Shown piece by piece: positions 1 through 64,000 of a DNA stretch of 64,000 nucleotides. Below the pieces are notes generated by a model, which saw nothing but the letters and a program-made list of their open reading frames with translations, was not told the origin of the DNA and ran no database searches. The stretch comes from an uncultured Alphaproteobacteria bacterium (GTDB taxonomy: Bacteria > Pseudomonadota > Alphaproteobacteria > Rhodobacterales > Rhodobacteraceae): positions 166,001 to 230,000 of the forward strand of contig CAVYZK010000001.1 in assembly GCA_963772935.1 (NCBI GenBank), read 5' to 3'. How positions within the stretch are numbered: the stretch's first letter is position 1; every line of letters begins with the position of its first letter. Both the position numbers and the translations under genes were made by a program.

Positions 1-219
1 CGAAAAGATGGGGGTGGTCAGTACGGCAGCGCTGATCCATCTGCTTGGCCGCGCCGACATCGGCTGACGCGGCCCGCCCTCCTCGCCCCGCCATAGCGAA
101 CCTTCGCGATAGACCATCTGGCCTGCGTCCCTGTATCGCTTTCTGAGTGGCGCATATCAAGACGCCCAGCCGCATGGCGCTTTCAAAGCGCCGGCGGCCA
201 AGATCGGGGGGAAAAGGCC

Positions 220-1269
220 GTGATCCAGAATCCATTCTATGGCCCCCAGATGCAGGGCGACTTCAAGCTTTTCGATCTGGGCAAATTGATCCTCGAAAGT
301 GGGGAAACGCTGCGCGGTGTCAAGCTGGCCTATCGCACGTTTGGCACCCTGAACGCAGCAAAGTCTAACGCCGTGCTGGTGACCACCTGGTTTTCCGGCA
401 CCGGCAAGGTGATGCAGGATGTCTATGTCGGGTCGGGCCACGCCCTTGATCCGGATCGCTATTTCATCGTGATCGTGGATCAGTTGGGCAGCGGCGTATC
501 GACCTCGCCGCATAACACACCCGCCCCGCAGTCGATGGCGAAATTCCCTATCCTGTCGATCGGGGATGATGTCCGGGCGCAGCGCCGGTTGCTGACGGAC
601 GTGTTTGGTATTGAACGGTTGGCTCTTGTTGTGGGCGGGTCGATGGGTGGGCAACAGGTCTATGAATGGGCTGTGGCCCACCCGGAAGCCGTCGAACGCG
701 CGGCCGTGCTTGCGGCCACAGCGCGTATCTCGCTGCATCAGCGGGTGTTCGTGGCAACGCTGATTGAAGCCATCACCTCTGATCCGGCATGGGCTGGCGG
801 GTGGTATGCGTCAGGGCTTTATGTGCGCGACGGCATGGACCGGATGGCGCGGATCGTGGCCACGGCAGGCTGGTCGGCGCAGTTCTATCAGGAAGAACGC
901 TGGCGCAGCATTCTGGGCATGTCATCGTTGGACGACTTCATTAACGGCGTGATGAAAGCCTATTTTGAACCGATGGATCCAAACGCTCTGCTGTGCCAGA
1001 TGCACAAATGGCAGCGTGCCGATGTGTCGCGCCATGCGGACGGCGATCTGGCGGCGGCTCTTTCGCGGATTACGGCGAAAACCATGGTCCTGCCGATCAG
1101 CCACGATCTGTTCTTTCCGCCGCCGGAATGTGAGGCCGACAGCGTGCTTGTGCCGCGCGCGCTTTTCCGGGTGATCCAGTCGCCTGAAGGCCACATGGGG
1201 CTGAATGGGTTTGAACCCGGCTACATGATCCAAGTGGACCGCCATCTGACCGAACTGCTGTCAACCTGA
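220..1269 (+). CDS. alpha/beta-fold hydrolase, homoserine O-acetyltransferase (MetX)-like family
   Basis: 349-aa ORF with a MetX-like N-terminal region 'LAYRTFGTLNAAKSNAVLVTTWFSG' and nucleophile elbow 'GGSMGG'. GTG start at 220; an ATG alternative lies at 250. Clear paralog of the ORF at 62229-63278. Confidence 0.7.
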   Translation: MIQNPFYGPQMQGDFKLFDLGKLILESGETLRGVKLAYRTFGTLNAAKSNAVLVTTWFSGTGKVMQDVYVGSGHALDPDRYFIVIVDQLGSGVSTSPHNTPAPQSMAKFPILSIGDDVRAQRRLLTDVFGIERLALVVGGSMGGQQVYEWAVAHPEAVERAAVLAATARISLHQRVFVATLIEAITSDPAWAGGWYASGLYVRDGMDRMARIVATAGWSAQFYQEERWRSILGMSSLDDFINGVMKAYFEPMDPNALLCQMHKWQRADVSRHADGDLAAALSRITAKTMVLPISHDLFFPPPECEADSVLVPRALFRVIQSPEGHMGLNGFEPGYMIQVDRHLTELLST

Positions 1270-1361
1270 CCGAGCCAAATGCAAGACAACCAACCTCAAA
1301 GCGCGCTTTGGGGACCGGATGGGGCATGCCTGCCCCGCTCACCACGCCGAGGGAGGCGACG

Positions 1362-2150
1362 ATGAACCAGACCACGGACAAGGCCCTGAATGTGCGGGGG
1401 GCGACCAAGACCTACGGCACAGGGTCAGGCGGTATTCACGCGCTGAAGGATGTGGACCTGACGGTAAGGCAGGGCGAGTTCATTTCCATCGTCGGCCCGT
1501 CGGGTTGTGGCAAAACCACCCTGCTGTGGTCGATTGCCGGGTTGCACCGGCTGACTTCAGGGGCGATTGCCTTGGGCGAAGAATTCATCACCGGCCCGCA
1601 CCCCAGCATCGGCATGATGTTCCAAGAGGCGAATTTGCTGCCGTGGCGGTCGATCCGCAAGAACATTGAGCTGCCCTTTGAAATCCGCAAACGCCGCCCG
1701 GATACGGCCCGGATCGACGGCTTGCTGGGCCGCGTGGGCCTTGGTGGTTTTGGCGACAAGATGCCGCGTGAACTGTCAGGCGGCATGCAACAGCGCGCGT
1801 CCATTGTGCGGGCTTTGGCAAGCGATCCGACGGTTCTGTTGATGGACGAACCCTTTGGCGCGCTGGACGCCTTCACCCGCGATGAGATGAACAAACTCGT
1901 CGAAGAAATCTGGCTGGAATCGCGCAAGACGGTGATCCTGATCACGCATTCCATCGCCGAGGCCGTGTTTCTGGCCGACAAGGTTTACATCATGTCGGCG
2001 CGTCCGGGCCAGATTTCGCGTGTGGTCGATGTGCCGTTTGCGCGACCACGGTCGCTAAACTTGATGGAAACCCGAGACTTCTTCGATCTCGTCAACCTCA
2101 TCAAACACGACATTCAGCACCAGCCAAATGTGGCAAGGGGGGCAGCATGA
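1362..2150 (+). CDS. ABC transporter ATP-binding protein, NitT/TauT (nitrate/sulfonate/taurine) family
   Basis: Walker A 'GPSGCGKTT', signature 'LSGGMQQR', Walker B 'LLMDEPFGALD'. ATG 1362 is preceded by GGGAGG (1351-1356). The track start at 1308 is judged an upstream extension. Confidence 0.85.
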   Translation: MNQTTDKALNVRGATKTYGTGSGGIHALKDVDLTVRQGEFISIVGPSGCGKTTLLWSIAGLHRLTSGAIALGEEFITGPHPSIGMMFQEANLLPWRSIRKNIELPFEIRKRRPDTARIDGLLGRVGLGGFGDKMPRELSGGMQQRASIVRALASDPTVLLMDEPFGALDAFTRDEMNKLVEEIWLESRKTVILITHSIAEAVFLADKVYIMSARPGQISRVVDVPFARPRSLNLMETRDFFDLVNLIKHDIQHQPNVARGAA

Positions 2151-2953
2151 CCCAGAACAACACCGGTATCGCCACGCCGACAGGGCTTGCCAGCGGCCTT
2201 GGCGGGCAGGGTCTGCGCGAAGTGATCGCCATCATCGCGGTCGCCGTCATCGTCATCGGCGGTGGAGAGTTTCTGCTGCGGTTCTTCGAAGTGCCTCAGT
2301 ACATCTTGCCCACACCGTCCGCCATCGCTGCCGTGTTTGGGTCGGACGAGATGTCAACGATTGGCCAGCACTATGCTTACACGCTGATCGAGCTGTTTTC
2401 GGGCTATGCCATCGGGGCGTCCGCCGGGTTGGTGCTGGCAGCGGTGATTACCCAGTTTCCTTTCGTTGAAAAGGTGATCACGCCGTACATCCTGCTGCTG
2501 GTCACAACGCCGATGTTGGCGCTGGTGCCGCTGCTGATCCTCAACTTCGGTTTCGGCTTCACTCCCCGGATCATTGCTGTGGCTCTGGCCTCTGGGCCGA
2601 TGGTGATGATCAACGCGGCCACCGGGTTCCGGCGTGTAGACACCATGAAGATTGCACTTGCGCGGTCTTGCGGGGCATCAACGCTGCAAATTTTCACGAA
2701 AATCCGTATCCCGATGGCAATGCCGATGGTGATCGTCGGTCTGATGATCGGCGCGATTTTCGGGATGATCACCGCCGTTGGTGCGGAAATGTCAGGCGGC
2801 GGGTTTGGGCTTGGCAGCCGCTTGACCACCTATTCGTCGACCCTGCGGATGCCAGAGTTTTTTGCCTGCATCCTGATCCTCGCGGTCACCGGCATCACAA
2901 TTTACGCGTTCTTCTTCTGGCTGGGCAAGAAGCTGGCCGGTTGGGAAAGCTGA
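2147..2953 (+). CDS. ABC transporter permease, NitT/TauT family
   Basis: 268-aa polytopic hydrophobic protein. ATGA start/stop overlap with the upstream ATPase (2147-2150). Confidence 0.85.
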   Translation: MTQNNTGIATPTGLASGLGGQGLREVIAIIAVAVIVIGGGEFLLRFFEVPQYILPTPSAIAAVFGSDEMSTIGQHYAYTLIELFSGYAIGASAGLVLAAVITQFPFVEKVITPYILLLVTTPMLALVPLLILNFGFGFTPRIIAVALASGPMVMINAATGFRRVDTMKIALARSCGASTLQIFTKIRIPMAMPMVIVGLMIGAIFGMITAVGAEMSGGGFGLGSRLTTYSSTLRMPEFFACILILAVTGITIYAFFFWLGKKLAGWES

Positions 2954-3032
2954 CGCCTGACACGGGCGGAGCCGCCGCATCTGCCTGAACAACCCAAAAC
3001 CTGCGGCACATCATTTCACGGGAGGAAAGCTG

Positions 3033-4196
3033 ATGACCATTCAGAACATGACGCGTCGCCGCCTGCTGCAAGTCAGCGCCAGCGGTCTTGTGACCACCAC
3101 CATTCTTGGCGGCGGCCTGCTGCGCCACGGCACGGCGCAGGCTGCGCCCTACGCCGAAAAATTCACCTGGATTTCGCCGCGCGGCACGATCGAGGTGATG
3201 GATGACTACCCCTATTGGGTGGCGAAAGAGATGGGCTACTTCGGCGATCTGGGCGTGGAAACTGCGATGGAGCCGGGTCCGTCCGATGGCACGGCTGTGG
3301 TGAAGTTCCTCGCCGTCGAACAGGCCGACATCGGCTTTCCGTCGCCGGGCGTGCTTTCGTTTGCGGTGAATGCCGGGATGGATCTCGTGTCAATCTATGG
3401 CAGCGGCTATCTGGACCTGTTCAACATCGCCTTCCGCAAAGGCGAAGGCATGGCCGATCTGAAAGGGTTGGAGGGCAAGACGGTTCTGCTGGGCTCTGCC
3501 GCGTGGCAGGCCATCGCGGACCCGATGTTTGCCGCCGTGGGCGTGGACCCTAAAAAGATCACCTATGTCGAGGCGGGCTGGCCCACATGGACCACAGCGC
3601 TGGCGGGTGGACAGGGCGATGCCTGCCTTGCATGGGAAGGCCTGCGCGCCGATCTGGGTGCCAAGGGGCTGGACTTTGATTATTGGTTGGGCATGCGCGG
3701 GTCACCCCTGCCGTCAAACTCGCTGGTCGTGCGGCGGGCCGATCTGGACGACCCGGAAAGACTGGCGTTCCTGCGGAAATATCTGCGAGGCTGGGCCATG
3801 GGCAGCGAATTTGCCGACCGCAACCCGCGTGCCGCCGCCGAGATTGTGTTCAAGGCGCTGCCGACCACCCGCGCCAATTATGGCCCGCGCGCAGGCACCG
3901 AAAGCCTGATGCAGATTCACCGCACCTTCAAGGGCGACATGACCAAGCGCGCAGGCTGGGGTGAACATGACATTCCGGCATGGGACAGCTTTTTCAAGAT
4001 CCTCAAGGTCATCGGCATGTCCGGCATAGACATCGACACGGCGCGCTATGTGACCAATGACTACATCGCCGAGGCAAATGCCTTTGACAGGGCTGCGGTC
4101 CATGCCGATGCGGATGCCTATGCTTTGCCCGACGATCTGGCTGCCATCGACATGGCGGATGTCGAGGCGAAGTTCTACGGCAACGTCATCAACTGA
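3033..4196 (+). CDS. ABC transporter substrate-binding protein (NMT1/THI5-like), Tat-exported
   Basis: Twin-arginine signal 'MTRRRLLQVSASG...GTAQA', GGGAGGA Shine-Dalgarno upstream, and its position after the ATPase and permease. Confidence 0.7.
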   Translation: MTIQNMTRRRLLQVSASGLVTTTILGGGLLRHGTAQAAPYAEKFTWISPRGTIEVMDDYPYWVAKEMGYFGDLGVETAMEPGPSDGTAVVKFLAVEQADIGFPSPGVLSFAVNAGMDLVSIYGSGYLDLFNIAFRKGEGMADLKGLEGKTVLLGSAAWQAIADPMFAAVGVDPKKITYVEAGWPTWTTALAGGQGDACLAWEGLRADLGAKGLDFDYWLGMRGSPLPSNSLVVRRADLDDPERLAFLRKYLRGWAMGSEFADRNPRAAAEIVFKALPTTRANYGPRAGTESLMQIHRTFKGDMTKRAGWGEHDIPAWDSFFKILKVIGMSGIDIDTARYVTNDYIAEANAFDRAAVHADADAYALPDDLAAIDMADVEAKFYGNVIN

Positions 4197-4202
4197 GTTT
4201 CG

Positions 4203-4224
4203 CGCGCGCCCGGTACGGCGCGCG
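4203..4224 (+). terminator. GC-rich hairpin just after the binding-protein stop (8-bp stem CGCGCGCC/GGCGCGCG, 6-nt loop)
   Basis: Inverted repeat read directly from the sequence. There is no U-tract, so terminator function is uncertain. It lies between convergent genes. Confidence 0.3.
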
Positions 4225-4521
4225 ACCTGCTGCACGAAGCGAATTTGGTGGCCGGGCAGGCACCGCACCGATTGGCGGCGTGCGCCCTCGCCGGACGCGT
4301 ACTCCCAGTGTCCGGCGAGGCTTTTTCATCCGGGCAAGATGCTGCGCAACAAGCCCGGGATGAACTGGCCTTTGGCGACACAAGGCCGGGCAGATATACG
4401 CAGCGACGCAAACCTTGACGCTGGCCCACCCGCACAACATGCGGATGCGGGCTTTATAACCCTTGCCATGTGACTAGATACCGCCCGAGCCTGTCCGCAG
4501 TTCCAGTTCCGACGCGATGTC

Positions 4522-5292
4522 TTAGTGCAAGCCGAACTCTGCCATCAACCTTTTCCGCATCGCAACGAACTGCGGCTCGCTGCGTTCTCTGGGGCGCCGC
4601 AGGTCAATGTCGATCAGGCGGGGCACGGCCTCTTTTTCCTTCGGCAGCACCAACACCCGGTCAGCAAGATAGATCGCCTCTTCCAGATCATGTGTCACCA
4701 GGATCATCGTCACCCGTTCCTCGCGCCAGATACGGGCCAGTTCTTCCTGCATGGTCAGTTTGGTCATTGCGTCAAGCGCGCCAAGGGGTTCGTCCAGCAG
4801 CAGGATTTCCGGTTGCACCGTAAGCGCCCTTGCAATGCCCACCCGCTGCGCCATTCCACCCGAGAGTTGGCGGGGAAAGGCATCCTCGAACTCCGTCAGG
4901 CCAACGAGGCGAATGTAATGGCGGGCGCGACGTTCGGCTTCAACCTTGGGCGTGCCTCGGACCTGAAGGCCGAAGGCAGTGTTGCCAAGCACCGTCAACC
5001 AAGGCAGCAGCCGCGGTTCCTGAAAGATTATGGCGCGTTCGGTGCCTACGCCTTGCACCGGATGGCCGTCGATCAGCACCTCGCCACGGTCGGGGGCCTC
5101 CAGTCCCGCCAAGACACGCAACAGCGTGGTCTTGCCGCAACCCGACGGGCCGACAATCGCGAGGGACTCGCCCGATTGCACTTCAAGGTTAAGGTCTCGC
5201 AGGACATTCAGACGCTGGCCGTTCAGCGCAAAACCTTTGGAGAGGTCACGAATGGTGACCTCTCCACGGCGGGTCGTTTCCACCACGCTCAT
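4522..5292 (-). CDS. ABC transporter ATP-binding protein, SsuB/TauB-like
   Basis: 'GPSGCGKTTLL', 'LSGGMAQR', 'LLLDEPLGALD'. Start taken at 'MSVVETT' (ATG 5292), 10 nt downstream of the binding-protein gene. The track start at 5742 overlaps that gene and is rejected. Confidence 0.85.
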   Translation of the reverse strand: MSVVETTRRGEVTIRDLSKGFALNGQRLNVLRDLNLEVQSGESLAIVGPSGCGKTTLLRVLAGLEAPDRGEVLIDGHPVQGVGTERAIIFQEPRLLPWLTVLGNTAFGLQVRGTPKVEAERRARHYIRLVGLTEFEDAFPRQLSGGMAQRVGIARALTVQPEILLLDEPLGALDAMTKLTMQEELARIWREERVTMILVTHDLEEAIYLADRVLVLPKEKEAVPRLIDIDLRRPRERSEPQFVAMRKRLMAEFGLH

Positions 5293-5302
5293 CTGCCCTG
5301 CC

Positions 5303-6277
5303 TCAGTTCGTAGCCGGGCTGTCGCCGGTGACATAGAGAATGTCCTTGGCCGCAAGTTTGCCCTGCGGAATCGCGCCCTGACGCTCCAGCACGTCGATCC
5401 AGAACTGGATATCGCGTTCGACCGGCAAGCCACCCGCCCGTACGCCATACCCGGCAAAGTACTTGGCAACCTCGGCATTCTCGCCCCTCTCGGCCAGCAC
5501 GCGGGCAAAGATCTCACGGGTTTCTTCGGGGTGCTCGCGCGCATAGTCGAGGGCCTTGACCGAGCCATCGACGAAGGCCTTGGCCTCGGTCGGGTGCGCG
5601 TCGATCCAGTCACGGCGCAGAACGATAAAGCCGCCTGCGATTTCGCCCAGAACGTCGGTGTCATCGAACACTGCACGCAGGCCGCCGGTTTGCAGGGCAG
5701 CCCCGGTGAAGGTGGTCTGCCAGTATCCGAAGGCCGACACATCCACTTGCTTGGACCGCAAGACCTGTTCCAGTTGCGGCCCCGGCACGACGATCAGGTT
5801 GGCCGCATCTTCGGGCAGGCCCTTCTGGTGCAACGCTTCGCGCACCGTATAATCAAGATGCGCGCCGAGGGTGTTCACGGCGATGGTCTTGCCGACGATA
5901 TCCTCGACCGTCTTGATCGGGCTGTCTTCAAGGACATAGAACACCGACTGAACCTCATCGTTGATGCCGTTCGACGGAAAGGCCGCCACAAAGTCATTGC
6001 CCGCAGCGATGGAGTTGATGACGGCGGCGGTCGCGGCCGATCCCAGTTCCACGCTGCCCCCGGCAAGTGCCACCAGCGAGGCGGGGCCACCCTGGGCGTA
6101 GCCTACATTTTCCAGCGTGATGCCGGTGCCATCGAAATAGCCAAGCTCGGCGGCCAATTCCTGGGCGTTCAGACCACCTTGGCTGGCCAGATAGCGGATG
6201 GTCACATCGGCAAAGGCGGGGGTGAGGGTCAGGCCAAAGGCCGTGGAGAGGGCAAGTGTGCGAAGGGAGAGGGTCAT
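5303..6277 (-). CDS. aliphatic sulfonate/taurine-type ABC substrate-binding protein (SsuA/TauA-like)
   Basis: Sec signal 'MTLSLRTLALSTAFGLTLTPAFA' and position between the permease and ATPase genes of a NitT/TauT system. Confidence 0.75.
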   Translation of the reverse strand: MTLSLRTLALSTAFGLTLTPAFADVTIRYLASQGGLNAQELAAELGYFDGTGITLENVGYAQGGPASLVALAGGSVELGSAATAAVINSIAAGNDFVAAFPSNGINDEVQSVFYVLEDSPIKTVEDIVGKTIAVNTLGAHLDYTVREALHQKGLPEDAANLIVVPGPQLEQVLRSKQVDVSAFGYWQTTFTGAALQTGGLRAVFDDTDVLGEIAGGFIVLRRDWIDAHPTEAKAFVDGSVKALDYAREHPEETREIFARVLAERGENAEVAKYFAGYGVRAGGLPVERDIQFWIDVLERQGAIPQGKLAAKDILYVTGDSPATN

Positions 6278-6313
6278 TTGAGTTATCCTTTGGATTGTGA
6301 AGACGTTATGGGT

Positions 6314-7159
6314 TCAGTTCGGCGTCACGGCCCAGCGGCAGAGGCGGCTCTGCAACGCGACGAGAAGGGCGTTGGCGGCCAGACCCAGCAGCGCCAGCAG
6401 CAGAATTGCCGCGAACATCTGGGGGATCTGAAAGTTGTATTGGGCGTTCATCACCTGAAACCCGAGGCCCTTGTTCGCGCCGATCATCTCGGCCGCGATG
6501 AGCAGCAGCAGCGCCGTTGTGGCCGACAGGCGCAGGCCGACAAAGATCGACGGCACCGAGGCTGGCAAGATCACGCGGGCAAAGATCGTCACGCGGCGGG
6601 CCCCGAAGGTCGCGGCCATCTCGATCAGCTTGCGGTCCACTTCCTTGACCCCGCCGATGGTGGCCAGAAGGATCGGGAACAACGTGGCCCAGAAGATCAC
6701 AAATACCTTTGACGCCTCGCCCAGACCCAGCAGCAGGATGAAGACGGGGTAGAGCGCAAGGGCCGAGGTTTGGCGGAAAAATTGCAGGATCGGGTCCAAC
6801 GCTTGTTCAACCGCGCGGATCTGCCCCATGAACAGCCCCAGCGGGATGCCAAGGGCAATGGCGGCAGCAAATGCAATGCCCGACCGTTGCAGACTGATGG
6901 CGATATCATCCAGCAGCGCCCCGCCGACAACGCCTGCCCATGTGGCGGCAAGAATCTTGTCCAACGGCGGGAAGACCGTGGGGTTGATCCAGCCGAAGCT
7001 GGAGCCGAGTTGCCAGAAGCCGAGGAAGCCGATCAGCACGCCATAGCGGCTGAGGGCTGATTTTGCCCAAGCCACCCCCCGGCTCAGCGCAGGCGCTGCA
7101 CCGGGGAGGACTTCAACAGGCCGCGACCGTGAGGAGGTATCGAAGCTCTGGAAGGTCAT
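6314..7159 (-). CDS. ABC transporter permease, SsuC-like
   Basis: 281-aa polytopic protein. ATGA overlap with the upstream monooxygenase stop (7156-7159). Confidence 0.8.
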   Translation of the reverse strand: MTFQSFDTSSRSRPVEVLPGAAPALSRGVAWAKSALSRYGVLIGFLGFWQLGSSFGWINPTVFPPLDKILAATWAGVVGGALLDDIAISLQRSGIAFAAAIALGIPLGLFMGQIRAVEQALDPILQFFRQTSALALYPVFILLLGLGEASKVFVIFWATLFPILLATIGGVKEVDRKLIEMAATFGARRVTIFARVILPASVPSIFVGLRLSATTALLLLIAAEMIGANKGLGFQVMNAQYNFQIPQMFAAILLLALLGLAANALLVALQSRLCRWAVTPN

Positions 7160-8517
7160 GGGATCACTCCGCCGCTAAAGCCGAGCGGCGCTGTGCCGCC
7201 CAGCGGGTTTCGGGAAACGGAAGGCCAAGATTTTCGCGCAGGGTCCGGCCTTCGTAGGCGGTGCGGAACAGGCCCGCGCCGTTGCAGTTCCGGGATGACG
7301 AGGTTGACGAAATCCGTAAGGCCGGTCGGCAACCAGGGCGGCAGGATGTTGAACCCGTCCGCACCTTCGTTGTGGAACCAGTCTTCAAGAATATCGACGA
7401 TCTGCACCGCCGTGCCGACCACGGTGAAATGCCCCCGCGCGCTGGCGACGTGCTGATAGAGCTGACGAATGGTAAATCCGTTTTCATCGGCAATCTGGCG
7501 GATCAGCGCCTGACGGGACTTCATCCCTTCCGTCGGCGCGACGGGTGGCAGCGGGCCGTCAAGGTCCACGCCCGTCAGGTCAAGCGTGCCGCCGGTCAGG
7601 CCCTTGATCAGCGCGATGCCGTCTTCCTCCAGGATCAGGCTGGTCAGGCGGTCGTATTTCTCGCGCGCTTCCGCCTCGGACCGACCCACGAAGGGCGAGA
7701 CGCCGGGCATGACAAGGATGTGGTCGGGGTTGCGGCCAAGACCACGGGCCCGCGCCTTGATGTCGCGGTAAAACTCCTGAGCCGTGTCCAGTTTTTGATG
7801 CGCGGTAAAGATGACCTCGGCGGTCGCCGCCGCCAGACCACGCCCGTCGTCCGACTGCCCGGCCTGCACGATCACCGGATGGCCCTGGGGCGAGCGGCTG
7901 ACGTTGAGGGGGCCCTTGACCTTGAAATGCTCGCCCTTGTGGTCAGTGTGATGGACCTTTTCAGGCTCAAAGAACCGACCTGACGCTTTGTCGCGCAGGA
8001 AAACGTCATCTTCGAAACTCTCCCACAGTTGCTTGACGACATCGACATGTTCCGCCGCGCGTTTGTAGCGGGTGGCGTGGGGGTGCTGCTGGTCGAGGTT
8101 GAAGTTGTGAGCGGCGCTTTCCGTGGCGGTGGTCACCACGTTCCACCCGGCCCTGCCGTCACTGATCAGGTCCAGCGAGGCGAACTTGCGGGCGGTGTTG
8201 TAGGGTTCTTCATAGGTGGTCGAGGCTGTGGCGATAAAGCCGATGTTCTTGGTCAGCGGGGCAAGGGCCGAAAACAAGGTGACCGGTTCAAACCCCGCGA
8301 CTTTGGCATTGCCGCCCTCTATTCCGCCGCCAAAGGCGATGGCCAGACTGTCGGCCAGAAAATAGGCGTCGAACAGCCCGCGCTCGGCCTCTTTCGCCAG
8401 TTCAAGGTGGAAGGCAAAGCTGGTGGCACCGTCAGCCGGGCTGTCGGGGTGGCGCCAGGCGGCGATATGCTGGCCACCACCGGGAAGAAACGCGCCAAGG
8501 CGAATTTTGCGGGTCAT
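7156..8517 (-). CDS. LLM-class FMNH2-dependent monooxygenase (NtaA/SnaA/DszA family)
   Basis: N-terminus 'MTRKIRLGAFLPGGGQHIAAWRHP' and a 453-aa length typical of this family. ATGA overlaps at both ends. The track start at 8706 is rejected because it overlaps the upstream gene. Confidence 0.85.
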   Translation of the reverse strand: MTRKIRLGAFLPGGGQHIAAWRHPDSPADGATSFAFHLELAKEAERGLFDAYFLADSLAIAFGGGIEGGNAKVAGFEPVTLFSALAPLTKNIGFIATASTTYEEPYNTARKFASLDLISDGRAGWNVVTTATESAAHNFNLDQQHPHATRYKRAAEHVDVVKQLWESFEDDVFLRDKASGRFFEPEKVHHTDHKGEHFKVKGPLNVSRSPQGHPVIVQAGQSDDGRGLAAATAEVIFTAHQKLDTAQEFYRDIKARARGLGRNPDHILVMPGVSPFVGRSEAEAREKYDRLTSLILEEDGIALIKGLTGGTLDLTGVDLDGPLPPVAPTEGMKSRQALIRQIADENGFTIRQLYQHVASARGHFTVVGTAVQIVDILEDWFHNEGADGFNILPPWLPTGLTDFVNLVIPELQRRGPVPHRLRRPDPARKSWPSVSRNPLGGTAPLGFSGGVIP

Positions 8518-9449
8518 GATTTTGCTCCTTCTACGGGGGCTACGGCGGGCTTGATGCGGGGGCGGCTCTGCACACCGGTCACACCCACCGGCACATCGCC
8601 CGCGATGGTGACGCGGCGCACGATGCGGTGGGCATCGCCATAGTCGTTCACCGCGTAATGCTGCGTGGCGCGGTTGTCCCAGATCACCACGTCGCCCGCC
8701 TGCCAACGCCAGCGCACGGTGTTTTCCGGCGCGGTCACATAGGTTTGCAGCAGGTCATAGACCTTGGTGGATTCGTCGCGCGACAGACCCTCGATCCGTT
8801 TGACAAAGCTGCCAAGCAGCAGGGTCCGCTCGGTGGTTTCGGGGTGGACGCGGACCACGGGATGTTCGGTCTCAAACACGGTCGAGGCGAAAACTTCGGC
8901 GTGATAGGCTTGGTCAACCTCCCGCGCGCGGGGGCGCAGCGCGGCATAGTCATAAGCGTTGGAATGCACAGCGGTCAGGCTTTCGGCCAGTTGCTTGAGG
9001 GGGGCAGGCAGATCGTCATACGCCGTGGCCGTGTTGGCCCAGATCGTATCCCCCCCAACCGGCGGAATGGCGACGCCGCGCAGGACGGATGCCTTTGGAT
9101 AGGCCTCTACAAAGGTAACGTCGGTATGCCACTGGTCCGCACGCCCGCCACCCTTGCTGGAGTTCAGTTCCAGGATCGAAGCCGTGCCCGAGACGATGGC
9201 TTGCGTCGGATGTGGCGCGAGGTCGCCAAAGCGCAGGGCAAGACGTTCCTGTTCGCCGTCGTCCAGATGCGACTGCCCCCGGAAGAACAGCACCTTATAG
9301 CGCAGCAACGCGTCCCAGACCGCGTCGATGACGGGCTGGGGCAGGTCTCCGCCAAGCCGCAGATTGCGGATTTCGGCACCAATGCGCGGGGTCAGTGGGG
9401 CGATATCGTCCTGCGGGATGACAGTGGAAAAGCTTTCGTGGCGCGTCAT
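8514..9449 (-). CDS. TauD/TfdA-family Fe(II)/2-oxoglutarate dioxygenase
   Basis: 'WHTDVTF' HxD metal motif and the C-terminal 'VIWDNRATQHYA' motif. Start at 'MTRHESF' (ATG 9449). Confidence 0.85.
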   Translation of the reverse strand: MTRHESFSTVIPQDDIAPLTPRIGAEIRNLRLGGDLPQPVIDAVWDALLRYKVLFFRGQSHLDDGEQERLALRFGDLAPHPTQAIVSGTASILELNSSKGGGRADQWHTDVTFVEAYPKASVLRGVAIPPVGGDTIWANTATAYDDLPAPLKQLAESLTAVHSNAYDYAALRPRAREVDQAYHAEVFASTVFETEHPVVRVHPETTERTLLLGSFVKRIEGLSRDESTKVYDLLQTYVTAPENTVRWRWQAGDVVIWDNRATQHYAVNDYGDAHRIVRRVTIAGDVPVGVTGVQSRPRIKPAVAPVEGAKS

Positions 9450-9522
9450 GATGCGGTCCTTTCGGGTGTAGAGGGACGGCCCCGCCAAAGGGCGGGCTCG
9501 GGGCACTGGGGTTTGAAACGGT

Positions 9523-10074
9523 TCAGGCGGCGGTGGCGGCGGGCAATCGCCCTGACCAAGGGGAGAACTGGGTGACGGCCCGGTCGATCCGGGCCAGCAA
9601 GGCGGCAGAAGTGGGTATACTGTCGGTGAAGTCAGCGCCGGAGGCATAGATGCCGGTGGGCAGTGTGATCGCTTCAAAGAACCCGAACAAAGGGCGCAAC
9701 TGATGTTCGATCACCAGCGCATGCTTTTCGCCCCCGCCTGTCGCGGTCAGAAGAACAGGTTTTCCCGCGAGGGCCACCGGGTCGATCAGGTCGAACAGAT
9801 GTTTGAAAAGCCCGGTATAGCTGCCCTTATAGACCGGGCTGCCAACCACCAGCGCATCCGCCGACAGGATCGAGGCGACAATCGCCCGCGTCGGGCCGTC
9901 AAGATCATCCAGCGTCGTCACTGTGCCGAGGGCTGGTTGCAGGTCGGTCAGGTCATAGGTGGCCGCCGTTGCGCCCAGTTGAGCAGCGGTCCGCGCCGTG
10001 ACCAGATCGACCAGCGCGCGGGTTTTGGACGGCCGGCTCAGACTGCCAGAGAAGCCGACGATGCGGAGGGACAT
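9523..10074 (-). CDS. NAD(P)H-dependent FMN reductase (SsuE/MsuE-like)
   Basis: 'LRIVGFSGSLSRPSKTR' flavin-reductase N-terminus. GGAG lies 5 nt upstream of ATG 10074. First gene of the sulfonate operon. Confidence 0.8.
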   Translation of the reverse strand: MSLRIVGFSGSLSRPSKTRALVDLVTARTAAQLGATAATYDLTDLQPALGTVTTLDDLDGPTRAIVASILSADALVVGSPVYKGSYTGLFKHLFDLIDPVALAGKPVLLTATGGGEKHALVIEHQLRPLFGFFEAITLPTGIYASGADFTDSIPTSAALLARIDRAVTQFSPWSGRLPAATAA

Positions 10075-10943
10075 GGGTAGCTCCAATTAACGATTCATCT
10101 TGTCGTGTATTCTGGCAGCATGCAACGCCTCAGGCCATTCCAAATGTCAGGGTCCGGGCGACAGAAACTGGTTGCCCATGGACGCAGAAAGAGAGTTTTG
10201 ATCCTTCAGTGCGCGATGAAGAGGCCGGACAGGGCGCGACAGTTGACCTGATTCAGGTCGCAAAACCGCGTCTTCGGCGGTCGTATGGGAATGATTGTGG
10301 TTGTCTGAAGGTGCGAGGTCGCCAAACCCGATATTGCGACTGAAATTACGACAGGCCCGACGCACTTGGTCGGCGCGTTTATGCGGCTGTTCAGCACGAT
10401 GGGTACGGAGTAGCGCTGACCAGTCAGCCTCTCCGCATGGACTGTTTGAAGACCTGACGCTGTTTCGAGGAGGCCCGGTTTTTCTGTGTCCCCTTCAAAC
10501 TGCGCGACGAAAGGGCAAGGCCCGATCGCCGGGTGGGCAAGTAACGGCAGCTCTATGCGGATTATGGTTCAATACATCCCACAGTATTTCTGCTGGTAAC
10601 GTCGCAGAATGCCCGCCCGAGGGAGCGGTCCCACCTCGGCGTTTGCCGACGCAAATGCCTGCCGGGCGATGGGGCATTGCCCGGAACGCGCAGCACTTGA
10701 TTCCGGGCAAAAGAAGGTTGTGTCAACGAAGGTTCATCCCGCTCTAAACGAACCACGTCTACCGTTTCCTTTTGCGGCTGCAAAAGTTTGGTATTCCTCC
10801 GTGAACCCTATTATCACCGCAGAGCGTCGGATCACCGTTCTTCCGCACTGACCATGGACATCAAAAATCCGTCGCGCGACAACGGCTTGCCCCAGCCCTG
10901 ACACTACCGATCTTCTTCTCCTGCCAGCGTCAAAGCGCAGAAA

Positions 10944-11840
10944 TCAGGCTGCGCGGCTTCGGGCCAGCACGTTCGCCATCGTCTGTCCCATGGCCGAGGG
11001 GTTGGGGGCGACAGTGATCCCGGCGGCTGAAAGGATTTCGACCTTCTCTTGCGCGCTTTCCCCAAAGGCGCTGACGATGGCGCCTGCATGGCCCATCTTG
11101 CGGCCCTTGGGCGCCGAAAGCCCGGCGATGTAGGCCACGACAGGCTTGCGCATCTTGTCGCGCACGAAGGCTGCGGCATCGGCCTCTTGCGGGCCGCCGA
11201 TTTCGCCGATCATCATCACGGCATCGGTTTCGGGGTCCGCCTCGAACAGTTCCAGAATGTCGCGGAAGCTGGACCCGTTGATCGGATCGCCGCCGATCCC
11301 CACCGAGGTGGAAACTCCGATCCCCAACGCTTTCATCTGGGCTGCCGCCTCATAGCCCAGCGTGCCCGACCGACCCACGATGCCGATCCGTCCGGGCATG
11401 TAGATATGCGGCGGCATGATCCCCATGAAGCCCCGGCCGGGTGAGATGATCCCGGCGCAGTTCGGCCCGATCAGCCGCATCTTGCGGCTTTCCGGATAGC
11501 GCCGCAAAAAGCGTTTGACCCGCATCATGTCTTGGCTGGGGATACCGTCTGTCACACAGACAGCGGTCTTGATCCCGGCATCTGCGGCCTCCATGATCGC
11601 GTCTGCCGCGAAGGGCGGCGGCACAAAGATCAGGGTGGCCTCGGCCCCCACCGCTTCAACTGCTTCGCGCACGGTGTTGAAAAGCGGGCGGTCCAGAATG
11701 GTTTCGCCGCCCTTGCCCGGCGTGACGCCGCCCACGACATTGGTGCCATGCTGGATCATATCAGCGGCATGAAAGCTGCCGATGCGGCCAGACATGCCCT
11801 GCACGATGACGCGGGTCTGTTCTGTGATAAGAATGGCCAT
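10944..11840 (-). CDS. mtkB: malate/succinate--CoA ligase subunit alpha (SucD-type; MtkB by context)
   Basis: SucD hallmarks 'VIVQGMSGRIGSFH' and 'GHAGAIVS'. The MtkB assignment rests on adjacency to mcl and sga, not to sucAB or mdh. Confidence 0.8.
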   Translation of the reverse strand: MAILITEQTRVIVQGMSGRIGSFHAADMIQHGTNVVGGVTPGKGGETILDRPLFNTVREAVEAVGAEATLIFVPPPFAADAIMEAADAGIKTAVCVTDGIPSQDMMRVKRFLRRYPESRKMRLIGPNCAGIISPGRGFMGIMPPHIYMPGRIGIVGRSGTLGYEAAAQMKALGIGVSTSVGIGGDPINGSSFRDILELFEADPETDAVMMIGEIGGPQEADAAAFVRDKMRKPVVAYIAGLSAPKGRKMGHAGAIVSAFGESAQEKVEILSAAGITVAPNPSAMGQTMANVLARSRAA

Positions 11841-11851
11841 GGTGTCCTCCT

Positions 11852-13036
11852 TCAGGCCACTTTGTGCGCGGCAGTTTTGGGGCGTGAGGCAACCGCAGCG
11901 GCAGCAGCCTCGGCAAGCGTATCGGCAGAGATCAGCGGCAGACCGGAGGTGTCGATGATGGCCTTGCCTTCCTCGACATTGGTGCCCGCCAGTCGCACAA
12001 CGACCGGAATGGTCAGGCCGACCTCTTGGTAGGCCTGCACCACACCTTGGGCGACCCAGTCGCAGCGGTTGATCCCGGCAAAGATGTTCACAAGAATGAC
12101 GGAAACATTGCCATCGGCCAGCACGGTACGAAAGGCGCGCACCACACGCTCGGGCGAGGCACCGCCGCCGATGTCCAGAAAGTTCGCAGGCTCGCCCCCG
12201 GCCAGCTTGATCATGTCCATCGTGGCCATGGCGAGGCCAGCACCGTTGATGATGCAGCCAATGTCGCCGTCGAGCCCGACATAGGACAGGCCATGGTCGC
12301 CCGCCGTGCTCTCGCGTGGGTCTTCCTGGCTGCGGTCGCGCAGTTCGGCAATCTGAGGCTGGCGGAACAGCGCGTTGGTGTCGAAGCTCATCTTGGCATC
12401 CAGCGCCACCAAGTCGCCGGATCGGGTGATGACCAGCGGGTTGATTTCGACCATGACCGCATCCAGATCGCGGTAGGCGCGGTAGCAGGCGCGCAGGGTG
12501 GTGACCATCTGCGCCACCTGACCGCCTTTCAAACCAAGCTGAAACGCCAATTCGCGGGCCTGAAATTCCGACAGGCCCACCGCAGGGTCGATGGTCATGC
12601 GGCGCAGGCTGGCGGGGTCGCTGTCGGCGAGGTCTTCAATCTCCATCCCGCCGTGGGCCGAGGCCACGATCATGATGCGTTCCGATTTCCGGTCGAGGAC
12701 GAAGCCAAGGTAAAGCTCCTGCGCGATATCCGAGGCGCCTTCCACCCACACCCGGTAGACACCTTTGCCATTGGCATCGGTCTGCTTGGTGACCAATTGT
12801 TTGCCGAACAAGGTGGCGGCAAAGGCATGGACCTCGTCCGGCGTCTTGCACAGCTTGACCCCCCCTGCAGCGCCCCGGCCGCCAGAGTGGATTTGCGCCT
12901 TGACCACCCAGGCGCTGCCCCCCAGTTCCCGCGCGCGGTAGCCTGCCTGCTCGGGGCTGTAGGCCAGCCCGCCGCGCGGCACAGGCACGCCAAAACGGGC
13001 AAGGATTTCTTTGGCCTGATATTCGTGAATGTCCAT
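11852..13036 (-). CDS. mtkA: malate/succinate--CoA ligase subunit beta (SucC-type; MtkA by context)
   Basis: '[20 protein letters not shown]' ATP-grasp N-terminus, 394 aa, lying 11 nt upstream of the alpha subunit. Confidence 0.8.
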
Positions 13037-13110
13037 CTTTCCCCCGCACCCGAAATGTTTTTAAAGAATTCCGAAGCTTGCCGTTTTGAGTTTTTGCAGA
13101 AAATCGGTAG

Positions 13111-14049
13111 CTATCTGGCGGCGATTGCATCCGCCAAAACCAGAACGTTCATCGCCATCCGCTCGGAGGCCGCATCAATCATCCGGCCGTCCAACTGAGC
13201 CGCTCCCTTGCCCATAGACTCGGCCTTGCGCAGTTCCTCGATGATGCGGCGTGCCCGGGTCACCTCGGCTTCGGGGGGCGAGAACACCTCGTTGGCCAAT
13301 GTGATCTGCGATGGGTGGATTGCCCATTTCCCCTCGCATCCCAACGCCGCAGCCCTGCGGGCACCGTCCTTATAGCCTTCAGGGTCGCTGAAATCGCCAA
13401 ATGGCCCGTCAATCGCCCGCAAACCATAGGCCCTGCACGCCACCACCATGCGGTTGATCGAGGCATGCCATTGGTCGCCCGGATAATGCGGATTGAGCCC
13501 GCCGATATTGGTGGTCCGCGCCCGCATCGAGGCCGCAAAATCCGCCACGCCAAAATGCAACGCCTCCAGCCGCCCGCCGAACTGCGCGATGGCCTCGACA
13601 TTGGCCATGCCAAGGGCTGTTTCGATCAAGGCCTCCAACCCGACGCGGGTGGCATGGCCTTTGGCCTGTTCGATCTGATTGACCATGGCCTCGACCATGT
13701 AAAGATCGCCAGTCACGCCGACCTTGGGCACCAGTAACGTGTCCACCCGGTCGCCTGCCTGCTCCATCACGTCAACCACGTCGCGGTACATATAATGGGT
13801 GTCCAGCCCATTGATGCGCACCGAAACCGTCTTGCCCTTGGCCCGCCAGTCGATGTCGTTGAGCGCCTGAATCGCGTTCTTGCGGGCTTGTTCCTTTTCC
13901 GAGGGTGCGATGGCATCCTCCAGATCCAGAAACACATAATCCGCCGGACCCTCTGCCGCCTTGTCGATCATCGTCGGGTTAGAGGCCGGAACCGCCAGTT
14001 CCGACCGTTGCAAACGCGCCTTGCGCATGGGGTGAAGGGTGTGGCTCAT
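13111..14049 (-). CDS. mcl: L-malyl-CoA/beta-methylmalyl-CoA lyase (HpcH/HpaI-CitE family)
   Basis: 'RSELAVPASNPTMIDKAAEGPADYVFLDLEDAIAP' is characteristic of Mcl-type lyases. Start at 'MSHTLHP' with AGGAG upstream. Confidence 0.8.
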   Translation of the reverse strand: MSHTLHPMRKARLQRSELAVPASNPTMIDKAAEGPADYVFLDLEDAIAPSEKEQARKNAIQALNDIDWRAKGKTVSVRINGLDTHYMYRDVVDVMEQAGDRVDTLLVPKVGVTGDLYMVEAMVNQIEQAKGHATRVGLEALIETALGMANVEAIAQFGGRLEALHFGVADFAASMRARTTNIGGLNPHYPGDQWHASINRMVVACRAYGLRAIDGPFGDFSDPEGYKDGARRAAALGCEGKWAIHPSQITLANEVFSPPEAEVTRARRIIEELRKAESMGKGAAQLDGRMIDAASERMAMNVLVLADAIAAR

Positions 14050-14071
14050 CTGGGGCTCCTGATATTGCGAA

Positions 14072-15268
14072 CTATTCTGCGGCGATCCGGGCGGCTTGCG
14101 GTGAAGACAGGGCGTAGACCTCTTGCGCTGCCGCAACACCGGACCCAAACCGGACCTGTGCCCCTGCCGCCACCAGCGACAGTTCGGCCAAGGCGATCGC
14201 CGTCAGACACATGCCTTCGTTGCTGTCGCCAATATGCCCGATGCGGAACACCTTGCCCGCCAGCGGCCCGAGGCCCGAGCCGAACGACGCGTTGTATCGG
14301 TCATAGGCGATGCGGATCACGTCGCGCGCATCCACCCCCGCTGGCGTGCGGATCGCGGTGACAGTGTCCGAATAAAGCGAGGGGCTTTCGGCGCACAATT
14401 CCAGTCCCCAGGCCTGCACCGCTGCCCGTACCCCCGCCGCCAGACGGCAGTGGCGGGCGATGATGGTGTCGAACCCTTCGTCCAGCATGCGGTCCAGCGC
14501 GGCGCGCAAACCGTGCAGCAGTTGCACCGGCGGAGTATAGGGGAAATAGCCGGTCTCATTGCCGCTGACCTGATCACTGAAGTCAAAGTAAGCCCGCCGC
14601 ATGGTTGCGGTCTCGCTGGCCTTCATCGCCTTTTCACTGACCCCCAGAATACCCAGACCGGGCGGCAGCATCAGGCCCTTCTGGCTGCCGGTCACCGCCA
14701 GATCGACGCCCCAATCGTCCATCTCGAACGGCAGGCATCCGATGGACGACACGCCATCGACAAACAGCAGCGCCTCATGAAACGCTTCGTCCATCACCCG
14801 GCGCACGGCGGCGACGTCGGACGTCACGCCGGTTGCCGTTTCGTTGTGGGTCACGAAAACCGCCTTGATCTCACCCTTGCTGTCCGCACCCAGCTTGCGG
14901 GCGAATTCGCTGATCGGCGCGCCTGCGCCCCAAGGCAAGTCGATCAATTCTACAGTCAGGCCAAGCCGCTGCGCCATCTGCGCCCAAAGGACGGAAAACT
15001 GGCCATGCCGCGCCATCAGCACCCGGTCGCCCGGCGACAGAGTGTTGGTGATCGCGGCCTCCCACGCCCCGGTGCCAGAGCCGGGGAACAACAGCACCTG
15101 ACCTTTGGCCGTGCGAAACAGACGCTTGAGGTCGGCAAATATCCCCATGTTCAAGGCCCCGAAATCATGCGCCCGGTGATCTTGCATGGGCACGTTCATG
15201 GCCTGCCGCACCGTTTCGGGCACGTTGGTCGGGCCGGGAATGAACAAATGATTGATGCCGGTGCGCAT
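14072..15268 (-). CDS. sga: serine--glyoxylate aminotransferase (class V aminotransferase)
   Basis: 'INHLFIPGPTNVPETVRQAMNVPMQDHR' class-V N-terminus, 398 aa, AAGGAGG upstream of ATG 15268. Context next to mcl and mtkAB. Confidence 0.75.
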   Translation of the reverse strand: MRTGINHLFIPGPTNVPETVRQAMNVPMQDHRAHDFGALNMGIFADLKRLFRTAKGQVLLFPGSGTGAWEAAITNTLSPGDRVLMARHGQFSVLWAQMAQRLGLTVELIDLPWGAGAPISEFARKLGADSKGEIKAVFVTHNETATGVTSDVAAVRRVMDEAFHEALLFVDGVSSIGCLPFEMDDWGVDLAVTGSQKGLMLPPGLGILGVSEKAMKASETATMRRAYFDFSDQVSGNETGYFPYTPPVQLLHGLRAALDRMLDEGFDTIIARHCRLAAGVRAAVQAWGLELCAESPSLYSDTVTAIRTPAGVDARDVIRIAYDRYNASFGSGLGPLAGKVFRIGHIGDSNEGMCLTAIALAELSLVAAGAQVRFGSGVAAAQEVYALSSPQAARIAAE

Positions 15269-15349
15269 GGTGGCCTCCTTGGTTGAGAGGCACCATTCGC
15301 ACCGCTTCAAATTTATGCAAAATGAAAACAAGTTTCGCTGTGAGTGCGA

Positions 15350-15387
15350 GAATTTACAGAATTACAATTATGTAATATTGTAAATTC
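15350..15387. promoter_or_regulatory. nested palindrome in the AT-rich sga / regulator divergent promoter region
   Basis: GAATTTACA...TGTAAATTC flanks an inner ATTACA-N4-TGTAAT repeat. Read directly; sits between divergent starts 15268 and 15415. Confidence 0.4.
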
Positions 15388-15414
15388 AGCAAACCCTGAA
15401 TTCTGTGCGATGCC

Positions 15415-16812
15415 ATGCAAAAGACCTTCATCGGCCCCCATCTGCGCCGCCTGCGGCTGGACCGTAAAGAGACCCAAGGCACCATGGCCAAGGCGCTTGG
15501 CATCAGCGCCTCTTATGTTAACCTTCTGGAAAACAACGAAAGATCGGTGTCAGTCCAGGTTCTGCTGCGCCTGTTCGAGGCTTATGGGGTCGAATGGCGC
15601 GACATTGCCGACGAAGATGGCACGGCGCAGCTTTCCGATCTGCGCGCGGTGATCCATGATCCTTTGTTCTCGCAGACCCGCCCCGATTTGCCGCAATTGC
15701 GGGCCGCACTGGTCCATTCGCCGGGGCTGGTGCAAAGCTTCATGACACTTTACCGCAGCTATCAGGTTGTCTCGGATCAGCTTTTGTCACTGACCGAACG
15801 GGGTGACACTCAGACCTCGGCTTCGCCCGAAGCGGCGGTGCATGATGTTTTTCGCCGCAACCGCAATCACTTTCGTGAACTGGAGGAGGCCGCCGAAGCC
15901 TTTTGGCCCGCCCCTCTGGTCGAACGTGACGAGATCTATGTCACCCTCAAGCGCCGTCTGCGCGACAACCTCGGCGTCACGGTCCGGCTGTGCCGGGTCG
16001 AGGATTTGCCCGGGGCTCTGCGCCAATACGACGAGGCCCGCCGCGAAATCCTGCTGTCAGAGGCACTGGATCAGCCCAACCGTACCTTTCAACTGGTGCA
16101 TATGGCGGGGCTGCTGGAACAACGCAGCTTGCTGGACAGCGTAATCCAACGCAGCGGCATTCTTGAGGCGCGCGGGATCGCCCGGCTCAGGGTGGAGCTT
16201 GCGAATTACTTCGCAGCCGCCGTCCTGATGCCCTACGCGGATTTCCTGGCTGAGGCTCGTGCCTCGAAATACGACTTCGACCATATCGCAACCCGCTATG
16301 GCGTCAGCTTTGAACAGGCCTGTCATCGCGCAACCACTTTGCAACGCGAAGGTGCCCAGGGCGTGCCCTTCTTCTTTTTGCGCATCGACAAGGGCGGCAA
16401 TGTCACCAAGCGATTCAACGCCACCGACTTTCATCTGGCCGAATACGGCGGTGCCTGCCCCAGGCTGGATGTACACACGTCGTTCCGCACACCCGACCGC
16501 ATCATGCCGCAGTTTGTAGAGATGCCCGACCGCAGCCAGTTCTTCGTGTTTTCCCGCACCGTAGACCGCCCGACATGGGCGCGCCACGCGCAGGACAATC
16601 GCCTTGCCGTGGCGATGGGTTGCGCTGTCCAGTACGCGCCGGAAATCGGCTATGCTGAAAGTTTTTCAATGTCGGACGCCCGGATGACTCAGATCGGTAT
16701 CAACTGCCGCATCTGTCCTCGTTCCAATTGCGACCAGCGCGCCCATCAGGCGGTGATCCTGACGCAACCAGTCGATGCTCTGCGCCGCGGGGTCACCCGG
16801 TACGACGTCTGA
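15415..16812 (+). CDS. XRE-family transcriptional regulator with ImmA/IrrE-like (DUF955) and DUF2083-type C-terminal region (ScfR/RamB-like)
   Basis: HTH 'ETQGTMAKALGISASYVNLLENNERSVS', a 465-aa length, and the C-terminal 'INCRICPRSNCDQRA' Cys cluster typical of this family. Confidence 0.75.
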   Translation: MQKTFIGPHLRRLRLDRKETQGTMAKALGISASYVNLLENNERSVSVQVLLRLFEAYGVEWRDIADEDGTAQLSDLRAVIHDPLFSQTRPDLPQLRAALVHSPGLVQSFMTLYRSYQVVSDQLLSLTERGDTQTSASPEAAVHDVFRRNRNHFRELEEAAEAFWPAPLVERDEIYVTLKRRLRDNLGVTVRLCRVEDLPGALRQYDEARREILLSEALDQPNRTFQLVHMAGLLEQRSLLDSVIQRSGILEARGIARLRVELANYFAAAVLMPYADFLAEARASKYDFDHIATRYGVSFEQACHRATTLQREGAQGVPFFFLRIDKGGNVTKRFNATDFHLAEYGGACPRLDVHTSFRTPDRIMPQFVEMPDRSQFFVFSRTVDRPTWARHAQDNRLAVAMGCAVQYAPEIGYAESFSMSDARMTQIGINCRICPRSNCDQRAHQAVILTQPVDALRRGVTRYDV

Positions 16813-16863
16813 AAGGCCAGCGAAGGCCCCGCCACTGGTGCAACGGGCCCCAACGCCGCTTTG

Positions 16864-17844
16864 CTACTTCTGCGAAACGCCAGACTGAAGCTCGATCTGT
16901 TTCCACACAGCGATTTCATCGACCTGCGTGAATTCCTTCTGCAACCCCCACGGGCCCCATTCCGCATGGGTGATGCCCATCACATGCACCTCGGCACCGC
17001 TTGGCGCACCAAAGCGGCCATACCCGTCATGTTGGCCATCCAGGCTCCAGCGCACGGCAGCGCGGGGAGGGCGGCCCTGTTCTTCCATGCCGATGACATG
17101 GTGGATGGCAAAGCGGGCTTGTGGAAATGAAGACCGCAGACCCATCCATGCCTCCTCAGCAAAGGCAGGCGACCAGCCGCCACGCCCACCCGCATGTTCA
17201 ACCCGGACCGCGCGGTCATAGGTGCGGGCAATGACCGCCATGTCCTTATTCATGATGCTGGTCAGGATATCGGCCAACTGCCCGCCCCGCGCATGGTCAT
17301 TGCCGCGCAAGACGTAGGGGCCGGGGCGGTCCTGACCCGGGGTGAAGGGGCGTTTGGCCTGATCCGGTCCACCCTCGGCCAGAATCTGGTCGCGCGCAAA
17401 GCTGCGCGGGTCGTACCCCAGTTGCATGACAATCGCCGAGGTATCAAAAACCAGCCATTCATCGTCGAACACCCCATCGGTCACCGCGCAATCGGCAATG
17501 CAACGGGCGAAATAGGTCCGGCCCGACGGTGGGCCAAAGGCACCGTGGCCGGTCTGTGTGCCGGTGATCACGGTGCGGTGCGACGACAGATAATGGCTGT
17601 CGTCCCCGCCCGACCAGATCACATCTTCGGCCAGAATCCGCAGGTTGGGAAAGGCCGCCATCTTGGCCAGCGTGTCGTCCATCACGGCCTGATTGCCAAC
17701 TTTGATCCCGCCCGCCCCGCGCACCACGATATCGGGCGCGTAACAGGTGTTCAGCAGATGGATGCCACGATCCTCCCAGATTTCCTTGGTGATACCGATG
17801 ATGAAATCGGGAAAATCCCGCCATTTCGTGCCAAAATTGCGCAT
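16864..17844 (-). CDS. tandem SnoaL-like (NTF2-fold ester-cyclase) domain protein
   Basis: Two repeats each end in an ester-cyclase-like pattern ('...GTQTGHGAFGPPSGRTY...DEWLVFD...QLG' and '...GQHDGYGRFGAPSGAEV...'). GGAGG upstream of ATG 17844. Confidence 0.6.
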   Translation of the reverse strand: MRNFGTKWRDFPDFIIGITKEIWEDRGIHLLNTCYAPDIVVRGAGGIKVGNQAVMDDTLAKMAAFPNLRILAEDVIWSGGDDSHYLSSHRTVITGTQTGHGAFGPPSGRTYFARCIADCAVTDGVFDDEWLVFDTSAIVMQLGYDPRSFARDQILAEGGPDQAKRPFTPGQDRPGPYVLRGNDHARGGQLADILTSIMNKDMAVIARTYDRAVRVEHAGGRGGWSPAFAEEAWMGLRSSFPQARFAIHHVIGMEEQGRPPRAAVRWSLDGQHDGYGRFGAPSGAEVHVMGITHAEWGPWGLQKEFTQVDEIAVWKQIELQSGVSQK

Positions 17845-17910
17845 GATGCCTCCGTTTTGCAAAAGGTGGCGCAAGCCGGATCAGGCTGCAAGCTAAAAAT
17901 GACCGTTCGG

Positions 17911-18675
17911 TCATAACCTTGCGATCTCGACCTTCGCCCCAGCAGCCTCGACCGCCCGCCGCAAGGCTTGGGGCATGGCGTCGGTCACGATCCGAGACAC
18001 TTCATCCAGCGGCGCAACCGCGAAAACTCCCGGACGGCCCATCTTGGAACTGTCGGCCAAAATCGTGACGCGGCTGGACTGCCGGGCCATCGCGCGGGCG
18101 ATCTCGGCCTCTTGCGGGTCGATGTCCATCGCGCCGTCCGGCGTCACAGCGGCAACGGTCAGAATTGCCTCCGCCGCATGCAACTGCCCGATCTGCGCCA
18201 GCGCCATCGCGCCGAGGGATTCGCGCCCGGCCCCCCGGAACTCTCCACCGATCAGAATAACCCGGGCGCCTTCTGCCCGCTCGGCAAGGCTGGCGATCTC
18301 TGCCGAGTTTGTTATTATAATCAGTCCTTTGACACGAGACAGTTCTTCCGCCAGATAGATCGTCGTCGTGCCCGTGTCGATGAACAGGCTGTCGCCCGGT
18401 TTCAGCCCTGCGGCCACATGGCGGGCGATGGCGCGCTTGGCGGCCACTTGGGCCTGAAGGCGCTGGTTGAAGGGGTCTTCAACGGCAGAAAGCAGCGGCA
18501 GCGCCAACGCACCGCCATGCACCCGCCGCAAGCGACCGGCCTTGTCCAGAAAGGCCAGGTCGCGACGGGTTGTCTCACGGCTGGCCCCCGTCTGGCGGGC
18601 AATGTCTTCGACCTCGATCCGCAAGCCTTGGGCGGTACGGGCCAAGATCAGGTCGTGGCGTTCACTGGGCTTCAT
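17911..18675 (-). CDS. DeoR/GlpR-family transcriptional repressor
   Basis: 'ERHDLILARTAQGLRIEVEDIARQTGASRETTRRDLAFLDKAGRLRRVHGGA' DeoR HTH plus a sugar-phosphate-binding C-domain. Start at 'MKPSERH' (18675); the track start at 18969 overlaps the divergent gene. Confidence 0.8.
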   Translation of the reverse strand: MKPSERHDLILARTAQGLRIEVEDIARQTGASRETTRRDLAFLDKAGRLRRVHGGALALPLLSAVEDPFNQRLQAQVAAKRAIARHVAAGLKPGDSLFIDTGTTTIYLAEELSRVKGLIIITNSAEIASLAERAEGARVILIGGEFRGAGRESLGAMALAQIGQLHAAEAILTVAAVTPDGAMDIDPQEAEIARAMARQSSRVTILADSSKMGRPGVFAVAPLDEVSRIVTDAMPQALRRAVEAAGAKVEIARL

Positions 18676-18772
18676 ATGACCGTTCGGGCAAAATGGTTGA
18701 CGAAAGAGGCAAGGCTTGCTACCGAAGATCACGAAAACACAGACCGCTTGTCCGGTCAATCGGAAGGCCAGA

Positions 18773-20125
18773 ATGGAACGTTTTGACGTGGCAGTGATCG
18801 GCGCAGGGGTCGTGGGGGTCGCCACGGCGCGGCACCTGGCTCTGACTGGCGCCCGGGTCGTGCTGATCGAAAAAGGTGCCGATATTCTGTCTGGGGCGTC
18901 AAAGGCCAACAGTGCCATCCTGCACACCGGGTTTGATGCGCCAGAGGGCAGCCTGGAATTTTCCTGCATGCAGGCGGGCTATCAGGAGTTTCTGGCGCTG
19001 ATGGGGCCCTTGAATCTGTCCCTGCTGCACACTGGCGCGATGGTCGTCGCCTGGACCGAGGCGCAAGCCGAGACCCTGCCAGATATCCTCGCCGCCGCCC
19101 ATCGCAACGGGGTGACAGACACCCGCGCCTTGACCGCGCAAGAGGTTGCCACCCGCGAGCCGCAACTTGCGATCAGCCAAGGTGCCATTCTGGTGCCCGG
19201 TGAACATGTTATCGACCCCTGGACGCCGTTTCATGCCTATGCGCAGCAGATCCTTGCCCTTGGCTCCACGATCCTGCGGGGCACTGAGGTAACGGGCGGG
19301 GCCTTTGACGGCGTCTGGACGCTGCAAACCACGCAAGGGCCACTGCGCGCCACCACCGTGGTCAATGCGGCGGGGCTTCATGGCGACCGGATTGAGACGC
19401 TGCTGCTGGGCGATGCCCATTTCACCATCAAACCGCGCAAGGGCCAGTTCGTCGTCTTTGACAAGGCCGCAGCACGCCTGCTGACCCATATCGTGCTGCC
19501 GGTGCCTGACGCCCGTACCAAGGGCGTTGTTCTGTGCCGCACGGCCTTTGGCAATGTGCTCGTCGGCCCCACGGCCGAGGAAACGGCGGAACGCGACCGC
19601 CCGACTGTCACAACGGCAGAACTGCAGGCGCTGCTGGCCCGCGCCTCGCAAATCCTGCCAGCGCTGGCGGATATGCCGGTGACCGCGACCTATGCGGGCC
19701 TGCGTCCGGCATCTGACGAAAAGCACTACCGCATCCGACACGACCCTGCGCGCAACTGGCTGACGCTGGGGGGCATAAGGTCCACCGGACTGACCGCCTC
19801 GTTGGGGCTGGCACGCCATGCGGCGAACCTGCTGGGGGCGGGGCCGCCCGCAGACGCGCCAGCCGCACCGATGCCCAATCTGGCCGAGCATCGCCCACGC
19901 GACTGGCAAAGCCCCGGCCATGGTGGAATCCTCTGCCACTGCGAGCTTGTGACCCGCCGCGAAATCGACGCCGCGCTCGTCAGCCCCTTCCCCCCCGGTG
20001 ACCTTGGCGGCCTGCGGCGGCGCACGCGCTGTGCCATGGGGCGCTGTCAGGGGTTCAACTGTCTGGCCGCATTGGAGGAAATCACCCGTGGCCGCCTGCC
20101 TGCCCCCTTGGGGGTGCCGCGATGA
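18773..20125 (+). CDS. FAD-dependent oxidoreductase with C-terminal BFD-like [2Fe-2S] domain (glycerol-3-phosphate dehydrogenase-like large subunit)
   Basis: 'FDVAVIGAGVVGVATA' dinucleotide fold and the C-terminal 'CHCELVTRREI...RCAMGRCQGFNC'. Start at 'MERFDV'. Confidence 0.7.
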   Translation: MERFDVAVIGAGVVGVATARHLALTGARVVLIEKGADILSGASKANSAILHTGFDAPEGSLEFSCMQAGYQEFLALMGPLNLSLLHTGAMVVAWTEAQAETLPDILAAAHRNGVTDTRALTAQEVATREPQLAISQGAILVPGEHVIDPWTPFHAYAQQILALGSTILRGTEVTGGAFDGVWTLQTTQGPLRATTVVNAAGLHGDRIETLLLGDAHFTIKPRKGQFVVFDKAAARLLTHIVLPVPDARTKGVVLCRTAFGNVLVGPTAEETAERDRPTVTTAELQALLARASQILPALADMPVTATYAGLRPASDEKHYRIRHDPARNWLTLGGIRSTGLTASLGLARHAANLLGAGPPADAPAAPMPNLAEHRPRDWQSPGHGGILCHCELVTRREIDAALVSPFPPGDLGGLRRRTRCAMGRCQGFNCLAALEEITRGRLPAPLGVPR

Positions 20126-21291
20126 CCGATGTTCTGATCGTCGGGGCCGGGCCAGCCGGGCTGGCTGCAGCGCAGGTTCTGGTGGCGGCAGGGCGCAAGG
20201 TGACGATCGCCGAACGCCAGCCGCATGCCGGAGGTATGCCGCTGACCTGCGGCCATTCCCCCTTTGGCTGGCGCGAGTTCCGCCGGGTGATGTCGGGTAC
20301 CGCCTATGCGCGCCGCCTGATCGCCGGCGCCGCAGGCGCGGATTTGCGGCTGGCAACGTCGGTCGTGGCGATAGACGACGACCGCGTCACCCTGACCTCG
20401 GATGCCGGGACTGAAATTCTACAACCGCGCCGCATTCTGCTTGCCACAGGCGCGCGCGAGGCCAGTCGGGCAGAGCGTCTGCTACCGGGGGAGCGGGCCT
20501 TGGGCCTTGTGACCACCGGCACCCTGCAGGACATGTGGTTCCGCCATGCAGCCCTGCCCTTTCGCCGCCCGGTCATCCTGGGCAGCGAGTTGGTCGCCAT
20601 GTCAGCGCTGCTAACCTGCCGTCAAGCTGGGGCAGCGCCACTGGCCCTGCTGGAACCGCAACAAACCCTTACCGCCCGCGCCCCCTTCCGATGGTTGCCA
20701 CGCGCCTTGGGCGTGCCGGTGCATCGGGGGGTGCAGATCACCGATCTGATCGCCCGTCAGGGGCGGCTGGCGGCTCTGCGCTTTCGCACACAGGGTCAGG
20801 ACCACGAGATTGCCTGCGATGGTCTGATCCTGACAGGCGGCTTCCAGCCTGAATCCAGCCTCGCACGGATGGCAGGGCTGGTGATCGACCCCTTGACCCG
20901 TGGCCCAAGCATCGACGGCAATGGCCGTACCTCTCATCCCGCGATTTATGCGGCGGGCAATGTGCTGCGCGGTGTCGAAACCGCGGGCTGGTGCTGGTCC
21001 GAGGGGCGCGCGGTTGCGGCGGCCATGCTGGCCGATGATGCCTCCCCTCAGGTGGCGCTGCGTGCCGGAGAGGGTCTGCGCTGGATCATGCCACAGGCGT
21101 GGCATGCCGGGGCCGCCCTGACCCTGCAACTGAACACCGCGCGCGCCCATCGCGGGCGGCTGGTGGCGCGGGACGCTTCGGGTGCAGAACTCTTTGCCCA
21201 AAACGTGACCACCGCGCCCGAGCGGCGCTTGACCATTACGCCTGATCTGGGTCCAACCACGGGCCCTGTCACCTTTTCGCTGGAGCAGTGA
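20122..21291 (+). CDS. NAD(P)/FAD-dependent (pyridine nucleotide-disulfide type) oxidoreductase, partner subunit
   Basis: 'VLIVGAGPAGLAAA' motif. ATGA overlap with the upstream gene; the stop directly abuts the kinase ATG. Confidence 0.65.
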   Translation: MTDVLIVGAGPAGLAAAQVLVAAGRKVTIAERQPHAGGMPLTCGHSPFGWREFRRVMSGTAYARRLIAGAAGADLRLATSVVAIDDDRVTLTSDAGTEILQPRRILLATGAREASRAERLLPGERALGLVTTGTLQDMWFRHAALPFRRPVILGSELVAMSALLTCRQAGAAPLALLEPQQTLTARAPFRWLPRALGVPVHRGVQITDLIARQGRLAALRFRTQGQDHEIACDGLILTGGFQPESSLARMAGLVIDPLTRGPSIDGNGRTSHPAIYAAGNVLRGVETAGWCWSEGRAVAAAMLADDASPQVALRAGEGLRWIMPQAWHAGAALTLQLNTARAHRGRLVARDASGAELFAQNVTTAPERRLTITPDLGPTTGPVTFSLEQ

Positions 21292-22674
21292 ATGCGGATT
21301 CTGGCGATTGATCAGGGCACCACCTCGACCCGCTTGCTGGAACTGACGGCACGTGGCACGCGCATTCTGGGCCAGCGGCGGCATCAAACCCGTTATCCTG
21401 CCCCGGATCAGGTAGAGATGGACCCTATCGAAATCCTGACGCATATCCGCGACCTTCTGGCCGACGCTGGCGCGGCGGACGGCATCGCCCTGGCCAATCA
21501 GGGTGAGACGTGCCTCGCTTGGGATGCCGCGACAGGCACGCCGCTGTCGCCGATGATCTCATGGCAGGACCGACGGTCGCTGTCGCTGCTGGCTGAGATG
21601 GACGCCCCTGCCATTACGGCACGGTCGGGCCTGCCGCTCGATCCGTATTTTTCGGCGGGCAAACTGGCGTGGATGCGGCGGCACCTGCCCGGCGTCGCCC
21701 GGCCCGGCGTGCGTCTGGGGACGTCGGACGCCTGGCTGCTGGACCAGTTGACCGGGCATTTCGCGACAGACCGGGCGACCGCCTCACGCACCGGGCTGTT
21801 GAACATGGCCACCGGAACGTGGGACGCAGAGCTTTGCGCGGCCTTCGATGTGCCGATTGAATCCTTGCCCGAAATCCGCGCCAATACGGCAGGCTTTGGT
21901 GCCATCGGGCGGGTGCCGGTTCTGGCCGCCATAGTGGATCAGCAGGCAGCACTTTATGGCCATGGGGCCCGCAACCCGGGTCAGGGCAAGATCACCTTCG
22001 GCACCGGGGCCTTTGCGCTGGCGCTGACCCACGCCTGCCCGGACCCTGCCCATCTTTCCGGGCTGGTGCCGACCATTGCCTGGGATCTGGGTCAGGGCAT
22101 CCGTTATGCTGTGGACGGTGGCGTGCCGGATGCCGGCTCAGCGGTAGAATGGGCCTTGCGCGCGGGGCTGGCCGAGGGGGTACAGGATTTCGACGACTTC
22201 CCGCATCCTTCGGCAATCGGGCGCGGGCTGGCCTTTGTCGCGGCCTTCTCGGGCCTCGGGGCCCCGGATTGGGACCGCAGCGCCGCCCCGCTGATCCTGG
22301 GCCTTGGTCCCGAGATGGGACGCCGCGATCTGTGTCAGGCGTTGTTGGAAGGCATCTGTTTCCAGACTGCCGCCCTGACCCGGTTGCTGACGCAGGTCAC
22401 GGGGCTTGCGGGGCCCGTCTCGATTGACGGGGGAATTTCCAAAAGCCGGGCCTTCGCGCAGTTTCTTGCCGATGCCACCGGGCTTGAAATCCGCATCTCA
22501 GCCGAGCCGGAATGCACGGCCTTTGGCGCAGCGCTGATGGCTGCCGAGGTTCTCGGCCATAGCATTGACAGATCAGATGATGGCCCCCTGTGCCTGCCAC
22601 AGCCCCAACCGGCGCAATGGGCCAAACGCTACGATGCCGCCCAGCACCGCGCCAAGGGCTGGCGCGATATCTGA
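21292..22674 (+). CDS. glpK: FGGY-family carbohydrate kinase, glycerol kinase-like
   Basis: 'ILAIDQGTTSTR', 'NQGETCLAWD', 'SWQDRRS', 'DPYFSAGKLAWM' parallel the GlpK motifs. At 460 aa it is somewhat short. Confidence 0.65.
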   Translation: MRILAIDQGTTSTRLLELTARGTRILGQRRHQTRYPAPDQVEMDPIEILTHIRDLLADAGAADGIALANQGETCLAWDAATGTPLSPMISWQDRRSLSLLAEMDAPAITARSGLPLDPYFSAGKLAWMRRHLPGVARPGVRLGTSDAWLLDQLTGHFATDRATASRTGLLNMATGTWDAELCAAFDVPIESLPEIRANTAGFGAIGRVPVLAAIVDQQAALYGHGARNPGQGKITFGTGAFALALTHACPDPAHLSGLVPTIAWDLGQGIRYAVDGGVPDAGSAVEWALRAGLAEGVQDFDDFPHPSAIGRGLAFVAAFSGLGAPDWDRSAAPLILGLGPEMGRRDLCQALLEGICFQTAALTRLLTQVTGLAGPVSIDGGISKSRAFAQFLADATGLEIRISAEPECTAFGAALMAAEVLGHSIDRSDDGPLCLPQPQPAQWAKRYDAAQHRAKGWRDI

Positions 22675-22950
22675 ACGGCGGGAACCAAGCCGCCATCTGG
22701 AAAGCCAAATCGCCGTGGCGATTGGTATCGTGGTTGCAGCCTGAAAGAAAAATCGACACACGCGCGCGAAAGAGCTTGGCCCCTGCGCCGCAGAAATAGA
22801 TACAGACGTCGGAAACCAAACTCACGTCGAGTCCGACACCTGGCCATTTCTCCGAGGTACTCTTGTCAGCACAATTGTCTTGCGCAGCACTCAAGGCAGT
22901 TCACCACGCTGACCGCTGGTCAAATACCTGCCGCGCCTATGACGGGCGCG

Positions 22951-23271
22951 TCAGAGAAAATCGTCGCGTCGGGGGGCAAAGCTGTCGATCAGCCGACCCG
23001 CCTCAATCGCCACGACGCCATGCCTGAGGTTCGGCGCAACGACAAAACTCTGGCCTGCGGTCAGGGTCTGTGCGACCCCCTCGATCACCACCTCAAAGCT
23101 GCCTTCGGCGACAAAACTGGCCTGCGTGTGGGGGTGGGAATGTTGGGTCCCGATCGCACCCGCCTCGAACGCGACCTCGACCAGCATCAATTCCGGGACA
23201 TGGCCCATGATGCGGCGGCGCACGCCGGGCGCGGCATCGACCCAATCGCCGGGTTCGCTTGCGGTGTTCAT
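22951..23271 (-). CDS. cupin-domain protein (KdgF-like by context)
   Basis: 106 aa with the cupin metal motif 'GTQHSHPHTQASFVAEG'. Lies immediately downstream of kduD. Start at 'MNTASEP'. Confidence 0.6.
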   Translation of the reverse strand: MNTASEPGDWVDAAPGVRRRIMGHVPELMLVEVAFEAGAIGTQHSHPHTQASFVAEGSFEVVIEGVAQTLTAGQSFVVAPNLRHGVVAIEAGRLIDSFAPRRDDFL

Positions 23272-23284
23272 CGTCGTTCCCTCT

Positions 23285-24046
23285 CTATCTGGCCAGCCAG
23301 CCGCCATCGACGGCCAGAATGGTTCCGTGAATATAGTCCGATGCCGGAGCGGCCAAAAACACCGCGCTTGCGCCGATATCTTCGGGCTTGCCCCACCGTC
23401 CTGCGGGGATGCGGTCCAAAATCTGCGCGCTGCGCCCGGCATCCTGCCGCAGACTCGCGGTGTTGTTCGTCTCGATATAACCGGGGGCGATGGCATTGAC
23501 GTTGACGCCCTTTGCCGCCCATTCGCAGGCCAGAAGTTTCGTCAGCCCGGCCACGCCACTTTTCGACGCAGTGTATGACGCCACCCTGATGCCGCCCTGA
23601 AAGCTGAGCATCGAGGCGATATTGATGATCTTGCCGCGCCCCCCCGCCGCCAGCACGTGGCGCGCGAAGGCCTGCGACAGAAAGAAGGTGGCTTTCAGGT
23701 TCAGGTCGATCACCGCATCCCAATCATCTTCGGTGAAATCCACCGCATCGGCGCGACGGATAATACCTGCGTTGTTCACCAAAGCATCAATCGGGCCGTG
23801 CTCGGCCCAGACCTGTTCCAGCATTGCAGCCCCCGCGCCGGGATCGGCCAGATCGACCTGCACCGGCACCAACCGCGCGCCCGGGGCGTCGCGCTGAAAC
23901 ACCTCAAACGTTGCGTCCATCGACGACCGCCCCGCCGCCAGCACCTCTGCCCCGGCCTGCGCCATCGCCAGCGCAATGCCCTGACCGATGCCAGTATTCG
24001 CCCCCGTCACCAGCACGCGCCGGCCAGCCAAGGAAAACACGCTCAT
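23285..24046 (-). CDS. kduD: 2-dehydro-3-deoxy-D-gluconate 5-dehydrogenase (SDR)
   Basis: 'VTGANTGIGQG' and 'YTASKSGVAGLTK' SDR motifs. ATGA overlap with the kduI stop. Confidence 0.8.
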   Translation of the reverse strand: MSVFSLAGRRVLVTGANTGIGQGIALAMAQAGAEVLAAGRSSMDATFEVFQRDAPGARLVPVQVDLADPGAGAAMLEQVWAEHGPIDALVNNAGIIRRADAVDFTEDDWDAVIDLNLKATFFLSQAFARHVLAAGGRGKIINIASMLSFQGGIRVASYTASKSGVAGLTKLLACEWAAKGVNVNAIAPGYIETNNTASLRQDAGRSAQILDRIPAGRWGKPEDIGASAVFLAAPASDYIHGTILAVDGGWLAR

Positions 24047-24889
24047 CGCAGGGCCGCCGGCTGGAAAACCTCGACATCTGTGTAATCGACATTGTCCCCC
24101 GCCATCGCCCAGATGAACGTATAGCTGGCCGTCCCCGCGCCGGAGTGGATCGACCACGGCGGCGACAGGATCGCCTGTTCATTCGCCACGATCAGATGCC
24201 GGGTTTCTTGTGGTTCGCCCATCAGATGGATCACCCTTTGGGCGGGGTCGAGGTCGAAATACAGATATGCCTCCATCCGGCAGGAATGGGTATGCGCGGG
24301 CATGGTGTTCCAGATCGAACCGGGGGCAAGCGTCGTCATCCCCACCACAAGCTGGCAGGTCTGCACGCCCTCGGGATGGATGAATTGGAAGATCGAGCGT
24401 TCGTTGCAGGTGGCCGTACTGCCCAGATCAACGCGCTTGGCCTGATCAATGCGGATATGGCGGGTCGGATAGGTGTGATGCGCCGGGGCGCTGACGATAT
24501 AGAACTTCGCAGGGCTGCCGGGCTCGGCCGAGGCAAAGGACACCTCGCCCCCACCCATGCCGATGTAGATCATGTCGCGGGTGCCGAGGTCATAGCGATC
24601 CGCCCCCGCAAAGACGCTGCCCGCGCCGCCGATATTCACCACGATCATCTCGCGCCGATCCAGAAAGCCCGGCGTTCCGGTCAGCTTGACCGGGCCAAGC
24701 AGCAACGGCTCGTCCAACGGCAGGGCGCTGCCGACGATCATGCGGTCGTAATGCGTATAGGTCAGCGCGATCTCGCCGGGTTGAAACAGATCATCGACCA
24801 GAAACGCCCGCGCGCAGGGCGGTGGTGTCCATGCTGCGGGCCTGTTCGGGCGCAATGGCATGGCGAGAGGTTACACGGGTTTCGGTCAT
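24043..24889 (-). pseudogene. kduI: 5-dehydro-4-deoxy-D-glucuronate isomerase, interrupted by a 1-nt frameshift near 24800-24820
   Basis: The body 'FLVDDLFQPGEIALTYTHYDRMIVG...' to the stop is KduI. The KduI-like N-terminus 'MTETRVTSRHAIAPEQARSMDTTALRA' is in another frame. It starts at ATG 24889, which forms an ATGA overlap with the upstream ATPase stop. Total span is 847 nt (3n+1). Confidence 0.8.
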
Positions 24890-25629
24890 GTCAGCACCAC
24901 ATATTCTGTCAGTTGGCTAATGCTGGTGTCGGCCTTGGCGACATCGAACACCTTGGTTCCGTGGCTCATGATCACGAAGCGGTCGCAGACCTGATAGGCG
25001 TGATAGATGTTATGCGTGACCAGCACGCTGGAAACACCTTCCGCCTTCAGCTTCAGCACTTGGTTCAGCAGCGCCTCGGTTTCGCGCACCGACAGCGCCG
25101 AGGTCGGCTCGTCCAGCAGCAATATCCGACGCTTGAAGAACACCGCCCGCGCAATGGCCACCGCCTGTTTCTGTCCGCCTGACAGATCGCCGACCAGCTG
25201 ATCCGGGCTGTCGATGCCCGAGATATGGACGGCGGAATTCAGCACCTCCATCGCAATCTCGCGCATCTCGGCTTCCTTCAGAAACCCCAGGCGATTGGTC
25301 TTTTCGCGGCCCATAAAGATGTTGCGGGTGATCGACAGGCTGTCGACCAAGGCGGTGTTCTGGTAGATCGTCTCGATCCCGGCATTGGCGGAATCGGTTC
25401 GGCAGGTGAACAGCGTCTCTTTGCCATCGACGGTCAGGTGCCCTGTGGTCGGCTTGTGAATGCCCGACAGCAGATTGACCGTGGTGGATTTGCCCGCGCC
25501 ATTGTCGCCGAGCAGGCCGACCACTTCGCCCTCGCCGATATGAAAGCTGAGGTCGCTCAAGGCCGTCAGCGCGCCAAAGCGTTTGCCGATGCCGTGCAGT
25601 TCCAGAATGGGTGTCTTTTGCAGCATCAT
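24886..25629 (-). CDS. sugar ABC transporter ATP-binding protein (single NBD, FrcA-like)
   Basis: 'GDNGAGKSTT', 'LSGGQKQAVAIARA', 'LLLDEPTSALS'. Start at 'MMLQKTPILELHG' with an ATGA overlap to the permease stop. Confidence 0.85.
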   Translation of the reverse strand: MMLQKTPILELHGIGKRFGALTALSDLSFHIGEGEVVGLLGDNGAGKSTTVNLLSGIHKPTTGHLTVDGKETLFTCRTDSANAGIETIYQNTALVDSLSITRNIFMGREKTNRLGFLKEAEMREIAMEVLNSAVHISGIDSPDQLVGDLSGGQKQAVAIARAVFFKRRILLLDEPTSALSVRETEALLNQVLKLKAEGVSSVLVTHNIYHAYQVCDRFVIMSHGTKVFDVAKADTSISQLTEYVVLT

Positions 25630-26639
25630 GCCCCCCGCTTTTCGATCATCTGGTTCAGGATGGCGGCACCAACGATCAAGACGGCGATGAACATTTCCAG
25701 ATAAAAGCCCGGCGCCCGGATCAGCAGCAGGACGTTGGTGATGGTGTGGATCATCAGCACGCCCAGAAAGACGCCAAGCACCGATCCGCGCCCGCCATTC
25801 AGCGACAGCCCACCGATCACGCAGGCCGCGATGGCCTGCAACTCCAGCCCGGTGCCTTGCCCCGGCTGCACGCTGCCCACCCGCGCCGATGCGAGGATGC
25901 CCGCCACCGCCGCCATGCCGCCCGCGATGGCAAAGGCCGCGATCTTGACCCGCCCGGTGCGGATGCCGATGGCGGTGGCCGCAGCCCGGTTGCCGCCTGT
26001 TGCAAACACATGGTTGCCAAAGCGGTGGTGGTGCAGCAGCAGATAAAAGCCAACGCTCAGCGCCAGAAACCATAGGAAAGCGGCGTTCAGGCCAAAAATG
26101 CTTCCGGCAAAAAGCCCGGTGAACGCGGGTTCAGGGTCGAACCGCACCTGCACAGCACCATTGTAATACAGCACCGCGCCGCGCCAGAACAGCAGGCCGC
26201 CCAAGGTCACGATGAACGACGGCAGATTGAACCTCAGCGTGATCATGCCGTTCAGCACACCGATGCCAACGCCCAGCAGAATGGCAATCGGCGCGGCCAG
26301 AAAGCCACTCATCCCGGCCGAGACCTGCACCGCCATTACGATGGCCGTCATCGCATAGACAGACCCGACCGACAGATCGAACTCGCCCGCGATCATCAGG
26401 ATGCCGACGCCAAGGGCAAGGCAACCGATCACCGGCACCGCCCGCATCAGGATCGTCAGGTTCTGCGGCGACAGATAGCGAAAGTCATCCGGGTTCAGCA
26501 AAGCCCAAGCGATGCAGGCGATCTGTATCATGGCGAAAACCAGAAAAATGGATCCTGCCGGATGCGCAAGCAACCGTCGCAAGACATTCTTCCGGCGGGT
26601 CCGGCTGCGCGCCGGGCCGCTGTGGGCGATATCGGTCAT
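25626..26639 (-). CDS. sugar ABC transporter permease (RbsC/FrcC-like)
   Basis: 337-aa polytopic protein with the 'GEFDLSVGS' motif typical of this permease family. Confidence 0.85.
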   Translation of the reverse strand: MTDIAHSGPARSRTRRKNVLRRLLAHPAGSIFLVFAMIQIACIAWALLNPDDFRYLSPQNLTILMRAVPVIGCLALGVGILMIAGEFDLSVGSVYAMTAIVMAVQVSAGMSGFLAAPIAILLGVGIGVLNGMITLRFNLPSFIVTLGGLLFWRGAVLYYNGAVQVRFDPEPAFTGLFAGSIFGLNAAFLWFLALSVGFYLLLHHHRFGNHVFATGGNRAAATAIGIRTGRVKIAAFAIAGGMAAVAGILASARVGSVQPGQGTGLELQAIAACVIGGLSLNGGRGSVLGVFLGVLMIHTITNVLLLIRAPGFYLEMFIAVLIVGAAILNQMIEKRGA

Positions 26640-26706
26640 GGTGGGTTTCCCTTGGGTTCGAAAGGGTTTCCGGGCGGGCAGAACCGCCCGGAAACCAGAG
26701 GCGCGA

Positions 26707-27662
26707 TCAGCGATAGGTGCCGATCAGCGGCATGATGTCGCCAATGCCCGACTGATCGAGATAGGCACCCTGCCCGGTATCCACATCGGTCGGCGTCAGG
26801 CCGTATCGCGCCGACATGGCGATCTGGGCAATCGGGTAATAGCCTTGCAGATAGGGCTGCTGGTCCATCGTGGCGAACATCGCGCCAGACTTGACCGCAT
26901 CGGCAATTTCCACCGCAAGGTCAAAGCCCGCAAACGGCACATCCACCCCGGCATCGCGAATTGCACCCGCGCCCACGGTCGAGGTGACGGACCCGGTGCC
27001 GAACACCGCTTTGGTATTCGGGTTGGCGATCAGGAACTGCGTCATGATGTTTTGCGCCTCGGCCAGATCAAGGCCCGCGAACGCACGGTTTCCACCTTGA
27101 TGCCATGCTCTTTCATCGCCCGCTCGATGCCGCCGCCACGCGCCACGGCAAAGGTGGCTTCGGGAATTTCGCGCGGGTTGAACACCATATCGCCTTCCTT
27201 CAGGCCAAACTGTTTGACCATGCGCTGGCCAAGTTCATAGCCCGAGGCTTCTTCGTCCATGCCGACATAGGCCTGGCGGCAGTTGCCCTTGGCACCTTCC
27301 AGATCGTCATTGTTGAAACCGATCACCACGATGCCCTTATCAACAGCCGCACAGATGCTGGCGTCAAAAGCGTCCGAGCTGGAAATCGCCACCGCGATCC
27401 CGGCCACGCCCGCAGCCGTGGCGCTTTCGATCAGGTCGTTCTGGCGCACCGGATCGTTGTTGGCATATTGCACGTCCAGATCGACGTTGAACGCCGCCGC
27501 CGCATCCTGCGCGCCTTTTACCACCGGGTTGAAGAACTGCACGCTGGGGTCAAGATAGATGATCATCGTGGCCTTCACCGGCGCATCCTGCGCCAGCGCC
27601 GCCGTTCCTATCAGCAGCAAGCCCATCAGGCCCACCGCCATGCCAAAAGTCTGTTTTTTCAT
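26707..27662 (-). pseudogene. sugar ABC substrate-binding protein (RbsB/FrcB-like), split by a 1-nt frameshift near 27073-27086
   Basis: The N-part (signal 'MKKQTFGMAVGLMGLLLIGTAALA' ... 'GIKVETV') and the C-part ('FAGLDLAEAQNIMTQFLIANPN...') are contiguous in different frames. Span is 956 nt (3n+2). GGAGGAG upstream of ATG 27662. Confidence 0.8.
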
Positions 27663-27760
27663 TGGTGTCTCCTCCCTTTTTTCCCGATTGCGAGGCACAA
27701 TACCTCTCCGTCCGGCAGCCTCCTCCGCTGTCGGTAATGCCTTTTTGCTGTGGCCGGGTG

Positions 27761-29281
27761 TCAGCCGTTGAACCAGCGTTGCGGGCTGCCAAGCGTGGCG
27801 TGGATGCCCTTGAACTGCGAATATTCGTCAAAGCCATAGCGGCCGAGTTCGCGGCCCAGACCGCTGCTCTTGTAGCCGCCGATGGGCATTTCCGGCGTGC
27901 CGTCGATCACCGAGTTGATCCAGCACCGCCCCGCCCGCACCTGCCGGATGGTCTGCATGGCGTTTTGCAGATCGCGCGACCAGACCGAGGCCGAAAGGCC
28001 AAAGTCCGAGTCATTGGCCAAAGCCACCGCCTCATCTGCCGTGCGGAAGGTCATGGTGGACAGCACCGGACCAAAGATCTCCTCGCGCGCAATCGACATA
28101 TCCGGTCGCACGCCGCGGAACACCGTGGGCTGGTAGTAAAGCCCGCTTTGATCCAGCGCCGCCCCGCCATGCAGGATTTCCGCCCCCGCCGCCTCACCCG
28201 CGCGGACATAGCCTTCGACCTTGTCCAGATGCGCGCGCGAGATCATCGCGCCAACCTTGGTGCGTTCGTTCAACGGATCGCCGAAGGGCAGGCGGCGCGA
28301 GATGTCCAGCACGCGTTCCAGCAGCGCATCGCGGATGCTGTCCTGCACGATCAGCCGGCTACCCGAGATGCAGCACTGCCCGGCGTTGTGATAGACGCCG
28401 TAAGCCACGCCATCCGCCGCAGCCTCAATATCGGCATCCGCGAACACGATCTGCGGGCCTTTGCCGCCCAATTCCAACCCGACCCGCTTGACCTGCCGCG
28501 CCGCGATCTCGGCCAGCTTGGTGCCGACCCGCACCGAGCCGGTAAAGGCCAGCACATCGACGCGCGGATCTTCGGCCAGCACTTGCCCGGCAGGCGCGCC
28601 ATAGCCCGTGACCACGTTGAACACGCCATCCGGCAAGCCCGCCTCGCGCGCAATCTCGGCCATCATGACCGAGGTGCCAGAGGTCAGTTCGGAAGGTTTC
28701 AGCACCACCGTGCAGCCCGCGCCAATCGCCCATGGCACCCGCTCGGAGGCAATGATGAACGGGAAGTTCCACGGCGTGATGATCCCCACCACCCCCGCAG
28801 GTTCCCGCAGAACCAGCCCCAGCCGATCCGTGCCGATATCGTTGTGGGTCTGCCCTTCCAACCCGCGCGCCATGCCTGCGGCATAGTCCCACAGATCGGC
28901 GGAAAACAAGATTTCGCCCTTGGCCTGCGCGATGGGCTTGCCCACTTCAAGACATTCCGCCAGCGCCAACTCATCCGCCCGCGCCACGATCAGCGCCGAT
29001 ACCCGGCGCATCACATAAGACCTCTCGGCGCCAGACATCCGAGGCCACGGCCCAGAATCAAACGCCGTCCGCGCCGCACCGATGGCATCCCGCATATCCT
29101 TTGCCGAAGCATCAGGCCAGATGCCCGCCACAGCGCCCGCATGGCCGGGGCTTTCGCGGCGGATGGTCTTACCCGATGCGGCATCGACCGATTTCCCGCC
29201 GATCACCATCTGATAACGGCGGTCCGCTGCAAGCCGGGGGTCGTCGTTCCGGGGCGGGATAAAGCTGGCGGGTTGGTTCAT
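27761..29281 (-). CDS. NAD(P)-dependent aldehyde dehydrogenase
   Basis: 506 aa with 'LELGGKGP' and 'GQCCISGSR' ALDH active-site motifs. Confidence 0.85.
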   Translation of the reverse strand: MNQPASFIPPRNDDPRLAADRRYQMVIGGKSVDAASGKTIRRESPGHAGAVAGIWPDASAKDMRDAIGAARTAFDSGPWPRMSGAERSYVMRRVSALIVARADELALAECLEVGKPIAQAKGEILFSADLWDYAAGMARGLEGQTHNDIGTDRLGLVLREPAGVVGIITPWNFPFIIASERVPWAIGAGCTVVLKPSELTSGTSVMMAEIAREAGLPDGVFNVVTGYGAPAGQVLAEDPRVDVLAFTGSVRVGTKLAEIAARQVKRVGLELGGKGPQIVFADADIEAAADGVAYGVYHNAGQCCISGSRLIVQDSIRDALLERVLDISRRLPFGDPLNERTKVGAMISRAHLDKVEGYVRAGEAAGAEILHGGAALDQSGLYYQPTVFRGVRPDMSIAREEIFGPVLSTMTFRTADEAVALANDSDFGLSASVWSRDLQNAMQTIRQVRAGRCWINSVIDGTPEMPIGGYKSSGLGRELGRYGFDEYSQFKGIHATLGSPQRWFNG

Positions 29282-29327
29282 GGTCGGTCTTGGCCTTCGC
29301 TGAAATGCAGGAGTCTCGATCTGTTGT

Positions 29328-30077
29328 ATGGTAGCGTATGGTAGTGGATTTCGCCTGTCAACATGCTATGAAGGGGCATGGACACAGAACTCGCTCAAAC
29401 AGCAAAGACCCGCCGCACAAGGGTCATCGACCGCAGCACAGGTGGAACAAGACCTGCGCGAGGCCATCATCCGGCTGGACATCAAGCCGGGCGCGCGCCT
29501 GTCGGAACAAGAGATCGCCGACACGCTCGGCGTGTCGCGCCAACCCGTGCGCGAGGCGCTGATCGCGCTTGGCAAGGCGCGTCTGGTGGCGGTGAAACCC
29601 AAGCGCGGCACGCTGGTGGTCAAAATCTCGGCCCGGCAGATGATGGAGGCGCGTTTCGTGCGCGAATCCATCGAAACCGCCGTGGTCCGCCGCGCCTGTG
29701 TCAGCTTTGATCTGTGGATGCGCGAGTCGATTTCGGGCATCCTCGACCGCCAGATCGCGGCACGCGATACGATGGATTACAACCGCTTCCGGCGTGAGGA
29801 TGAACAGTTCCACATGGCTTTGGCGCAAGGGGCGGGCTGTGCCATGGCTTGGGCAGTGATCGCCGATATCAAGGCGCATATCGACCGGGTCTGTAATCTG
29901 CAACTGCGCAAACCCGAATCGATGGCAGGGCTGATTCGCGAGCATCAGGCGATCATGGCCGCCATTGACGCCCGCGATCCCGATCAGGCCGAGGCGGCGA
30001 TGCAGTCGCATCTGAACGGCATCCTCTCGGACCTGCCCCGGCTGGAATCCGAAAACCCCGACCTGTTCGAGCCTTAG
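29328..30077 (+). CDS. GntR-family transcriptional regulator (FadR/FCD subfamily)
   Basis: 'LSEQEIADTLGVSRQPVREALIALGKARLV' winged HTH plus a helical FCD-type C-domain. The start is uncertain: ATG 29328 lies inside a tandem repeat, and GTG 29442 is also possible. Confidence 0.75.
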   Translation: MVAYGSGFRLSTCYEGAWTQNSLKQQRPAAQGSSTAAQVEQDLREAIIRLDIKPGARLSEQEIADTLGVSRQPVREALIALGKARLVAVKPKRGTLVVKISARQMMEARFVRESIETAVVRRACVSFDLWMRESISGILDRQIAARDTMDYNRFRREDEQFHMALAQGAGCAMAWAVIADIKAHIDRVCNLQLRKPESMAGLIREHQAIMAAIDARDPDQAEAAMQSHLNGILSDLPRLESENPDLFEP

Positions 30078-30122
30078 GCAAGTTTGCGCGCAGGCATCGA
30101 AAACACATCGAGGGGGATAGGC

Positions 30123-31054
30123 ATGAAGCGTTTCGTACCGGTTGGCGAATGTATGGTGGAACTGGCCCCCGATGGCGCCGCTGGCAGGTCGGCATCGCGG
30201 GCGACACGTTCAACACCGCCTGGTATGCCCGCGCCTTGCTGCCCGCCGCCTGGTCGGTGGCTTACCTCACCAGCCTTGGCAGCGACCCGTTCTCGCTGCG
30301 CGCGCTCGATCTGATGTGCGACAATGGCATCGGCACCGATCTGGTGCAGCGCCATCCCAGCCGCAGCATCGGGCTTTATGCCATCGCTTTGCAGCAGGGC
30401 GAGCGCAGCTTTTCCTATTGGCGCGACAGTTCCGCCGCGCGCACACTTGCCGACGATCCGGCTGTGCTTGCGGCGGGGTTCAGCAACGCCGATGTGATCC
30501 ACATCTCTGGCATCACGCTGGCCATCTTGCCGCCCGAGGGCCGCACGCATCTGATCACAGCCCTGACCACCGCGCGAAAGCGGGGGGCGATCACAGTCCT
30601 CGACCCGAATTTCCGCCCCCGGCTGTGGCCCGATGCTGCCACAGCGGCACAGGCGATCACCCAAGCCGCAGCGGCAGCAACTATTGTCCTGCCCAGCTAC
30701 GACGATGAGGTCGCGCTGTTCGGCGATGCCACACCAAAGGCAACCGCCCGACGCTACGCCGATGCCGGGGCGGCGACAGTGGTGGTCAAGAACGGCGACC
30801 GTGGCGTGATGCTGTCTGATCAGGGAAAGATCTGGCCCGTCACCGATCTGCCCCGCGTCGTGCCGCAAGACACAACCGGCGCAGGCGACAGCTTCAACGC
30901 CGGTTTCCTCTCCGCCCTGCTGACCGGAGCCGACCCCGAAACCGCTGCCCGCGCCGGGCATGCAATCGCGTCTAAAGTCGTGCGCCATCCAGGCGCGTTG
31001 ATCCCGATGCAGCACCTGCGTGAACCGGCGGTCGCGACGCAACCGGGACATTGA
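30123..31054 (+). pseudogene. kdgK: 2-dehydro-3-deoxygluconokinase (PfkB family), 1-nt frameshift near 30165-30190
   Basis: N-terminus 'MKRFVPVGECMVELAPDGAAG' (frame 3) continues as 'RWQVGIAGDTFNTAWYARAL...' (frame 2). This matches the KdgK pattern 'IGECMIEL...GFGGDTLNT'. C-terminal 'DTTGAGDSFNAGF' is present. Span is 932 nt (3n+2). Confidence 0.8.
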
Positions 31055-31154
31055 GATTGCCGCAGGCATGTCGGGAAGGAACCTCGCCTACGTGATGAAC
31101 GCCATACAAACCGTGATGGCCGATCAACGTTGACGGGATCGAGGGCCGAGCCCC

Positions 31155-32627
31155 CTAACTTACACCACCCAAACAGACATACTTGAGCGACAGAAAATCA
31201 TCCAAGCCATACTTGGACCCCTCACGTCCAAAGCCAGACTGTTTGATACCGCCAAAGGGGGCAACCTCGGTTGAAATCAGGCCCGTGTTGACCCCGACCA
31301 TGCCATATTCCAGCGCTTCGGCGACTTTCCACACCTGACGCAGATCATTTGCGTAAAAATATGCAGCAAGGCCGAACTCGGTGTCGTTGGCCAATGTGAT
31401 CACCTCATCGGTGGTTTCAAAGCGAAAGACCGGGGCCAACGGCGCAAAGGTTTCTTCACGCGCGACCTTCATGGCGGCGGTCACGTTTTTCAGCACAGTG
31501 GGCTGAACGAAAGTGCCGCCCAGACCATGTGGCGCGGCACCCGTGACAACCTGCGCGCCCTTTGCCACGGCGTCGGCGATATGGTCGTCAAACTTTGCCT
31601 TTGCCGCCTGATTGATCAGCGGGCCAAGCAGTGTGGCGTCATCAAACCCGTCACCCACCTGCATCGCGGCAACAGCCTGCCCCAGCTTTTCAACGAAAGC
31701 GTCGTGGATGCCCGCCTGCGCATAAATCCGGTTGGCACAGACACAGGTTTGGCCGTTGTTGCGGAACTTTGAAATCAGCGCGCCTTGCACGGCAGCGTCG
31801 AGGTCAGCATCATCGAACACAATGAACGGCGCGTTGCCGCCAAGCTCCAGACTCAGCTTCAAAATCTTCTTGGCACCCTGCGCCATCAAAATCCGGCCAA
31901 CCTCGGTTGATCCCGTAAAGGTCAGCTTCCTGATGATCGGATTGCTGCAGACTTCCTCGCCAAAGGCCCGCGCGTTCGAGGTTGGCAACACGCTGAGCAG
32001 TGCTTTCGGCAGGCCCGCCCGTTCCGCCAGAACGGCCAGCGCAAGCGCAGACAGCGGTGTTTCCGCCGCCGGTTTGAACACCATCGCACAGCCTGCCGCC
32101 AAGGCGGGGGAGAACTTGCGCGCGACCATCGCAGAGGGGAAATTCCACGGCGCAATGCCCGCAACCACGCCCACGGGTTGTTTCAGCACCATGATCCGTT
32201 TGTCGCGGTGATGGCCGGGAATGGTGTCGCCGTAGATGCGCTTGGCCTCCTCACCGAACCATTCGATATAGCTTGCGCCATAAGCGATTTCGGCGCGCGC
32301 TTCGGCCAGCGGCTTGCCCATTTCTGCCGTCAGGATGATGGCCAGATCTTCAGTATTGGCGACGACCAGATCATACCAGCACCGCAAGATTGCTGCGCGC
32401 TCTTTCCCCGTGGCCGCCGCCCACAGCTTTTGCGCCGCCTCTGCCGCAACAATAGCCCTGCGAATTTCAGGAAGGCCGGTGTCCGCCACCTCGGCCAACA
32501 CATCATCATTGGCTGGATTGCGTACTGTAATCCGTGTCGGCGTATCCACCCATTCTCCTGCCAGCAAAGCCTGTTCGCGCACCAGTGACGGGTCTTTCAG
32601 GCGATTGATCAAACTGGACGCAATCAT
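31155..32627 (-). CDS. gabD: NAD(P)-dependent succinate-semialdehyde dehydrogenase
   Basis: Collinear with E. coli GabD as recalled ('GKPLAEARAEIAYGASYIEWFGEEAKRIYGDTIPGH', 'LELGGNAPFIVFDDADLD', 'NGQTCVCANR'). Start at 'MIASSLI'. Confidence 0.85.
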   Translation of the reverse strand: MIASSLINRLKDPSLVREQALLAGEWVDTPTRITVRNPANDDVLAEVADTGLPEIRRAIVAAEAAQKLWAAATGKERAAILRCWYDLVVANTEDLAIILTAEMGKPLAEARAEIAYGASYIEWFGEEAKRIYGDTIPGHHRDKRIMVLKQPVGVVAGIAPWNFPSAMVARKFSPALAAGCAMVFKPAAETPLSALALAVLAERAGLPKALLSVLPTSNARAFGEEVCSNPIIRKLTFTGSTEVGRILMAQGAKKILKLSLELGGNAPFIVFDDADLDAAVQGALISKFRNNGQTCVCANRIYAQAGIHDAFVEKLGQAVAAMQVGDGFDDATLLGPLINQAAKAKFDDHIADAVAKGAQVVTGAAPHGLGGTFVQPTVLKNVTAAMKVAREETFAPLAPVFRFETTDEVITLANDTEFGLAAYFYANDLRQVWKVAEALEYGMVGVNTGLISTEVAPFGGIKQSGFGREGSKYGLDDFLSLKYVCLGGVS

Positions 32628-32662
32628 TGCGGAGCCTTTCGACAGAGGTTTGGTTGGGCACT

Positions 32663-33508
32663 TCAGATTTCCTGCGGTCCGGCGTGCGCTTGCGCTGTAC
32701 GCAAGATGTTGCGGGCGCGTTGGATAACAGGGGCGTCGATCATCGCACCGTCCATCGCCACAACCGCACCGTGGGTGGCATGCTGCGCCTGCAACACCTT
32801 GTTCGCCCACGTTATTTCAGCCTGAGTTGGGGCCAGCGCGCTGCGGATCACCGGCAGTTGCGCCGGATAAATCGCGGCCACCGCGCGCAGACCCAGTTGA
32901 CGGCCCTGCGCGATCTGGCTGGCATAGAGATCAAGGGCCCGGAAATTCGCCAGCGAACCGGGAAAGCCGATGCCAAGCAAGCCACGTGTGGCGGCTGCCA
33001 CGCCGATCTGGGCTGCCAGATGTGTCAGCGCGCCACCATCCGGGTTGACCCCCATCGAAGCCGCGTAATCCTCGGACCCCAGCATCATCGCCACCAGTTG
33101 CGGAAAGGTGGCTATGGCTGACAAAGCCTGAAGGGCCGCCGGGGTTTCGATCAAGGCGATCAGGCCCGTTTTGCCTCCAGTCAGTTCAGCCACGTTCTGA
33201 AGCCCGCGCAAATCCTCGACTTTGGGCAGCATCAGCGCGACCACCTGATCAAGATCAGCCGCCGCAAGGTCATCCACCACATCACGCAACGCGCTGTTGA
33301 TACGGATCACGCAATCAATGCCCGCCGCATGGATGAGGTGTTGGGCCGCGCGCAGCTTTGCCCGCGCCTCTGGCTTGGCTGCGGGTGCGATTGCATCTTC
33401 CAGATCAAGGATGATTGCATCGGGGCGCAGGCGGATGGCGCTTGCCAAATGCCGCTCTGCCCCGACCGGCACAAACAACAACGCCTGCCAGTTCGGCACA
33501 GATATCAT
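32663..33508 (-). CDS. HpcH/HpaI-CitE family CoA-ester lyase (citramalyl/malyl-CoA lyase-like)
   Basis: 'LFVPVGAERHLASAIRLRPDAIILDLEDAIAP' and 'GSEDYAASMG' motifs. ATGA overlap with the CoA-transferase stop. Confidence 0.75.
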   Translation of the reverse strand: MISVPNWQALLFVPVGAERHLASAIRLRPDAIILDLEDAIAPAAKPEARAKLRAAQHLIHAAGIDCVIRINSALRDVVDDLAAADLDQVVALMLPKVEDLRGLQNVAELTGGKTGLIALIETPAALQALSAIATFPQLVAMMLGSEDYAASMGVNPDGGALTHLAAQIGVAAATRGLLGIGFPGSLANFRALDLYASQIAQGRQLGLRAVAAIYPAQLPVIRSALAPTQAEITWANKVLQAQHATHGAVVAMDGAMIDAPVIQRARNILRTAQAHAGPQEI

Positions 33509-34647
33509 CGCGGCAGGCCCTGTGCATCACCGCCAAATTCGGCCCAAAGACTGGCTGTCTGTGCGCCCAAAGCAGGCACCTCGCGGCCCGTCACCGTGGC
33601 ATCGCTAAAGCGCACCCCCCGGCCCATCATCTCTACCGGACCAGTCGGGCTGCTAAGCGTGATATGATGCGCCTGCGGGTGATGCTCCATATCCTCCATC
33701 GTTGACATGCGACCACAGGCGATGCCGGCTTTTGACAATTGTGCAATCGCGGCTTCGCGGTCTATTGCCGCGAAGACCGGGGCAATCAATGCTTCAATCT
33801 CGGCCAAGCGCGACACGCGCGCCACGTTGGTGGCAAATCTGACATCCGTCGCCAGATCTGGCTGGCCTATGATTTCGGCGCAGAACCCCGCCCATTCCCG
33901 ATCATTCTGCACCGATAACAGCACCTGCCGCCCGTCCGCGCAGCGGAACGCGCCGTAAGGGGCAATGGACGGGTGCCGCAGCCCCACCCGTGCCGGGGCG
34001 GTGCCACCGTACCGGGTTTGCAGGTAGGGCACGTTCATCCAATCGGCCATGGTGTGAAACAACGACACCTCGACCGCACGCCCCTCGCCGGTTGTTGCCC
34101 GCCGCAGCAGGGATTGAAGCACCGCCGCATAGGCTGTCTCTCCCGCCGCAATGTCGCAGACAGAAATGCCAACCCGCGCGCTGCCCTCAGGCGTGCCATT
34201 CACCGCAAGCAGGCCGCTTTCGCCCTGTATCAGCATGTCATAGGCTTTTTGATCGCGGTATGGACCATCCTCACCATAGCCGGAAATCGAGACATAGATC
34301 AGCCGTGGATTGGCGGCGCGCATCGCCTCCGGCCCAAGCCCAAGCCGAGTGGCAGCACCAGGGGCGAGATTCTGCACGAAGACATCGGCGGCCGCGATCA
34401 TCCGCTGCAACAAAGCCAACGGTTCGGCCGCGCGCAGATCAAGGCAAATGGATTCCTTACCGTGGTTCAACCAGACGAAATACGCGCTTTCGCCATGCAC
34501 CAAACGGTCATATCCGCGCGCGAAATCGCCCTCGGCCCGTTCCACCTTGATCACCCGCGCGCCGGCATCCGCCATCCGAGACGTGGCGAGTGGGGCCGCC
34601 ACCGCCTGCTCTAACGACACCACCAGAATGCCCTCTAGATCCTGCAT
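33505..34647 (-). CDS. family III (CaiB/BaiF) CoA-transferase
   Basis: 'LEGILVVSLEQAVAAPLATSRMADAGARVIKVERAEGDFARGY' is the canonical family III N-terminus. AGGAGGA upstream of ATG 34647. Confidence 0.85.
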   Translation of the reverse strand: MQDLEGILVVSLEQAVAAPLATSRMADAGARVIKVERAEGDFARGYDRLVHGESAYFVWLNHGKESICLDLRAAEPLALLQRMIAAADVFVQNLAPGAATRLGLGPEAMRAANPRLIYVSISGYGEDGPYRDQKAYDMLIQGESGLLAVNGTPEGSARVGISVCDIAAGETAYAAVLQSLLRRATTGEGRAVEVSLFHTMADWMNVPYLQTRYGGTAPARVGLRHPSIAPYGAFRCADGRQVLLSVQNDREWAGFCAEIIGQPDLATDVRFATNVARVSRLAEIEALIAPVFAAIDREAAIAQLSKAGIACGRMSTMEDMEHHPQAHHITLSSPTGPVEMMGRGVRFSDATVTGREVPALGAQTASLWAEFGGDAQGLPR

Positions 34648-34775
34648 GAACAGGGTTCCTCCTCGTGCCTTTGGAAAAGGATCACCCACAGCGCAGTCGA
34701 ACGGGTAATAGCGGTTTCCTTGACAGGCTAGAACGAAAGCGACTAACTGTTCGAGGCAAGAATGGAGCCGACGTG

Positions 34776-35732
34776 ATGGATATCCGGCACCTGAAATACT
34801 TCATTGCCATCTCTGAAGAAAAATCACTGTCGGCCGCATCACGCAGGCTTGGGGTGGCACAGCCATCGCTTTCCCAGCACGTCATCAAGCTGGAAGAAGA
34901 ACTGGGGTTACCGCTGATCTTGCGATCTGCGCAGGGTATTCAGTTGACCGACGAAGGCCAACTGCTGTTGCGCCACGCGCGCGAAATATGCGGAAGCCTT
35001 GCCACCTGCCTTGCCGAAATGAAAGAATCGGGCGGCGCGGTGCGGGGGCGGGTGACATTTGGCATGCCGCCATCGGTGTCGATGGTGATGTCGGTTCCAC
35101 TGGCTGAAACCGTGCGCGTCGAATTTCCCGATGTCCGCCTGCAGGCGATTGAGGCGATGAGCGGCTTTATCCGCAACTGGATCGGCGATCAGACCGTTGA
35201 TATTGGATTTCTGTATAATATTGACAAGAAAGACAATTTTCACTCCATCCCCATCCTGGATGAGCAGCTTTGCTTGTTTTCCGCCCCAGACAACTGGCCG
35301 CTTGCCACGCCACCGGGGGCGCCAACATCGCTGGCGGCACTGCGCCATCTGGATCTGATTTTGCCGTCGCCCTCGCATGGGTTGCGCAAAACCATCGAGA
35401 AACATGCGCAGGCCCGTGGCATTGACCTGAACGTGGTGATCGAGATGGATGCAATGACCCAGATCAAGGAACTGGTCGCGCGCGGGTCAGGCCATACGAT
35501 CTTTGCCCCCGCTGCGGCCTATGATTTCGTGGCACGGGGCGAGTTGGCAAAGGCCCCGATCACCGATCCCGATATGTCGCGCCCGGTTTATCTGGTGCAT
35601 AGCACGACCCGGCCAATGTCGCGCGCCTGTCAGTCCGTCCAACGTCTGACGCTGGAAGTTGCCCGCGATCTGGTGCGTCGTGGCATCTGGGAGGGTCGTT
35701 TGCGCGACATGCCCGATGAGGTAGGTGATTAG
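34776..35732 (+). CDS. LysR-family transcriptional regulator
   Basis: 'MDIRHLKYFIAISEEKSLSAASRRLGVAQPSLSQHV' LysR HTH. Divergent from the CoA-transferase operon. Confidence 0.85.
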   Translation: MDIRHLKYFIAISEEKSLSAASRRLGVAQPSLSQHVIKLEEELGLPLILRSAQGIQLTDEGQLLLRHAREICGSLATCLAEMKESGGAVRGRVTFGMPPSVSMVMSVPLAETVRVEFPDVRLQAIEAMSGFIRNWIGDQTVDIGFLYNIDKKDNFHSIPILDEQLCLFSAPDNWPLATPPGAPTSLAALRHLDLILPSPSHGLRKTIEKHAQARGIDLNVVIEMDAMTQIKELVARGSGHTIFAPAAAYDFVARGELAKAPITDPDMSRPVYLVHSTTRPMSRACQSVQRLTLEVARDLVRRGIWEGRLRDMPDEVGD

Positions 35733-35755
35733 ACGGTAATCCTATTGCTGGCGGG

Positions 35756-36579
35756 TTAAGGCACGGCTGTCGCCTGCATGGTCACCACCCCATCCCATCG
35801 CCGCACCCGCAAGGCAATTGCATCGCCTTGGTGCCGTGCCTCAATCTGAACGGCGTTGCCACAGATCAACGGTGCCAGTCCGCGATAGCGAAAGCTGTGC
35901 GGCAAACGGCCCAGAAGTGTTGTGGAAGGTTCAGCATCCAAAGCGCCTGCAAGGGACCATGCACAACCAGCCCCTCGTAGCCTTCCACCCCCGTCGCATA
36001 GGGCAGATCGTAGTGAATGCGGTGGCCGTTGAAGGTGACGGCAGAATAGCGAAACAGCAAAACCGGGTCGGGCGTGATCTGCCAAACGGCATCAGGCACC
36101 CAATCTTCGGCGGGGGCCGGATTTGCGCTTTGTCCCGGTTTGGGGTCGTCACGGTAGACCAGATCTTGCCGTTCGGTGATGCGGGTTTGGCCCTCTACGC
36201 GCCACAGATGGGTGATGCTGACAAAGCCAAGCGGCCCGGATGCGCCAGATTTGAAGCTGATCTCGCCCACAGTGCTGTCACGGGTGACGATATCGCCGGG
36301 GTTGAGTATGCCGGAAAACTCCATCTCTCCCCCCGCCCACATCCGGCGTGGCAAGGGCAAGGCTGGCACGAACAGTCCGGTGCGCGGGTGGCCGTCACGG
36401 CCAAGATCGGCGGGGCCCGCCACATCGGGCACCAAGGCCCAATGAAAGCCGGGCGGCACCGCGCCGGGACCAAGCATACCCGCCATGACCGCGCGAAAAT
36501 GCGTCAACGACCGGTCGCTGATGAGTTCCGTTCTCGACGATTGCCGTCCAACCCAATCGCTGTAATCGTTTGGATTCAT
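35756..36579 (-). pseudogene. MaoC-like (hot-dog) acyl-CoA hydratase, itaconyl-CoA hydratase-like, 1-nt frameshift near 35935-35955
   Basis: The 237-aa ORF runs cleanly to '...GLVVHGPLQAL'. It then continues in another frame as 'LDAEPSTTLLGRLPHSFRYRGLAPL...MQATAVP'. Span is 824 nt (3n+2). ATGA overlap with the PrpD-family stop. Confidence 0.7.
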
Positions 36580-37871
36580 CCCAATACCTTACCCAAATCA
36601 CGCGCGCTCAGGCTATCCAGCGCCGCGATTATAGCCCATATTTTCTCACCCTCTGCACCAATCAGACCGGTCGCCTTTGCGCGCAGGCTGTTTTCCAGCA
36701 CCGCGTCTGGCAAGCGCGCGGCAAGGTCATACGCAAAGGGCATAGCACCGCCATCCTTAAGCTGCACCACACCTGCCGCCTGCATATCCGTCACGGCGGC
36801 ATCGCCCTCTACGGTCATCTTGGCCGCAAAATCGGCCAGCACATCATCTTGCGCCAAAGCATCCGTATAGGCGCGGTCGCTGGCGGTGGGGATGCCGGTC
36901 AGCACCATGCCAGCCAGCCAGTTATAGCTGAACTTCACCTCCAGCCCAGTGCGCGGAGCCTTGATATCGCAGACCGAAAGCCAGCGCGGACTGGTGCGCA
37001 GATGGACGGATGCCACCCGATCAGGAGTCAGATTATGCGCGTGTTTCAAAGCGGCCAGCGCCTCAATCATTGCATGGGTGCCATGGCAGCAGGCGTGCAG
37101 TTTGTACTTAACATCCTCGAACAGGAATGCGCCCGGTGGTGGGCTGGGCTGTGGGGCGTCAGCATGGGTCAGAACAAAGCCCTGCGCCCCCATCAACCCA
37201 TCGTCGGCCGAGGTGAAGCCCGCGCGCGCAAGCCCCGCACATTCGACACCGTTCGAGGCCGCAATCCCGGCGTTATAGGGTTTGCCCATTGTGCCGAACT
37301 GCGATTTCAATCCCGACGCGCGGGTTGCGCATAGGCCAATCGCCACGCGCATCTGATCACGAGTCAACCCATACAGCCACCCCGCAGCAACCGTCGCGCC
37401 AAAGGCCCCGGCGGTGGCTGTCTGATGGAAACCCCTGTTATAATGCCCCGCCCCCAGGACCATGCCGATACGAACCGAAGCTTCGGCCCCGATCAGGAAG
37501 GCATCCGCCACCGCCGCAGCAGAGGCACCAACCGCCTCGCCCACCGCCAGAGCCGCAGGATAAATCGCCACCGATGGATGGCCGACATGGCCAAAATGCG
37601 TGTCGTCATAATCCAGCGCATGGCCGGTGGCCCCATTCACCAGCGCCGCTGCCCGCACGGGGGCTTGCGCGCCGCCAAAGACCGAAGCAACAGGCACGCC
37701 GCCCTCTGCGCCGATATAATTCCGCAGGATCACCGCCAGCGGTTCATCCACCCCGGCGCGCCCGCACACCAGCCAGTCAAACAGTGAAAATCGCGCCATG
37801 CTGCGCGCAGATGCGGGAACGTCGCCCGCAGGCATCGCTGACAGATCAAGGATTTGTTCCAGCAGAGTCAT
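36576..37871 (-). CDS. MmgE/PrpD-family protein
   Basis: 431 aa with 'DYDDTHFGHVGHPS' and a 'GFHQTATAGAFGA'-type MmgE/PrpD motif. ATGA overlaps at both ends. Confidence 0.8.
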   Translation of the reverse strand: MTLLEQILDLSAMPAGDVPASARSMARFSLFDWLVCGRAGVDEPLAVILRNYIGAEGGVPVASVFGGAQAPVRAAALVNGATGHALDYDDTHFGHVGHPSVAIYPAALAVGEAVGASAAAVADAFLIGAEASVRIGMVLGAGHYNRGFHQTATAGAFGATVAAGWLYGLTRDQMRVAIGLCATRASGLKSQFGTMGKPYNAGIAASNGVECAGLARAGFTSADDGLMGAQGFVLTHADAPQPSPPPGAFLFEDVKYKLHACCHGTHAMIEALAALKHAHNLTPDRVASVHLRTSPRWLSVCDIKAPRTGLEVKFSYNWLAGMVLTGIPTASDRAYTDALAQDDVLADFAAKMTVEGDAAVTDMQAAGVVQLKDGGAMPFAYDLAARLPDAVLENSLRAKATGLIGAEGEKIWAIIAALDSLSARDLGKVLG

Positions 37872-39046
37872 GCTGCAGCCCCGTAAGATTTGGGCAATCC
37901 CAACACCTGCTCTGCAATGTAGCACAAGATCAGGTTGGTAGAGATCGGAGCCACCTGATACAGTCGGGCCTCACGGAATTTGCGTTCCACATCATATTCT
38001 TCCGCAAACCCAAAGCCACCATGCGTTTGCAAGCAAGCCTCGGCAGCCTCCCAACTGGCATCTGCTGCCAGCATCTTGGCGGTGTTGGCCTCGACCCCCG
38101 GATTGTGACCCGCATCATACATTGCGGCGGCGCGGTAAACGATGGCTTCTGCCGCCATCATATGGGCGTAAGCGCGCGCCAGAGGGAACTGCACGCCTTG
38201 GTTCTTGCCGATTGGCGCGCCAAAGATCACCCGTTCCTTGGCATAGGCCGATGCCTTGTCGATGAACCACTTGGCGTCCCCGATACATTCCGCTGCAATC
38301 AGGATGCGTTCGGAATTCATCCCCGAAAGAATATAGCGAAACCCTTTGCCCTCTTCGCCAATCAGGGACGAGGCCGGGATGCGCACATTGTCAAAAAAAA
38401 CCTCTGTGGTGGCATGGTTGATCATGGCGCGGATCGGGCGGATGGTCACGCCGTTACCGACCAGTTTGCGCAGGTCGATCAGGAACACCGACAGCCCGTC
38501 CGTCTTGGATTTCGCCTGATCGCGCGGCGTGGTACGGGCCAAAAGCAGCATCAGATCGGTATGTTCGGCGCGGCTGGTCCAGATTTTCTGGCCGTTGATC
38601 ACATAGTCATCGCCGTCCCGCCGGGCGGTGGTTTTCAACGCCAGCGTGTCGGTGCCGCTGGTCGGCTCTGTCACACCAAAGGCCTGCAGCCGCAGTGATC
38701 CTTCGGCGATACCCGGCAGATACTGCTGTTTTTGCGCATCATTGCCATGCCGCAGCACGGTGCCCATCGTATACATCTGCGCGTGGCAGGCGGCAGCGTT
38801 GCAGCCGTTTCGATGAATCTCCTCAAGAATAACCGCCGAGGCCTGCAGGTTCAGACCCGATCCGCCGTAACTTTCGGGTATCATCGCGGCCAGATAGCCT
38901 TCGCGGATCAGCGCCGCGACAAAATCGGTCGGATAGGCCTTGCGGGCATCCAGATCGCGCCAGTACGCCCCCGGAAAGCCCGCACAAACATTGGCCACGC
39001 CTTCACGGATGGCAGCATATTCGGCGGTCGGATCAAAACTGGTCAT
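37868..39046 (-). CDS. acyl-CoA dehydrogenase
   Basis: 392 aa with 'VTEPTSGTD' and the C-terminal 'GGFGFAEEYDVERKFREARLYQVAPISTN' ACAD signature. Confidence 0.85.
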   Translation of the reverse strand: MTSFDPTAEYAAIREGVANVCAGFPGAYWRDLDARKAYPTDFVAALIREGYLAAMIPESYGGSGLNLQASAVILEEIHRNGCNAAACHAQMYTMGTVLRHGNDAQKQQYLPGIAEGSLRLQAFGVTEPTSGTDTLALKTTARRDGDDYVINGQKIWTSRAEHTDLMLLLARTTPRDQAKSKTDGLSVFLIDLRKLVGNGVTIRPIRAMINHATTEVFFDNVRIPASSLIGEEGKGFRYILSGMNSERILIAAECIGDAKWFIDKASAYAKERVIFGAPIGKNQGVQFPLARAYAHMMAAEAIVYRAAAMYDAGHNPGVEANTAKMLAADASWEAAEACLQTHGGFGFAEEYDVERKFREARLYQVAPISTNLILCYIAEQVLGLPKSYGAAA

Positions 39047-39159
39047 GGCGACGGTCCTTTTGAAGATTTGCGCACAAATTCGCAGAACTGGCGCTGCTTG
39101 GGAAAGAACAAAGGCTGCTTGCGCCTAGCAGAACTCGCTATGGGCAGGCTGTTTGACAT

Positions 39160-40089
39160 TCAGAACACCGCCTCCATGGACGACTGAATGGCTTTTGCAC
39201 GATTGAAGATGGCCTCGGACAAAATCTCAGGCAACCGGTGTTCGGGCGTGCTGGGACGCAGAAGCGCAATCGTGCGCACCATGGCAGGCTCACTGATCAT
39301 GCTGATCGAAAAACGCCCCTCAGCGGCATCTGTCGCCACGGAATGGTAGGGCAGTATTGTGGCAAAATCACCCGAAGTGCCGTCCAGCATCGCTTTCACT
39401 GCGTTCAGGCTGTCAAGCTCAAGCGCGGGCACCAACGGGATGCCGCGTGTGGCTGCCACCGCGTCGATGATGCGGCGCAGTTGATGGTGGGCACTGGGCA
39501 GGATCAAGCGTTGGCGGGAAAGGTCATCCAACGTCAAAGGATGGGTGGATTGCCTCTGCCCGGCCAGCACCAGCTTTTCCGATAGAAGGTTGGTCACATC
39601 CAGACCGTCGGTATCAGGCTGGCTGTAAGTCAGCGCCAGATGCAACCGCCCGCAGGCCATAAGACTGCGAAGATCGCCGGAATAAGCCTCTATCACCGTA
39701 AGGGTCAAAGTTGGCGCAGACTGACGCAGCGCCTCTTGCAGAGGTGCCAGAAACAGCGGTGCGATGGTGGGGCAGATGCCAAGGCTGACATGCGCAGGGC
39801 CTGCCCCAAAATCGCGCTGCACCCGCTCGATCAGCAGATCAAGGCTTTCCAGATGCAATCGCGCACCGCTCATCAGTGCGGCTCCTGCCTCGGTTGGCAC
39901 GGCGTTGCGACCATTGCGGGTGAACAACTCCATCCCCAACTCGTGCTCCAGCAGTTGTACCTGCCGGGTCAGGGCGGGCTGCGCGATACCGATCACCGGG
40001 GCAGCCTTGGAAAACCCGCCATTGTCGCAGACCGCCACAAAGTAGCGCAGCCGCCGGATGTCCACACCGGGTTTTTCCAACCGTCCCAT
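39160..40089 (-). CDS. LysR-family transcriptional regulator
   Basis: 'IRRLRYFVAVCDNGGFSKAAPVIGIAQPALTRQVQLLE' HTH. The ATG lies 3 nt after the transporter stop (TAG-CGG-ATG). Confidence 0.85.
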   Translation of the reverse strand: MGRLEKPGVDIRRLRYFVAVCDNGGFSKAAPVIGIAQPALTRQVQLLEHELGMELFTRNGRNAVPTEAGAALMSGARLHLESLDLLIERVQRDFGAGPAHVSLGICPTIAPLFLAPLQEALRQSAPTLTLTVIEAYSGDLRSLMACGRLHLALTYSQPDTDGLDVTNLLSEKLVLAGQRQSTHPLTLDDLSRQRLILPSAHHQLRRIIDAVAATRGIPLVPALELDSLNAVKAMLDGTSGDFATILPYHSVATDAAEGRFSISMISEPAMVRTIALLRPSTPEHRLPEILSEAIFNRAKAIQSSMEAVF

Positions 40090-40092
40090 CCG

Positions 40093-41967
40093 CTACCGCC
40101 CCTCAACGCTGCGCGCCGAAACTCGGGTCAGGCTAGAGGCGATCCAGTCGGGCGCCGTTTTGCTGGCTGGATCATCCAACACCACCCGGCGCAGGCCCTG
40201 ATCCGACGTTGTGCCAAGCTGCGCGCCATAGGTCAGCCACCAGACCAGCGGCACGCCAATCAGCCAGAACAGCAATTGCCAGACCCAAAGGGATGGCACA
40301 CCCAAGGCGGCATCGCCGGTGGTGAAAATCGGCTGGCTGAAAAAGGTGTTCCCCAGGATCGCCCCCGGCCCCAAGGCGAAGAACGCCCAGATCAAGGTCA
40401 GTGACCATTTCGCGTTGCGCGCGGGCTTGGTCCCGAAATCGACGCGCCATGTTGCAGCAAATTCATCATGCAGGCGGTCGCGGTGCCTGCGTTCGGCCCC
40501 GCTGCGGGTGAAGATTGCAACCAGCAGCACCGCACCGACGTTGAAGGCAAGTCCCCAGGCGGCAGAGTGGATGGTCAACGGCCAGCGACCCCATGGCAAA
40601 TCCACAAACAGCCCCTCAAACAGGATCAGGCCCAGTGGTTCGGTGAACAGCACCATCAGCCCGCCAAAGATCAGGCCGACCAGAACCGCACTGCGGCTGA
40701 TCCAGCGCAGGAAGGTGAGGCCCAGAAACGCAGGCAGCATCTGCACCGCCAAGGGCAGGGCAAGGCTGCCGAAGACCGCTGACGCGAGGGGCGCAAAGGC
40801 GGCAAGGGCCGCCACAAGCGCAAAGGCGATGGCCAGAGTGACACGAATGGTCAGCCGGGCCTTGGCAGGCGACAGATCGGGCAGAACATATGGCAAGATC
40901 ACGTCGCGGCAGACCAATATCGCGCCTGAGGTGGTAAAGAAAGCGACCGCCATCTGCGCTGTGACGATCACAAGCAGCAGAAGGCCAACCCCGGCAAATG
41001 GCTCTATCACGCCGAGTTCGGCGGCAAGCGCCGCTGGCCCCTGCCCCATCCGCAACGCGAGCATCGGCCCCGCGATCAGCAGCACCCCCGTCAGTAACGC
41101 CGCAATCAGCCAGACCGGCGCAAACCCCGCGCTCCGCCCGGCCCGCGCCGTCATGCCAAGGAACAAGAATCCCGGCGACAGCACGATCCCGATCAGCGAC
41201 AGCGCGGCCGACGCAATCCCGACCCCGGTGAAGATGCCACCCTGTGGCGCGCCTTTACCGATGCCCGCCGAAAACTGGATCACGCCGGGGATCTGGTCGG
41301 CAAGGATGCCCGTAGCGACGGGCATTGCAGCAGTGGGAAATCCCGGCCCACTCAACATCAACGCGCCGAACCCGGCCAAACCCGGAAGCAGCACGACCAG
41401 CAGCACCGATTGCAGCGCCAACACCAGCACGGTGGCACGCCAACCGCCGATCACGGCAGGCAGGAACAAAAAGAACGCCGTCACCCAGATTGCCGTGGCG
41501 CGGGGCACAGCACCATTCGTTGCCTCCGCCAGCAGCCCGCCCAGTTGTGCCAGCAGGTTAGCGGCAAAGGGCAAGCCGAACAGCAGTGCCAGCGTCAGCA
41601 TCACGATGCGCAGCGACACGCTTTGATAATAGCGTCCCAGCGCCTCGCCGGGGCTGGACAGCCCGGCAATCCGCGCCGCCAACCAAAGGCGTTTTTGCAG
41701 CAGCAGCGCGGTCAGGGCGGCAAGGATCAGGCCAAGGGCGATGTGACTGGCTTGCAAACCGAAGCGGTTGATCAGGGCAAGATGGTCAGACAGACCCATA
41801 CCCGCCACCATCACCCCGGCCGAAGCAAAGCTGACTGCCCAGCCGGGCAGATCAGCCCCCGCGTCACCGAAACTCGCAGGCGCAGGCGCGGCGCGGGCCA
41901 CGAGGGCCGCAAGATACACCCCGACAGCCACCAGAAAGGCGAGCGTCATGATCAGGAACGGCGTCAC
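40093..41967 (-). CDS. large polytopic membrane transporter, sodium:solute symporter (SSF)-like
   Basis: About 624 aa with at least 12 hydrophobic segments and a Gly/Ala/Leu-rich composition. GTG start forms a GTGA overlap with the upstream small-protein stop. The family call is tentative. The track start at 42306 is rejected because it overlaps. Confidence 0.5.
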   Translation of the reverse strand: MTPFLIMTLAFLVAVGVYLAALVARAAPAPASFGDAGADLPGWAVSFASAGVMVAGMGLSDHLALINRFGLQASHIALGLILAALTALLLQKRLWLAARIAGLSSPGEALGRYYQSVSLRIVMLTLALLFGLPFAANLLAQLGGLLAEATNGAVPRATAIWVTAFFLFLPAVIGGWRATVLVLALQSVLLVVLLPGLAGFGALMLSGPGFPTAAMPVATGILADQIPGVIQFSAGIGKGAPQGGIFTGVGIASAALSLIGIVLSPGFLFLGMTARAGRSAGFAPVWLIAALLTGVLLIAGPMLALRMGQGPAALAAELGVIEPFAGVGLLLLVIVTAQMAVAFFTTSGAILVCRDVILPYVLPDLSPAKARLTIRVTLAIAFALVAALAAFAPLASAVFGSLALPLAVQMLPAFLGLTFLRWISRSAVLVGLIFGGLMVLFTEPLGLILFEGLFVDLPWGRWPLTIHSAAWGLAFNVGAVLLVAIFTRSGAERRHRDRLHDEFAATWRVDFGTKPARNAKWSLTLIWAFFALGPGAILGNTFFSQPIFTTGDAALGVPSLWVWQLLFWLIGVPLVWWLTYGAQLGTTSDQGLRRVVLDDPASKTAPDWIASSLTRVSARSVEGR

Positions 41968-42431
41968 CGGCGCTCCCCCCGGTTCAGGCGCGAGGCACGG
42001 CGGGGGTTGTTGTCGCGGATGATGTCGAACCGTGCAAACGCATCGCGGGTGCCAAAGCGCGTCAGCATGTAGAACACGGCGGCTAGCAGCAGGACGATCA
42101 TCCCCCCTGCCACCGGCAGAAAGAACCGCGCGGCAAAGCCGTCGCCCAGCAATACCGCCAGAACCAGTGCCACCAGCCCGGTCGCATAGACCACCATCGC
42201 CAGCCCCACCTCGCGCGGGGTGAAACCCGTGCCCAGTGTGGCATTGACGATCACATGCGCCGCAAACCCCGCTAGCAAGGCGGCGAACCCGCCCGCCACC
42301 CACCACGCGCCACCGGGGCCAAAACCGTAGTGCAGCAGCCCCAGTGCCACGAACCCCGCAGGCAGCCAGACCGCCAGCACCAGCGCGTGACGGTCCAGCC
42401 GCATGGTGGCCTCATCCTCTGACGACATCAT
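41964..42431 (-). CDS. small integral membrane protein (about 4 TM), unknown family
   Basis: 155 aa with four hydrophobic segments and a basic tail '...NNPRRASRLNRGERR'. Translationally coupled to the transporter gene. Confidence 0.5.
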   Translation of the reverse strand: MMSSEDEATMRLDRHALVLAVWLPAGFVALGLLHYGFGPGGAWWVAGGFAALLAGFAAHVIVNATLGTGFTPREVGLAMVVYATGLVALVLAVLLGDGFAARFFLPVAGGMIVLLLAAVFYMLTRFGTRDAFARFDIIRDNNPRRASRLNRGERR

Positions 42432-42444
42432 TCAAGCCCCCGTT

Positions 42445-44650
42445 TCAGTCGTCATCCTTGTCGGCCTTCGGGGCCGGAACCGGCGCGAAGTTGCGGAAGG
42501 ACATGCCGCCCGCCGAGCCAAGGTTCTTCAGCGGCAAGCCGATTTCCTCCATCAAGCCCGTCCACGAAGGCCACTTGGGTGCGGTACTTCATCGCTGAAT
42601 TCACCACCTGATCGGACACATTGCCACCGCCGCCGCCACCGGACCCGCCAGAGCCGGTTTCAGATGGGCTGTTCAGCCCCGGCAAACCATCGACATGCAG
42701 GATCTTGATGCTGTCGATGTTTTCCATCGGCTTGACGGTTTCCTTGATGATCGCAGGCAGGGTCTTGACCAGATGTTCGTAGATTGCCGACCGGCGGCTT
42801 TCGTCGTTCCGCATGTTCTCGGCATCATTCAGCTTGCGCTGACCTTCCGCGTCAGATTCGTAGCGCACGTCTGCCGCATGGGCCTCGGCAATCTCGGCCA
42901 GGGCGCGCTGTTCCACAGCCTGCTTATCGGCCTCGGCGGCGCGGACCGTGCGCAGGGCATCGCGTTCGGCCGCGGATTCAGCCGCGATAATCTCCACCCG
43001 CGCGTTTCGGTTGGCACCTTCCTCCGCGCGCACCGTCGTGACCTGTTCCTCGGCCACCGCCAGCACGCGGCGGGCCTCGGCCTCGGATGTGCGCACCACG
43101 GCCTCTTCGATGGCCTTGTTGACCACGGCAATCAGGCGCTGCTTGTCGGCCAGTTCAATCTCCATGTCCTGCTCGATCACAAAGCGGTCGATGTATTTCT
43201 GCGCGGCGATCCGCAGTTCTTCCACCTCGCGCGAGGCCACGATCTGCGCATCCTCGACCCGCCGGAAGCTGAGCGTTTCGGCCAGTTTGATCTTCTGCTG
43301 CTTGGCGATTTCCTGTTGCGCGACTTCCTCGTCGGCCTTCACCCGGTCAAGGTCAACCGCCTGCCGCTTGGCGATGACGGCGCGTTCCTGTGCCGCCGCC
43401 GCCTGTTCGTTTGACACGCGGATGTCGCGGCCCTTGGCCACCTCCAGCAGTTCGATCTCCATCGAGGTGGCGATGCGCGCGGCTTCCACCTCGCGGTCAC
43501 GGTCAAGGCGGGCCTGTTCAATCTCGCCCGTCGATTTCACGTCATAAACCTCAAGCTCCAGCCGCGATTTGATCTCGGCCTCCTTGATCTGGCGGTCGCC
43601 TTCGATGCGGTCGGATTCGACCTGCTGGCGGGTCTGGATGCGCTGTGTTTCAAGCGCCGAGCGTGAGGCAATCTCGGCCAGTTCAGTATCTTTCTGCCGC
43701 TCAATCTCCAGACTGCGGGTGTCGTTTGCCGCACGGATGCGTTCGGCCTCCACCGCCTGATCGGTGGTGATGCGCAGGCGTTCGGATTCCTCTTGCGCGC
43801 GCACCTTGGACTGGTTGATCGAGATGGCGGATTGCGCGCGTTCGGCCTCGATCTCGGCCAGTTGGGCTGCCTTGCGGATTTCGATGGCCCGGCTTTGGTC
43901 GATGCGGGCGTATTCCAGATCGCGGTCGATTTCCAGGGCACGGCTGGCGGCCTCGTAATCCTTTTGCTTGATGTCGATGCGGGCCTCATTCTCAATCCGG
44001 TTGCGGATCTTGCGGCGGTCCTCGATCTGTTCGGTAAGCTGGGTCAACCCCTCGGCGTCAAAGGCGTTGGACGGGTTGAACACCGAAATATCCGATTGGT
44101 TCAGCGCGGTCAGCGAGGCGTTTTCCAGCTCCAGCCCGTTGGTGCCAAGCGTGGCCCCAGCCTGTTCGGCCACCCGACGGATATATCCTGCACGGTCCTG
44201 ATGAATTTCCTCCATCGTCATGCTGGCCGCAACGGATGCCATGGCGTCGATGAACCGGCTTTGGATGATTTCCTTCAGCGCCATGGGTTCCTGGGTGCGT
44301 GCGCCAAGGGTGCGGGCGGCGGTGGATACACCCTCTTTGGTCGCAATCACCCGCACGAAGAACTCGGCGGAAATATCCACCCGCATCTTGTTGCGGGTGA
44401 TCAGCGATTGTTCCCCCACCCGGCGGATTTCCACCGGGATGGCGTTCATGTTCACCACCGTGATGTCATGGATGATCGGGATCACCAGCGCCCCCCCGCC
44501 CATCACCACACGCTCGCCACCAGACCCGGTGCGCACAAAGCTTTGGTCCTTGGACGAATGGCGATACAGCCAGTGCAGCAGATAGACCCCGACCGCGATC
44601 AGGATCGTCAGAAGTATCAGAATGGCAATTGCATCAGCGCCGGTCATCAT
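42445..44650 (-). pseudogene. flotillin / SPFH-domain protein (YqiK-like), 1-nt frameshift about 35 codons before the stop
   Basis: N-terminal TM segment plus 'FVRTGSGGERVVMGGGALVIPIIH' (compare YqiK 'FVRTGLGGQKVVMSGGAIVMPIFH'), then a long Glu/Ala/Arg coiled coil. After '...YRTQVAFVDGL' the YqiK-like tail 'MEEIGLPLKNLGSAGGMSF...KADKDDD' is in a different frame, with its stop at 42445-42447. Confidence 0.8.
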
Positions 44651-44683
44651 CTTTTCCTTTCGTCAGGCTCACGCCCGGGCAAA

Positions 44684-45376
44684 TCAATACCGTTCCTGGC
44701 CAGCGACGGCCAAAACGATCAGCGACGGGGTGATCAGGTTGATCAGGTCGAACAGGGTATAGAGGGCAATCACACCGGGGGCTTGGCCCGCGCCGATCAC
44801 CACATCGACAAAGTGCAGGATCGGGTAGATCGCCCAGCCGATGGTGAAGATCAGGCGTATCCAGAAATAGCCCAGACGCACGGCCCGGCTGCCCTTGCGG
44901 ATGGCATCGGGCATCGCCCCGAAATACATCTCGCCCAGAATATACAGCCAGAACCCGATGGACAGCAGCGCGCCAAGCGTGGGGTTGAAGAACGCGGCAT
45001 CGCCCAGATAGCGTGAAAACACCATCAACAGCGCCGCCGCCGTCATCCGCCAGAACACGCCCACCGGGATTTTCCCCATGCTGCGGGCAAAGAAGTAGAC
45101 CGCCGCCACCTGCAAGGGCTGCACGGTGAACCAGCCGGAAAACCGGATGCCGCCACTGGCCTTGCCCGCCATCAGCCACAGCGATGTGGCCCCGGCATAG
45201 TGCAGCGCGCTCGCCAGCGCCGCCACTCCCACCATCGCCACCGGCAACCGCCATTTGTCACCCGACCATGTCAGGCCCAGAAAGCACAGGATCGCGGTAG
45301 AGAACGTCGCCAGCAAGGCCGCCGCAAAGGCGCTGCTGACCACATCTTGCGAGGTATACAAAGCTCCGAACATCAT
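44684..45376 (-). CDS. proteorhodopsin/xanthorhodopsin-fold 7-TM protein lacking the retinal-binding lysine (opsin-like, K->L)
   Basis: Collinear with green proteorhodopsin as recalled: 'ALHYAGATSLW', 'RFSGWFTVQPL', 'LLMVFSRYLGDA', 'GWAIYPILHF', 'YTLFDLINLITPSL'. Leu214 (CTG 44735-44737) replaces the Schiff-base Lys. AGGAAGG upstream of ATG 45376. Confidence 0.7.
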   Translation of the reverse strand: MMFGALYTSQDVVSSAFAAALLATFSTAILCFLGLTWSGDKWRLPVAMVGVAALASALHYAGATSLWLMAGKASGGIRFSGWFTVQPLQVAAVYFFARSMGKIPVGVFWRMTAAALLMVFSRYLGDAAFFNPTLGALLSIGFWLYILGEMYFGAMPDAIRKGSRAVRLGYFWIRLIFTIGWAIYPILHFVDVVIGAGQAPGVIALYTLFDLINLITPSLIVLAVAGQERY

Positions 45377-45385
45377 GTGCCCTTC

Positions 45386-46769
45386 CTAGACTTGCGCTCT
45401 GATATGCGGCGATCGGCCATACAGCGCGACCATCGGCAAGATCAGCAGACCGAAGATGAATTGTTGCCATTCGTATTTCAGGCCGATCCCGATCAGGAAT
45501 GATGACAGCACCTGAAGCACCAGCACCCCGATCACGGTGAACCCGTAGCCACCGTTGCCGCCAATCAGCGAGGTGCCGCCAATGACCACTGCCGCCAGCG
45601 TGGTGAACAGATAGGGATCGCCCACCCCGATGAACCCGCCGCCCGACCACCCCAGCAGCAGCGATCCGGTCAGGGCGGCAAACACGCCCGACAGGGTGTA
45701 GGCGAGGGTCCAGTATTTGAACTCGCGACACGCCGATCAGCTTGGCTGACCGACGGTTGCCGCCAAGCGCATAGATGTAGCGACCGTAGGCCGAATAGCG
45801 CAGCGCCACGATCACGATAATCGCCAGCACGATCCAGATCAGGATGGTGGGCGGAAAGCCAAGGCCAAAGGTCTGCCCGTTCATCGCCGCCAGATTCTGC
45901 AACCACGGCGGCACCGTGCCGAACACGTTGCCGCCAAAGGCCGACCCGATGGAGGTCAGGATCTGCGTCAGCCCCGCCACCGCAAACCCCATGCCCAGCG
46001 TCATGATCAGCGCCTGCCCTTGCAGTTTGTAACTGAGCACCCCGTTGATGAACCCGATCACCCCGCCGATGATCAGCACAAACCCCGCCGCCACGAAGGA
46101 TGGCACCCCAAGGCTGATCAGGAACAAAAGCCCGATGTTGGATGCCCCGATCACGAAGGGGATCGACAGGTCCAGCCCCCCCATCAGCGCCACCAGCGTC
46201 TGCCCGATACAGGCGATGCCAAGGAAGGCCGCGAACAGCAGGATCGCCTTGATGTTGGGGCCGGACAGGAACCCCTCAATCGTGAAGGATGAAATCACGA
46301 TCAGGGCCACCAGCACGATCAACCCGATAAACGCGGAACGGCCCGTGGCGAACTGGCCCGAGACTTTGAAGGCGAACAGCAAGATCGCCTCCAGCACCAG
46401 AAAGGCGATCAGGTTGGTGATCGACCGGAACTCTGGCACAGTGGCCGTGACGATCAGATAGACCAGCAAAAGCAGGACCATGGCGATGATCAGCACCCGG
46501 TTGGACCGCCAGACCCCGGCGGTTTTCGGTGCCGGATCGCGCACCACCGCGCGCGTCTCGAACATCACCGCGATGTAGTTCAGCAGCCACAGCAGCACGG
46601 CGACCGAGATCACCGTCGAAAGGATCACGGTCTGCGCCTTGACCCCCTGCCCAAAGCCAAGGCCAAAGCCGATGGCGGCGACGATCAGGGCCAGCGCAAG
46701 GTTCATCCAGATCAGAAAACCCGAGCGGGGAATGGGGATCAGGTGCTGGCGTGGTGGCAGATCGGTCAT
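45386..46769 (-). pseudogene. sugar-type ABC permease with about 130-aa extra N-terminal TM region, 1-nt frameshift near 45720-45733
   Basis: Core motif 'LVALMGGLDLSIPFVIG'. The reading frame is good to '...GGNRRSAKLIGVS'. It continues in another frame as 'REFKYWTLAYTLSGVFAALTGSLLLGW...'. Span is 1384 nt (3n+1). ATGA overlap with the preceding permease. Confidence 0.8.
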
Positions 46770-48113
46770 GGCGCGCCTCCGTCAAACAGGGTCAGAGGGC
46801 CTTGGCCCGCGACCACGGCGAACAGCGCCACGATCAGGACCGCCACGAAGATATACAGAAACAGCCCCATCCGTTTCGCCCGCGCCTCGGCGTTGATCAG
46901 GCGCGCGGCAAGGGCCAGCACGACGGCGGCAAAGGCGGCAAGGAAGGCGACCTTCTGGATCGGGGAAAGGGTCAGGCCAAGGCCGGATGTCCCAGCAGGG
47001 GACACCAGCAGATAACGGGTCAGCAGATCGCCGGGCGCTGCCGCCATGATCGGTTCGGCGGGCAGGTAGATCGCAGATGTTGCCACATGCAGCATGATCC
47101 CGACCACCCCGCAGGCCAGCACCACAAACGCACCCCAAGGCGAGATGAAGGAAATGTGCCGCCCGATCACCGGCACCAGCAGCGTCAGCAGCAGCGACGC
47201 CATCAGGATCAACCCGTAGGCCATCTGCGTCACAAACGCCTGCACCGCGCCAAAGTTGAACGTCGCCAGCACATAGCCGATCAGGTACAGGTTCAGCGCC
47301 CCCAGCAGCGCCCCAGTCACCCCGCCGCGCCCGCCTGCCAGACTGACCCCGCCCAGCACCAAGCGCCGTGGTTGCGGTCAGCGTCATGTTGGTGCCTTGG
47401 GTGGGGTCGCCCGAGGCGATCAGCGCCGTGTAGCAGATCGCACCCAAGCCCACGAAAATCCCGGCAATCACATGCGCGCCGATGCGCACGATGTTGATGC
47501 GCACGCCGCTGGTCCAGGCGGCGCGCTCGTCATAGCCCATCATCCGCAGGTTGGCGTAAAACGGCGTCAGCGTGAACAACAGCCACCCCGCCGTGGCAAG
47601 CAGCACGATCAGCAGCACGGGCGAGAATATGGTGGCCCCAAGGCCCCAGCTTGCCATGAACTCTGGTGCCACACCACCGGGGCGGGGCAGGATCACCAGG
47701 TTGATGCCGGTCAGTGCCAGAAACCCCGACAGCGCCACGATGATCGGCTGCACCCGCACCCAGATCACGATGGCGGCGAACAAAAGCTGGTACAGAACCC
47801 CGATGCCGATTGCCACGAAGAACACGCCGAATGGGCCCGTCACCACCTCCAGCCCGTTCAGTTTGACGATGCTGACGTTGATGAAGGCCAGCAGCGGCCC
47901 CACCGCCAGATCAACCGTGCCGCGACCCGCCACCGCCAGCGCCATCAGCGCATAGGTGGCCAGCGTCAGCGGGGCCGCCACGATGATCGCCGACCCGAAC
48001 CCCGACAGCGACACAAGGCTGGGCCCCCGCACCGCCGCGATGCCCAGAAGCACCGCGATCAGCAGGATCGGCACCAGCAGATAGGTGCTTGTCGAGGAGG
48101 ATCGTTCCGACAT
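46766..48113 (-). pseudogene. sugar-type ABC permease with about 115-aa extra C-terminal TM region, 1-nt frameshift near 47360-47375
   Basis: The frame is good to '...GDPTQGTNMTLTA'. It then continues in another frame as 'VLGGVSLAGGRGGVTGALLGA...', the conserved permease motif. Span is 1348 nt (3n+1). Confidence 0.8.
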
Positions 48114-48144
48114 GCGGCGGGCTTTTCATCCGAAGGAAAGGGGG

Positions 48145-48171
48145 TTCGGGCGCGTCTTGCACGCGCCCGAA
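48145..48171 (-). terminator. perfect 11-bp GC-rich stem-loop between the hydrolase and permease genes (attenuator or mRNA-stabilising hairpin)
   Basis: TTCGGGCGCGT-CTTGC-ACGCGCCCGAA, read directly. It lies 7 nt after the hydrolase stop and has no clean U-tract. Confidence 0.45.
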
Positions 48172-48177
48172 AAGGGA

Positions 48178-49116
48178 TCAGAGATCAATCACCCGACGCC
48201 CCGCAGGGCGCGGTGACGAGGATGGGGACGACGCAGGGCCAGACAGCGCACGCCCTCCACCCCGGCGTTCGGGATCGTTCTGCACGATCTTTTTCAGCAC
48301 GGGGCTGATCACATCCTTGAACTTCACCGGGTCTTCCGATGTCGGGAAATGCCCGCCCGAGAAGATGATGGTTTCAGACCCCTTCACCTTTTCTGCCGTC
48401 CGCAAGGTCATTTCCGGCGTGCAGGCAAAGTCATATTCCCCGGTCAGGAAATAGATCGGCGTGCGGCCAGAGATCTTGTGAACGGTGTCGCGGAAATCGC
48501 TGTCCACGGAGTAGAAATAGAGGTCGCCCTTGAAGATGCCGGGCCCGCCCTGGGCATAGTACCACCATGTTTCCCAACGATAATCATCCGGGCTTTCCGG
48601 CGACATCAGGCCGAAGGTGCTGGTCGCCACAGCCTCGCCGCCATGGATATGCGGGTGATGCAGCGGGTAAATCCACCAGCCGGGGGAATAGTCGCAAGCC
48701 TCAAGCGCGATGAAGGCCGAAAACTCGTTTTCATACTTCAGCGCCAGTGCCAGACAGATGTTGCCGCCCATGGATTGCCCCATGATCACCGGCTTTTTCA
48801 GATCAAGCGCGCGGCAGAAGGCGACGATGAATTCGGTGTAGAATTTCGTCGTCAGCTTGTACTCATCCTCCATCAGATGGAAATCTGCGGGCGGAATCGA
48901 CTTGCCATGCCACGGCATGTCAAAGGCGATCATGCGGAAATTGGCGGACATGTCCGGGTCGCACATCTGGTGGCGATACTGCCGCCCGTCGGTGCCTGCG
49001 GTGTGCAGGCAGACCATCGGGATGCCCTCGCCATGTTCTTCGTAATAGGTCCGGTAGGTCTTGCCCTCGCAGGTGACATAGACGTAGCGGCCAATGATGG
49101 GGTCGTGCTGGTTCAT
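48178..49116 (-). CDS. alpha/beta-fold hydrolase
   Basis: 'VCLHTAGTDGRQY' and nucleophile elbow 'GQSMGG', 312 aa. The last 30 or so residues are low-complexity (Pro/Ser/Gly/Arg). Confidence 0.75.
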   Translation of the reverse strand: MNQHDPIIGRYVYVTCEGKTYRTYYEEHGEGIPMVCLHTAGTDGRQYRHQMCDPDMSANFRMIAFDMPWHGKSIPPADFHLMEDEYKLTTKFYTEFIVAFCRALDLKKPVIMGQSMGGNICLALALKYENEFSAFIALEACDYSPGWWIYPLHHPHIHGGEAVATSTFGLMSPESPDDYRWETWWYYAQGGPGIFKGDLYFYSVDSDFRDTVHKISGRTPIYFLTGEYDFACTPEMTLRTAEKVKGSETIIFSGGHFPTSEDPVKFKDVISPVLKKIVQNDPERRGGGRALSGPASSPSSSPRPAGRRVIDL

Positions 49117-49126
49117 CGCGGGTTCC

Positions 49127-49531
49127 TCACACTTCGCGCATCAGGGACAGCATCCGCGTCAGCGCGCGCATGTTCTGCCAGAACGGCAGGGTGTTGCCGT
49201 CGATCACCAACTGCTTGTGCAGCGGGTGCGCCATCGCCCAGATGTCGTTGAACATCGGCGGCGGGATTTTCATGCTGAACTTGGCCCAGGCGCTGGATGG
49301 CGCGCGCAGGGCAAAGTCGAACCCCATGTCATTGGGGGTCAGTCCTTCGGAAATGCGGGTGATCTTGCCCCCCCGCACCTCGACCAGAAATTCTGTCTCA
49401 TCCACGCCCAGAACAAAACGGTTGGTAAAGAATTTGGCCGTGACCGGCAAAATCCTGTCTTCATTGACGCAGCGCGCCCAGCGTTCGACCCATTCCAGAT
49501 CGAAACCTTTTCTGCTGCCGTATTTACTCAT
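49127..49531 (-). CDS. small soluble protein, SCP2/sterol-carrier-like (tentative)
   Basis: 134 aa with AGGAGG upstream of ATG 49531. The pattern '...FLVEVRGGKITRI...FALRAPSSAWAKF...LVIDGNTLPFWQNMRAL' resembles the SCP2 fold. Confidence 0.4.
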   Translation of the reverse strand: MSKYGSRKGFDLEWVERWARCVNEDRILPVTAKFFTNRFVLGVDETEFLVEVRGGKITRISEGLTPNDMGFDFALRAPSSAWAKFSMKIPPPMFNDIWAMAHPLHKQLVIDGNTLPFWQNMRALTRMLSLMREV

Positions 49532-49562
49532 GCGGTCCTCCTTGGGGGTTCGGCAGATTGTG

Positions 49563-50090
49563 TCATGGGGTTGGCAAAGGTTTGCGGGCCGGGCCGTAAA
49601 CCGCTGTGAAAGAAGCCTGATCAATCGCCACCGGCAGTACGGCAGCGGCGAAAGCCGCGAGGTCAGCCCCCGGTGCTATATCCACGCGGGCCGTCTTCAA
49701 CGCATAAAGCGTGAAGACATAGCGGTGCTGGCGGTCGGGCGGCCAAGGCCCGCCCCAACCGCGCCCGAAGCCCGGAATGCCGAAGGTCACAAAATCGGAA
49801 TTCAGCTCTGCCGCAGGGGACGGCATCGCAAGGCTGTTGCTGGCACCCTCAGCCAGTTCGCGGATATGACCCGGAATGTCATGAACCAGCCAATGCGCGA
49901 AACTGCGGGGAAAGTTGAAGGCGGCCGGCAGGTCGGGGTCGGTGACGGCCAGCGCAAAACTTTGCGTCCCCTCGGGTACCCCCGACCAGCGCAGGGCGGG
50001 CGAAGTGGGGCTTTCTTCGACAAAGCGGTCAGGGACAGTGGACCCTTGCGGAATGTCGGGGGCGGTCAGCAGGAAACCGGATTGGTTCAT
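49563..50090 (-). CDS. YbhB/YbcL-family PEBP (Raf-kinase-inhibitor-like) protein
   Basis: 'SPALRWSGVPEGTQSFALAVTDPD', 'HWLVHDIP' and 'GPWPPDRQHRYVFTLYAL' are PEBP hallmarks. It has its own ATG 50090 with GAGGA upstream. The upstream ATPase frame runs into it without a stop. Confidence 0.7.
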   Translation of the reverse strand: MNQSGFLLTAPDIPQGSTVPDRFVEESPTSPALRWSGVPEGTQSFALAVTDPDLPAAFNFPRSFAHWLVHDIPGHIRELAEGASNSLAMPSPAAELNSDFVTFGIPGFGRGWGGPWPPDRQHRYVFTLYALKTARVDIAPGADLAAFAAAVLPVAIDQASFTAVYGPARKPLPTP

Positions 50091-51709
50091 AGCATCCTCG
50101 GCTGGTTTGGGGCGGGTCAGGGGCACGACGCGCGCAGCGGGGCGGCCATCGTCACGCGGGGGGGTGCGGGGTGTGTCAGGGGCGTCAGCGGTCAGCGGCT
50201 CGGCCGCCCGGCGGCCAAACATCGCGTTCAGGATGACATGACCATCAAACGGCGGGTCAAAATCGGCAGAAATCGAGCCATTGCGAAACACATGCACCCG
50301 TGAACACAGGTTCATGAATTCCTCGATTTCAGACGACAGGAACACCACCGCATTCCCCCGCGCGGCGAAGTCGCGCAGGTTGCGGTAGAGGTCCAGCTTC
50401 GCCCCGATATCAATGCCGCGCGCCGGATCATTCAGCACCAGCACTGTCGGCTTTTCGGCAAAGGCCCGTGCGATCAGCACCTTTTGCTGGTTGCCGCCCG
50501 ACAGCGAGGTGATCAGGTTTTCCGGCGACCCCATCTTCACCGCCAGCTTGCCGGTCTCCCAATCAAAGATCGGTCCCAGCTTGGTACGGTTGATCAGGTT
50601 CAGCCAGCCCCCCGCGCGGTAGGTGCGATAGATCGGCAGCGCCAGATTTTCAAAGATGCCAAGGTTGGCAAAGATACCCTCTTTCTTGCGGTCGCCCGAG
50701 ACGTAGCGATGCCGTTTTCGCGCGCGGACCGCAGGTCGGTGACGGGTTCGGCCACCCCGTCGCGCACCACCGCGATTTGCCCTGACACCAGCGGCGCGAC
50801 CCCGGCCATTGCCCGCACGAATTCGGCCTGCCCCTGCCCATCCAGCCCGGTGATCCCCACCACTTCGCCGGGGAACAGCGTAAAGTCAAAAGCCGCACCA
50901 TCGGCCCAAACCTTGGCCGCCACCATCCGCAACACCGGCAGATCAGAGGACCGGCTGGCCGAAACCTGTGACCCTTGCGCCTTCTCGCGCTCCGGCCCTG
51001 CGATCAGCGCCAGGATGCGCGCTTCAGTAATTTCGTCCTTCTCCAGCGTCCCGACCGTGCGGCCATCGCGCAGCACCGTGGCGCGGTCGGCGATGCGCAC
51101 CAGTTCGGCGATGCGGTGTGTGACGATCATGATGGAACAGCCGCGCGCCTTCATCTGACGCATCTTGCGGAACAGCCGTTCGGTGGAATCGAAATCCAGT
51201 GCCGCCGAAGATTCGTCCAGGATCAGCACCTTGGGGTCGGTCAACAGCGCGCGGCCAATGGTGATCCATTGCTTGATCGACAGGGGCAACTCGCCCGCAG
51301 GTACATCCAGATCGAGATCGAAGCCCAGCAGTTCCGCCATCAGAGCAGATGCCCGCGCGTAGCGTTCTTCGCGGCTGACCGACGACCCCAGCAGGCCGTC
51401 CGCCCCAAGATAAAGGTTGTCCAGCACCGAACATTCATCGGCCACCAGCACTTCCTGAAATACGTTGGAAATCCCCAACTCCCGCGCCTCATGCGGCGAG
51501 GTGGCAGATTTGCCCAGGATAGCAACCTGCCCTTCGTCGGGGATCAGCACACCGGAAATCACCTTGGCGAGGGTACTTTTGCCAGACCCGTTGCCGCCGA
51601 TGATCGCATGAACCTCGCCCTCATAGGCGCGCAGCGATACCCCGCCCAAAGCCACGGTCGGGCCGAAGGTCTTGCGGACCGCAGATATTTCGACCGTGAC
51701 GACAGACAT
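50091..51709 (-). pseudogene. two-NBD sugar ABC transporter ATP-binding protein, 1-nt frameshift near 50698-50712 and no stop of its own
   Basis: NBD1 has 'GGNGSGKST' and 'LILDESSAALD'. After '...ARENGIA' the expected 'YVSGDRKKEGIFANLG...' is in another frame. NBD2 has 'LSGGNQQKVLIARA' and 'LVLNDPARGID'. Start at 'MSVVTVEIS' (51709). Confidence 0.8.
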
Positions 51710-51818
51710 GGGGATGCGGGTTCCAGCGGTTGGGAGGATCGCCGCGCAAACCAAGGGCGCGGCGGCGTTTGTCACGCGGCCCCCCCTCTGTAGGGAGGGG
51801 AGGCGATTTTCCTGACAG

Positions 51819-53012
51819 TTACGGCTTGGGATGCGAGGCCGGATCATAGGCCTCGGGATCGGCGGGTCGCAGGAAGAACTGGTCAAGATAGGCCTTGCCC
51901 GCCCAAGCCTCGATCCCAGGATGATACCATCCGTCGGAATCCTCGCTGCAATCTTCGGGGATCGCCGCCATCATCTCATCTTTGGTCATCATGATCGGCG
52001 TGGTCAGGATCGACTGAATCTTCGGCCCCTGCCCTTCCAGCGTCCGCATCATGATGTCCCAGATCATTTCAAAATCATCCCCCGGTGGCCAGGCATGCAG
52101 GGCCGAAGAAATGAAATCAGGGTTGTGCCGCCAGTAGCACAGCGCGCCCAGTTCTGACCCGATGGTGATTGGCACCATATCGCGCCCGGACTGCTTCATC
52201 GCACGCAATGCGCCCAGTTCGGACGCGGATTGAATGATGATGCCGTTCAACTCGCCCGGATTGGTTGCCATCCATTTCTGAACTTCGGCCTGCGCAACCT
52301 GATCGGTCCACATGCCTGCAACCTGCCCCTTGATGGCAATGTCAGGATGTTCAGCAAGGGCCGCCTGAATACCCACGTTCTGGCTGTCAGACGCCGACGC
52401 GCCGGGGATGCCCTCGACCACCAGCACATTGCCCTTGCCGCCGATCTCATTCGCCATCCAGTCGCCCATCATCCGCCCGCCGACCACAAAGTTGGCCGAG
52501 GAGTTGACCGCATAGGGGCTGGTCAGGTAGCCGATGCCGGAAAACACCGGCACCCCTTTGGAATGGGCATATTCCACCGTCTGGTTCAGCGCGGTGGGGT
52601 TGGAACAACAGACGATGATCGCATCAACCCCTTGATCGACCAACTGGCGCATCTGCTGAATCTGCGTCGAGTCGTTCAAATTGGATTGCGTAACAATCAC
52701 TTCCGAGATCAGTCCCAGCTTTTGCCACTTCGGGATGATCTCATTCTGCAAACGGTCCATCACCCCTGCCCGCCAGGTATTGCCCGCATAGCTGCTGGCA
52801 TAGCCGATCTTCCATGGCGGCGGGTTCTTTGCCACAAAGTCACGGTAAGCACTGTCGGCAATCGGCTGGTTCGGGTCCAGCAATGCCGGATTGTAAAGTT
52901 TGTCCTGAATATCCTGCGGAAGTTCCGTTACATCAGCAACGGCCTGACCCGCTGCGGCGACCGATGCGCAAAGCACTATCGTTCGCAGCACAGCTGCGTT
53001 CATGCGTTTCAT
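51819..53012 (-). CDS. sugar ABC substrate-binding protein (type I periplasmic binding fold)
   Basis: Signal 'MKRMNAAVLRTIVLCASVAAAGQAVA' and GGAGG upstream of ATG 53012, 397 aa. The track start at 53297 is rejected. Confidence 0.8.
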   Translation of the reverse strand: MKRMNAAVLRTIVLCASVAAAGQAVADVTELPQDIQDKLYNPALLDPNQPIADSAYRDFVAKNPPPWKIGYASSYAGNTWRAGVMDRLQNEIIPKWQKLGLISEVIVTQSNLNDSTQIQQMRQLVDQGVDAIIVCCSNPTALNQTVEYAHSKGVPVFSGIGYLTSPYAVNSSANFVVGGRMMGDWMANEIGGKGNVLVVEGIPGASASDSQNVGIQAALAEHPDIAIKGQVAGMWTDQVAQAEVQKWMATNPGELNGIIIQSASELGALRAMKQSGRDMVPITIGSELGALCYWRHNPDFISSALHAWPPGDDFEMIWDIMMRTLEGQGPKIQSILTTPIMMTKDEMMAAIPEDCSEDSDGWYHPGIEAWAGKAYLDQFFLRPADPEAYDPASHPKP

Positions 53013-53839
53013 GTTTCCTCCCTGGGTGCCGGTTCTCGTTGGATTGCGGCGAATGGCCCTCCTCCGGGCTGTCCTCACAATTTGCGAGATGGGGGAAAAC
53101 AGGAAATAGGTTTTTCGTATATCCGCTATATCGCAGCGGTATATCCAATCGCGGACTTTAGGTGATAACCATCGTCGCTTGGGGGGAATTTGACCTTCAG
53201 GCCCAGGACTCAAGATGATGGTCGCACTGATCTGCGGCCTCGGTGACGGCGATGCGATGGAGGAGGCGCTACGGGCGCTGATTGAGCTAGTCCCCAAGTC
53301 TTGGACAGATTTTCGGGTGATTTAAGCGACTGCCTGCACCTGCTGATCGGTTTGGGTTCCTGATCAAGTTGCTCGAAAAGGGCGATATCCCGATCACAAC
53401 GGTCGGCCGCCATCGTCGTGTAGACGATGAGTGGCATCAAAACAGACTTTTTGCAGTTTCATGAACGGCCAATAAACGACCGAGTGTCAGCGACTGCTGT
53501 GATTGGCTCTGTCGCCATCTTCGTCATGAAGCCCATGTCTGGACCCGGCCATCAACCGAAGAACATCATCCTCAGGTGGGTCAGTTCTCGATGAAAGCCA
53601 ACACAGGTGCCGTTTGCCGCCAACCTGCCAAGGTTCCTCGGAACCGGAGCTTGCGAGCCTGACCTCATCCTGCCAGCACTCTTGCGACCGGCACATAAAC
53701 CTTCATCGAAAACCAAACCCAGATCCTCGGGTTTTTCGGAATCTCATGATTGTTCTGATGTTTGGCTTCAACATGAGCTGACAAACCACAACGGAAAACA
53801 TACATTAGGGAAGCGCTGACAATCCGCGCGAGCGCAGGC

Positions 53840-54598
53840 TTACACCGGTGCCTTCAGCTCGGTGATCAGGTCATAGGCGTCGCCACGATAGATGGAATGG
53901 GTGAATTCCACTGGGCGGCCGTCGGGAAGGAAGGTGACGCGTTCCATCCCCAGTGCGGCCGCGCCCTCGAACACACCAAGCAGTGCGGCGTCTGCACCTG
54001 ACAGATTGACAGCCGAAATGCGCTGCAATGCCCGAACCGGCGAAAGGCCGCGCTTTTCCAGTGCCTCGTACAGTGACTCGGTGCCCGCCTCGGATTCGGG
54101 TAAATCCCGTTCAGCCAGCGTGGCGAGTTCAATGGCCATCGGTACATTGTCGGCCAGACGCAGGCGGCGCAGGCGCACGACGCGGTCATCAGGTGACAGG
54201 TTGAGGCGCAGAGCTTCGACGGGGGACGGCAGGCTGACCTCGCGCAGCAGCGATTGCGACCCGGCCTTCATGCCACGTCGCTGCATGTCTTCGGAGAATG
54301 AGGTCAGGCGTGCCAGCGGCTGTTCCATCCGGGGCGGCGTGTCGGCGATGTAGTTTCCCGAGCCGTGCTTTTGGACGATCAGCCCGGATTCAGCGAGGCC
54401 TTGCAGCGCCTTTCGGACGGTCACCCGCGACAGCCCGAGGCGGTCGGCGATTTCACGTTCGCTGGGCAAGACATCACGCGGTCGCAACTCGCCCCTGCGG
54501 ACGGCATCGCGGATGTGCCTTTGCAGCAGCAGGTAGAGGGGTGCCGGATCATTCTTGGGCCAGACCACCCTGCTGAAGACCATGCGTTGATCGGGCAT
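53840..54598 (-). CDS. GntR-family transcriptional regulator, HutC/UTRA subfamily
   Basis: 'LPSEREIADRLGLSRVTVRKALQGLAESGLIVQKHGSGNYI' winged HTH plus a UTRA-like C-domain. Confidence 0.85.
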   Translation of the reverse strand: MPDQRMVFSRVVWPKNDPAPLYLLLQRHIRDAVRRGELRPRDVLPSEREIADRLGLSRVTVRKALQGLAESGLIVQKHGSGNYIADTPPRMEQPLARLTSFSEDMQRRGMKAGSQSLLREVSLPSPVEALRLNLSPDDRVVRLRRLRLADNVPMAIELATLAERDLPESEAGTESLYEALEKRGLSPVRALQRISAVNLSGADAALLGVFEGAAALGMERVTFLPDGRPVEFTHSIYRGDAYDLITELKAPV

Positions 54599-54813
54599 CG
54601 CAACCCCTTCTTCGGTTTTGATTCGGCAGCTTGATGTGGCTTGACCTTAGCCAGCAGCAGACATTCGGAAAAGTGGTATTTGAAAAAAATGCCATTTCCG
54701 TGGCGCACGAAGTGAGAGTTCAGTGGAGACCGGGATGGCCTGAAAAAGTATACAATAAAAACAATGTATTAAATTTATGCCACTGATCGGTAAATGCCGT
54801 GGTGAGGTGAGAG

Positions 54814-54853
54814 TTGACAGGGCGGTCTATATTGGCATTGTATTGGTATACCA
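54814..54853 (+). promoter_or_regulatory. candidate promoter (TTGACA-N17-ATTGTA) overlapped by a perfect palindrome TGGTATACCA (54844-54853), a HutC-type operator candidate
   Basis: Read directly in the AT-rich divergent region. A second GTATAC core lies at 54748-54753. Confidence 0.4.
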
Positions 54854-54928
54854 TCTGCCCCCGGACTTTGGCAGCTTCGTTGCCGACGTGCGCAGACAAC
54901 AACAGTCCTTGCCGAGGAGACGGTACCT

Positions 54929-55663
54929 GTGAACGGTTCTCTTGCTGACAGCTATCTTGCTGACCTTGTGGCGCGCATCAGCAGCCTGCGCCGTTCGGTT
55001 GCAGAGCCCCTGGACCGCGCGGCAGAAGCGATGGCCGACTGCATCCGGCGCGACGGGCTGATCTACATCTTCGGGTCTGGCCATTCGCACATGCTGGCCG
55101 AAGAAGCGCATTTTCGGGCCGGTGGTCTGGCGGCGACCGTGCCAATGCTGGCGGCGGCGACCATGCTGCACGAGGCAGCGACCGTTGGCACGCAACTGGA
55201 ACGTCTGCCCGGATTGGCACCCACCTTGCTGGCGCGCTATCCGGTCGGGCCTGCGGATGTGATGATCGTCGTATCCACCTCGGGCGTGAACGCGGCCCCT
55301 GTCGAGGCGGCCCTGTTTGGCAAGGAACGCGGCGCGACCGTGATTGCCATCACGTCAGAAAGCTATTCGCAGGTTGCGGCCAACGGGCGCAAGCGCATCG
55401 CGGATCTGGCGGACATCGTGCTGGACAATGGTGCCCCGCCCGGTGACGCGACGCAGGATGCCGGTGTGGATGGCGTGAAGGTGGGTCCGGTATCAACCGT
55501 CATCGGGGCGGCGTTGCTGAACGCGGCGCTTGCCGAAACATCGCGTCGGCTGACTGAATCGGGCTATCCCGCCCCGATTTACCTGTCGGCCAACATGCCC
55601 GGCGCGGTCGAGCGGAACGCAGAGCTGATCCGGCGCTACCGTCCGCGCAATCCGCATCTTTGA
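54929..55663 (+). CDS. SIS (sugar isomerase) domain protein, UPF0309-like
   Basis: 'IYIFGSGHSHMLAEE' and 'VMIVVSTSGVNAAPVE' SIS motifs. GTG start with GAGGAG upstream. Confidence 0.7.
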   Translation: MNGSLADSYLADLVARISSLRRSVAEPLDRAAEAMADCIRRDGLIYIFGSGHSHMLAEEAHFRAGGLAATVPMLAAATMLHEAATVGTQLERLPGLAPTLLARYPVGPADVMIVVSTSGVNAAPVEAALFGKERGATVIAITSESYSQVAANGRKRIADLADIVLDNGAPPGDATQDAGVDGVKVGPVSTVIGAALLNAALAETSRRLTESGYPAPIYLSANMPGAVERNAELIRRYRPRNPHL

Positions 55664-55732
55664 TCAATCGGGCCACAAGAAGCCCATTTCAGACTTGGAA
55701 ACACCAACCCTACAACAGAGAGGCCTGAACGA

Positions 55733-57013
55733 ATGAAATTCAAGTCAACATCAAGCCTGGCCCTGACCATCTTCCTGCTTGGCAGTGGTTCGGCCCTTGC
55801 ACAAACCGAACTGCTTTTGTGGCACATGGAGCAGCCGCCCCACCGGGTCGAGCGGGTTCAGGAACTGCTGGACGCGTTCAACGCGGCCCATCCCGACATC
55901 GTGGTCAAGCAGGAACCGCAGAACTGGGGCGAAATCTACGCCAAGGCACCTGCCGCCTTGGCCGCAGGAAACGGCCCGGACCTGCTGTTTGCCATTCCGG
56001 ATTTCGCGCCGATCCTGAAGGAAATCGGGGCGGTGCAGGATGTAGGGCCGTTTGTCGGGACATTGGATGGCAAGCACGACCTGCTCGACAGTGCCGTGGC
56101 GTCGTACTCTTACGACAATGGCGTCTGGGCCGTGCCGCTTTACAACATGGCGATGAGCCTGTGGTATCACAAGGACGCCTTTGAGGCGGCAGGAGTTGCC
56201 GTTCCCAAGACGTGGACAGAGTGGAAGGCCGCGACGGAGAAGCTGACTGCAGATGGCAAGTATGGCATCGGCCTGCCTGCGTCCAAGGGGCTGTACACCG
56301 ATCAGGTGGTCTACAACTTCATGGTCAACAACGGCGCGAGCGAAATCTACAACGCCGACGGCAGCTTTGCGTTTGACAGCGCCAAGACGGCAGAATCCTA
56401 CGCGATGGCGGCGGCGTTGCAGAAATTCTCGCCACCCGACAGCGCGGGCTGGTTCTGGGGCGATGCCGAAGCCTGCTTTGCATCGGGCACCTGCGCGTCC
56501 ATCCTGCAATTCACCACCATCACGACCTATGACACCCAAGGCGGCGGCAATGCCGAAAATCTGGGGGTTGCGCCCATTCCCCATGCGGATGGCGAGGCCC
56601 AGCACAACACGATCGCCTATGCCAACGCGGTGATGTTGCTGTCAGACGATCCGGGCAAACGGGCGGCGTTCGAGACGTTTATCTCGTGGCTGTTCGAGCC
56701 TGAAAACTATGGCCGTTTCCTGAACATGGAACCCGGCCTGTTCCTTCCTGTCACGGCCGATGGTGCCAAGGCGGAAAGCTTCTGGAATGATCCGCTGGTG
56801 CAGAAGTACAGACCGCAGATCGAAACCATGGTGGCCAATTCGGCAAACGGGATGCTGTTCGGCTTTACCAATGGCCGCACCTTCCCGTCGATTGCGCCAA
56901 TCTCTGGTCAGAACGTGCTGTCAGAGGTGCTGCAAGCCGTCGTGATCGACGGCACGGACCCGGCGGCGGCGGTAACTGCGGGGCAAGCGCGCATGCAGGA
57001 CATCGCCAAGTGA
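55733..57013 (+). CDS. carbohydrate ABC substrate-binding protein (CUT1, family 1)
   Basis: Signal 'MKFKSTSSLALTIFLLGSGSALA', 426 aa, followed by MalF/MalG-type permeases. Confidence 0.85.
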   Translation: MKFKSTSSLALTIFLLGSGSALAQTELLLWHMEQPPHRVERVQELLDAFNAAHPDIVVKQEPQNWGEIYAKAPAALAAGNGPDLLFAIPDFAPILKEIGAVQDVGPFVGTLDGKHDLLDSAVASYSYDNGVWAVPLYNMAMSLWYHKDAFEAAGVAVPKTWTEWKAATEKLTADGKYGIGLPASKGLYTDQVVYNFMVNNGASEIYNADGSFAFDSAKTAESYAMAAALQKFSPPDSAGWFWGDAEACFASGTCASILQFTTITTYDTQGGGNAENLGVAPIPHADGEAQHNTIAYANAVMLLSDDPGKRAAFETFISWLFEPENYGRFLNMEPGLFLPVTADGAKAESFWNDPLVQKYRPQIETMVANSANGMLFGFTNGRTFPSIAPISGQNVLSEVLQAVVIDGTDPAAAVTAGQARMQDIAK

Positions 57014-57963
57014 CAAAACGGGGCCCTTCCCTGAACCATACGCCTGCTGCCGCCGACCCTGTGGTCGGCGGCGGACCTCTGCACAAGCGCGGGCGGTCAG
57101 AGCGCAATCTGGCGCTGCTTTTCGTGATGCCTGCGCTTGGGCTGCTGACATTGACACTGCTGTGGCCGCTTGTTCTTGCGGTGGACCTGAGCCTGCGCGA
57201 CGTGCGCTACATCGGGACGCAAGGGAACTTCGTGGGCCTGCAGAATTACACCGAGGTGCTGACCGAAGGCCGGTTCTGGCAGTCTGGCCTGCGCAGTCTG
57301 GTCTGGGTGGCGGGCAATGCCGTGGCGCAGACCGCGCTGGCGCTTGCCGCCGCACTGGTGCTGAACCAGAATTTTCCGGGCGTCCGGATCGCGCGGGTCT
57401 GGGTGCTGCTGACCTGGATCGTGCCGACCGTTGTGGTCGTGATCATCTGGCGCTGGTTGCTGTCGAACTCGGGCGGGATGATCAACCCGCTTCTGATGCA
57501 GGCCGGTCTGCTGGACGCGCCGGTCGGGTTCTTTTCATCGCGCGCAAGCGCGATGACGACGCTTATCCTGATCAATTCTTGGCGTTGGTTTCCCTTTGTC
57601 ACGCTGATCATTCTTGCCGCCCTGACCCGCATTCCCGGCGACGTGGACGAAGCCGCCCGGATGGACGGTGCGAACGCGTGGCAGCGGTTCCGGCGCATCA
57701 CCTGGCCGTTGTTGCAGCCGACGCTGTCGGTGCTGCTGGTGGTTGGCACGCTTTTGTCCTTCAACGTCTTTGACGTCATCTGGCTGACCACGGCGGGCGG
57801 GCCGTCCGGTGGGACACAAACCCTGCCGGTGCTGATCTATGAGACGGCCTTCAAGGGCTACGAGCTTTCCCGTGCGGCAGCGATTTCGGTGCTGACGGGC
57901 CTGATCCTGATGGGGTTTGCAATCATGGCAAGCCGGTCGATGACACGCGAGGATGGCGCATGA
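57010..57963 (+). CDS. carbohydrate ABC permease (MalF-type)
   Basis: Polytopic with the EAA loop '[23 protein letters not shown]'. GTGA overlap with the binding-protein stop; the exact start is uncertain. Confidence 0.8.
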   Translation: MTKRGPSLNHTPAAADPVVGGGPLHKRGRSERNLALLFVMPALGLLTLTLLWPLVLAVDLSLRDVRYIGTQGNFVGLQNYTEVLTEGRFWQSGLRSLVWVAGNAVAQTALALAAALVLNQNFPGVRIARVWVLLTWIVPTVVVVIIWRWLLSNSGGMINPLLMQAGLLDAPVGFFSSRASAMTTLILINSWRWFPFVTLIILAALTRIPGDVDEAARMDGANAWQRFRRITWPLLQPTLSVLLVVGTLLSFNVFDVIWLTTAGGPSGGTQTLPVLIYETAFKGYELSRAAAISVLTGLILMGFAIMASRSMTREDGA

Positions 57964-58787
57964 AGCGAAGCCTGCCCATGCGCCTGCTGCTTGCAGGAAC
58001 GATCCTGTTTTTCCTTCTGCTGATCGGCCTGCCCTTCTGGTGGGTGATCAGCGGATCAATCAAGCTGCCGCAAGAGATTATCGCCCGCGACCCCACGCTG
58101 GTGCCGCACAGCTTTACGGTGCAGCATTATGCCAAGCTTCTGGATGCGTCGGCCTATCCGACCTATCTGGTCAACAGCATGATCGTAGGCGTCGCCTCTG
58201 CGATCCTGACGGTGCTGCTTGCGGTGCCTGCGGCCTATGCGTTTTTCCGGATGGAGTTTCCCTTCCGCGAAGGCATGTACCGGGCGATCCTGCTGGCCTA
58301 TGCGTTTCCGGGGGTGATCGTGCTGATCCCGATCTATGGCCTGTTCGCGCAATTCGGTCTGGTGGACAATCTGTTCGCGCTGGTCATCATCAACACGACG
58401 TTTGCGTTGCCATTCTCGATCTGGATGATGCGGTCGTTTCTGGCCACCGTTCCGCGCGATCTGGAGGAAGCGGCCCGCATGGATGGTGCGCCGACCCTTG
58501 TGATCCTGCGGCGTATTCTGGTGCCGCTGATCCTGCCGGGTGTTGCGGCCGTGGGGATATTTGCCTTCATTTCGTCGTGGACCGAATACCTGTTCGCCTC
58601 CGTCCTGATCCTGTCGGATGCCAACAGGACGCTGCCGGTCGGTTTTGCGGGGATCATCGGGCAATATCAGATCGACTGGGGCCTTTTGCTGGCGGGGGCA
58701 AGCCTTGCGATCCTGCCCGTGGTCATCATCTTTTCCTTCATCGGGCGGGCCTTTGTATCGGGGCTGACCGATGGGGCTGTGAAATGA
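57960..58787 (+). CDS. carbohydrate ABC permease (MalG-type)
   Basis: '[22 protein letters not shown]' EAA loop. ATGA overlap with the upstream permease. Confidence 0.85.
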
Positions 58788-58800
58788 AACGGAGCCTGTG

Positions 58801-59874
58801 ATGACAAACCTGACACTGCGCGGTGTGACCAAGCGGTTCGGCACAACCGAGGTGATCCGCGATGTCGATCTGGACATTGCCGCAGGCGAAATGGTGGTTT
58901 TCGTCGGCCCTTCCGGCTGCGGAAAATCCACCCTGTTGCGCATGATTGCCGGGCTGGAGCCTGTCAGCACTGGCCGGATCGAGATTGGTGGCCGCGATGT
59001 CACCGATGCAGAGCCGGTTGAACGCGGGCTGGCGATGGTGTTTCAGTCCTACGCGCTTTACCCGCATATGACGGTGGCGGAAAACATGGGGTTTCCGCTG
59101 GAAATGCAGGGACTGCCCAAAGACCAGATCAGTAGCCGCGTGCAGGCCACCGCGCAGACCCTGCAATTGCAGGACCATCTGACCCGCAAGCCAAAGGCGC
59201 TGTCAGGCGGGCAGCGGCAGCGCGTCGCCATCGGGCGGGCCATTGTGCGAAACCCGGTGGCGTTCCTTTTTGATGAGCCGCTGTCCAACCTCGATGCCGA
59301 ATTGCGCGTGCAGATGCGCCTTGAAATTGCTCGGTTGCACCGTGAACTGAAGGCGACAATGATCTACGTCACCCATGATCAGGTCGAGGCGATGACCCTG
59401 GCCGACCGGATCGTGGTGCTGCGTGGCGGGCGGATCGAGCAGGTTGGCGCGCCGCTGGAACTGTATGACAACCCGGCCAACGCCTTTGTGGCAGGCTTCA
59501 TCGGGTCGCCCCGGATGAACCTGATCCCGGCCACCGCATGGCGGGACGCGGGCAAGGTGCGGGTCAAGCTGCCCGGCGGCGAGATGCTGCTTGCGTCCGC
59601 AGGGACGATGCCAGCCGATGGCGCGGCGGTGCTGCTTGGGCTGCGGCCCGAACATATGGCGGTGACGGGGGGTGTTCCGCTGACGGCCATTTGCGAGACG
59701 ATAGAACGCCTTGGGCCGGTCAGTTATCTGTATGGCCGTCTGGCCGATGGAACCGCGATTACTGCGCAGGTCGACAGCGCCTTGGCGGCGACCGCGTCCG
59801 GGGCGCAGATTGCGCTTGCCCCGGATACCGCGCGTGCCTTTCTGTTCGACGATGCCGGACGGCGCATCGCGTGA
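58801..59874 (+). CDS. carbohydrate ABC ATP-binding protein (UgpC/MalK-type)
   Basis: '[12 protein letters not shown]', '[14 protein letters not shown]', '[11 protein letters not shown]' plus a TOBE-like C-terminus. GGAG lies 6 nt upstream of ATG 58801. Confidence 0.9.
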
Positions 59875-59894
59875 ACCCAAGGATGGAGGCTGCC

Positions 59895-61382
59895 ATGGGC
59901 CTGACACTGGGGCTTGATATCGGGTCATCGGTTGCCAAGGCCGCGCTTTACGATGCCGGCATGACGGAACTGGCGACTGCTGCGCGACCCGTGCTGCAAC
60001 TGCGCGGCGATGACGGGCGTGTCGAATATGACGTCTGTGCCGTGCAGGCCAGCGTTGTGCGCCTGATCGCGGATGTAACCACGCGGGCCGGGGTCACGCC
60101 CGATGCGATAGCCGCAATCGGCATTTCGGCGGCGATGGTCGGGGGCGTGCTGGTGGATGCCGCGAACCGCCCCCTGCGCCCCGGCATCAACTGGGAGGAT
60201 GCGCGCGCGCGCGGCCTGATCGACGGGATCGCCGCGCGTGATCCGGGCGCGCCGTCGCGGATGTTCCGGTCCTCGGGATGCGTCTTGCAGCAGGGATGCA
60301 CCCTGCCGGTTCTGGCGGCGCTGGCCGCAGACGAACCCGAACTGGTGGCGCAGGCCCACGCCTTCATATCGCTGAAGGATCATCTTCGGGCGTGGCTTAC
60401 AGGGCGCATCGGCGCAGACCGGACCGAGGCCGCCGTTGCCCCGGGCAGCGCCGTTCTGCGCGATCGCAGCCCCGAAATGATCACGCTGTTCGGCCTCGAT
60501 GCCCTGACACAGCTTCTTCCACAGGCTGAGGAGTCAGAGGCGTTGGGTGGCCACGTCACCCCCGCCGCCGCCGCGATCACGGGCCTGAAGGCGGGAACGC
60601 CGGTGGCGGTCGGGGCAGGGGATGTGCCGTGTTCGGTGCTTGGCGCAGGGGGATGGAACACCGGCTGTGCGACCATCATCCTTGGCACGACGGCGATGGT
60701 CGGGCAGTCTTTTGAACAGCCGGTGTTTGACCCGCCCGATCTGGGGCTTTTGTTCACGCTGCCCGGCAAGCGCTGGTTTCGTGCGATGGTCAATGTGGCC
60801 GGAACGATGAACCTTGACTGGGCACTGGCGACGCTGGCCCCCGATCTGACGGCGACCCCCGATCCGTTTCAACAGCTTGAACAACGGGCCGCAAAATCCC
60901 CGGTGGGGGCCCGGGGGGTCAGCTTCCTGCCGTATCTGAGTGAAAGCGGCATCATTGCCCCGGTGATCGACCCCGATGCGCGGGGCGGTTTCGCGGGCCT
61001 TGCCGCACGGCATGGGCCCGAGGACATGCTGCGCGCGGTCTACGAAGGGGTTGCGTTTTCGCTGGTTGATCTGCTGGACCTGACCGGCTTCAGCGGCGCG
61101 CGTGTCGCGCTGGTGGGTGGGGGCGCGCGCAGTGGGCTGTGGCCGCAGATGATCGCGGACATTACAGGCAAATCCGTTGACATTCTTGACGGTCGAGAGT
61201 TCGGCGCGCGCGGTGCGGCCCTGCTGGCGCGCGTGGCCGTCGGTGACTTGCCGGATGTTGCTGCGGCGGCTGCGATTTTACCGCCGCTGCGATCCACCGT
61301 CACGCCGGACCATGCCAGCCACGCCGCATATGCCATTGCGCGGCAGGCCTTTCACCGGCATCAGCAAAGAATGCTGTCTTGA
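59895..61382 (+). CDS. FGGY-family carbohydrate kinase
   Basis: 'LGLDIGSSVAKAALYD' and 'VGAGDVPCSVLGAG' motifs. GGAGG lies 5 nt upstream of ATG 59895. The track start at 59538 overlaps the ATPase. Confidence 0.8.
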   Translation: MGLTLGLDIGSSVAKAALYDAGMTELATAARPVLQLRGDDGRVEYDVCAVQASVVRLIADVTTRAGVTPDAIAAIGISAAMVGGVLVDAANRPLRPGINWEDARARGLIDGIAARDPGAPSRMFRSSGCVLQQGCTLPVLAALAADEPELVAQAHAFISLKDHLRAWLTGRIGADRTEAAVAPGSAVLRDRSPEMITLFGLDALTQLLPQAEESEALGGHVTPAAAAITGLKAGTPVAVGAGDVPCSVLGAGGWNTGCATIILGTTAMVGQSFEQPVFDPPDLGLLFTLPGKRWFRAMVNVAGTMNLDWALATLAPDLTATPDPFQQLEQRAAKSPVGARGVSFLPYLSESGIIAPVIDPDARGGFAGLAARHGPEDMLRAVYEGVAFSLVDLLDLTGFSGARVALVGGGARSGLWPQMIADITGKSVDILDGREFGARGAALLARVAVGDLPDVAAAAAILPPLRSTVTPDHASHAAYAIARQAFHRHQQRMLS

Positions 61383-61559
61383 GTGTGGCGTGGATTGCGG
61401 AAGACACGGGGTCGTGAAAGCCCAGCCTTTCGACCCAAACTTGCCGCATCTTTTCGGATGACGGCTGACGGCTTTTCCACCTACGGCGCGCAGTCGTAGA
61501 CCTTATGTTCAGTGGCGCTCTCGGGGCAGGGCACCTTTTACGACACCATCTCGGGCCGC

Positions 61560-61795
61560 AGGCGACCTCTGCGGGCAGGCGCGACGGGTCCGCCCGCTTC
61601 GCCATATGCGAATAATGGGCGGCAGGGGCGATCGCCAGCATCTCGCACATCGGTTCGATCCCATGCGTACCGCAATGGTCATCAATGAATTTGACCATCA
61701 CTTCGACCGGCGGTCGAACTCCGCCATCGCAAAATATGCACTTGCCTCGCGCAGGATCTCGTTTGCCTGTCGGTTCTCGCGTTCACCACCGGGAG
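61560..61795 (-). mobile_element. IS3-family fragment (end of orfA plus first ~45 codons of orfB)
   Basis: 'ERENRQANEILREASAYFAMAEFDRRSK*' is followed by 'MVKFIDDHCGTHGIEPMCEMLAIAPAAHYSHMAKRADPSRL', the typical IS3 orfA/orfB junction. It is truncated on both sides. Confidence 0.65.
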
Positions 61796-62225
61796 CCGCG
61801 AGATGTCATGGCGCTGGAGACAGCGGTGCAGCGACAAGCGCGTCAGCTGCGGGATCGTCGGCTGCAGGGCATAGAGGCAATCGTCCAGCGGCAAGAGCGT
61901 GTGCCGCCGGAACGCTACGATCATCGCCTCCTCGGCATCGGTCATCACCGTGGATCACGGCTCCTTCGGCCCGGTCTTCTGATCCTCAACCGACTCGCGT
62001 TTGCGCCACTTGGCAACAGTCTTGGGGTTGACGCTGAGTTCCTTGCTCAGCGCCGCGAGCCCTCAGCCCCGCCCTCGAACCGATGGCGGGCGGGCCTTCG
62101 ACTTGCGATCGCTGTACTGCTGCTCGGACAGCGTGCGTAGTCGTGGCGCTCCCATGACGAACTTGTCCCATCGTGACTCCCTCCATTCCTGCAAAAGGAT
62201 CGCACCATCAAACCGTGGGATCAAA
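61796..62225 (-). mobile_element. IS481-family transposase remnant (N-terminal ~130 codons; frameshift plus in-frame TGA)
   Basis: 'MGQVRHGSATTTHAVRAAVQRSQ', then a frame change to 'SLAALSKELSVNPKTVAKWRKRESVEDQKTGPKEP*STVMTDAEEAMIVAFRRHTLLPLDDCLYALQPTIPQLTRLSLHRCLQRHDISRLP'. It is cut off by the IS3 fragment. Confidence 0.65.
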
Positions 62226-62228
62226 CAC

Positions 62229-63269
62229 CTAGGCCTGTTCAGCAAGCAGCCCGGAAAGAGCCGCGTTTATCTGCGGCATGTAATCCGGCTCGATGGCGAA
62301 AAGGCCAAGATGTCCAGCATTGCCTTCGATCACGGTCAGGCGGGCGCCGGGGATCAGTGCTGCCTCTGCGATGCAGGTGGCCACCGGGAAAATCTGGTCT
62401 GACGATATCGGCATCAGCAGCACCTTCGAGGTTACCCGCGCATACGCGGCCTTTGCATCGCCACCCGCATTGCCACCCACATCGGCGCGTTGCCATTTGC
62501 CGACCTGTGCCAGCAGGTTGTTGGCATCCATCGGCGCGAAATAGCCGGTCATGAAATCGGTCAGAAAGGCATCCAGCGACGCATGGCCCAAGGGTTCCCA
62601 CCCCTTGCGGTCCAGAAAATCAGGGCACCAGGCAAGGTTGGTCCAGTAAAGCGCGTGCTGGCGCAGTGGCACCGCCATGTCTGCAGCGGCATAGGCCCCG
62701 CCGTTGAAGCCTGGGGCAGACGTCAGGATGTCCTGCACGATCTTGCCGATGACCACGGCATGGGGGCGTGTGGTGCCAACCCCCGCCAAGGCCGCCACGC
62801 GCTGCGCAAAACCGGGGTAACGGCAGGCCCATTCCAGCGCCTGCCCCGCCCCCATCGACCCGCCGAACACCAGCGCCAGATGATCGAGACCAAACGCCTC
62901 GGTCACCAGTCGGTGCTGTGCGTTGACGTCATCGCCCATTGACACTGCGGGAAAAGCCGCCCCCCCTTGCGCCGCAGAATTAGAAGGCGATGTGGACAGG
63001 CCTGATCCCAACTGATTGGCCAGAATGATGAAATACTTCGACGGGTCCAGCGCATGGCCCGCGCCTATGTAAATCTGCTCCATGATCTTGGTGGTGCCCG
63101 TGTACCAGGTGGTGACCAGCACTGCATTGTCCTTGGCCGCGTTCAGCGTGCCCATGGTGGCGTAGGCAATCTGCGCGTCCTTCAGGACCTGCCCCGAGGT
63201 CAGGGTGAAATCGCCAAGGCTGTGCAGTTGAAACGGACCGTGGTTCTCCTGTGAATAGTAATCACTCAT
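62229..63269 (-). CDS. alpha/beta-fold hydrolase, homoserine O-acetyltransferase (MetX)-like family (paralog of 220-1269)
   Basis: 'IAYATMGTLNAAKDNAVLVTTWYTG' and 'GGSMGAGQALEW'. ATG 63269 has AAGGAG at better spacing than ATG 63278. Confidence 0.7.
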   Translation of the reverse strand: MSDYYSQENHGPFQLHSLGDFTLTSGQVLKDAQIAYATMGTLNAAKDNAVLVTTWYTGTTKIMEQIYIGAGHALDPSKYFIILANQLGSGLSTSPSNSAAQGGAAFPAVSMGDDVNAQHRLVTEAFGLDHLALVFGGSMGAGQALEWACRYPGFAQRVAALAGVGTTRPHAVVIGKIVQDILTSAPGFNGGAYAAADMAVPLRQHALYWTNLAWCPDFLDRKGWEPLGHASLDAFLTDFMTGYFAPMDANNLLAQVGKWQRADVGGNAGGDAKAAYARVTSKVLLMPISSDQIFPVATCIAEAALIPGARLTVIEGNAGHLGLFAIEPDYMPQINAALSGLLAEQA

Positions 63270-63298
63270 TGTCGCCATCTCCTTGGGTTGCGAATGTC

Positions 63299-64000
63299 TC
63301 AGGCCACAAGGCGGCCCTGATGGTAAAGCCGCAAGCAGTCTTGCGGCACGTCAAAACGCACGGTTGCCCCGACCGTTTCGGACCCTGCCGCGGCACGGAT
63401 GCGCAACGACGCATCGCCGACGGACAAGGCCAGCACCTGATCGGCACCTTCAAACCACATGCGCGTCACGGTGCCTGCCAAGGGGCCACCCGCAACCGCA
63501 TGCTCCGGACGAAAGGCCAGTGTCAGATCTGTGGCGGGCAGGTCTGCGGGGGCTGTGCGTGACAGGCCGGCGCCGGGCACAAGCACCCTCCCCCCTTCGC
63601 GCACGGCGGGCAAAAAGTTCATCGCCGGGCTGCCGATGAAGGTGCCCACATGGGTGGTGGCGGGGCGTTCGAACAACTCTTGCGGGGTGCCCGCCTGTAT
63701 CACCTCGCCGTGGTTCATCACCACCACGGTATCGGCAAAGGTCAGCGCCTCGTTCTGGTCATGGGTGACCAGCACCATCGTCAGGCGAAACTCGCGGTTG
63801 ATGTCTTTCAGGATCTTGCGCAACTCGAACTTCATCTGCGGGTCGATCACCGTCAGCGGTTCATCCAGCAGAACGGCAGATACATCTTCGCGCACGAGGC
63901 CCCGGCCAAGCGAGATCAGTTGTTTCTGATCCGCCGTAAGCGCCACGGCGCGGGTCTTCAGATGCCGCGTCAGGCCAAGGCGTTCGGCAATCGCCTCGAC
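63299..64000 (-). CDS. carbohydrate ABC ATP-binding protein (MalK/UgpC-type), 5' end beyond the window
   Basis: 'LLDEPLTVIDPQMKFELR', 'VTHDQNEALTFAD' and a TOBE-like C-terminus. The ORF stays open to the window edge. Confidence 0.8.
   Translation of the reverse strand, partial: VEAIAERLGLTRHLKTRAVALTADQKQLISLGRGLVREDVSAVLLDEPLTVIDPQMKFELRKILKDINREFRLTMVLVTHDQNEALTFADTVVVMNHGEVIQAGTPQELFERPATTHVGTFIGSPAMNFLPAVREGGRVLVPGAGLSRTAPADLPATDLTLAFRPEHAVAGGPLAGTVTRMWFEGADQVLALSVGDASLRIRAAAGSETVGATVRFDVPQDCLRLYHQGRLVA

Follow-up and report, generated by a model that had tools for sequence, protein, structure and literature searches.

Frame breaks between 24.8 and 50.7 kb

The window analysed here, that is, the whole stretch of 64,000 nt, derives from a metagenome-assembled genome of nine contigs and 4.26 Mb. 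Between 24.8 and 50.7 kb it carries genes for KduI, the sugar-binding protein of a kdu-linked ABC importer, KdgK, a MaoC-like hydratase, a YqiK-like flotillin, two ABC permeases and an ABC ATPase with two nucleotide-binding domains. A sequence-only reading had reported that each of these eight genes switches frame once. All eight frameshifts were found, no more than 15 nt from where that reading had placed them. In three-frame translations, family sequence carries on in another frame at approximately 24805, 27075, 30178 and 35926, and likewise at approximately 42554, 45726, 47364 and 50707, and split or truncated Pfam matches accompanied most of the switches. The sites were also compared with contigs from public metagenomes. 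Three Illumina metagenomes from two studies (X2, X3 and X4) supplied contigs that match the window at 98% identity or more, referred to here as near-identical. The loose ends of the X4 contigs show Nextera adapter sequence.

The kduI gene (minus strand) contains one surplus base at 24805, which splits off approximately the first 28 codons (MTETRV...DTTALRA), and only the downstream frame gives a Pfam match to KduI. The base is absent from an X1 contig (754 nt, approximately 93% identical). In the gene for the sugar-binding protein (minus strand), the window has two surplus bases relative to X1, one at 27073 and one at 27078, with a net change of frame; positions 9-157 of the Peripla_BP_4 profile are matched in one frame and positions 164-251 in the other. 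On the plus strand, kdgK is one base short at 30178, 3' of the N-terminal GECMVELAP motif. X1 carries one base more here, and the PfkB match begins at profile position 27 of 302, in the downstream frame. The gene for the MaoC-like hydratase (minus strand), whose frames were assigned by translation, is one base short at 35926, and a further base is present at precisely this place in an X3 contig (259 nt, 1 mismatch).

The remaining four genes also lie on the minus strand. The flotillin gene has one surplus base at 42554, approximately 37 codons 5' of the true stop, which is absent from a near-identical X4 contig; the match to the Flot domain extends to profile position 118 of 124 and ends at residue 699, at the break. 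Both permeases belong to the BPD_transp_2 family and contain one surplus base each. That at 45726 is absent from an X4 contig (203 nt, 1 mismatch), profile coverage ends at position 174 of 269, and 17-18 paralogues align over the site with a net +1. That at 47364, within a GG.SL.GG.G motif, is absent from an X2 contig (151 nt, 1 mismatch), with profile coverage ending at 213 of 269; an ab initio scan of coding potential also flagged this break, at 47360. In the ATPase gene one base is missing at 50707, within the second nucleotide-binding domain, and the second ABC_tran match is split. Contigs of X2, X3 and X7 (approximately 92% identical) each carry one base more, this being the only indel against them within 50450-50950, and seven paralogues align with a net -1. 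At the site, the wobble-position phase of the substitutions changes from 0 to 2. As substitutions fall at every third base and their phase shifts, both halves of the gene are under purifying selection. The ATPase frame continues without a stop into a PEBP domain.

Four indels were found beyond these eight sites. A gene for a GntR/FadR-type regulator (plus strand) has a surplus base at 29388, 9 nt 3' of the probable start codon, that is absent from an X2 contig of at least 98% identity as well as from X1 and X5. A 1-nt difference at the GntR stop (30077) was seen only against relatives of 93% identity. Between a rhodopsin-like ORF and the flotillin gene, the window may be one base short at 44677, as indicated by a single X2 contig of depth 26.8 that may come from another organism. 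Finally, a surplus base at 53811, in an intergenic low-GC spacer, is absent from a near-identical X4 contig and extends the error-rich stretch to approximately 53.8 kb. The eight indels reported previously thus stood, while neither their number nor their confinement to 24.8-50.7 kb did.

The breaks run in mixed directions, both +1 and -1. Each affected gene has one break, that of the sugar-binding protein consisting of two nearby bases at one site; in-frame stop codons and larger deletions are absent from these genes, and coding potential remains high in the correct frame on either side. We agree with the sequence-only reading that slippery heptamers and long homopolymers are missing: inspection of the sequence contexts revealed no slippery heptamer at any of the eight sites, and none of the twelve indel places lies in a homopolymer run of more than three bases. 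Phase-variable contingency loci, which change by slipped-strand mispairing in simple-sequence repeats or long homopolymers, therefore do not match the sites.

Near-identical DNA and the flanks

The contigs used for comparison originate from samples other than the source and could represent other strains; in two run searches, the best public run contained just 0.12-0.21 of the sampled words of the window. Between 24 and 64 kb, single-base indels separate the near-identical contigs from the window at just seven places. These include four of the eight breaks (35926, 42554, 45726 and 47364), and at all four, which are the ones covered, the difference restores the frame. At the other four (24805, 27073/27078, 30178 and 50707) the frame is restored in contigs of 92-93% identity. 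The coverage of X1 and X5 is almost nil over 44.4-51.1 kb. Intact alleles are therefore present at all eight sites in near-identical or closely related DNA, and the indels are specific to the window. Single-base differences from the near-identical contigs are somewhat more frequent in the block than in the left flank. No long DNA match to the first 7 kb of the block (24-31 kb) was found in 40 relatives, two of them from the same genus; one of these two same-genus genomes shows synteny, at 74-81%, with the flank at 10.9-17.9 kb.

The flanks had been described as free of frameshifts, and our results bear this out. Near full-length Pfam domain matches were obtained for 29 of 30 flank genes (220-22674 and 51819-63946). 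The left flank (220-22674) contains 20 genes with such matches, and in the right flank (53840-63946) they were found for eight of nine; the ORF at 63299-63946 has no Pfam match. Where near-identical Illumina contigs cover 4000-23999 and 54-64 kb, neither flank shows an indel against them. As the 30 tested flank genes look intact, the clustering within the window is real. At the genome mean, approximately six events would be expected in the roughly 35 kb of flanks, and none was found (P ~0.003).

Frameshifts across the genome

We scanned the whole assembly with two independent methods. A paralogue-based tblastn search gave 168 frameshift events and an ab initio scan of coding potential gave 367 candidates. 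The two have 78 in common, and all nine contigs are affected. A capture-recapture estimate suggests approximately 600-800 frameshifts in the 4.26 Mb. A first paralogue scan had yielded 254 clusters, some of which were mirror artefacts of frameshifted queries (an example being 28545 in the window); tightening the criteria and removing queries that touched a strong event reduced these to 168. The ab initio scan misses breaks near gene starts or with a nearby stop and recovered only three of nine known coding breaks in the window; its counts are lower bounds. In a random sample of events found only ab initio, five of six looked real by eye. The +1 type accounts for 142 of the 168 paralogue events and 325 of the 367 ab initio candidates (about 87-89%), a one-sided bias that looks like a technical signature.

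The local clustering reported for the block survives only in part. Frameshifts occur everywhere in the genome, at an estimated 1 per 5-7 kb, yet their density is significantly patchy (index of dispersion in 25-kb bins 1.57, p ~4e-6), and the block, with 1 per approximately 3 kb, is at about twice the mean. The block is one of the denser patches, lying between clean stretches, and such clustering is not unique to it. In a comparison at a second locus (contig C9, 739.5-759.5 kb), no near-identical contig lay over the predicted sites.

Breaks of the same kind were found in essential genes. The NCBIfam profile matches of single-copy genes are split, with the profile coordinates running on from one part to the next, for RNase E (76-323 and 326-415), ParC (126-442 and 445-737), SecD (1-164 and 167-397) and LepA (2-325 and 326-541). 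RpoH is also split (3-151 and 149-283) and has a 50%-identical paralogue. Broken essential single-copy genes are incompatible with a living cell, as would be expected of an assembly artefact. Since RNase E, ParC and SecD are single-copy and carry breaks that look identical, these cannot be decay that is tolerated, and the block needs no special explanation. In addition, one contig end (C3:110001-124438) duplicates C1:10075-24528 at 96.1% identity; the alignment opens 105 gaps over 14.5 kb, and the copy resembles barely corrected read sequence. Contig C5 was considered as a haplotig of C4 and ruled out, the identity being only 70-75%. Completeness was estimated at 92%, which is low for an assembly of nine contigs.

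Origin of the frameshifts

Taking these results together, we are highly confident that the frameshifts are no biological feature but errors of single bases in the consensus of an assembly that was poorly polished. The assembly is probably based on long reads. Indel-driven frameshifts are a known trait of (meta)genomes assembled from long reads (proovframe preprint, bioRxiv 10.1101/2021.08.23.457338; Sereika et al. 2022, PMC9262707). The likeness to such assemblies extends to the single-base indels that split otherwise intact genes, essential ones included, throughout the genome, to the few contigs (9) with reduced marker completeness (92%), and to near-identical short-read DNA without the indels. 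Nevertheless, the cited nanopore work emphasizes indels derived from homopolymers (bioRxiv 10.1101/2021.08.23.457338; PMC9262707), and the errors here depart from that textbook pattern in lying outside homopolymers and in being mostly insertions (about 88%). A patchiness on the 30-kb scale is also left unexplained by those papers.

The errors would consist mostly of spurious inserted bases along with some missing ones, at a density that is uneven along the contigs, and 24.8-53.8 kb would be a worse patch between two clean stretches. The patchiness may have arisen because read depth was low, or because polishing failed, over a segment of roughly read length, and the segment may be strain-variable or accessory, as its left part is absent from the same-genus genomes. 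The clean flanks count against an artefact insofar as they require the extra assumption of uneven depth or polishing. The real genes of the organism are most likely intact, including the kdu/KDG uronate route, an itaconate-like CoA cluster, the flotillin and the ABC importer. By our estimate, false splits or truncations may affect approximately one gene in six of this genome, and apparent findings of the same kind are to be expected in other windows. Claims of pseudogenes, of lost pathways such as the uronate/KDG route, of fusions or of odd N-termini should be distrusted until polishing or a check against reads. When the source reads are unavailable, such cases can be settled with near-identical contigs of low depth taken from unrelated public metagenomes.

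A poor assembly was one of three explanations offered by the sequence-only reading, and the intact alleles and genome-wide errors favour it over the other two, decay and hypermutation. Genomes undergoing reductive evolution, such as those of Mycobacterium leprae and recently host-restricted symbionts, contain many genes interrupted by frameshifts, together with nonsense mutations, deletions, IS expansion and loss of coding signal, while their essential genes stay intact. A genuine recent pseudogenisation, in which selection on an accessory block of approximately 29 kb was lifted in the strain and the block is decaying by small indels, would fit the clustering of the breaks, the involvement of whole pathways (kduI, the transporter and kdgK together), the low-GC spacer at the block boundary, and the left part (24-31 kb) without counterpart in two same-genus genomes beside a syntenic flank. 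We consider it very unlikely. Unlike in M. leprae-type genomes, there is one break per gene, with neither nonsense codons nor larger deletions, and the coding signal is undiminished on both sides. The lesions are not common to near-identical strains, as all four covered sites are intact in DNA of at least 98% identity, and the wobble-position substitutions on both sides of 50707 speak against relaxed selection. Identical-looking breaks elsewhere strike essential genes, the single-copy RNase E, ParC and SecD among them.

Real indel polymorphism, at the population level or driven by a mutator, through localised hypermutation, for instance by error-prone repair after DNA uptake or in a mismatch-repair-deficient lineage, could account for the over-dispersed indel density of the genome and for the slight excess of single-base differences in the block. 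In mismatch-repair-deficient lineages, however, indels are expected mainly in homopolymer runs, and none of the 12 sites lies in a run longer than three. The genome-wide excess of +1 over -1 has no easy biological explanation, and single-copy essential genes are affected, which leaves this explanation exceedingly improbable. We likewise give hardly any credence to a composite in which an accessory segment of approximately 29 kb, newly acquired or newly freed from selection, gained about a dozen real single-base indels outside homopolymers by some localised error-prone process, with the genome-wide frameshifts forming a separate technical layer.

Programmed recoding, by ribosomal frameshifting or transcriptional slippage, resembles our observations in that two overlapping frames encode one protein, as in IS3-family orfAB with its ALIL pseudoknot (Rfam RF01497), prfB and dnaX. 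Programmed sites combine a slippery motif with a stimulatory structure and are conserved in relatives. The sites in the block have neither, slippery heptamers and homopolymer tracts being absent from every one; +1 and -1 changes both occur, and the same proteins are encoded in a single frame in close relatives. Recoding is thereby effectively refuted, its probability being negligible. One recoding signal alone is present in the window, an IS3-type ALIL pseudoknot (61624-61740) that falls outside the block.

Frame breaks in the middle of the window

Three-frame translations revealed that same-strand family sequence resumes in another frame at all eight places where a sequence-only reading of the window had claimed a switch: 24805 (kduI), 27073/27078 (sugar-binding protein), 30178 (kdgK), 35926 (MaoC hydratase), 42554 (flotillin), 45726 and 47364 (two ABC permeases) and 50707 (two-NBD ATPase). 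KduI reads 'MTETRV...MDTTALRA' in one frame and FLVDDLFQPGEIALTYTHYDRMIVG in another, KdgK 'VGECMVELAP' followed by GIAGDTFNTAWY, and the ATPase 'ARENGIA' followed by YVSGDRKKEGIF. In Pfam, Peripla_BP_4 is matched in two pieces in the sugar-binding protein (9-157 and 164-251 of the profile), the kdgK product enters the PfkB profile only at position 27 of 302, the BPD_transp_2 matches of the two permeases end at 174/269 and 213/269, and the ATPase has its second ABC_tran domain in two parts. Frame arithmetic gave four sites of the +1 type and four of the -1 type. As had been stated, the sites are free of slippery motifs, and base runs do not exceed three. The permeases (45386-48125, minus strand) are both unusually long (~450 aa each), one with ~175 hydrophobic residues ahead of the domain and the other with ~120 after it.

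The breaks are indeed restricted to the central part of the window. Thirty flank genes were called with hexamer statistics and searched against Pfam, and 29 displayed near full-length domain matches; the gene at 63299-63946 had no Pfam match.

Comparison with metagenome contigs

Among the public runs searched, none contained a high share of the window (best 0.12-0.21). DNA for comparison came from other samples, four Illumina metagenomes (X2 and X3, freshwater sediment; X4 and X18, sediment) whose contigs, though of low depth, match the window with 98% identity or more. Loose ends in X4 show Nextera adapter sequence. Over 24-44 kb and 44-64 kb, single-base indels were found at exactly seven places. 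The window has an extra base at 29388 near the GntR start (against X2), 42554 in flotillin (X4), 45726 and 47364 in the permeases (X4 and X2, respectively) and 53811 in the spacer (X4), and a base is missing at 35926 in the MaoC gene (X3) and at intergenic position 44677 (X2). Four of the seven coincide with claimed frame switches, each in the frame-restoring direction. The base at 29388 lies 9 nt past the probable ATG of a GntR-type regulator and moves its N-terminus into another frame. No indel was present against at least 98%-identical contigs of the same runs over 4000-23999, nor against such contigs in 54-64 kb. The error-rich stretch is about 24.8-53.8 kb, with about a dozen indels. The eight sites placed within 24.8-50.7 kb stand, but the list was incomplete, with further indels at 29388, 44677 and 53811 and a stretch reaching ~53.8 kb.

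Contigs about 93% identical from lake water (X1, X5) cover three more of the eight sites. Relative to these contigs, the window has one base too many in kduI (24805), two too many in the sugar-binding protein gene (27073 and 27078) and one too few in kdgK (30178). The base at 29388 is absent from them as well. Both also lack one window base on the GntR stop codon (30077), outside the near-identical contigs. That difference could be one more error in the window or just normal divergence. As for 50707, all three contigs of ~92% identity (X2, X3, X7) have one more base after the site, the sole indel in 500 nt. Substitutions around it fall mostly on every third base, 13 of 18 in phase 0 below 50707 and 13 of 16 in phase 2 above. 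With this wobble-like pattern on both sides, purifying selection is acting on both halves of the ATPase as a single uninterrupted reading frame, and all that is missing from the window is one base. The DNA-level evidence points to an indel peculiar to this assembly at all eight sites.

The downstream frame of the ATPase (49566-50885, minus strand) meets no stop codon and continues across a low-coding, proline-rich linker to a PEBP/YbhB-like domain (PF01161, residues 290-430). The two may be truly fused, or one more indel may lie near 50.2 kb.

Frameshifts across the genome

The genome comprises 4.26 Mb in nine contigs (62% G+C), with an estimated completeness of 92% and contamination of 2.2%. 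High contiguity together with reduced completeness hints that this is a long-read metagenome assembly in which marker genes are broken. At its end (110001-124438), contig C3 carries a 96.1%-identical copy of positions 10075-24528 of C1, the contig on which the window occupies 166001-230000. The copy (14.5 kb, 425 mismatches, 105 gap openings) has 15 predicted frameshifts within 14 kb and looks like uncollapsed, barely corrected read sequence.

Frameshifts were counted genome-wide in two independent ways, a genome-wide scan having been named with the original observation as a check that could refute local clustering. In a paralogue scan, 3559 confident ORFs were compared with the whole genome by tblastn, and collinear hit pairs in different frames were kept after removal of frameshifted queries. 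This gave 168 events spread over all nine contigs, including both permeases and the ATPase with correct sign. A coding-potential scan for genes whose coding signal departs from the frame 45 nt or more ahead of the stop and goes on in another open frame gave 367 candidates; the window accounts for three, each a true break, and its flanks for none. Of random events found only by the latter scan, five of six were evident real breaks by eye (Ro/TROVE protein, RpoH, glycosyltransferase, terminase, XdhC). With 78 events common to both scans, capture-recapture provides an estimate of ~600-800 frameshifts, about one per 5-7 kb. Of the 168 and 367 events, 142 and 325, respectively, are of the +1 type. 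As false positives should be roughly symmetric, this one-sided bias argues for high precision and a technical cause.

Five housekeeping genes are split with contiguous NCBIfam profile coordinates: RNase E (76-323/326-415), topoisomerase IV subunit A, ParC (126-442/445-737), SecD (1-164/167-397), RpoH (3-151/149-283) and LepA (2-325/326-541). No second copy of RNase E, ParC, SecD or LepA is present in the assembly. These breaks cannot all be real lesions in a living cell.

Three explanations had been offered for the clustering: locally poor assembly, decay of an accessory block or hypermutation. Density is truly uneven: the 25.9 kb of the block contain nine coding breaks (about 1 per 3 kb, roughly twice the estimated genome mean), and ~35 kb of clean flanks contain none against roughly 6 expected (for a uniform rate, P about 0.003). 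However, with frameshifts on every contig, the cluster is not unique, and the unevenness is genome-wide: 25-kb bins have an index of dispersion of 1.57 (p about 4e-6), gaps between events are in excess both below 1 kb (78 against 46 expected) and above 30 kb (30 against 18), and about two dozen bins match the block's density in either scan. Two same-genus genomes, one of them syntenic with the left flank, lack the left part (24-31 kb) of the block, so the block may be DNA that varies between strains and was less deeply covered in the source sample. Patches of ~30 kb also correspond in length to roughly a few long reads, a possible cause of the patchiness. Neither decay nor hypermutation is supported. 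Poor assembly is, by contigs of 92-98+% identity without the indels at all eight sites, by errors throughout the genome and by split essential genes. The cluster is no biological feature but a known artefact class, indel-driven frameshifts in long-read (meta)genome assemblies (bioRxiv 10.1101/2021.08.23.457338; PMC9262707), atypical here in being mostly insertions outside homopolymers. It calls for caution with every other finding from this genome.

Other features of the window and genome

Directly upstream of the flotillin gene, where an NfeD/YqiJ-like partner is expected, a 233-aa ORF (44684-45385, minus strand) matches Bac_rhodopsin (PF01036, E 1.7e-8, profile 8-216/224). At 40093-42431 (minus strand), where AT skew is unusually strong (0.34 at 40-42 kb), two ORFs (624 and 155 aa) have good coding scores and no Pfam match. 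The ALIL pseudoknot (Rfam RF01497), a -1 frameshift stimulator of IS3-family transposases, is matched over its full length at 61624-61740 (minus strand; 84.6 bits). The surrounding ~850-nt intergenic gap (61382-62229) contains only short ORFs, so an IS3-type element has probably left a remnant here. On contig C9, frameshifted genes at 47559 and 50420 resemble, by eye only, magnesium chelatase BchH and a protochlorophyllide/chlorophyllide reductase subunit, and the organism may be a bacteriochlorophyll-containing phototroph.

Follow-up and report, generated by a model that had tools for sequence, protein, structure and literature searches.

Several described systems resemble the locus examined here, the closest being the cluster of flotillin-associated rhodopsin (FAR) genes in SAR11, HIMB59 and Pseudothioglobus (Haro-Moreno et al. 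2023, mSystems; PMC10308929). In that cluster a substrate-binding protein (SBP), an ABC ATPase and both permeases are listed in all three marine taxa, and marine metatranscriptomes show co-transcription of FAR with flotillin. A solved member, PsFAR (9r21/9r23; Kovalev et al. 2025), has its retinal pocket blocked by H84 and E120, and its structure gave "no obvious evidence" that it is adapted to bind flotillin. Lysine-less freshwater FArhodopsins, in which the lysine position is Q, T, L or R (PMC10308929, Fig. 3, Table S4), always adjoin a flotillin gene on contigs that are long enough and retain some FAR-cluster genes. Rh-noK is another natural microbial rhodopsin without the retinal lysine and with a presumed nonphotochemical role; it is related to xanthorhodopsin and adjoins a pump rhodopsin in tandem (PMC10308929). 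The SPFH/flotillin-NfeD operons (yqiJK, ybbJK and yuaFG) place a gene for a polytopic membrane protein directly 5' of the flotillin/SPFH gene, with which it is co-transcribed.

The window, a stretch of 64,000 nucleotides, carries a lysine-less version of the 2023 FAR cluster, and thus a form of an already known system. A sequence-only reading knew of no described system in which an opsin-fold protein is coupled with a flotillin and a secondary transporter; the FAR cluster is such a system and includes a sodium/solute symporter (PMC10308929). Nine gene families, 27 to 60% identical, are common to the window and the marine clusters: FAR, flotillin, SBP, ATPase, two permeases, an SCP2-like protein, an α/β-hydrolase and an SSS-type symporter. 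In both forms a proteorhodopsin-derived 7-TM protein without an N-terminal leader is encoded on the strand of the flotillin gene and directly 5' of it, with a short spacer. They differ in that, in the window form, a PEBP domain is fused to the ATPase, the symporter is coupled to a small 4-TM protein, and LysR, acyl-CoA dehydrogenase and PrpD genes are often present, whereas three genes common to all marine FAR clusters, a DMFase-like gene and those of two small proteins, are absent from the window and from all 80 related loci retrieved. The core genes of the window form lie on one strand in ~13 kb, against ~26 kb for the marine cluster, and its hosts are Alphaproteobacteria with large, high-GC genomes rather than streamlined plankton.

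Positions 40093-45376 are the downstream half of this conserved ~13-kb cluster, which runs, on the minus strand, SBP, ABC ATPase-PEBP, SCP2-like protein, α/β-hydrolase, permease A, permease B, FAR, flotillin, small 4-TM protein and SSS-fold transporter; LysR is the next gene in the lineage of the window. The opsin-to-LysR genes are therefore not a module "appended to an ABC operon," as first proposed, since the FAR cluster itself includes a conserved SBP, ATPase and permease pair, 42 to 60% identical to those of the window. The tight co-directional packing is borne out by rereading, with gaps of 9, 33, 13 (20 as read), -4 and 3 nt from permease B to LysR. The permease B stop TAG (45386-45388) lies 9 nt from the opsin-like ATG at 45376, and a second ATG at 45373 yields 229 amino acids, the length found in all homologs. 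The opsin-like stop (44684-44686) is followed after 33 nt by the flotillin ATG at 44650. As read, the flotillin frame stops at 42452, 20 nt ahead of the small-protein ATG at 42431; with its frameshift corrected it ends ...KADKDDD* at 42445-42447, 13 nt from that gene, so that an extra base at 42556 accounts for the earlier estimate of about 13 to 20 nt. The small-protein stop overlaps the transporter GTG as GTGA (41964-41967), and the transporter stop (40093-40095) precedes the LysR ATG at 40089 by 3 nt. Spacing in Cypionkella (L002) matches, at 12, 34, 13, -4 and 3 nt, and no terminator-like intergenic site is present inside the core cluster.

Evidence that this order is maintained comes from the relatives of the opsin-like protein, which are encoded in 153 species-level genomes. 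We retrieved 80 species-level loci and based gene counts on those with enough flank. Order and strand are identical in all 74 such loci, which exceeds chance; this neighborhood survey, suggested by the sequence-only reading, shows that the adjacency is clearly not peculiar to the genome of the window. Carriers include many cultured Alphaproteobacteria from soil, nodules, clinical material and sediment, among them 13 Mesorhizobium strains, Paracoccus haematequi, Shinella, Taklimakanibacter and Pseudoxanthobacter, and a sister cluster with Arg at the lysine position resides on plasmids of Pararhizobium gei, Hoeflea and Martelella. The branch of freshwater lysine-less FArhodopsins most likely includes both the Leu clade of the window and the plasmid Arg clade. 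Those freshwater contigs are short and taxonomically unassigned, with a "lack of SAGs or isolates," whereas the clade described here has named and often cultured carriers and a full cluster; its sequence motifs were not found in the portion of the Haro-Moreno et al. 2023 supplementary tables that was available. What is new is the occurrence of a lysine-less FAR cluster in many cultured soil, plant and water bacteria, and also on plasmids.

The opsin-like protein (44684..45373, minus strand; 229 amino acids) matches Bac_rhodopsin (PF01036, E 1.6e-8), and its best solved-structure match is PsFAR (E 2.6e-32, 115 bits), ahead of the proteorhodopsins in the PDB (1e-17, at most 68 bits). It is 34% identical to SAR11 FAR. 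The Schiff-base Lys is replaced by Leu (DLINL against DFLNK in PsFAR), which upholds the earlier description of a lysine-less rhodopsin-fold 7-TM protein, and the positions of proteorhodopsin D97, T101 and E108 are Gly, Val and Ala; the counter-ion Asp is thus Gly throughout the clade, and the DxxNL and G-V-A motifs recur in all of its members. At the PsFAR H84 position the window has Gln and most relatives have His, while the E120 position is an invariant Arg. The non-DTE motif and bulky retinal-pocket residues are common to the marine and window proteins; the Leu, the Gly and the Arg set the latter apart. Neighbor joining places the lysine-less clades together with 100% support without resolving a sister relationship to the marine FARs, so common ancestry with the latter rests on pairwise scores and the nine-gene synteny. 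Unlike Rh-noK, the window protein has FAR and proteorhodopsin as its nearest relatives, and its neighbors are an ABC permease and a flotillin.

With Leu at the Schiff-base site and Gly at the counter-ion site, the protein is predicted to be unable to bind retinal, and it is almost certainly a nonphotoactive member of the rhodopsin fold. These losses, together with the pocket-blocking residues, point to a light-independent 7-TM protein, which by analogy to PsFAR is probably pentameric. Haro-Moreno et al. favored another role for marine FARs, as partners or modulators of a true proteorhodopsin encoded elsewhere, in flotillin-built hetero-oligomers that would tune proton pumping to dim light (PMC10308929). 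In marine single-cell genomes FAR always occurs with a DTE proteorhodopsin and heterocomplexes were proposed (PMC10308929), and PsFAR and PsPR form similar pentamers (Kovalev et al. 2025). For the window clade, however, this role is most improbable: the Lys, counter-ion Asp and donor are lost, the carriers include many cultured soil, nodule, clinical and sediment Alphaproteobacteria as well as plasmids, and a 4.6-Mb Shinella replicon has one rhodopsin-like place only. Nor was a second rhodopsin found in the window by tblastn with eight marine FAR-cluster proteins, or in the part of it surveyed for ORFs and Pfam domains. Light independence is likewise suggested by the cultured carriers, the plasmid-borne Arg clade and the Shinella replicon.

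Purifying selection on FAR (dN/dS 0.07 to 0.15) is as strong as on the enzymes, and R77, R121, D209, N212 and Q/H85 form invariant or nearly invariant polar positions at the former pocket and counter-ion sites. Both features would suit a protein converted to ligand binding or conduction, be it a chemosensor, a channel or an accessory substrate-binding subunit, whose former retinal pocket, with charged and polar residues as its present lining, would bind the substrate of the cluster; in PsFAR, water-filled cavities take the place of that pocket. As those cavities are small and fragmented (Kovalev et al. 2025) and Pfam detects no transducer or signaling domain in the cluster, we consider such a conversion very unlikely.

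Directly after FAR in 79/79 loci comes a FloT/YqiK-type flotillin of ~734 amino acids (42445..44650, minus strand; Band_7 and Flot in Pfam), with an N-terminal TM helix, an SPFH domain, a long coiled coil and a Flot domain. It shares 42% identity (E 1e-87) with the flotillin of the SAR11 FAR cluster and is an intact 734-amino-acid frame in L002. The earlier suggestion that the opsin-like gene occupies the slot usual for NfeD/YqiJ-type flotillin partners agrees with our survey, as Pfam gives no NfeD match among the neighboring genes. The upstream partner is of the rhodopsin rather than the NfeD fold, and on gene position the FAR-flotillin pair may work as NfeD-flotillin pairs do.

The next two genes are translationally coupled. 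The first (41964..42431, minus strand) encodes a small 4-TM membrane protein of 155 amino acids, or possibly 146 from an ATG at 42404, belonging to an uncharacterized family; Pfam and NCBIfam return no match and its homologs are unnamed. Its AF2 model is a four-helix bundle (pLDDT 81) for which no fold match was found in the PDB, and R14, H15, H59, N63, E74, D136 and R139 are invariant. It is collinear in 74/74 loci and is present in the plasmid Arg-clade clusters. The second, also collinear in 74/74, has a GTG start and encodes a divergent SSS/SLC5-fold secondary transporter of 624 amino acids (40093..41967, minus strand). Its description as "SSF-like" fails in the sequence libraries, where Pfam, NCBIfam and PDB searches give no match, even with a profile, and holds for the fold: the AF2 model (pTM 0.87) has SLC5/SSS transporters as all of its top 28 Foldseek PDB matches (CHT1, DUR3, SGLT1/2, NIS, SiaT, vSGLT and SMCT1 among the members matched), and the protein is 27% identical to the SAR11 FAR-cluster symporter. 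An SLC5-fold transporter encoded with an overlapping upstream gene for a small membrane protein recalls SSS/SLC5 symporters with small accessory subunits, such as SGLT-MAP17 and the bacterial pairs ActP-YjcH and DUF4212-SSS. In contrast to those pairs, the window transporter leaves SSF sequence models unmatched, and the 4-TM protein matches known accessory families neither by sequence nor by fold.

Upstream, the importer begins with a periplasmic SBP of CUT2 type (51819..53012, minus strand; Peripla_BP_4, E 2e-37), whose nearest PDB relatives are CUT2 sugar/polyol binders; it is 60% identical to the Pseudothioglobus FAR-cluster SBP and collinear in 60/61 loci. The ATPase (49563..51709, minus strand; ABC_tran) is 48% identical to its SAR11 counterpart and one intact 716-amino-acid frame in Cypionkella L002, and its C-terminal PEBP domain (PF01161) is collinear in 62/64 loci. 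Then come the small soluble SCP2-like protein (49127..49531, minus strand; no Pfam match; 32% identity, E 5e-21, to the SAR11 FAR-cluster protein with an SCP2 sterol-binding domain; 65/65 loci) and the α/β-hydrolase (48178..49116, minus strand; Abhydrolase_1; 43% identity, E 2e-85, to SAR11 cds05; 68/68). Permease A (46766..48113, minus strand) and permease B (45386..46769, minus strand) are both BPD_transp_2 by Pfam, 52% and 42% identical to SAR11 cds18 and cds17, and collinear in 73/73 and 74/74 loci; permease A is an intact 452-amino-acid frame in L002.

The constancy of the SCP2-like protein (65/65), PEBP (62/64) and flotillin (79/79), all of lipid-associated families, raises the possibility of a membrane-lipid module, in which these three and FAR, as a putative light-independent phospholipid scramblase or lipid-handling protein, would remodel or maintain membrane microdomains and the transporters would be secondary. 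In the dark, a proteorhodopsin does improve membrane integrity through a scramblase activity that is independent of retinal (PMC10730872). We regard this module as unlikely, since the SBP and permeases are the most conserved proteins of the cluster (dN/dS 0.02 to 0.13), which argues for solute uptake as its central role, and no lipid role is established for bacterial PEBP and SCP2 domains in such a context.

Our preferred reading, to which we assign a probability of roughly 75%, is a conserved lysine-less FAR cluster with a light-independent FAR and a proposed role in flotillin-organized uptake; such an uptake platform is our best inference on function. FAR would be made with flotillin from one transcript and would stand in for the NfeD-type protein as the partner that the flotillin assembly has within the membrane. 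The microdomain so formed might hold or tune both co-encoded uptake systems, the CUT2 ABC importer and the SSS-type symporter plus small subunit, and the imported compound could be processed by the co-encoded hydrolase, binding proteins and lineage-specific catabolic genes. LysR or another regulator may act at a conserved element upstream of the SBP gene. The mechanism as a whole, a FAR-flotillin microdomain tuning co-encoded uptake, is tentative, with the odds against it. The sequence-only reading had arrived at a flotillin microdomain with a nonphotoactive 7-TM subunit, essentially the published working hypothesis.

Four genes of the window copy carry frameshifts. Relative to both closest genomes, flotillin has one extra base at 42556 that shifts its last ~35 codons and permease B a 1-base insertion at about 45726; likewise, the ATPase is broken by a 1-base deletion near 50704-50707 and permease A by a 1-base insertion at 47361, the last seen against L001 and L002. 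The window copy could be inactive on this account, and the breaks would fit a decaying pseudogene cluster whose tight spacing is a relic. This is distinctly unlikely, as two further frame-breaking indels, at 35926 and 34752 in the adjoining 5.4 kb, show a similar density outside the core, which is typical of assembly error and points to that cause for the single-base indels. FAR, the small protein, the transporter, LysR, SBP, hydrolase and the SCP2-like protein are intact in the window, and the cluster genes of its relatives are all intact and under purifying selection.

The genes at the downstream edge vary among lineages. The LysR-family regulator (39160..40089, minus strand; HTH_1 and LysR_substrate in Pfam) is often, though not always, the last gene of the cluster: it keeps its position and strand in 46/70 loci and is missing from about a third. 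Catabolic genes identified by Pfam (35866..39046, minus strand) often accompany the cluster: acyl-CoA dehydrogenase (37868-39046; collinear in 22/67 loci), MmgE/PrpD (36576-37925; 31/66) and a FAS1/MaoC-like dehydratase (35866-36579; frameshifted at 35926). These three are neighborhood genes outside the conserved core. At the other end, an element GGATATACCGCTGCGATATAGCGGATATACGAAAAACCTATTTCC (53102..53146, minus strand) that ends ~90 nt 5' of the SBP start codon is a candidate operator/promoter of the FAR cluster. Alignment of the upstream regions of 14 related loci shows this block to be conserved in loci with a LysR gene, while the upstream sequence differs in two loci without one (L010 and L011). 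The window contains its 18-nt core, TATAGCGGATATACGAAA, once, where chance predicts 0 copies.

The opsin-like protein of the window (229 amino acids, 44684–45373 on the minus strand) scores best, in pairwise comparison, against the flotillin-associated rhodopsins (FARs). Its best sequence match in the PDB is the "flotillin-associated rhodopsin" of entries 9r21 and 9r23, the marine protein PsFAR (E = 2.6e-32, 115 bits), with proteorhodopsin entries following at E = 1e-17 or worse and at most 68 bits. Residues 10 to 224 align with PsFAR and with proteorhodopsins, placing the protein in the type 1 rhodopsin fold of the proteorhodopsin family, and the Pfam family PF01036 is matched above its gathering score (E = 1.6e-8). 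The FArhodopsins known from SAR11, HIMB59, and Pseudothioglobus genomes (Haro-Moreno et al. 2023; PMC10308929) are invariably encoded beside a flotillin, with both genes on one strand and cotranscribed. In the published "FAR gene cluster" the pair is accompanied by an ABC transporter and a sodium/solute symporter, as well as by an SCP2-domain protein and an α/β-hydrolase (PMC10308929). The kind of system seen here has thus been described before, and the claim of the sequence-only reading that no such coupling was known does not hold.

Comparison with the marine protein sequences of Table S2 in PMC10308929 extends the relationship to the whole cluster. Identity to the marine counterpart is 34% for FAR, 42% for the flotillin, 60% for the SBP, 48% for the ABC ATPase, 52% and 42% for permeases A and B, 43% for the α/β-hydrolase, and 32% for the SCP2-like protein. 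Both a CUT2 ABC importer (42 to 60%) and a sodium/solute symporter (27%) are therefore present, and they are collinear in 60 to 74 of the related loci that we collected. As the ABC genes match their marine FAR cluster counterparts, the ABC operon and the membrane module belong together in one conserved cluster, and the latter is not, as had been proposed, an appendage of the former. A neighbor-joining tree (100 bootstraps) joins the lysine-less sequences with Leu at the Schiff-base position (Leu clade), to which the window protein belongs, to a sister plasmid group with Arg (Arg clade) at 100%. The tree does not resolve how these two clades, the marine FARs, and the proteorhodopsins branch from one another, and membership among the FARs rests on the pairwise scores and the nine-gene synteny. 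On this footing, we put at about nine in ten the probability that the window holds a FAR cluster of the lysine-less kind, kept together as a unit.

Differences from the marine clusters are also apparent. The spacer between FAR and flotillin is 33 nt in the window versus 16 nt in the marine genomes (PMC10308929), although in both the FAR gene lies directly upstream on the same strand. The marine clusters all carry a DMFase-like gene and genes for two small soluble proteins, whereas the window cluster has none of the three; tblastn with these proteins, which occur in all three marine taxa, found nothing in the window and nothing in the 80 related loci. We also considered Rh-noK proteins as an identity for the lysine-less protein. 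These are xanthorhodopsin related and stand in tandem with a functional rhodopsin, whereas here the nearest relatives are FARs and proteorhodopsins and the neighbors are a permease and a flotillin, and this identity was rejected.

The co-directional layout proposed from the sequence was borne out by a six-frame ORF listing and by direct reading of the minus strand. The permease B stop (45386–45388) is followed after 9 nt by an ATG at 45376, and a second ATG at 45373 gives the 229-amino-acid protein, a length common to all homologs. The end of the opsin-like gene, at 44684, and the flotillin start, at 44650, are separated by the 33-nt spacer. The small membrane protein gene starts at 42431 and shares the GTGA at 41964–41967 with the large transporter gene; the transporter gene ends at 40093, and 3 nt separate it from the LysR ATG at 40089. 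Read as it stands, the flotillin frame runs to 42452, leaving a gap of 20 nt to the small-protein gene. Relative to the two closest genomes, there is one extra base at 42556, and in the corrected frame the protein ends in APKADKDDD with its stop at 42445 and the gap is 13 nt; these two possible flotillin ends account for the range of 13 to 20 nt reported earlier.

To survey the gene neighborhood, we used an alignment of FAR homologs to scan the GTDB set, with a single genome for each species, and then searched the fetched loci with the window proteins by tblastn. A FAR relative is encoded in 153 species-level genomes, from which 80 loci were fetched, and collinearity (same order and strand) was counted only where the flank was long enough. 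The flotillin gene follows FAR in 79 of 79 loci, and permease B, the small four-transmembrane (4-TM) protein, and the SSS-like transporter are each collinear in 74/74, so the adjacency is not unique to this genome. Upstream, the same is true of permease A (73/73), the α/β-hydrolase (68/68), the SCP2-like protein (65/65), the ATPase (63/63), its PEBP part (62/64), and the SBP (60/61). Conservation then falls away at the other end, where LysR lies directly after the transporter in 46 of 70 loci and MmgE/PrpD and acyl-CoA dehydrogenase genes are collinear in 31/66 and 22/67. The lysine-less FAR cluster is thus an operon with sharp limits, about 13 kb long, found in over 150 species-level genomes with many cultured carriers.

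The nearest named genomes are those of Pseudotabrizicola sp. 4114 and a Cypionkella sp., with 86.5 to 86.7% DNA identity over 18.5 kb. Further isolates with the cluster belong to Microbaculum, Paracoccus haematequi, Pseudohoeflea, Ruegeria, Roseovarius, Albidovulum, Taklimakanibacter, and Pseudoxanthobacter, together with 13 Mesorhizobium strains; Shinella is also among the carriers, and metagenome-assembled genomes add SAR116, Rhodospirillales, and a few Gammaproteobacteria. Roseovarius indicus and Cypionkella sp. TWP1-2-1b2 are examples of cultured carriers. A short contig (872 bp) of Paenibacillus sp. SY21-1 holds an alphaproteobacterial-type FAR gene and the end of permease B, most likely as contamination of that assembly.

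The published FAR work drew only on single-cell genomes and short metagenomic contigs, and its authors noted the lack of isolates for the lysine-less branch (PMC10308929); motifs of the Leu clade gave no match in the portions of the supplementary tables of that paper that were searched. The window is a new Rhodobacterales member of this branch. Within the literature searched, the full definition of the lysine-less cluster variant appears to be new, as do its occurrence in many cultured, large-genome, partly nonaquatic Alphaproteobacteria and on plasmids, the fusion of the ATPase with PEBP, and the small 4-TM partner. With cultured carriers at hand, FAR function becomes testable.

Lysine-less freshwater relatives of FAR have been reported with Q, T, L, or R in place of the retinal lysine (PMC10308929). 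While marine FARs keep this Schiff-base lysine, the window protein and every aligned Leu clade sequence have Leu there, within a DxxNL motif in helix G. The DTE proton-pump motif (D97/T101/E108 of proteorhodopsin) is replaced by G-V-A in the aligned Leu clade; marine FARs have DTT, DTL, or DNI at these positions (PMC10308929). The solved PsFAR binds no retinal, as H84 and E120 fill the pocket (Kovalev et al. 2025). A FAR is expected to have a bulky residue at the H84 position and either a side chain at E120 or a compensating Trp. At the H84 position, the window protein has Gln85, with His, Leu, or Met in relatives and Val in proteorhodopsins, and at the E120 position the Leu clade has an invariant Arg121, where proteorhodopsins have Gly. 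Residue comparison thus places a bulky residue and a side chain at the two sites whose roles are known from the PsFAR structure, and we infer that the seven-transmembrane protein of the window binds no retinal and is light independent. The same residues leave a pocket that is now polar, and a rival reading is that FAR is a ligand-binding or conducting protein that works through it.

The hosts and the lost residues together weaken another explanation, that FAR is the partner of a co-resident proteorhodopsin. We saw no second rhodopsin in the examined parts of the 64-kb window, and a 4.6-Mb Shinella replicon has one rhodopsin-like place. The cultured and plasmid carriers likewise weaken the idea of a dim-light helper of proteorhodopsin and favor a role that is independent of light and linked with the uptake of solutes.

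A decayed copy is a further rival, as six genes of the window are broken by single-base indels relative to both of its closest relatives. Four of these lie in the cluster, in the ATPase (50704–50707), permease A (47361), permease B (about 45726), and the flotillin C terminus (42556), and two lie outside the core, in a MaoC/FAS1-like dehydratase (35926) and one further gene (34752). Pseudogenization specific to the cluster was rejected as the main reading on account of these outer indels. As the density, about one per 3 kb, is similar inside and outside the FAR cluster, the indels look like assembly error, for example of a long-read metagenome-assembled genome, rather than pseudogenization. In Cypionkella, every cluster gene is intact, with gaps of 12, 34, 13, −4, and 3 nt. 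The dN/dS of FAR between relatives is 0.07 to 0.15, comparable to that of the cluster enzymes; FAR is therefore a functional gene rather than a relic.

The flotillin, with Band_7 (E = 1e-13) and C-terminal Flot (E = 3.6e-30) Pfam matches and an N-terminal membrane anchor, is of the FloT/YqiK type, and its N terminus and the one of the SAR11 FAR cluster flotillin are almost identical. No NfeD match to Pfam or NCBIfam models was found in FAR, the small 4-TM protein, or any other cluster protein, which sets the cluster apart from flotillin-NfeD operons. Gene order, read with what is known of SPFH proteins, suggests that FAR may instead be the membrane partner of the flotillin, in the slot held elsewhere by NfeD. 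The FAR-flotillin assembly could then serve as a platform organizing the co-encoded ABC and SSS uptake systems, a tentative proposal, drawn from gene order and from analogy with SPFH proteins, for which the odds are somewhat unfavorable. A stronger version, which we consider slightly less probable again and on the whole unlikely, is that the rhodopsin fold was exapted as an obligate, retinal-free flotillin partner replacing NfeD and that the resulting cage or platform is required for ABC and SSS uptake in nonphototrophic Alphaproteobacteria, including rhizobia, and on plasmids. If so, the FAR system would be a light-independent organizer of transport and no accessory of proteorhodopsin phototrophy.

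The description of the 624-amino-acid transporter as SSF-like stands at the level of fold and fails at the level of sequence. Twelve members of the transporter clade gave no SSF (PF00474) match at E values up to 10, and neither the single sequence nor a 12-member profile found a Pfam, NCBIfam, or PDB sequence match. An AlphaFold2 model built with 20 homologs (pLDDT 80, pTM 0.87) has the LeuT-type fold, and its top 28 Foldseek matches in the PDB are all SLC5/SSS proteins, namely, CHT1, DUR3, SGLT1/2, NIS, SiaT, vSGLT, and SMCT1 (E down to 1e-9, TM scores of 0.5 to 0.69). It is placed with SLC5 solely by its predicted fold and by its similarity to the SAR11 symporter. The conserved small membrane protein (155 amino acids) has four helices and polar residues that are invariant. 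It has no Pfam or NCBIfam family and no named homolog, and its confident AlphaFold2 model has no fold match in the PDB; NfeD, a DUF485/DUF4212-type subunit, and cytochrome oxidase subunit IV were considered, and none is supported. Its GTGA overlap and 74/74 co-occurrence with the transporter gene suggest that it may be a small subunit of the symporter.

On the import side, the fusion of a CUT2 ABC ATPase with a C-terminal PEBP domain (PF01161) is unusual. In Cypionkella it is a single 716-amino-acid ORF (positions 3614–5764 of locus L002), and in the window (49563–51709, minus strand) no stop codon falls between the two parts. PEBP and the SCP2-like protein figure in the remaining rival, in which FAR is a lipid scramblase or part of a lipid module with these two proteins, for which PMC10730872 offers a lead. 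The PDB relatives of the SBP are generic CUT2 sugar/polyol binders and those of the hydrolase are meta-cleavage-product hydrolases and esterases, neither of which is decisive as a clue to substrate.

Further hints on substrate come from the Arg clade, a more distant FAR version (39 to 42% FAR identity) on plasmids of Pararhizobium gei (conjugative; plasmid p2, L082:1833–16003), Hoeflea (sp. IMCC20628), and Martelella. The one P. gei copy that was read has Arg at the lysine site (DILNR). The core set recurs in the two loci examined, P. gei and Hoeflea, with an SCP2-sized protein, hydrolase, SBP, ATPase, permeases, rhodopsin, flotillin, small protein, and a 637-amino-acid "hypothetical" protein. 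Both loci add an IclR regulator, an AttM-type lactonase, and an iron alcohol dehydrogenase, and genes for the latter two also occur in the SAR11 FAR cluster (PMC10308929), a hint that the substrate could be of the lactone or hydroxy-acid type. Together with the 5-oxoprolinase and DMFase-like genes of the marine clusters, they provide a lead, and only that, toward a lactone, lactam, or amide.

Within the core, a terminator/promoter scan found no intergenic terminator-like site, the total count being not above shuffled expectation; cotranscription of FAR and flotillin has been demonstrated only for marine SAR11 (PMC10308929). The LysR protein has an N-terminal HTH_1 domain (E = 2e-20) and a LysR substrate-binding domain (E = 6e-28), and no NCBIfam equivalog scores above its cutoff. 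An element of about 45 nt, GGATATACCGCTGCGATATAGCGGATATACGAAAAACCTATTTCC (53102–53146, minus strand), lies upstream of the SBP gene. Related loci that carry LysR share it, two loci that lack LysR have a different sequence there, and it is a candidate operator or promoter for the cluster as a whole. A GntR/UTRA-family regulator (53840–54598, minus strand) is encoded some 830 nt before the SBP gene, on the same strand, and is not conserved beside the cluster, with one weak match among the 80 loci. After LysR, the minus strand from 35866 to 39046 encodes an acyl-CoA dehydrogenase, MmgE/PrpD, and a FAS1/MaoC-like dehydratase, collinear in about a third to half of related loci, which may be a catabolic arm particular to the lineage, possibly regulated by LysR. 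Another CUT2-type ABC transporter, not related to the first, lies at about 24900–27700 (minus strand); its permease and ATPase are 24 to 32% identical to those of the FAR cluster, and it appears ordinary.

What the first reader, a model, noticed from the sequence alone, without database searches (positions are those of the whole stretch)
44684..45376. Proteorhodopsin-fold protein without the Schiff-base lysine or the proton acceptor/donor residues (DTE -> GVA, K -> L)
The 230-aa ORF aligns by eye helix-by-helix with green proteorhodopsin (PR), as recalled:
- helix B: 'SALHYAGATSLW' vs PR 'AFWHYMYMRGVW'
- helix C: 'IRFSGWFTVQPLQVAAVYF' vs PR 'FRYIDWLLTVPLLICEFYL'
- helix D: 'LLMVFSRYLGDA' vs PR 'LVMLVFGYMGEA'
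- helix E: 'GFWLYILGEMYFG' vs PR 'LAWVYMIYELWAG'
- helix F: 'TIGWAIYPILHF' vs PR 'IFGWAIYPVGYF'
- helix G: 'ALYTLFDLINLITPSLIV' vs PR 'LIYNLADFVNKILFGLII'

The helix-G Asp is kept (D210). The retinal-binding Lys position is Leu214 (CTG, 44735-44737), and there is no Lys anywhere in helix G. The PR Asp97, Thr101 and Glu108 equivalents are Gly81, Val85 and Ala92.

No retinal or carotenoid biosynthesis genes (blh, crtEIBY) are in the window. The protein therefore cannot bind retinal covalently or pump protons in the canonical way. It is nevertheless an intact, Shine-Dalgarno-preceded ORF inside an operon whose neighbours carry frameshifts. Lysine-less opsin homologs have been noticed in sequence surveys, but to my knowledge they have no assigned function.
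Basis: partly seen in the sequence, partly recalled or inferred. Interest (0 to 1): 0.85.

Follow-up and report, generated by a model that had tools for sequence, protein, structure and literature searches.

The report
Lysine-less flotillin-associated rhodopsin (FArhodopsin)
This gene encodes a rhodopsin-shaped membrane protein that cannot bind its usual light-absorbing cofactor; it belongs to the recently named, function-unknown "flotillin-associated rhodopsins", and here it turns up in a lineage with culturable relatives, where its job could be tested genetically.

Summary
Window 44684-45376(-) is an intact 229/230-aa seven-helix microbial-rhodopsin homologue (Pfam PF01036, E=1.6e-8). It has Leu at the Schiff-base lysine site and Gly/Val/Ala at the Asp/Thr/Glu pump positions.

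It is not an orphan. Its best sequence and structure match is PsFAR (PDB 9R21). It lies 33 nt upstream of a flotillin gene, within the gene set of the marine "FAR cluster". It therefore belongs to the flotillin-associated rhodopsins (Haro-Moreno 2023; Kovalev 2025), whose lysine-less members (Gln/Thr/Leu/Arg) are already published.

Leu214, Arg122 and Asp210 are invariant in 121 homologues (64-94% identity), and dN/dS is 0.07-0.17. This is an old, selected state, not a decayed pump.

The contrast "intact among frameshifted neighbours" means little. The window carries about one single-base indel per 2.6 kb, and undoing the indel in each of the three genes tested restores a full-length protein.

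What I add:
- The clade occurs in at least 154 species genomes, including about 24 cultured Rhodobacterales and Hyphomicrobiales (Mesorhizobium, Paracoccus, Roseovarius).
- It always sits in the same 11-gene operon.

Function is inferred only: a retinal-free partner of flotillin serving a transport microdomain.

The parts
44684..45373 (-). FArhodopsin CDS, lysine-less (Leu) type, 229 aa. An alternative ATG at 45376 gives 230 aa.
   Evidence: ORF confirmed. PF01036. Best PDB hit is 9r21_A PsFAR, E=2.6e-32. AF2 model has pLDDT 88.4 and 7 TM helices. Foldseek top hit is 9r21_A, TM 0.90.
45381..45387 (-). Shine-Dalgarno-like AGGAAGG, 4-8 nt before the two ATGs. It overlaps the TAG stop of permease 2.
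   Evidence: Read directly from the sequence.
44735..44737 (-). Codon CTG = Leu214, at the position of the retinal Schiff-base lysine (PR K231 / PsFAR K213).
   Evidence: Alignments. Invariant in 121/121 homologues. Codons CTC/CTG/CTT/TTG/CTA are used across 77 CDS.
45134..45136 (-). Codon GGC = Gly81, at the proton-acceptor position (PR D97 / PsFAR D79).
   Evidence: The family has Ala (79) or Gly (42) here.
45119..45121 (-). Codon CAG = Gln86, at the position of PsFAR His84, the residue that fills the retinal polyene channel.
   Evidence: Alignment. The family has His 102 / Gln 17. The role of H84 comes from Kovalev 2025.
45011..45013 (-). Codon CGC = Arg122, at the position of PsFAR Glu120 (beta-ionone ring site; Gly in proteorhodopsins).
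   Evidence: Alignment. Invariant in 121/121. Also Arg in the distant Arg-variant clade.
42445..44650 (-). Flotillin gene (SPFH/Band_7 + Flot domains), 33 nt downstream of the FAR. As sequenced it carries a 1-bp insertion at 42556, so the ORF reads 42452..44650.
   Evidence: Pfam. 42% identity to the SAR11 FAR-cluster flotillin. Removing base 42556 restores 734 aa with a C-terminus identical to L002.
41964..42431 (-). 155-aa, roughly 4-TM membrane protein of unknown family, conserved after the flotillin.
   Evidence: Syntenic wherever the held sequence reaches that position. No Pfam match. Hydropathy.
40093..41967 (-). ~624-aa polytopic membrane protein, a distant relative of sodium:solute symporters. 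Its GTG start overlaps the stop of the previous gene.
   Evidence: 28% identity to the SAR11 FAR-cluster 'sodium/solute symporter'. The orthologue on the P. gei plasmid hits PF00474 SSF at 26.6 bits. Start determined.
39160..40089 (-). LysR-family regulator, same strand, 3 nt after the previous gene.
   Evidence: Pfam on the L002 orthologue. Synteny. Spacing.
45386..46769 (-). ABC permease 2 (CUT2 type, BPD_transp_2) with an N-terminal extension of extra TM helices. There is a 1-bp insertion at ~45726.
   Evidence: Indel. Repaired length 460 aa.
46766..48113 (-). ABC permease 1 (CUT2 type) with a C-terminal extension. There is a 1-bp insertion at 47361.
   Evidence: Indel. Repaired length 448 aa.
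48178..49116 (-). Alpha/beta hydrolase (enol-lactonase-like family).
   Evidence: Pfam and NCBIfam on the L002 orthologue. 43% identity to the SAR11 FAR-cluster hydrolase.
49127..49531 (-). Small soluble protein, orthologue of the SCP2 sterol-binding-superfamily protein of the marine FAR cluster.
   Evidence: 32% identity to SAR11-cds04. No direct Pfam hit.
49563..51709 (-). Duplicated-ATPase ABC subunit (CUT2 type) fused to a C-terminal PEBP domain. There is a 1-bp deletion at ~50705.
   Evidence: Pfam and NCBIfam on the intact L002 orthologue (716 aa). Indel. Start determined.
51819..53012 (-). Periplasmic substrate-binding protein (Peripla_BP_4) with a signal peptide; first gene of the operon.

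Best explanation
**Shown.** The gene encodes a member of the flotillin-associated rhodopsin (FArhodopsin) family, in its lysine-less (Leu) branch. It keeps the seven-helix proteorhodopsin fold. It has lost the Schiff-base lysine together with that lysine's aspartate partner: Lys->Leu and Asp->Gly/Ala, a charge-neutral pair of losses. It carries polar or bulky side chains (Gln/His86, Arg122) at the two positions that block the retinal pocket in PsFAR. This state is old and under strong purifying selection.

The gene lies in a tightly packed 11-gene operon, conserved wherever the held sequence reaches. Its order is:
1. sugar-type (CUT2) substrate-binding protein
2. ATPase-PEBP fusion
3. SCP2-like protein
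4. alpha/beta hydrolase
5. permease 1, unusually long
6. permease 2, unusually long
7. FAR
8. flotillin
9. 155-aa membrane protein
10. SSS-like carrier
11. LysR regulator

**Inferred.** The protein binds no retinal and does nothing with light. It most likely acts as a structural or regulatory 7-TM oligomer (a pentamer, by analogy with PsFAR). It would work with the co-translated flotillin to assemble or stabilise a membrane microdomain. That microdomain would hold the operon's own uptake machinery for a small ester- or lactone-like substrate.

The identity and the no-retinal part I hold at about 0.9. The scaffold-for-transport mechanism I hold at about 0.4.
For: **Family identity**
- phmmer against PDB gives PsFAR 115 bits (E=2.6e-32) against at most 68 bits for any proteorhodopsin.
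- tblastn gives SAR11 FAR and PsFAR 114 bits each against 75 bits for BPR.
- The AF2 model (pLDDT 88.4) has 9r21_A as its top Foldseek hit, TM 0.90, rmsd 1.5.
- It shares the helix-E motif 'LGE' with PsFAR (PRs have I/L-Y/F-E) and lacks an N-terminal leader.

**Genomic context**
- The flotillin starts 33 nt downstream on the same strand.
- Flotillin, SCP2, hydrolase and SSS-like proteins of the SAR11 FAR cluster all have orthologues in the window operon, at 28-43% identity.
- All 78 loci with sequence downstream of the FAR have the flotillin next to it, and the full gene order recurs wherever the contig reaches.
- The same core (SBP-ATPase-permease-permease-FAR-flotillin-small protein-SSS-like) recurs around FARs only 39-42% identical, on plasmids of Pararhizobium, Hoeflea and Martelella.
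- Operon gaps range from -4 to 109 nt.

**Selection**
- Leu214, Arg122, Asp210 and Asn213 are invariant in 121 sequences.
- dN/dS is 0.07-0.17, and the Leu is encoded by five synonymous codons.

**No retinal**
- There is no lysine in helix G.
- PsFAR, which still has the lysine, binds no retinal because of H84 and E120. Only the double mutant regains binding (Kovalev 2025).

**Outer-surface hint.** Helices E and F are the most conserved (mean top-residue frequency 0.93 and 0.90, against 0.70 for helix A). Helix E lies on the outside of the PsFAR pentamer.

**Substrate hint.** An enol-lactonase-like hydrolase sits in this operon. AttM lactonase, Fe-alcohol dehydrogenase and succinate-semialdehyde dehydrogenase sit in the plasmid variants. 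The SAR11 cluster has an AHL-lactonase-family gene and an Fe-ADH.
Against: - No experiment links any FAR to flotillin binding, to transport, or to any phenotype. Kovalev et al. found no obvious structural adaptation for flotillin binding.
- My NJ tree does not resolve whether the lysine-less clade is sister to the marine FARs; deep bootstraps are below 50%. Family assignment therefore rests on scores, signature residues and synteny.
- The high conservation of helices E and F could simply reflect core packing residues shared by all rhodopsins (W143, W181, Y184, P185).
- I could not inspect model coordinates, so occlusion of the pocket by Gln86 and Arg122 is inferred from alignment only.
- Non-covalent binding of retinal or another hydrophobic ligand is not excluded.
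- As sequenced, four operon genes, including the flotillin, are frameshifted. If those indels are real, the system would be non-functional in this particular strain.
Confidence: 0.55

Rival explanations
1. Light-independent lipid scramblase or lipid-handling protein. The retinal-free opsin fold would flip or bind phospholipids to shape the flotillin microdomain. It would act with the operon's lipid-binding-type proteins (the SCP2-like protein and the PEBP domain on the ATPase).
For: - A proteorhodopsin (ptqPR) has light-independent scramblase activity that benefits E. coli (PMC10730872).
- A retinal-free proteoopsin structure binds decanoate (8cnk, listed).
- The operon encodes an SCP2-superfamily orthologue and a PEBP domain.
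- Flotillins are lipid-raft scaffolds.
Against: - No FAR has been tested for scramblase activity.
- Scramblase activity in opsins does not need a dedicated paralogue, so it does not explain the invariant Arg122, His/Gln86 or Leu214.
- PEBP and SCP2 annotations are fold-level only; the window protein itself has no direct SCP2 Pfam hit.
Confidence: 0.15
2. Chemosensor. The former retinal pocket, now lined by Arg122, His/Gln86, His188 and Asp210, would bind a small molecule such as the transported lactone, ester or fatty acid. Ligand binding would then gate or regulate the associated transporters, in the manner of a GPCR.
For: - Polar residues are invariant or nearly so at pocket positions: Arg122 121/121, His188 119/121, His/Gln86 119/121, Asp210 121/121.
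- Haro-Moreno et al. raise a GPCR-like sensing role for FARs.
- A retinal-free proteoopsin can hold a fatty acid (8cnk).
Against: - In PsFAR the equivalent region holds only small, fragmented, water-filled cavities.
- There is no signalling partner such as a transducer or kinase in this operon; the only regulator is a cytoplasmic LysR.
- Pocket geometry could not be examined here.
Confidence: 0.12
3. Modulatory subunit of a light-driven pump. The blind FAR would form hetero-oligomers with a canonical proteorhodopsin encoded elsewhere in the genome and tune its activity or spectrum. This is the idea proposed for marine FARs and for Rh-noK.
For: - Marine FAR-bearing single-cell genomes always had a proteorhodopsin paralogue.
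- PsFAR and PsPR form similar pentamers.
Against: - No second rhodopsin and no retinal or carotenoid genes are in the 64-kb window.
- In the 4.6-Mb Shinella PSBB067 replicon, a proteorhodopsin tblastn query hits only the FAR locus. The same search was sensitive enough to find Polymorphobacter rhodopsins at 30% identity.
- The clade occurs in many Mesorhizobium species. By my own knowledge these are non-phototrophic soil and nodule bacteria.
- Whole genomes could not be scanned here.
Confidence: 0.08
4. A decaying, recently inactivated proton pump (pseudogene in the making), in keeping with the frameshifted neighbours.
For: - All pump residues are missing.
- Four neighbouring genes carry frameshifts in the window.
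Against: - Leu214 is invariant across 121 homologues down to 64% identity, and across orders of Alphaproteobacteria.
- dN/dS is 0.07 against the closest relatives.
- The ORF is intact in 76 of 80 loci at exactly 229 codons.
- The frameshifts are single bases. Undoing the indel in each of the three genes tested restores a full-length protein, and for the flotillin a C-terminus identical to that of L002.
Confidence: 0.02

Closest known systems
PsFAR, the flotillin-associated rhodopsin of Pseudothioglobus (PDB 9R21; Kovalev et al. 2025, bioRxiv 10.1101/2025.04.29.651185)
   Same: - Best sequence hit (31% identity, E=2.6e-32) and best structural hit (TM 0.90).
- No N-terminal leader.
- Helix-E 'WLYILGE' motif.
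- Bulky or polar residue at the H84 position, and a charged residue at the E120 position.
- Asp of helix G retained.
- Flotillin gene immediately downstream.
- Proton donor absent.
   Different: - PsFAR keeps Lys213 and Asp79 (a DTx motif); the window protein has Leu214 and Gly81.
- The E120 position is Arg, the opposite charge.
- The H84 position is Gln in this copy (His in most of the clade).
- The host is a 62%-GC Rhodobacterales-type genome, not a streamlined marine gammaproteobacterium.
Freshwater lysine-less FArhodopsins from lake metagenomes (Haro-Moreno et al. 2023, mSystems 8:e00008-23)
   Same: - Lysine replaced by Gln, Thr, Leu or Arg.
- A flotillin gene follows wherever contigs are long enough.
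- Some FAR-cluster genes are retained.
- The closest relatives of the window are freshwater genera and MAGs (Cypionkella, Pseudotabrizicola, Gemmobacter, Rhodobacter).
   Different: - Those sequences came from short, taxonomically unassigned contigs.
- I could not confirm sequence identity with their Leu subclade, because the stored supplementary alignment is truncated.
- Here the clade is tied to named, cultured Alphaproteobacteria. It also occurs in marine taxa: a SAR116 single-cell genome, Roseovarius and Ruegeria.
Green and blue proteorhodopsin (e.g. PDB 7B03, 4JQ6, 4KLY)
   Same: - Same seven-helix fold (TM 0.82-0.90).
- Conserved Arg (R78), Trp/Tyr/Pro packing residues of helices C, E and F, and the helix-G Asp.
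   Different: - No Schiff-base Lys, no proton acceptor Asp, no Thr101, no donor Glu.
- 22-26% identity only.
- No leader peptide.
- Flotillin operon context.
Rh-noK, the lysine-less xanthorhodopsin-related proteins of marine Betaproteobacteria (as described)
   Same: A natural microbial rhodopsin homologue lacking the retinal lysine, with unknown function.
   Different: [quoted passage not shown] It regains pumping when the lysine is restored.
- The window protein is PR/FAR-related: xanthorhodopsin-type structures score far lower.
- It has no adjacent rhodopsin and also lacks the acceptor and donor residues.
attKLM gamma-butyrolactone / GHB / AHL catabolic genes of Agrobacterium (my own knowledge of the pathway; gene names as annotated)
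   Same: - Plasmid-borne FAR operon variants carry AttM lactonase, an Fe-alcohol dehydrogenase and succinate-semialdehyde dehydrogenase around the same ABC-FAR-flotillin core.
- The SAR11 cluster has an AHL-lactonase-family gene and an Fe-ADH.
   Different: - The window's own operon has an alpha/beta-fold (enol-lactonase-like) hydrolase instead of AttM, and no Fe-ADH.
- The substrate link is by association only.

Membership tests
FArhodopsin (flotillin-associated rhodopsin) | Seven-helix type-1 microbial rhodopsin fold | tested here: met
   PF01036 scores 34.7 bits, above the 24.6-bit cut-off. The AF2 model has 7 TM helices and pLDDT 88.4. Foldseek hits to rhodopsins have TM 0.75-0.90.
FArhodopsin (flotillin-associated rhodopsin) | Closer to characterised FARs than to proteorhodopsins, by similarity scores | tested here: met
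   PsFAR 115 bits against at most 68 bits for PRs. SAR11 FAR and PsFAR 114 bits against 75 bits for BPR. 9r21_A is the top Foldseek hit.
FArhodopsin (flotillin-associated rhodopsin) | Monophyly with marine FARs in a phylogeny | tested here: inconclusive
   In an NJ/BLOSUM62 tree with 200 bootstraps, the lysine-less clade is supported at 100%. Its placement relative to PsFAR and the PRs has support below 50%.
FArhodopsin (flotillin-associated rhodopsin) | Flotillin gene immediately downstream on the same strand | tested here: met
   A flotillin (Flot + Band_7) starts 33 nt after the FAR stop. The same holds in all 78 related loci that have sequence downstream of the FAR.
FArhodopsin (flotillin-associated rhodopsin) | Shared FAR-cluster gene set (SCP2-like, alpha/beta hydrolase, SSS-type carrier, sugar-type ABC transporter) | tested here: met
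   SAR11 Table S2 proteins hit the window operon: SCP2 32%, hydrolase 43%, flotillin 42%, SSS 28%.
FArhodopsin (flotillin-associated rhodopsin) | Retinal pocket occupied by side chains at the PsFAR H84 and E120 positions | tested here: inconclusive
   At sequence level, Gln86 (His in 102/121 relatives) and the invariant Arg122 occupy these positions. Published FARs have an aromatic residue or His at H84, so Gln is a departure.
FArhodopsin (flotillin-associated rhodopsin) | N-terminal leader of proteorhodopsins absent | tested here: met
   The protein starts about 10 residues before helix A and aligns from PsFAR residue 8. PR representatives carry 20-35 extra N-terminal residues.
FArhodopsin (flotillin-associated rhodopsin) | No retinal binding, colourless protein | not testable with these tools
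   This needs expression with retinal and spectroscopy. Covalent binding is excluded by the absence of Lys in helix G.
FArhodopsin (flotillin-associated rhodopsin) | Canonical proteorhodopsin paralogue elsewhere in the genome (a feature of the marine members) | not testable with these tools
   Only 64 kb is available, and it holds no second rhodopsin. On the 4.6-Mb Shinella PSBB067 replicon a PR query hits only the FAR locus.
Proteorhodopsin proton pumps | Schiff-base lysine in helix G | tested here: not met
   Leu214 (CTG, 44735-44737). There is no Lys in helix G.
Proteorhodopsin proton pumps | DTE motif (acceptor Asp97, Thr101, donor Glu108) | tested here: not met
   Gly81, Val85 and Ala92.
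Rh-noK (lysine-less xanthorhodopsin relatives) | [quoted passage not shown] | tested here: not met
   Xanthorhodopsin/Gloeobacter-type chains score only 22-25 bits. The flanking genes are an ABC permease and a flotillin, not a rhodopsin.

The most novel reading that the evidence does not exclude
In non-phototrophic Alphaproteobacteria, including soil rhizobia, a rhodopsin fold that permanently lost retinal has been repurposed. It would be an obligate subunit of a flotillin-organised transport supercomplex made of the 14-TM CUT2 ABC permeases, an SSS-like carrier and a small membrane protein. In that complex it would sense or handle a lipophilic lactone, ester or lipid through the former chromophore pocket (Arg122/His86/His188/Asp210). 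That would be a light-independent, ligand- or lipid-directed function for a type-1 opsin, and the first defined client system for a bacterial flotillin.
Probability: 0.2. Interest if true: 0.8.

Novelty: new member of a known kind. Interest (0 to 1): 0.5.

Why it matters
FArhodopsins are abundant in aquatic bacteria, and one has a cryo-EM structure, but they have no known function. The groups studying them state that all producers are uncultivated, so work has relied on heterologous expression.

This window's protein belongs to a lysine-less FAR clade present in at least 154 species genomes. About two dozen are cultured strains, many of them type strains: Mesorhizobium spp., Paracoccus haematequi, Roseovarius, Ruegeria, Microbaculum, Cypionkella and Pseudotabrizicola, plus Shinella from the plasmid-collection and protein searches. 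Some clusters sit on plasmids.

That has three consequences:
- The question "what does a retinal-less rhodopsin do with a flotillin?" becomes directly testable by knockouts and pull-downs.
- The occurrence in many Mesorhizobium species and the absence of a proteorhodopsin-like gene on the 4.6-Mb Shinella replicon weaken the "twilight-zone, proteorhodopsin partner" idea, though no complete host genome could be scanned.
- The invariant operon points to a concrete client: an atypical ABC importer plus an SSS-like carrier, with lactonase-type enzymes.

The protein itself is not a new kind of thing.

Tried and rejected
- **NCBIfam scan of the FAR.** Only a sub-threshold, irrelevant hit.
- **NJ phylogeny.** Intended to place the clade relative to marine FARs and PRs, but the deep nodes are unresolved. 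I therefore do not claim monophyly.
- **Haro-Moreno supplements.** Searching for this clade's peptide motifs gave no hits. The stored alignment table is truncated to about 47 columns, so identity with their Leu subclade is unverified.
- **PDB sequence searches.** Nothing useful for the 624-aa membrane protein or the SCP2-like protein.
- **Relaxed Pfam scan of the 155-aa protein.** Nothing.
- **Promoter and terminator scan of the operon.** Counts are at shuffle level and uninformative. The only suggestive site is a terminator-like hairpin at 39131-39115 after the LysR gene.
- **Window ends.** The two 349-aa alpha/beta hydrolases at the window ends could have marked an inverted duplication, but there is no DNA similarity between them.
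- **Pseudogene or recent-inactivation reading.** Rejected on conservation and dN/dS.
- **"Intact ORF among decaying neighbours" as a sign of special selection.** Rejected, because the indel density is uniform, including outside the operon, and undoing the indel in each of the three genes tested restores a full-length protein.
- **Literature on FARs in cultured Alphaproteobacteria.** Nothing found in the held library.
Full report
**1. The observation**

The ORF 44684..45376 on the minus strand is present and intact, at 230 aa. All 120 closest database homologues are 229 aa and start at the second of two adjacent ATGs, so the likely CDS is 44684..45373. An AGGAAGG Shine-Dalgarno-like element lies at 45381-45387 and overlaps the TAG stop of the upstream gene.

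Pfam Bac_rhodopsin matches residues 19-220 at 34.7 bits, E=1.6e-8, above the 24.6-bit gathering cut-off.
- PR Asp97 -> Gly81
- PR Thr101 -> Val85
- PR Glu108 -> Ala92
- PR Asp227 -> Asp210
- PR Lys231 -> Leu214 (CTG, 44735-44737)

The window contains no second rhodopsin-like locus. Pfam scans of about 40 other ORFs found no carotenoid or retinal biosynthesis families. These ORFs encode ordinary heterotroph functions: ABC transporters, sulfonate-type oxygenases, CoA ligases and regulators.

**2. What it is**

The best match among all solved structures is not a proteorhodopsin. It is the "flotillin-associated rhodopsin" PsFAR (9r21_A): E=2.6e-32 and 115 bits, against at most 68 bits for any proteorhodopsin.

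An AlphaFold2 model built on 121 homologues is confident (pLDDT 88.4, pTM 0.85, seven helices). Its top Foldseek hit is again 9r21_A (TM 0.90, rmsd 1.5 A).

The next gene downstream starts 33 nt later on the same strand. It is a flotillin with Flot and Band_7/SPFH domains.

The family was named in 2023 (Haro-Moreno et al., mSystems). It covers proteorhodopsin paralogues of SAR11, HIMB59 and Pseudothioglobus that always sit next to a flotillin gene in a conserved cluster. That paper already reports that most freshwater members lack the lysine, with Gln, Thr, Leu or Arg in its place. A 2025 preprint solved PsFAR. It showed that PsFAR binds no retinal even with its lysine, because His84 and Glu120 fill the pocket, and only the double mutant H84V/E120G regains binding.

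In the window protein the His84 position is Gln86 (His in 102 and Gln in 17 of 121 relatives). The Glu120 position is Arg122, which is invariant. The helix-E motif WLYILGE is shared with PsFAR, whereas proteorhodopsins have I/L-Y/F-E. The N-terminal leader of proteorhodopsins is missing, as in FARs.

**3. The genomic context is the FAR cluster**

I took protein sequences of the SAR11 FAR cluster from the paper's Table S2. In the window operon, tblastn finds orthologues of four of them:

| SAR11 FAR-cluster protein | Identity | Window coordinates |
|---|---|---|
| Flotillin | 42% | downstream of the FAR (ORF 42452-44650) |
| Alpha/beta hydrolase | 43% | 48280-49116 |
| SCP2-superfamily protein | 32% | 49133-49492 |
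| "Sodium/solute symporter" | 28% | 41077-41862 |

Using intact orthologues from Cypionkella sp. TWP1-2-1b2 (L002) for annotation, the operon reads as follows:

| Gene | Window coordinates (-) |
|---|---|
| Sugar-type (CUT2) substrate-binding protein | 51819-53012 |
| Duplicated ABC ATPase fused to a C-terminal PEBP domain | 49563-51709 |
| SCP2-like protein | 49127-49531 |
| Alpha/beta hydrolase | 48178-49116 |
| CUT2 permease 1, about 450 aa with extra TM helices | 46766-48113 |
| CUT2 permease 2, about 460 aa with extra TM helices | 45386-46769 |
| FAR | 44684-45373 |
| Flotillin | 42445-44650 |
| 155-aa four-helix membrane protein | 41964-42431 |
| ~624-aa SSS-like carrier | 40093-41967 |
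| LysR regulator | 39160-40089 |

Gaps between successive genes range from -4 to 109 nt.

**4. Distribution and conservation**

A scan of one genome per species (185,579 species) found 154 genomes encoding a relative. I fetched the 80 best loci. The closest are Pseudotabrizicola sp. 4114 and Cypionkella sp. TWP1-2-1b2, at 93% protein identity and 86% DNA identity, colinear over 18.4 kb. The window therefore comes from a related member of the Paracoccaceae (Rhodobacterales).

About 24 of the 80 loci are from cultured strains:
- a dozen Mesorhizobium species and strains
- Paracoccus haematequi
- Roseovarius azorensis and another Roseovarius
- Ruegeria sediminis
- Albidovulum sediminicola
- Microbaculum marinum
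- Pseudohoeflea coraliihabitans
- Taklimakanibacter lacteus
- Pseudoxanthobacter

Roseovarius indicus and Shinella appear among the protein hits. Marine members exist too, including a SAR116 single-cell genome and roseobacters. All carry Leu at the lysine site.

All 78 loci that have sequence downstream of the FAR carry the flotillin next to it, and the full gene order above recurs wherever the contig reaches.

A more distant FAR clade is 39-42% identical and has Arg at the lysine site. It sits on plasmids of Pararhizobium gei, Hoeflea sp. IMCC20628 and Martelella. It keeps the same core: SBP-ATPase-permease-permease-FAR-flotillin-small protein-SSS-like (PF00474 hit at 26.6 bits). There the core is flanked by AttM lactonase, an Fe-alcohol dehydrogenase and, in Martelella, succinate-semialdehyde dehydrogenase.

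**5. Selection**

In 121 sequences at 64-94% identity, Leu214, Arg122, Asp210, Asn213 and Arg78 are invariant. Val85 and Ala92 are nearly so. Position 81 is Ala or Gly.

Across 77 coding sequences the Leu is encoded by CTC, CTG, CTT, TTG and CTA, so the amino acid itself is selected. dN/dS against twelve relatives is 0.07-0.17.

The loss of the lysine together with its aspartate partner (PsFAR K213 and D79, which are hydrogen-bonded) is charge-neutral. Helices E and F are the most conserved segments: mean top-residue frequency is 0.93 and 0.90, against 0.70 for helices A and B. Helix E lies on the outside of the PsFAR pentamer.

**6. The frameshifts**

Relative to both closest genomes, the window has private single-base indels at 34753, 35927, 42556 (flotillin), 44678 (intergenic), 45726 (permease 2), 47361 (permease 1) and ~50705 (ATPase). 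That is seven in 18.4 kb, two of them outside the operon. Another gene elsewhere is split in the same way (26707-27698).

Removing the single inserted base restores a 734-aa flotillin whose C-terminus is identical to that of Cypionkella. It likewise restores full-length permeases. These are therefore sequencing or assembly errors, or very recent events.

At this density a 690-bp gene is untouched with probability of about 0.77. The FAR being intact says nothing special.

**7. How it most likely works**

- *Shown:* family identity, impossibility of a Schiff base, long-term purifying selection, and obligate operon linkage with a flotillin and a transport system.
- *Inferred:* the protein is a retinal-free, light-independent 7-TM oligomer. 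Together with the co-translated flotillin it builds or stabilises a membrane microdomain for the operon's atypical ABC importer and SSS-like carrier. The recurrent lactonase-type hydrolases and attKLM-like genes hint at a lactone- or ester-like substrate.
- *Rivals, in order of weight:* a lipid scramblase or lipid-handling role (precedent in ptqPR, PMC10730872; SCP2 and PEBP in the operon); a small-molecule sensor using the polar former pocket; a modulator of a proteorhodopsin paralogue; a decaying pump.
  - The paralogue-modulator idea is weakened by the host range and by the single rhodopsin-like hit in the 4.6-Mb Shinella replicon.
  - The decaying-pump idea is refuted.

**8. Novelty and verdict**

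The protein is a new member of a known, recently described family. The lysine-less state, including Leu, is published.

What appears not to be in the literature I could search is threefold:
- This clade lives in culturable Rhodobacterales and Hyphomicrobiales. That runs against the statement that all FAR producers are uncultivated.
- It also occurs in marine taxa.
- It is locked into an invariant 11-gene transport operon.

Together these make the open question of FAR function experimentally tractable. Interest 0.5.

Noticed in passing
window 34753, 35927, 42556, 44678, 45726, 47361, ~50705; also 26707-27698: Private single-base indels occur about once per 2.6 kb relative to two 86%-identical genomes. 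They split the ABC ATPase, both permeases and the flotillin C-terminus, and a Peripla_BP_4 gene elsewhere is split in the same way. Undoing the indel restores a full-length protein in each of the three genes tested (flotillin, both permeases), so the indels look like sequencing or assembly errors rather than decay.
   Followed up: yes
window 61624-61740 (-): An ALIL pseudoknot (Rfam RF01497, 84.6 bits), the programmed-frameshift signal of IS3-family transposases. It implies an insertion sequence at roughly 60.5-62.0 kb.
   Followed up: no
window 49563-51709 (-); L002 3617-5767: The ABC ATPase of the FAR operon is fused to a C-terminal phosphatidylethanolamine-binding-protein (PEBP, PF01161) domain. 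This is an unusual architecture for a CUT2 sugar-type ATPase.
   Followed up: partly
window 45386-48113 (-); L002 7209-9991: Both CUT2 permeases are about 450-475 aa, against about 330 aa for typical family members. Permease 1 has extra hydrophobic helices at its C-terminus, and permease 2 at its N-terminus. The SAR11 counterpart is annotated with 14 TM helices.
   Followed up: partly
L082 (Pararhizobium gei plasmid p2), L083 (Hoeflea sp. IMCC20628 plasmid), L084 (Martelella sp. AD-3 plasmid): A distant Arg-variant FAR clade lies on plasmids, one of them conjugative. It keeps the same ABC-FAR-flotillin-SSS core, flanked by AttM lactonase and an Fe-alcohol dehydrogenase in all three, plus succinate-semialdehyde dehydrogenase in Martelella. 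That is an attKLM-like gamma-butyrolactone/GHB pathway.
   Followed up: partly
L043 (SAR116 single-cell genome AG-916-C06), L021/L022/L031 (Roseovarius, Ruegeria): Marine genomes carry the lysine-less (Leu) FAR. The 2023 survey reported that all marine FArhodopsins retain the lysine and occur in only three taxa.
   Followed up: partly
L032 (872-bp contig labelled Paenibacillus sp. SY21-1): An alphaproteobacterial-type FAR (64% identical) sits on a tiny contig of a Firmicute assembly. This is most likely a contaminant contig.
   Followed up: no
L081 (NZ_CP069303.1, Shinella sp. PSBB067): A 4.6-Mb replicon is filed as a 'plasmid' in PLSDB with only two annotated features. It carries the FAR operon, and no other rhodopsin-like gene is detectable with a proteorhodopsin query.
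   Followed up: partly
window 5303-10086 (-): A sulfonate-utilisation-like gene set: NMT1-type binding protein, ABC permease, luciferase-like monooxygenase, TauD-family dioxygenase and NADPH-dependent FMN reductase.
   Followed up: no
window 32663-39050 (-), downstream of the LysR gene: CoA-dependent catabolic genes follow the FAR operon: an acyl-CoA dehydrogenase (identified on the L002 orthologue), a MaoC/hot-dog dehydratase-like ORF and an HpcH/HpaI-type lyase. The region is colinear in the two closest genomes. These genes may process the product of the operon's transport and hydrolase steps.
   Followed up: no
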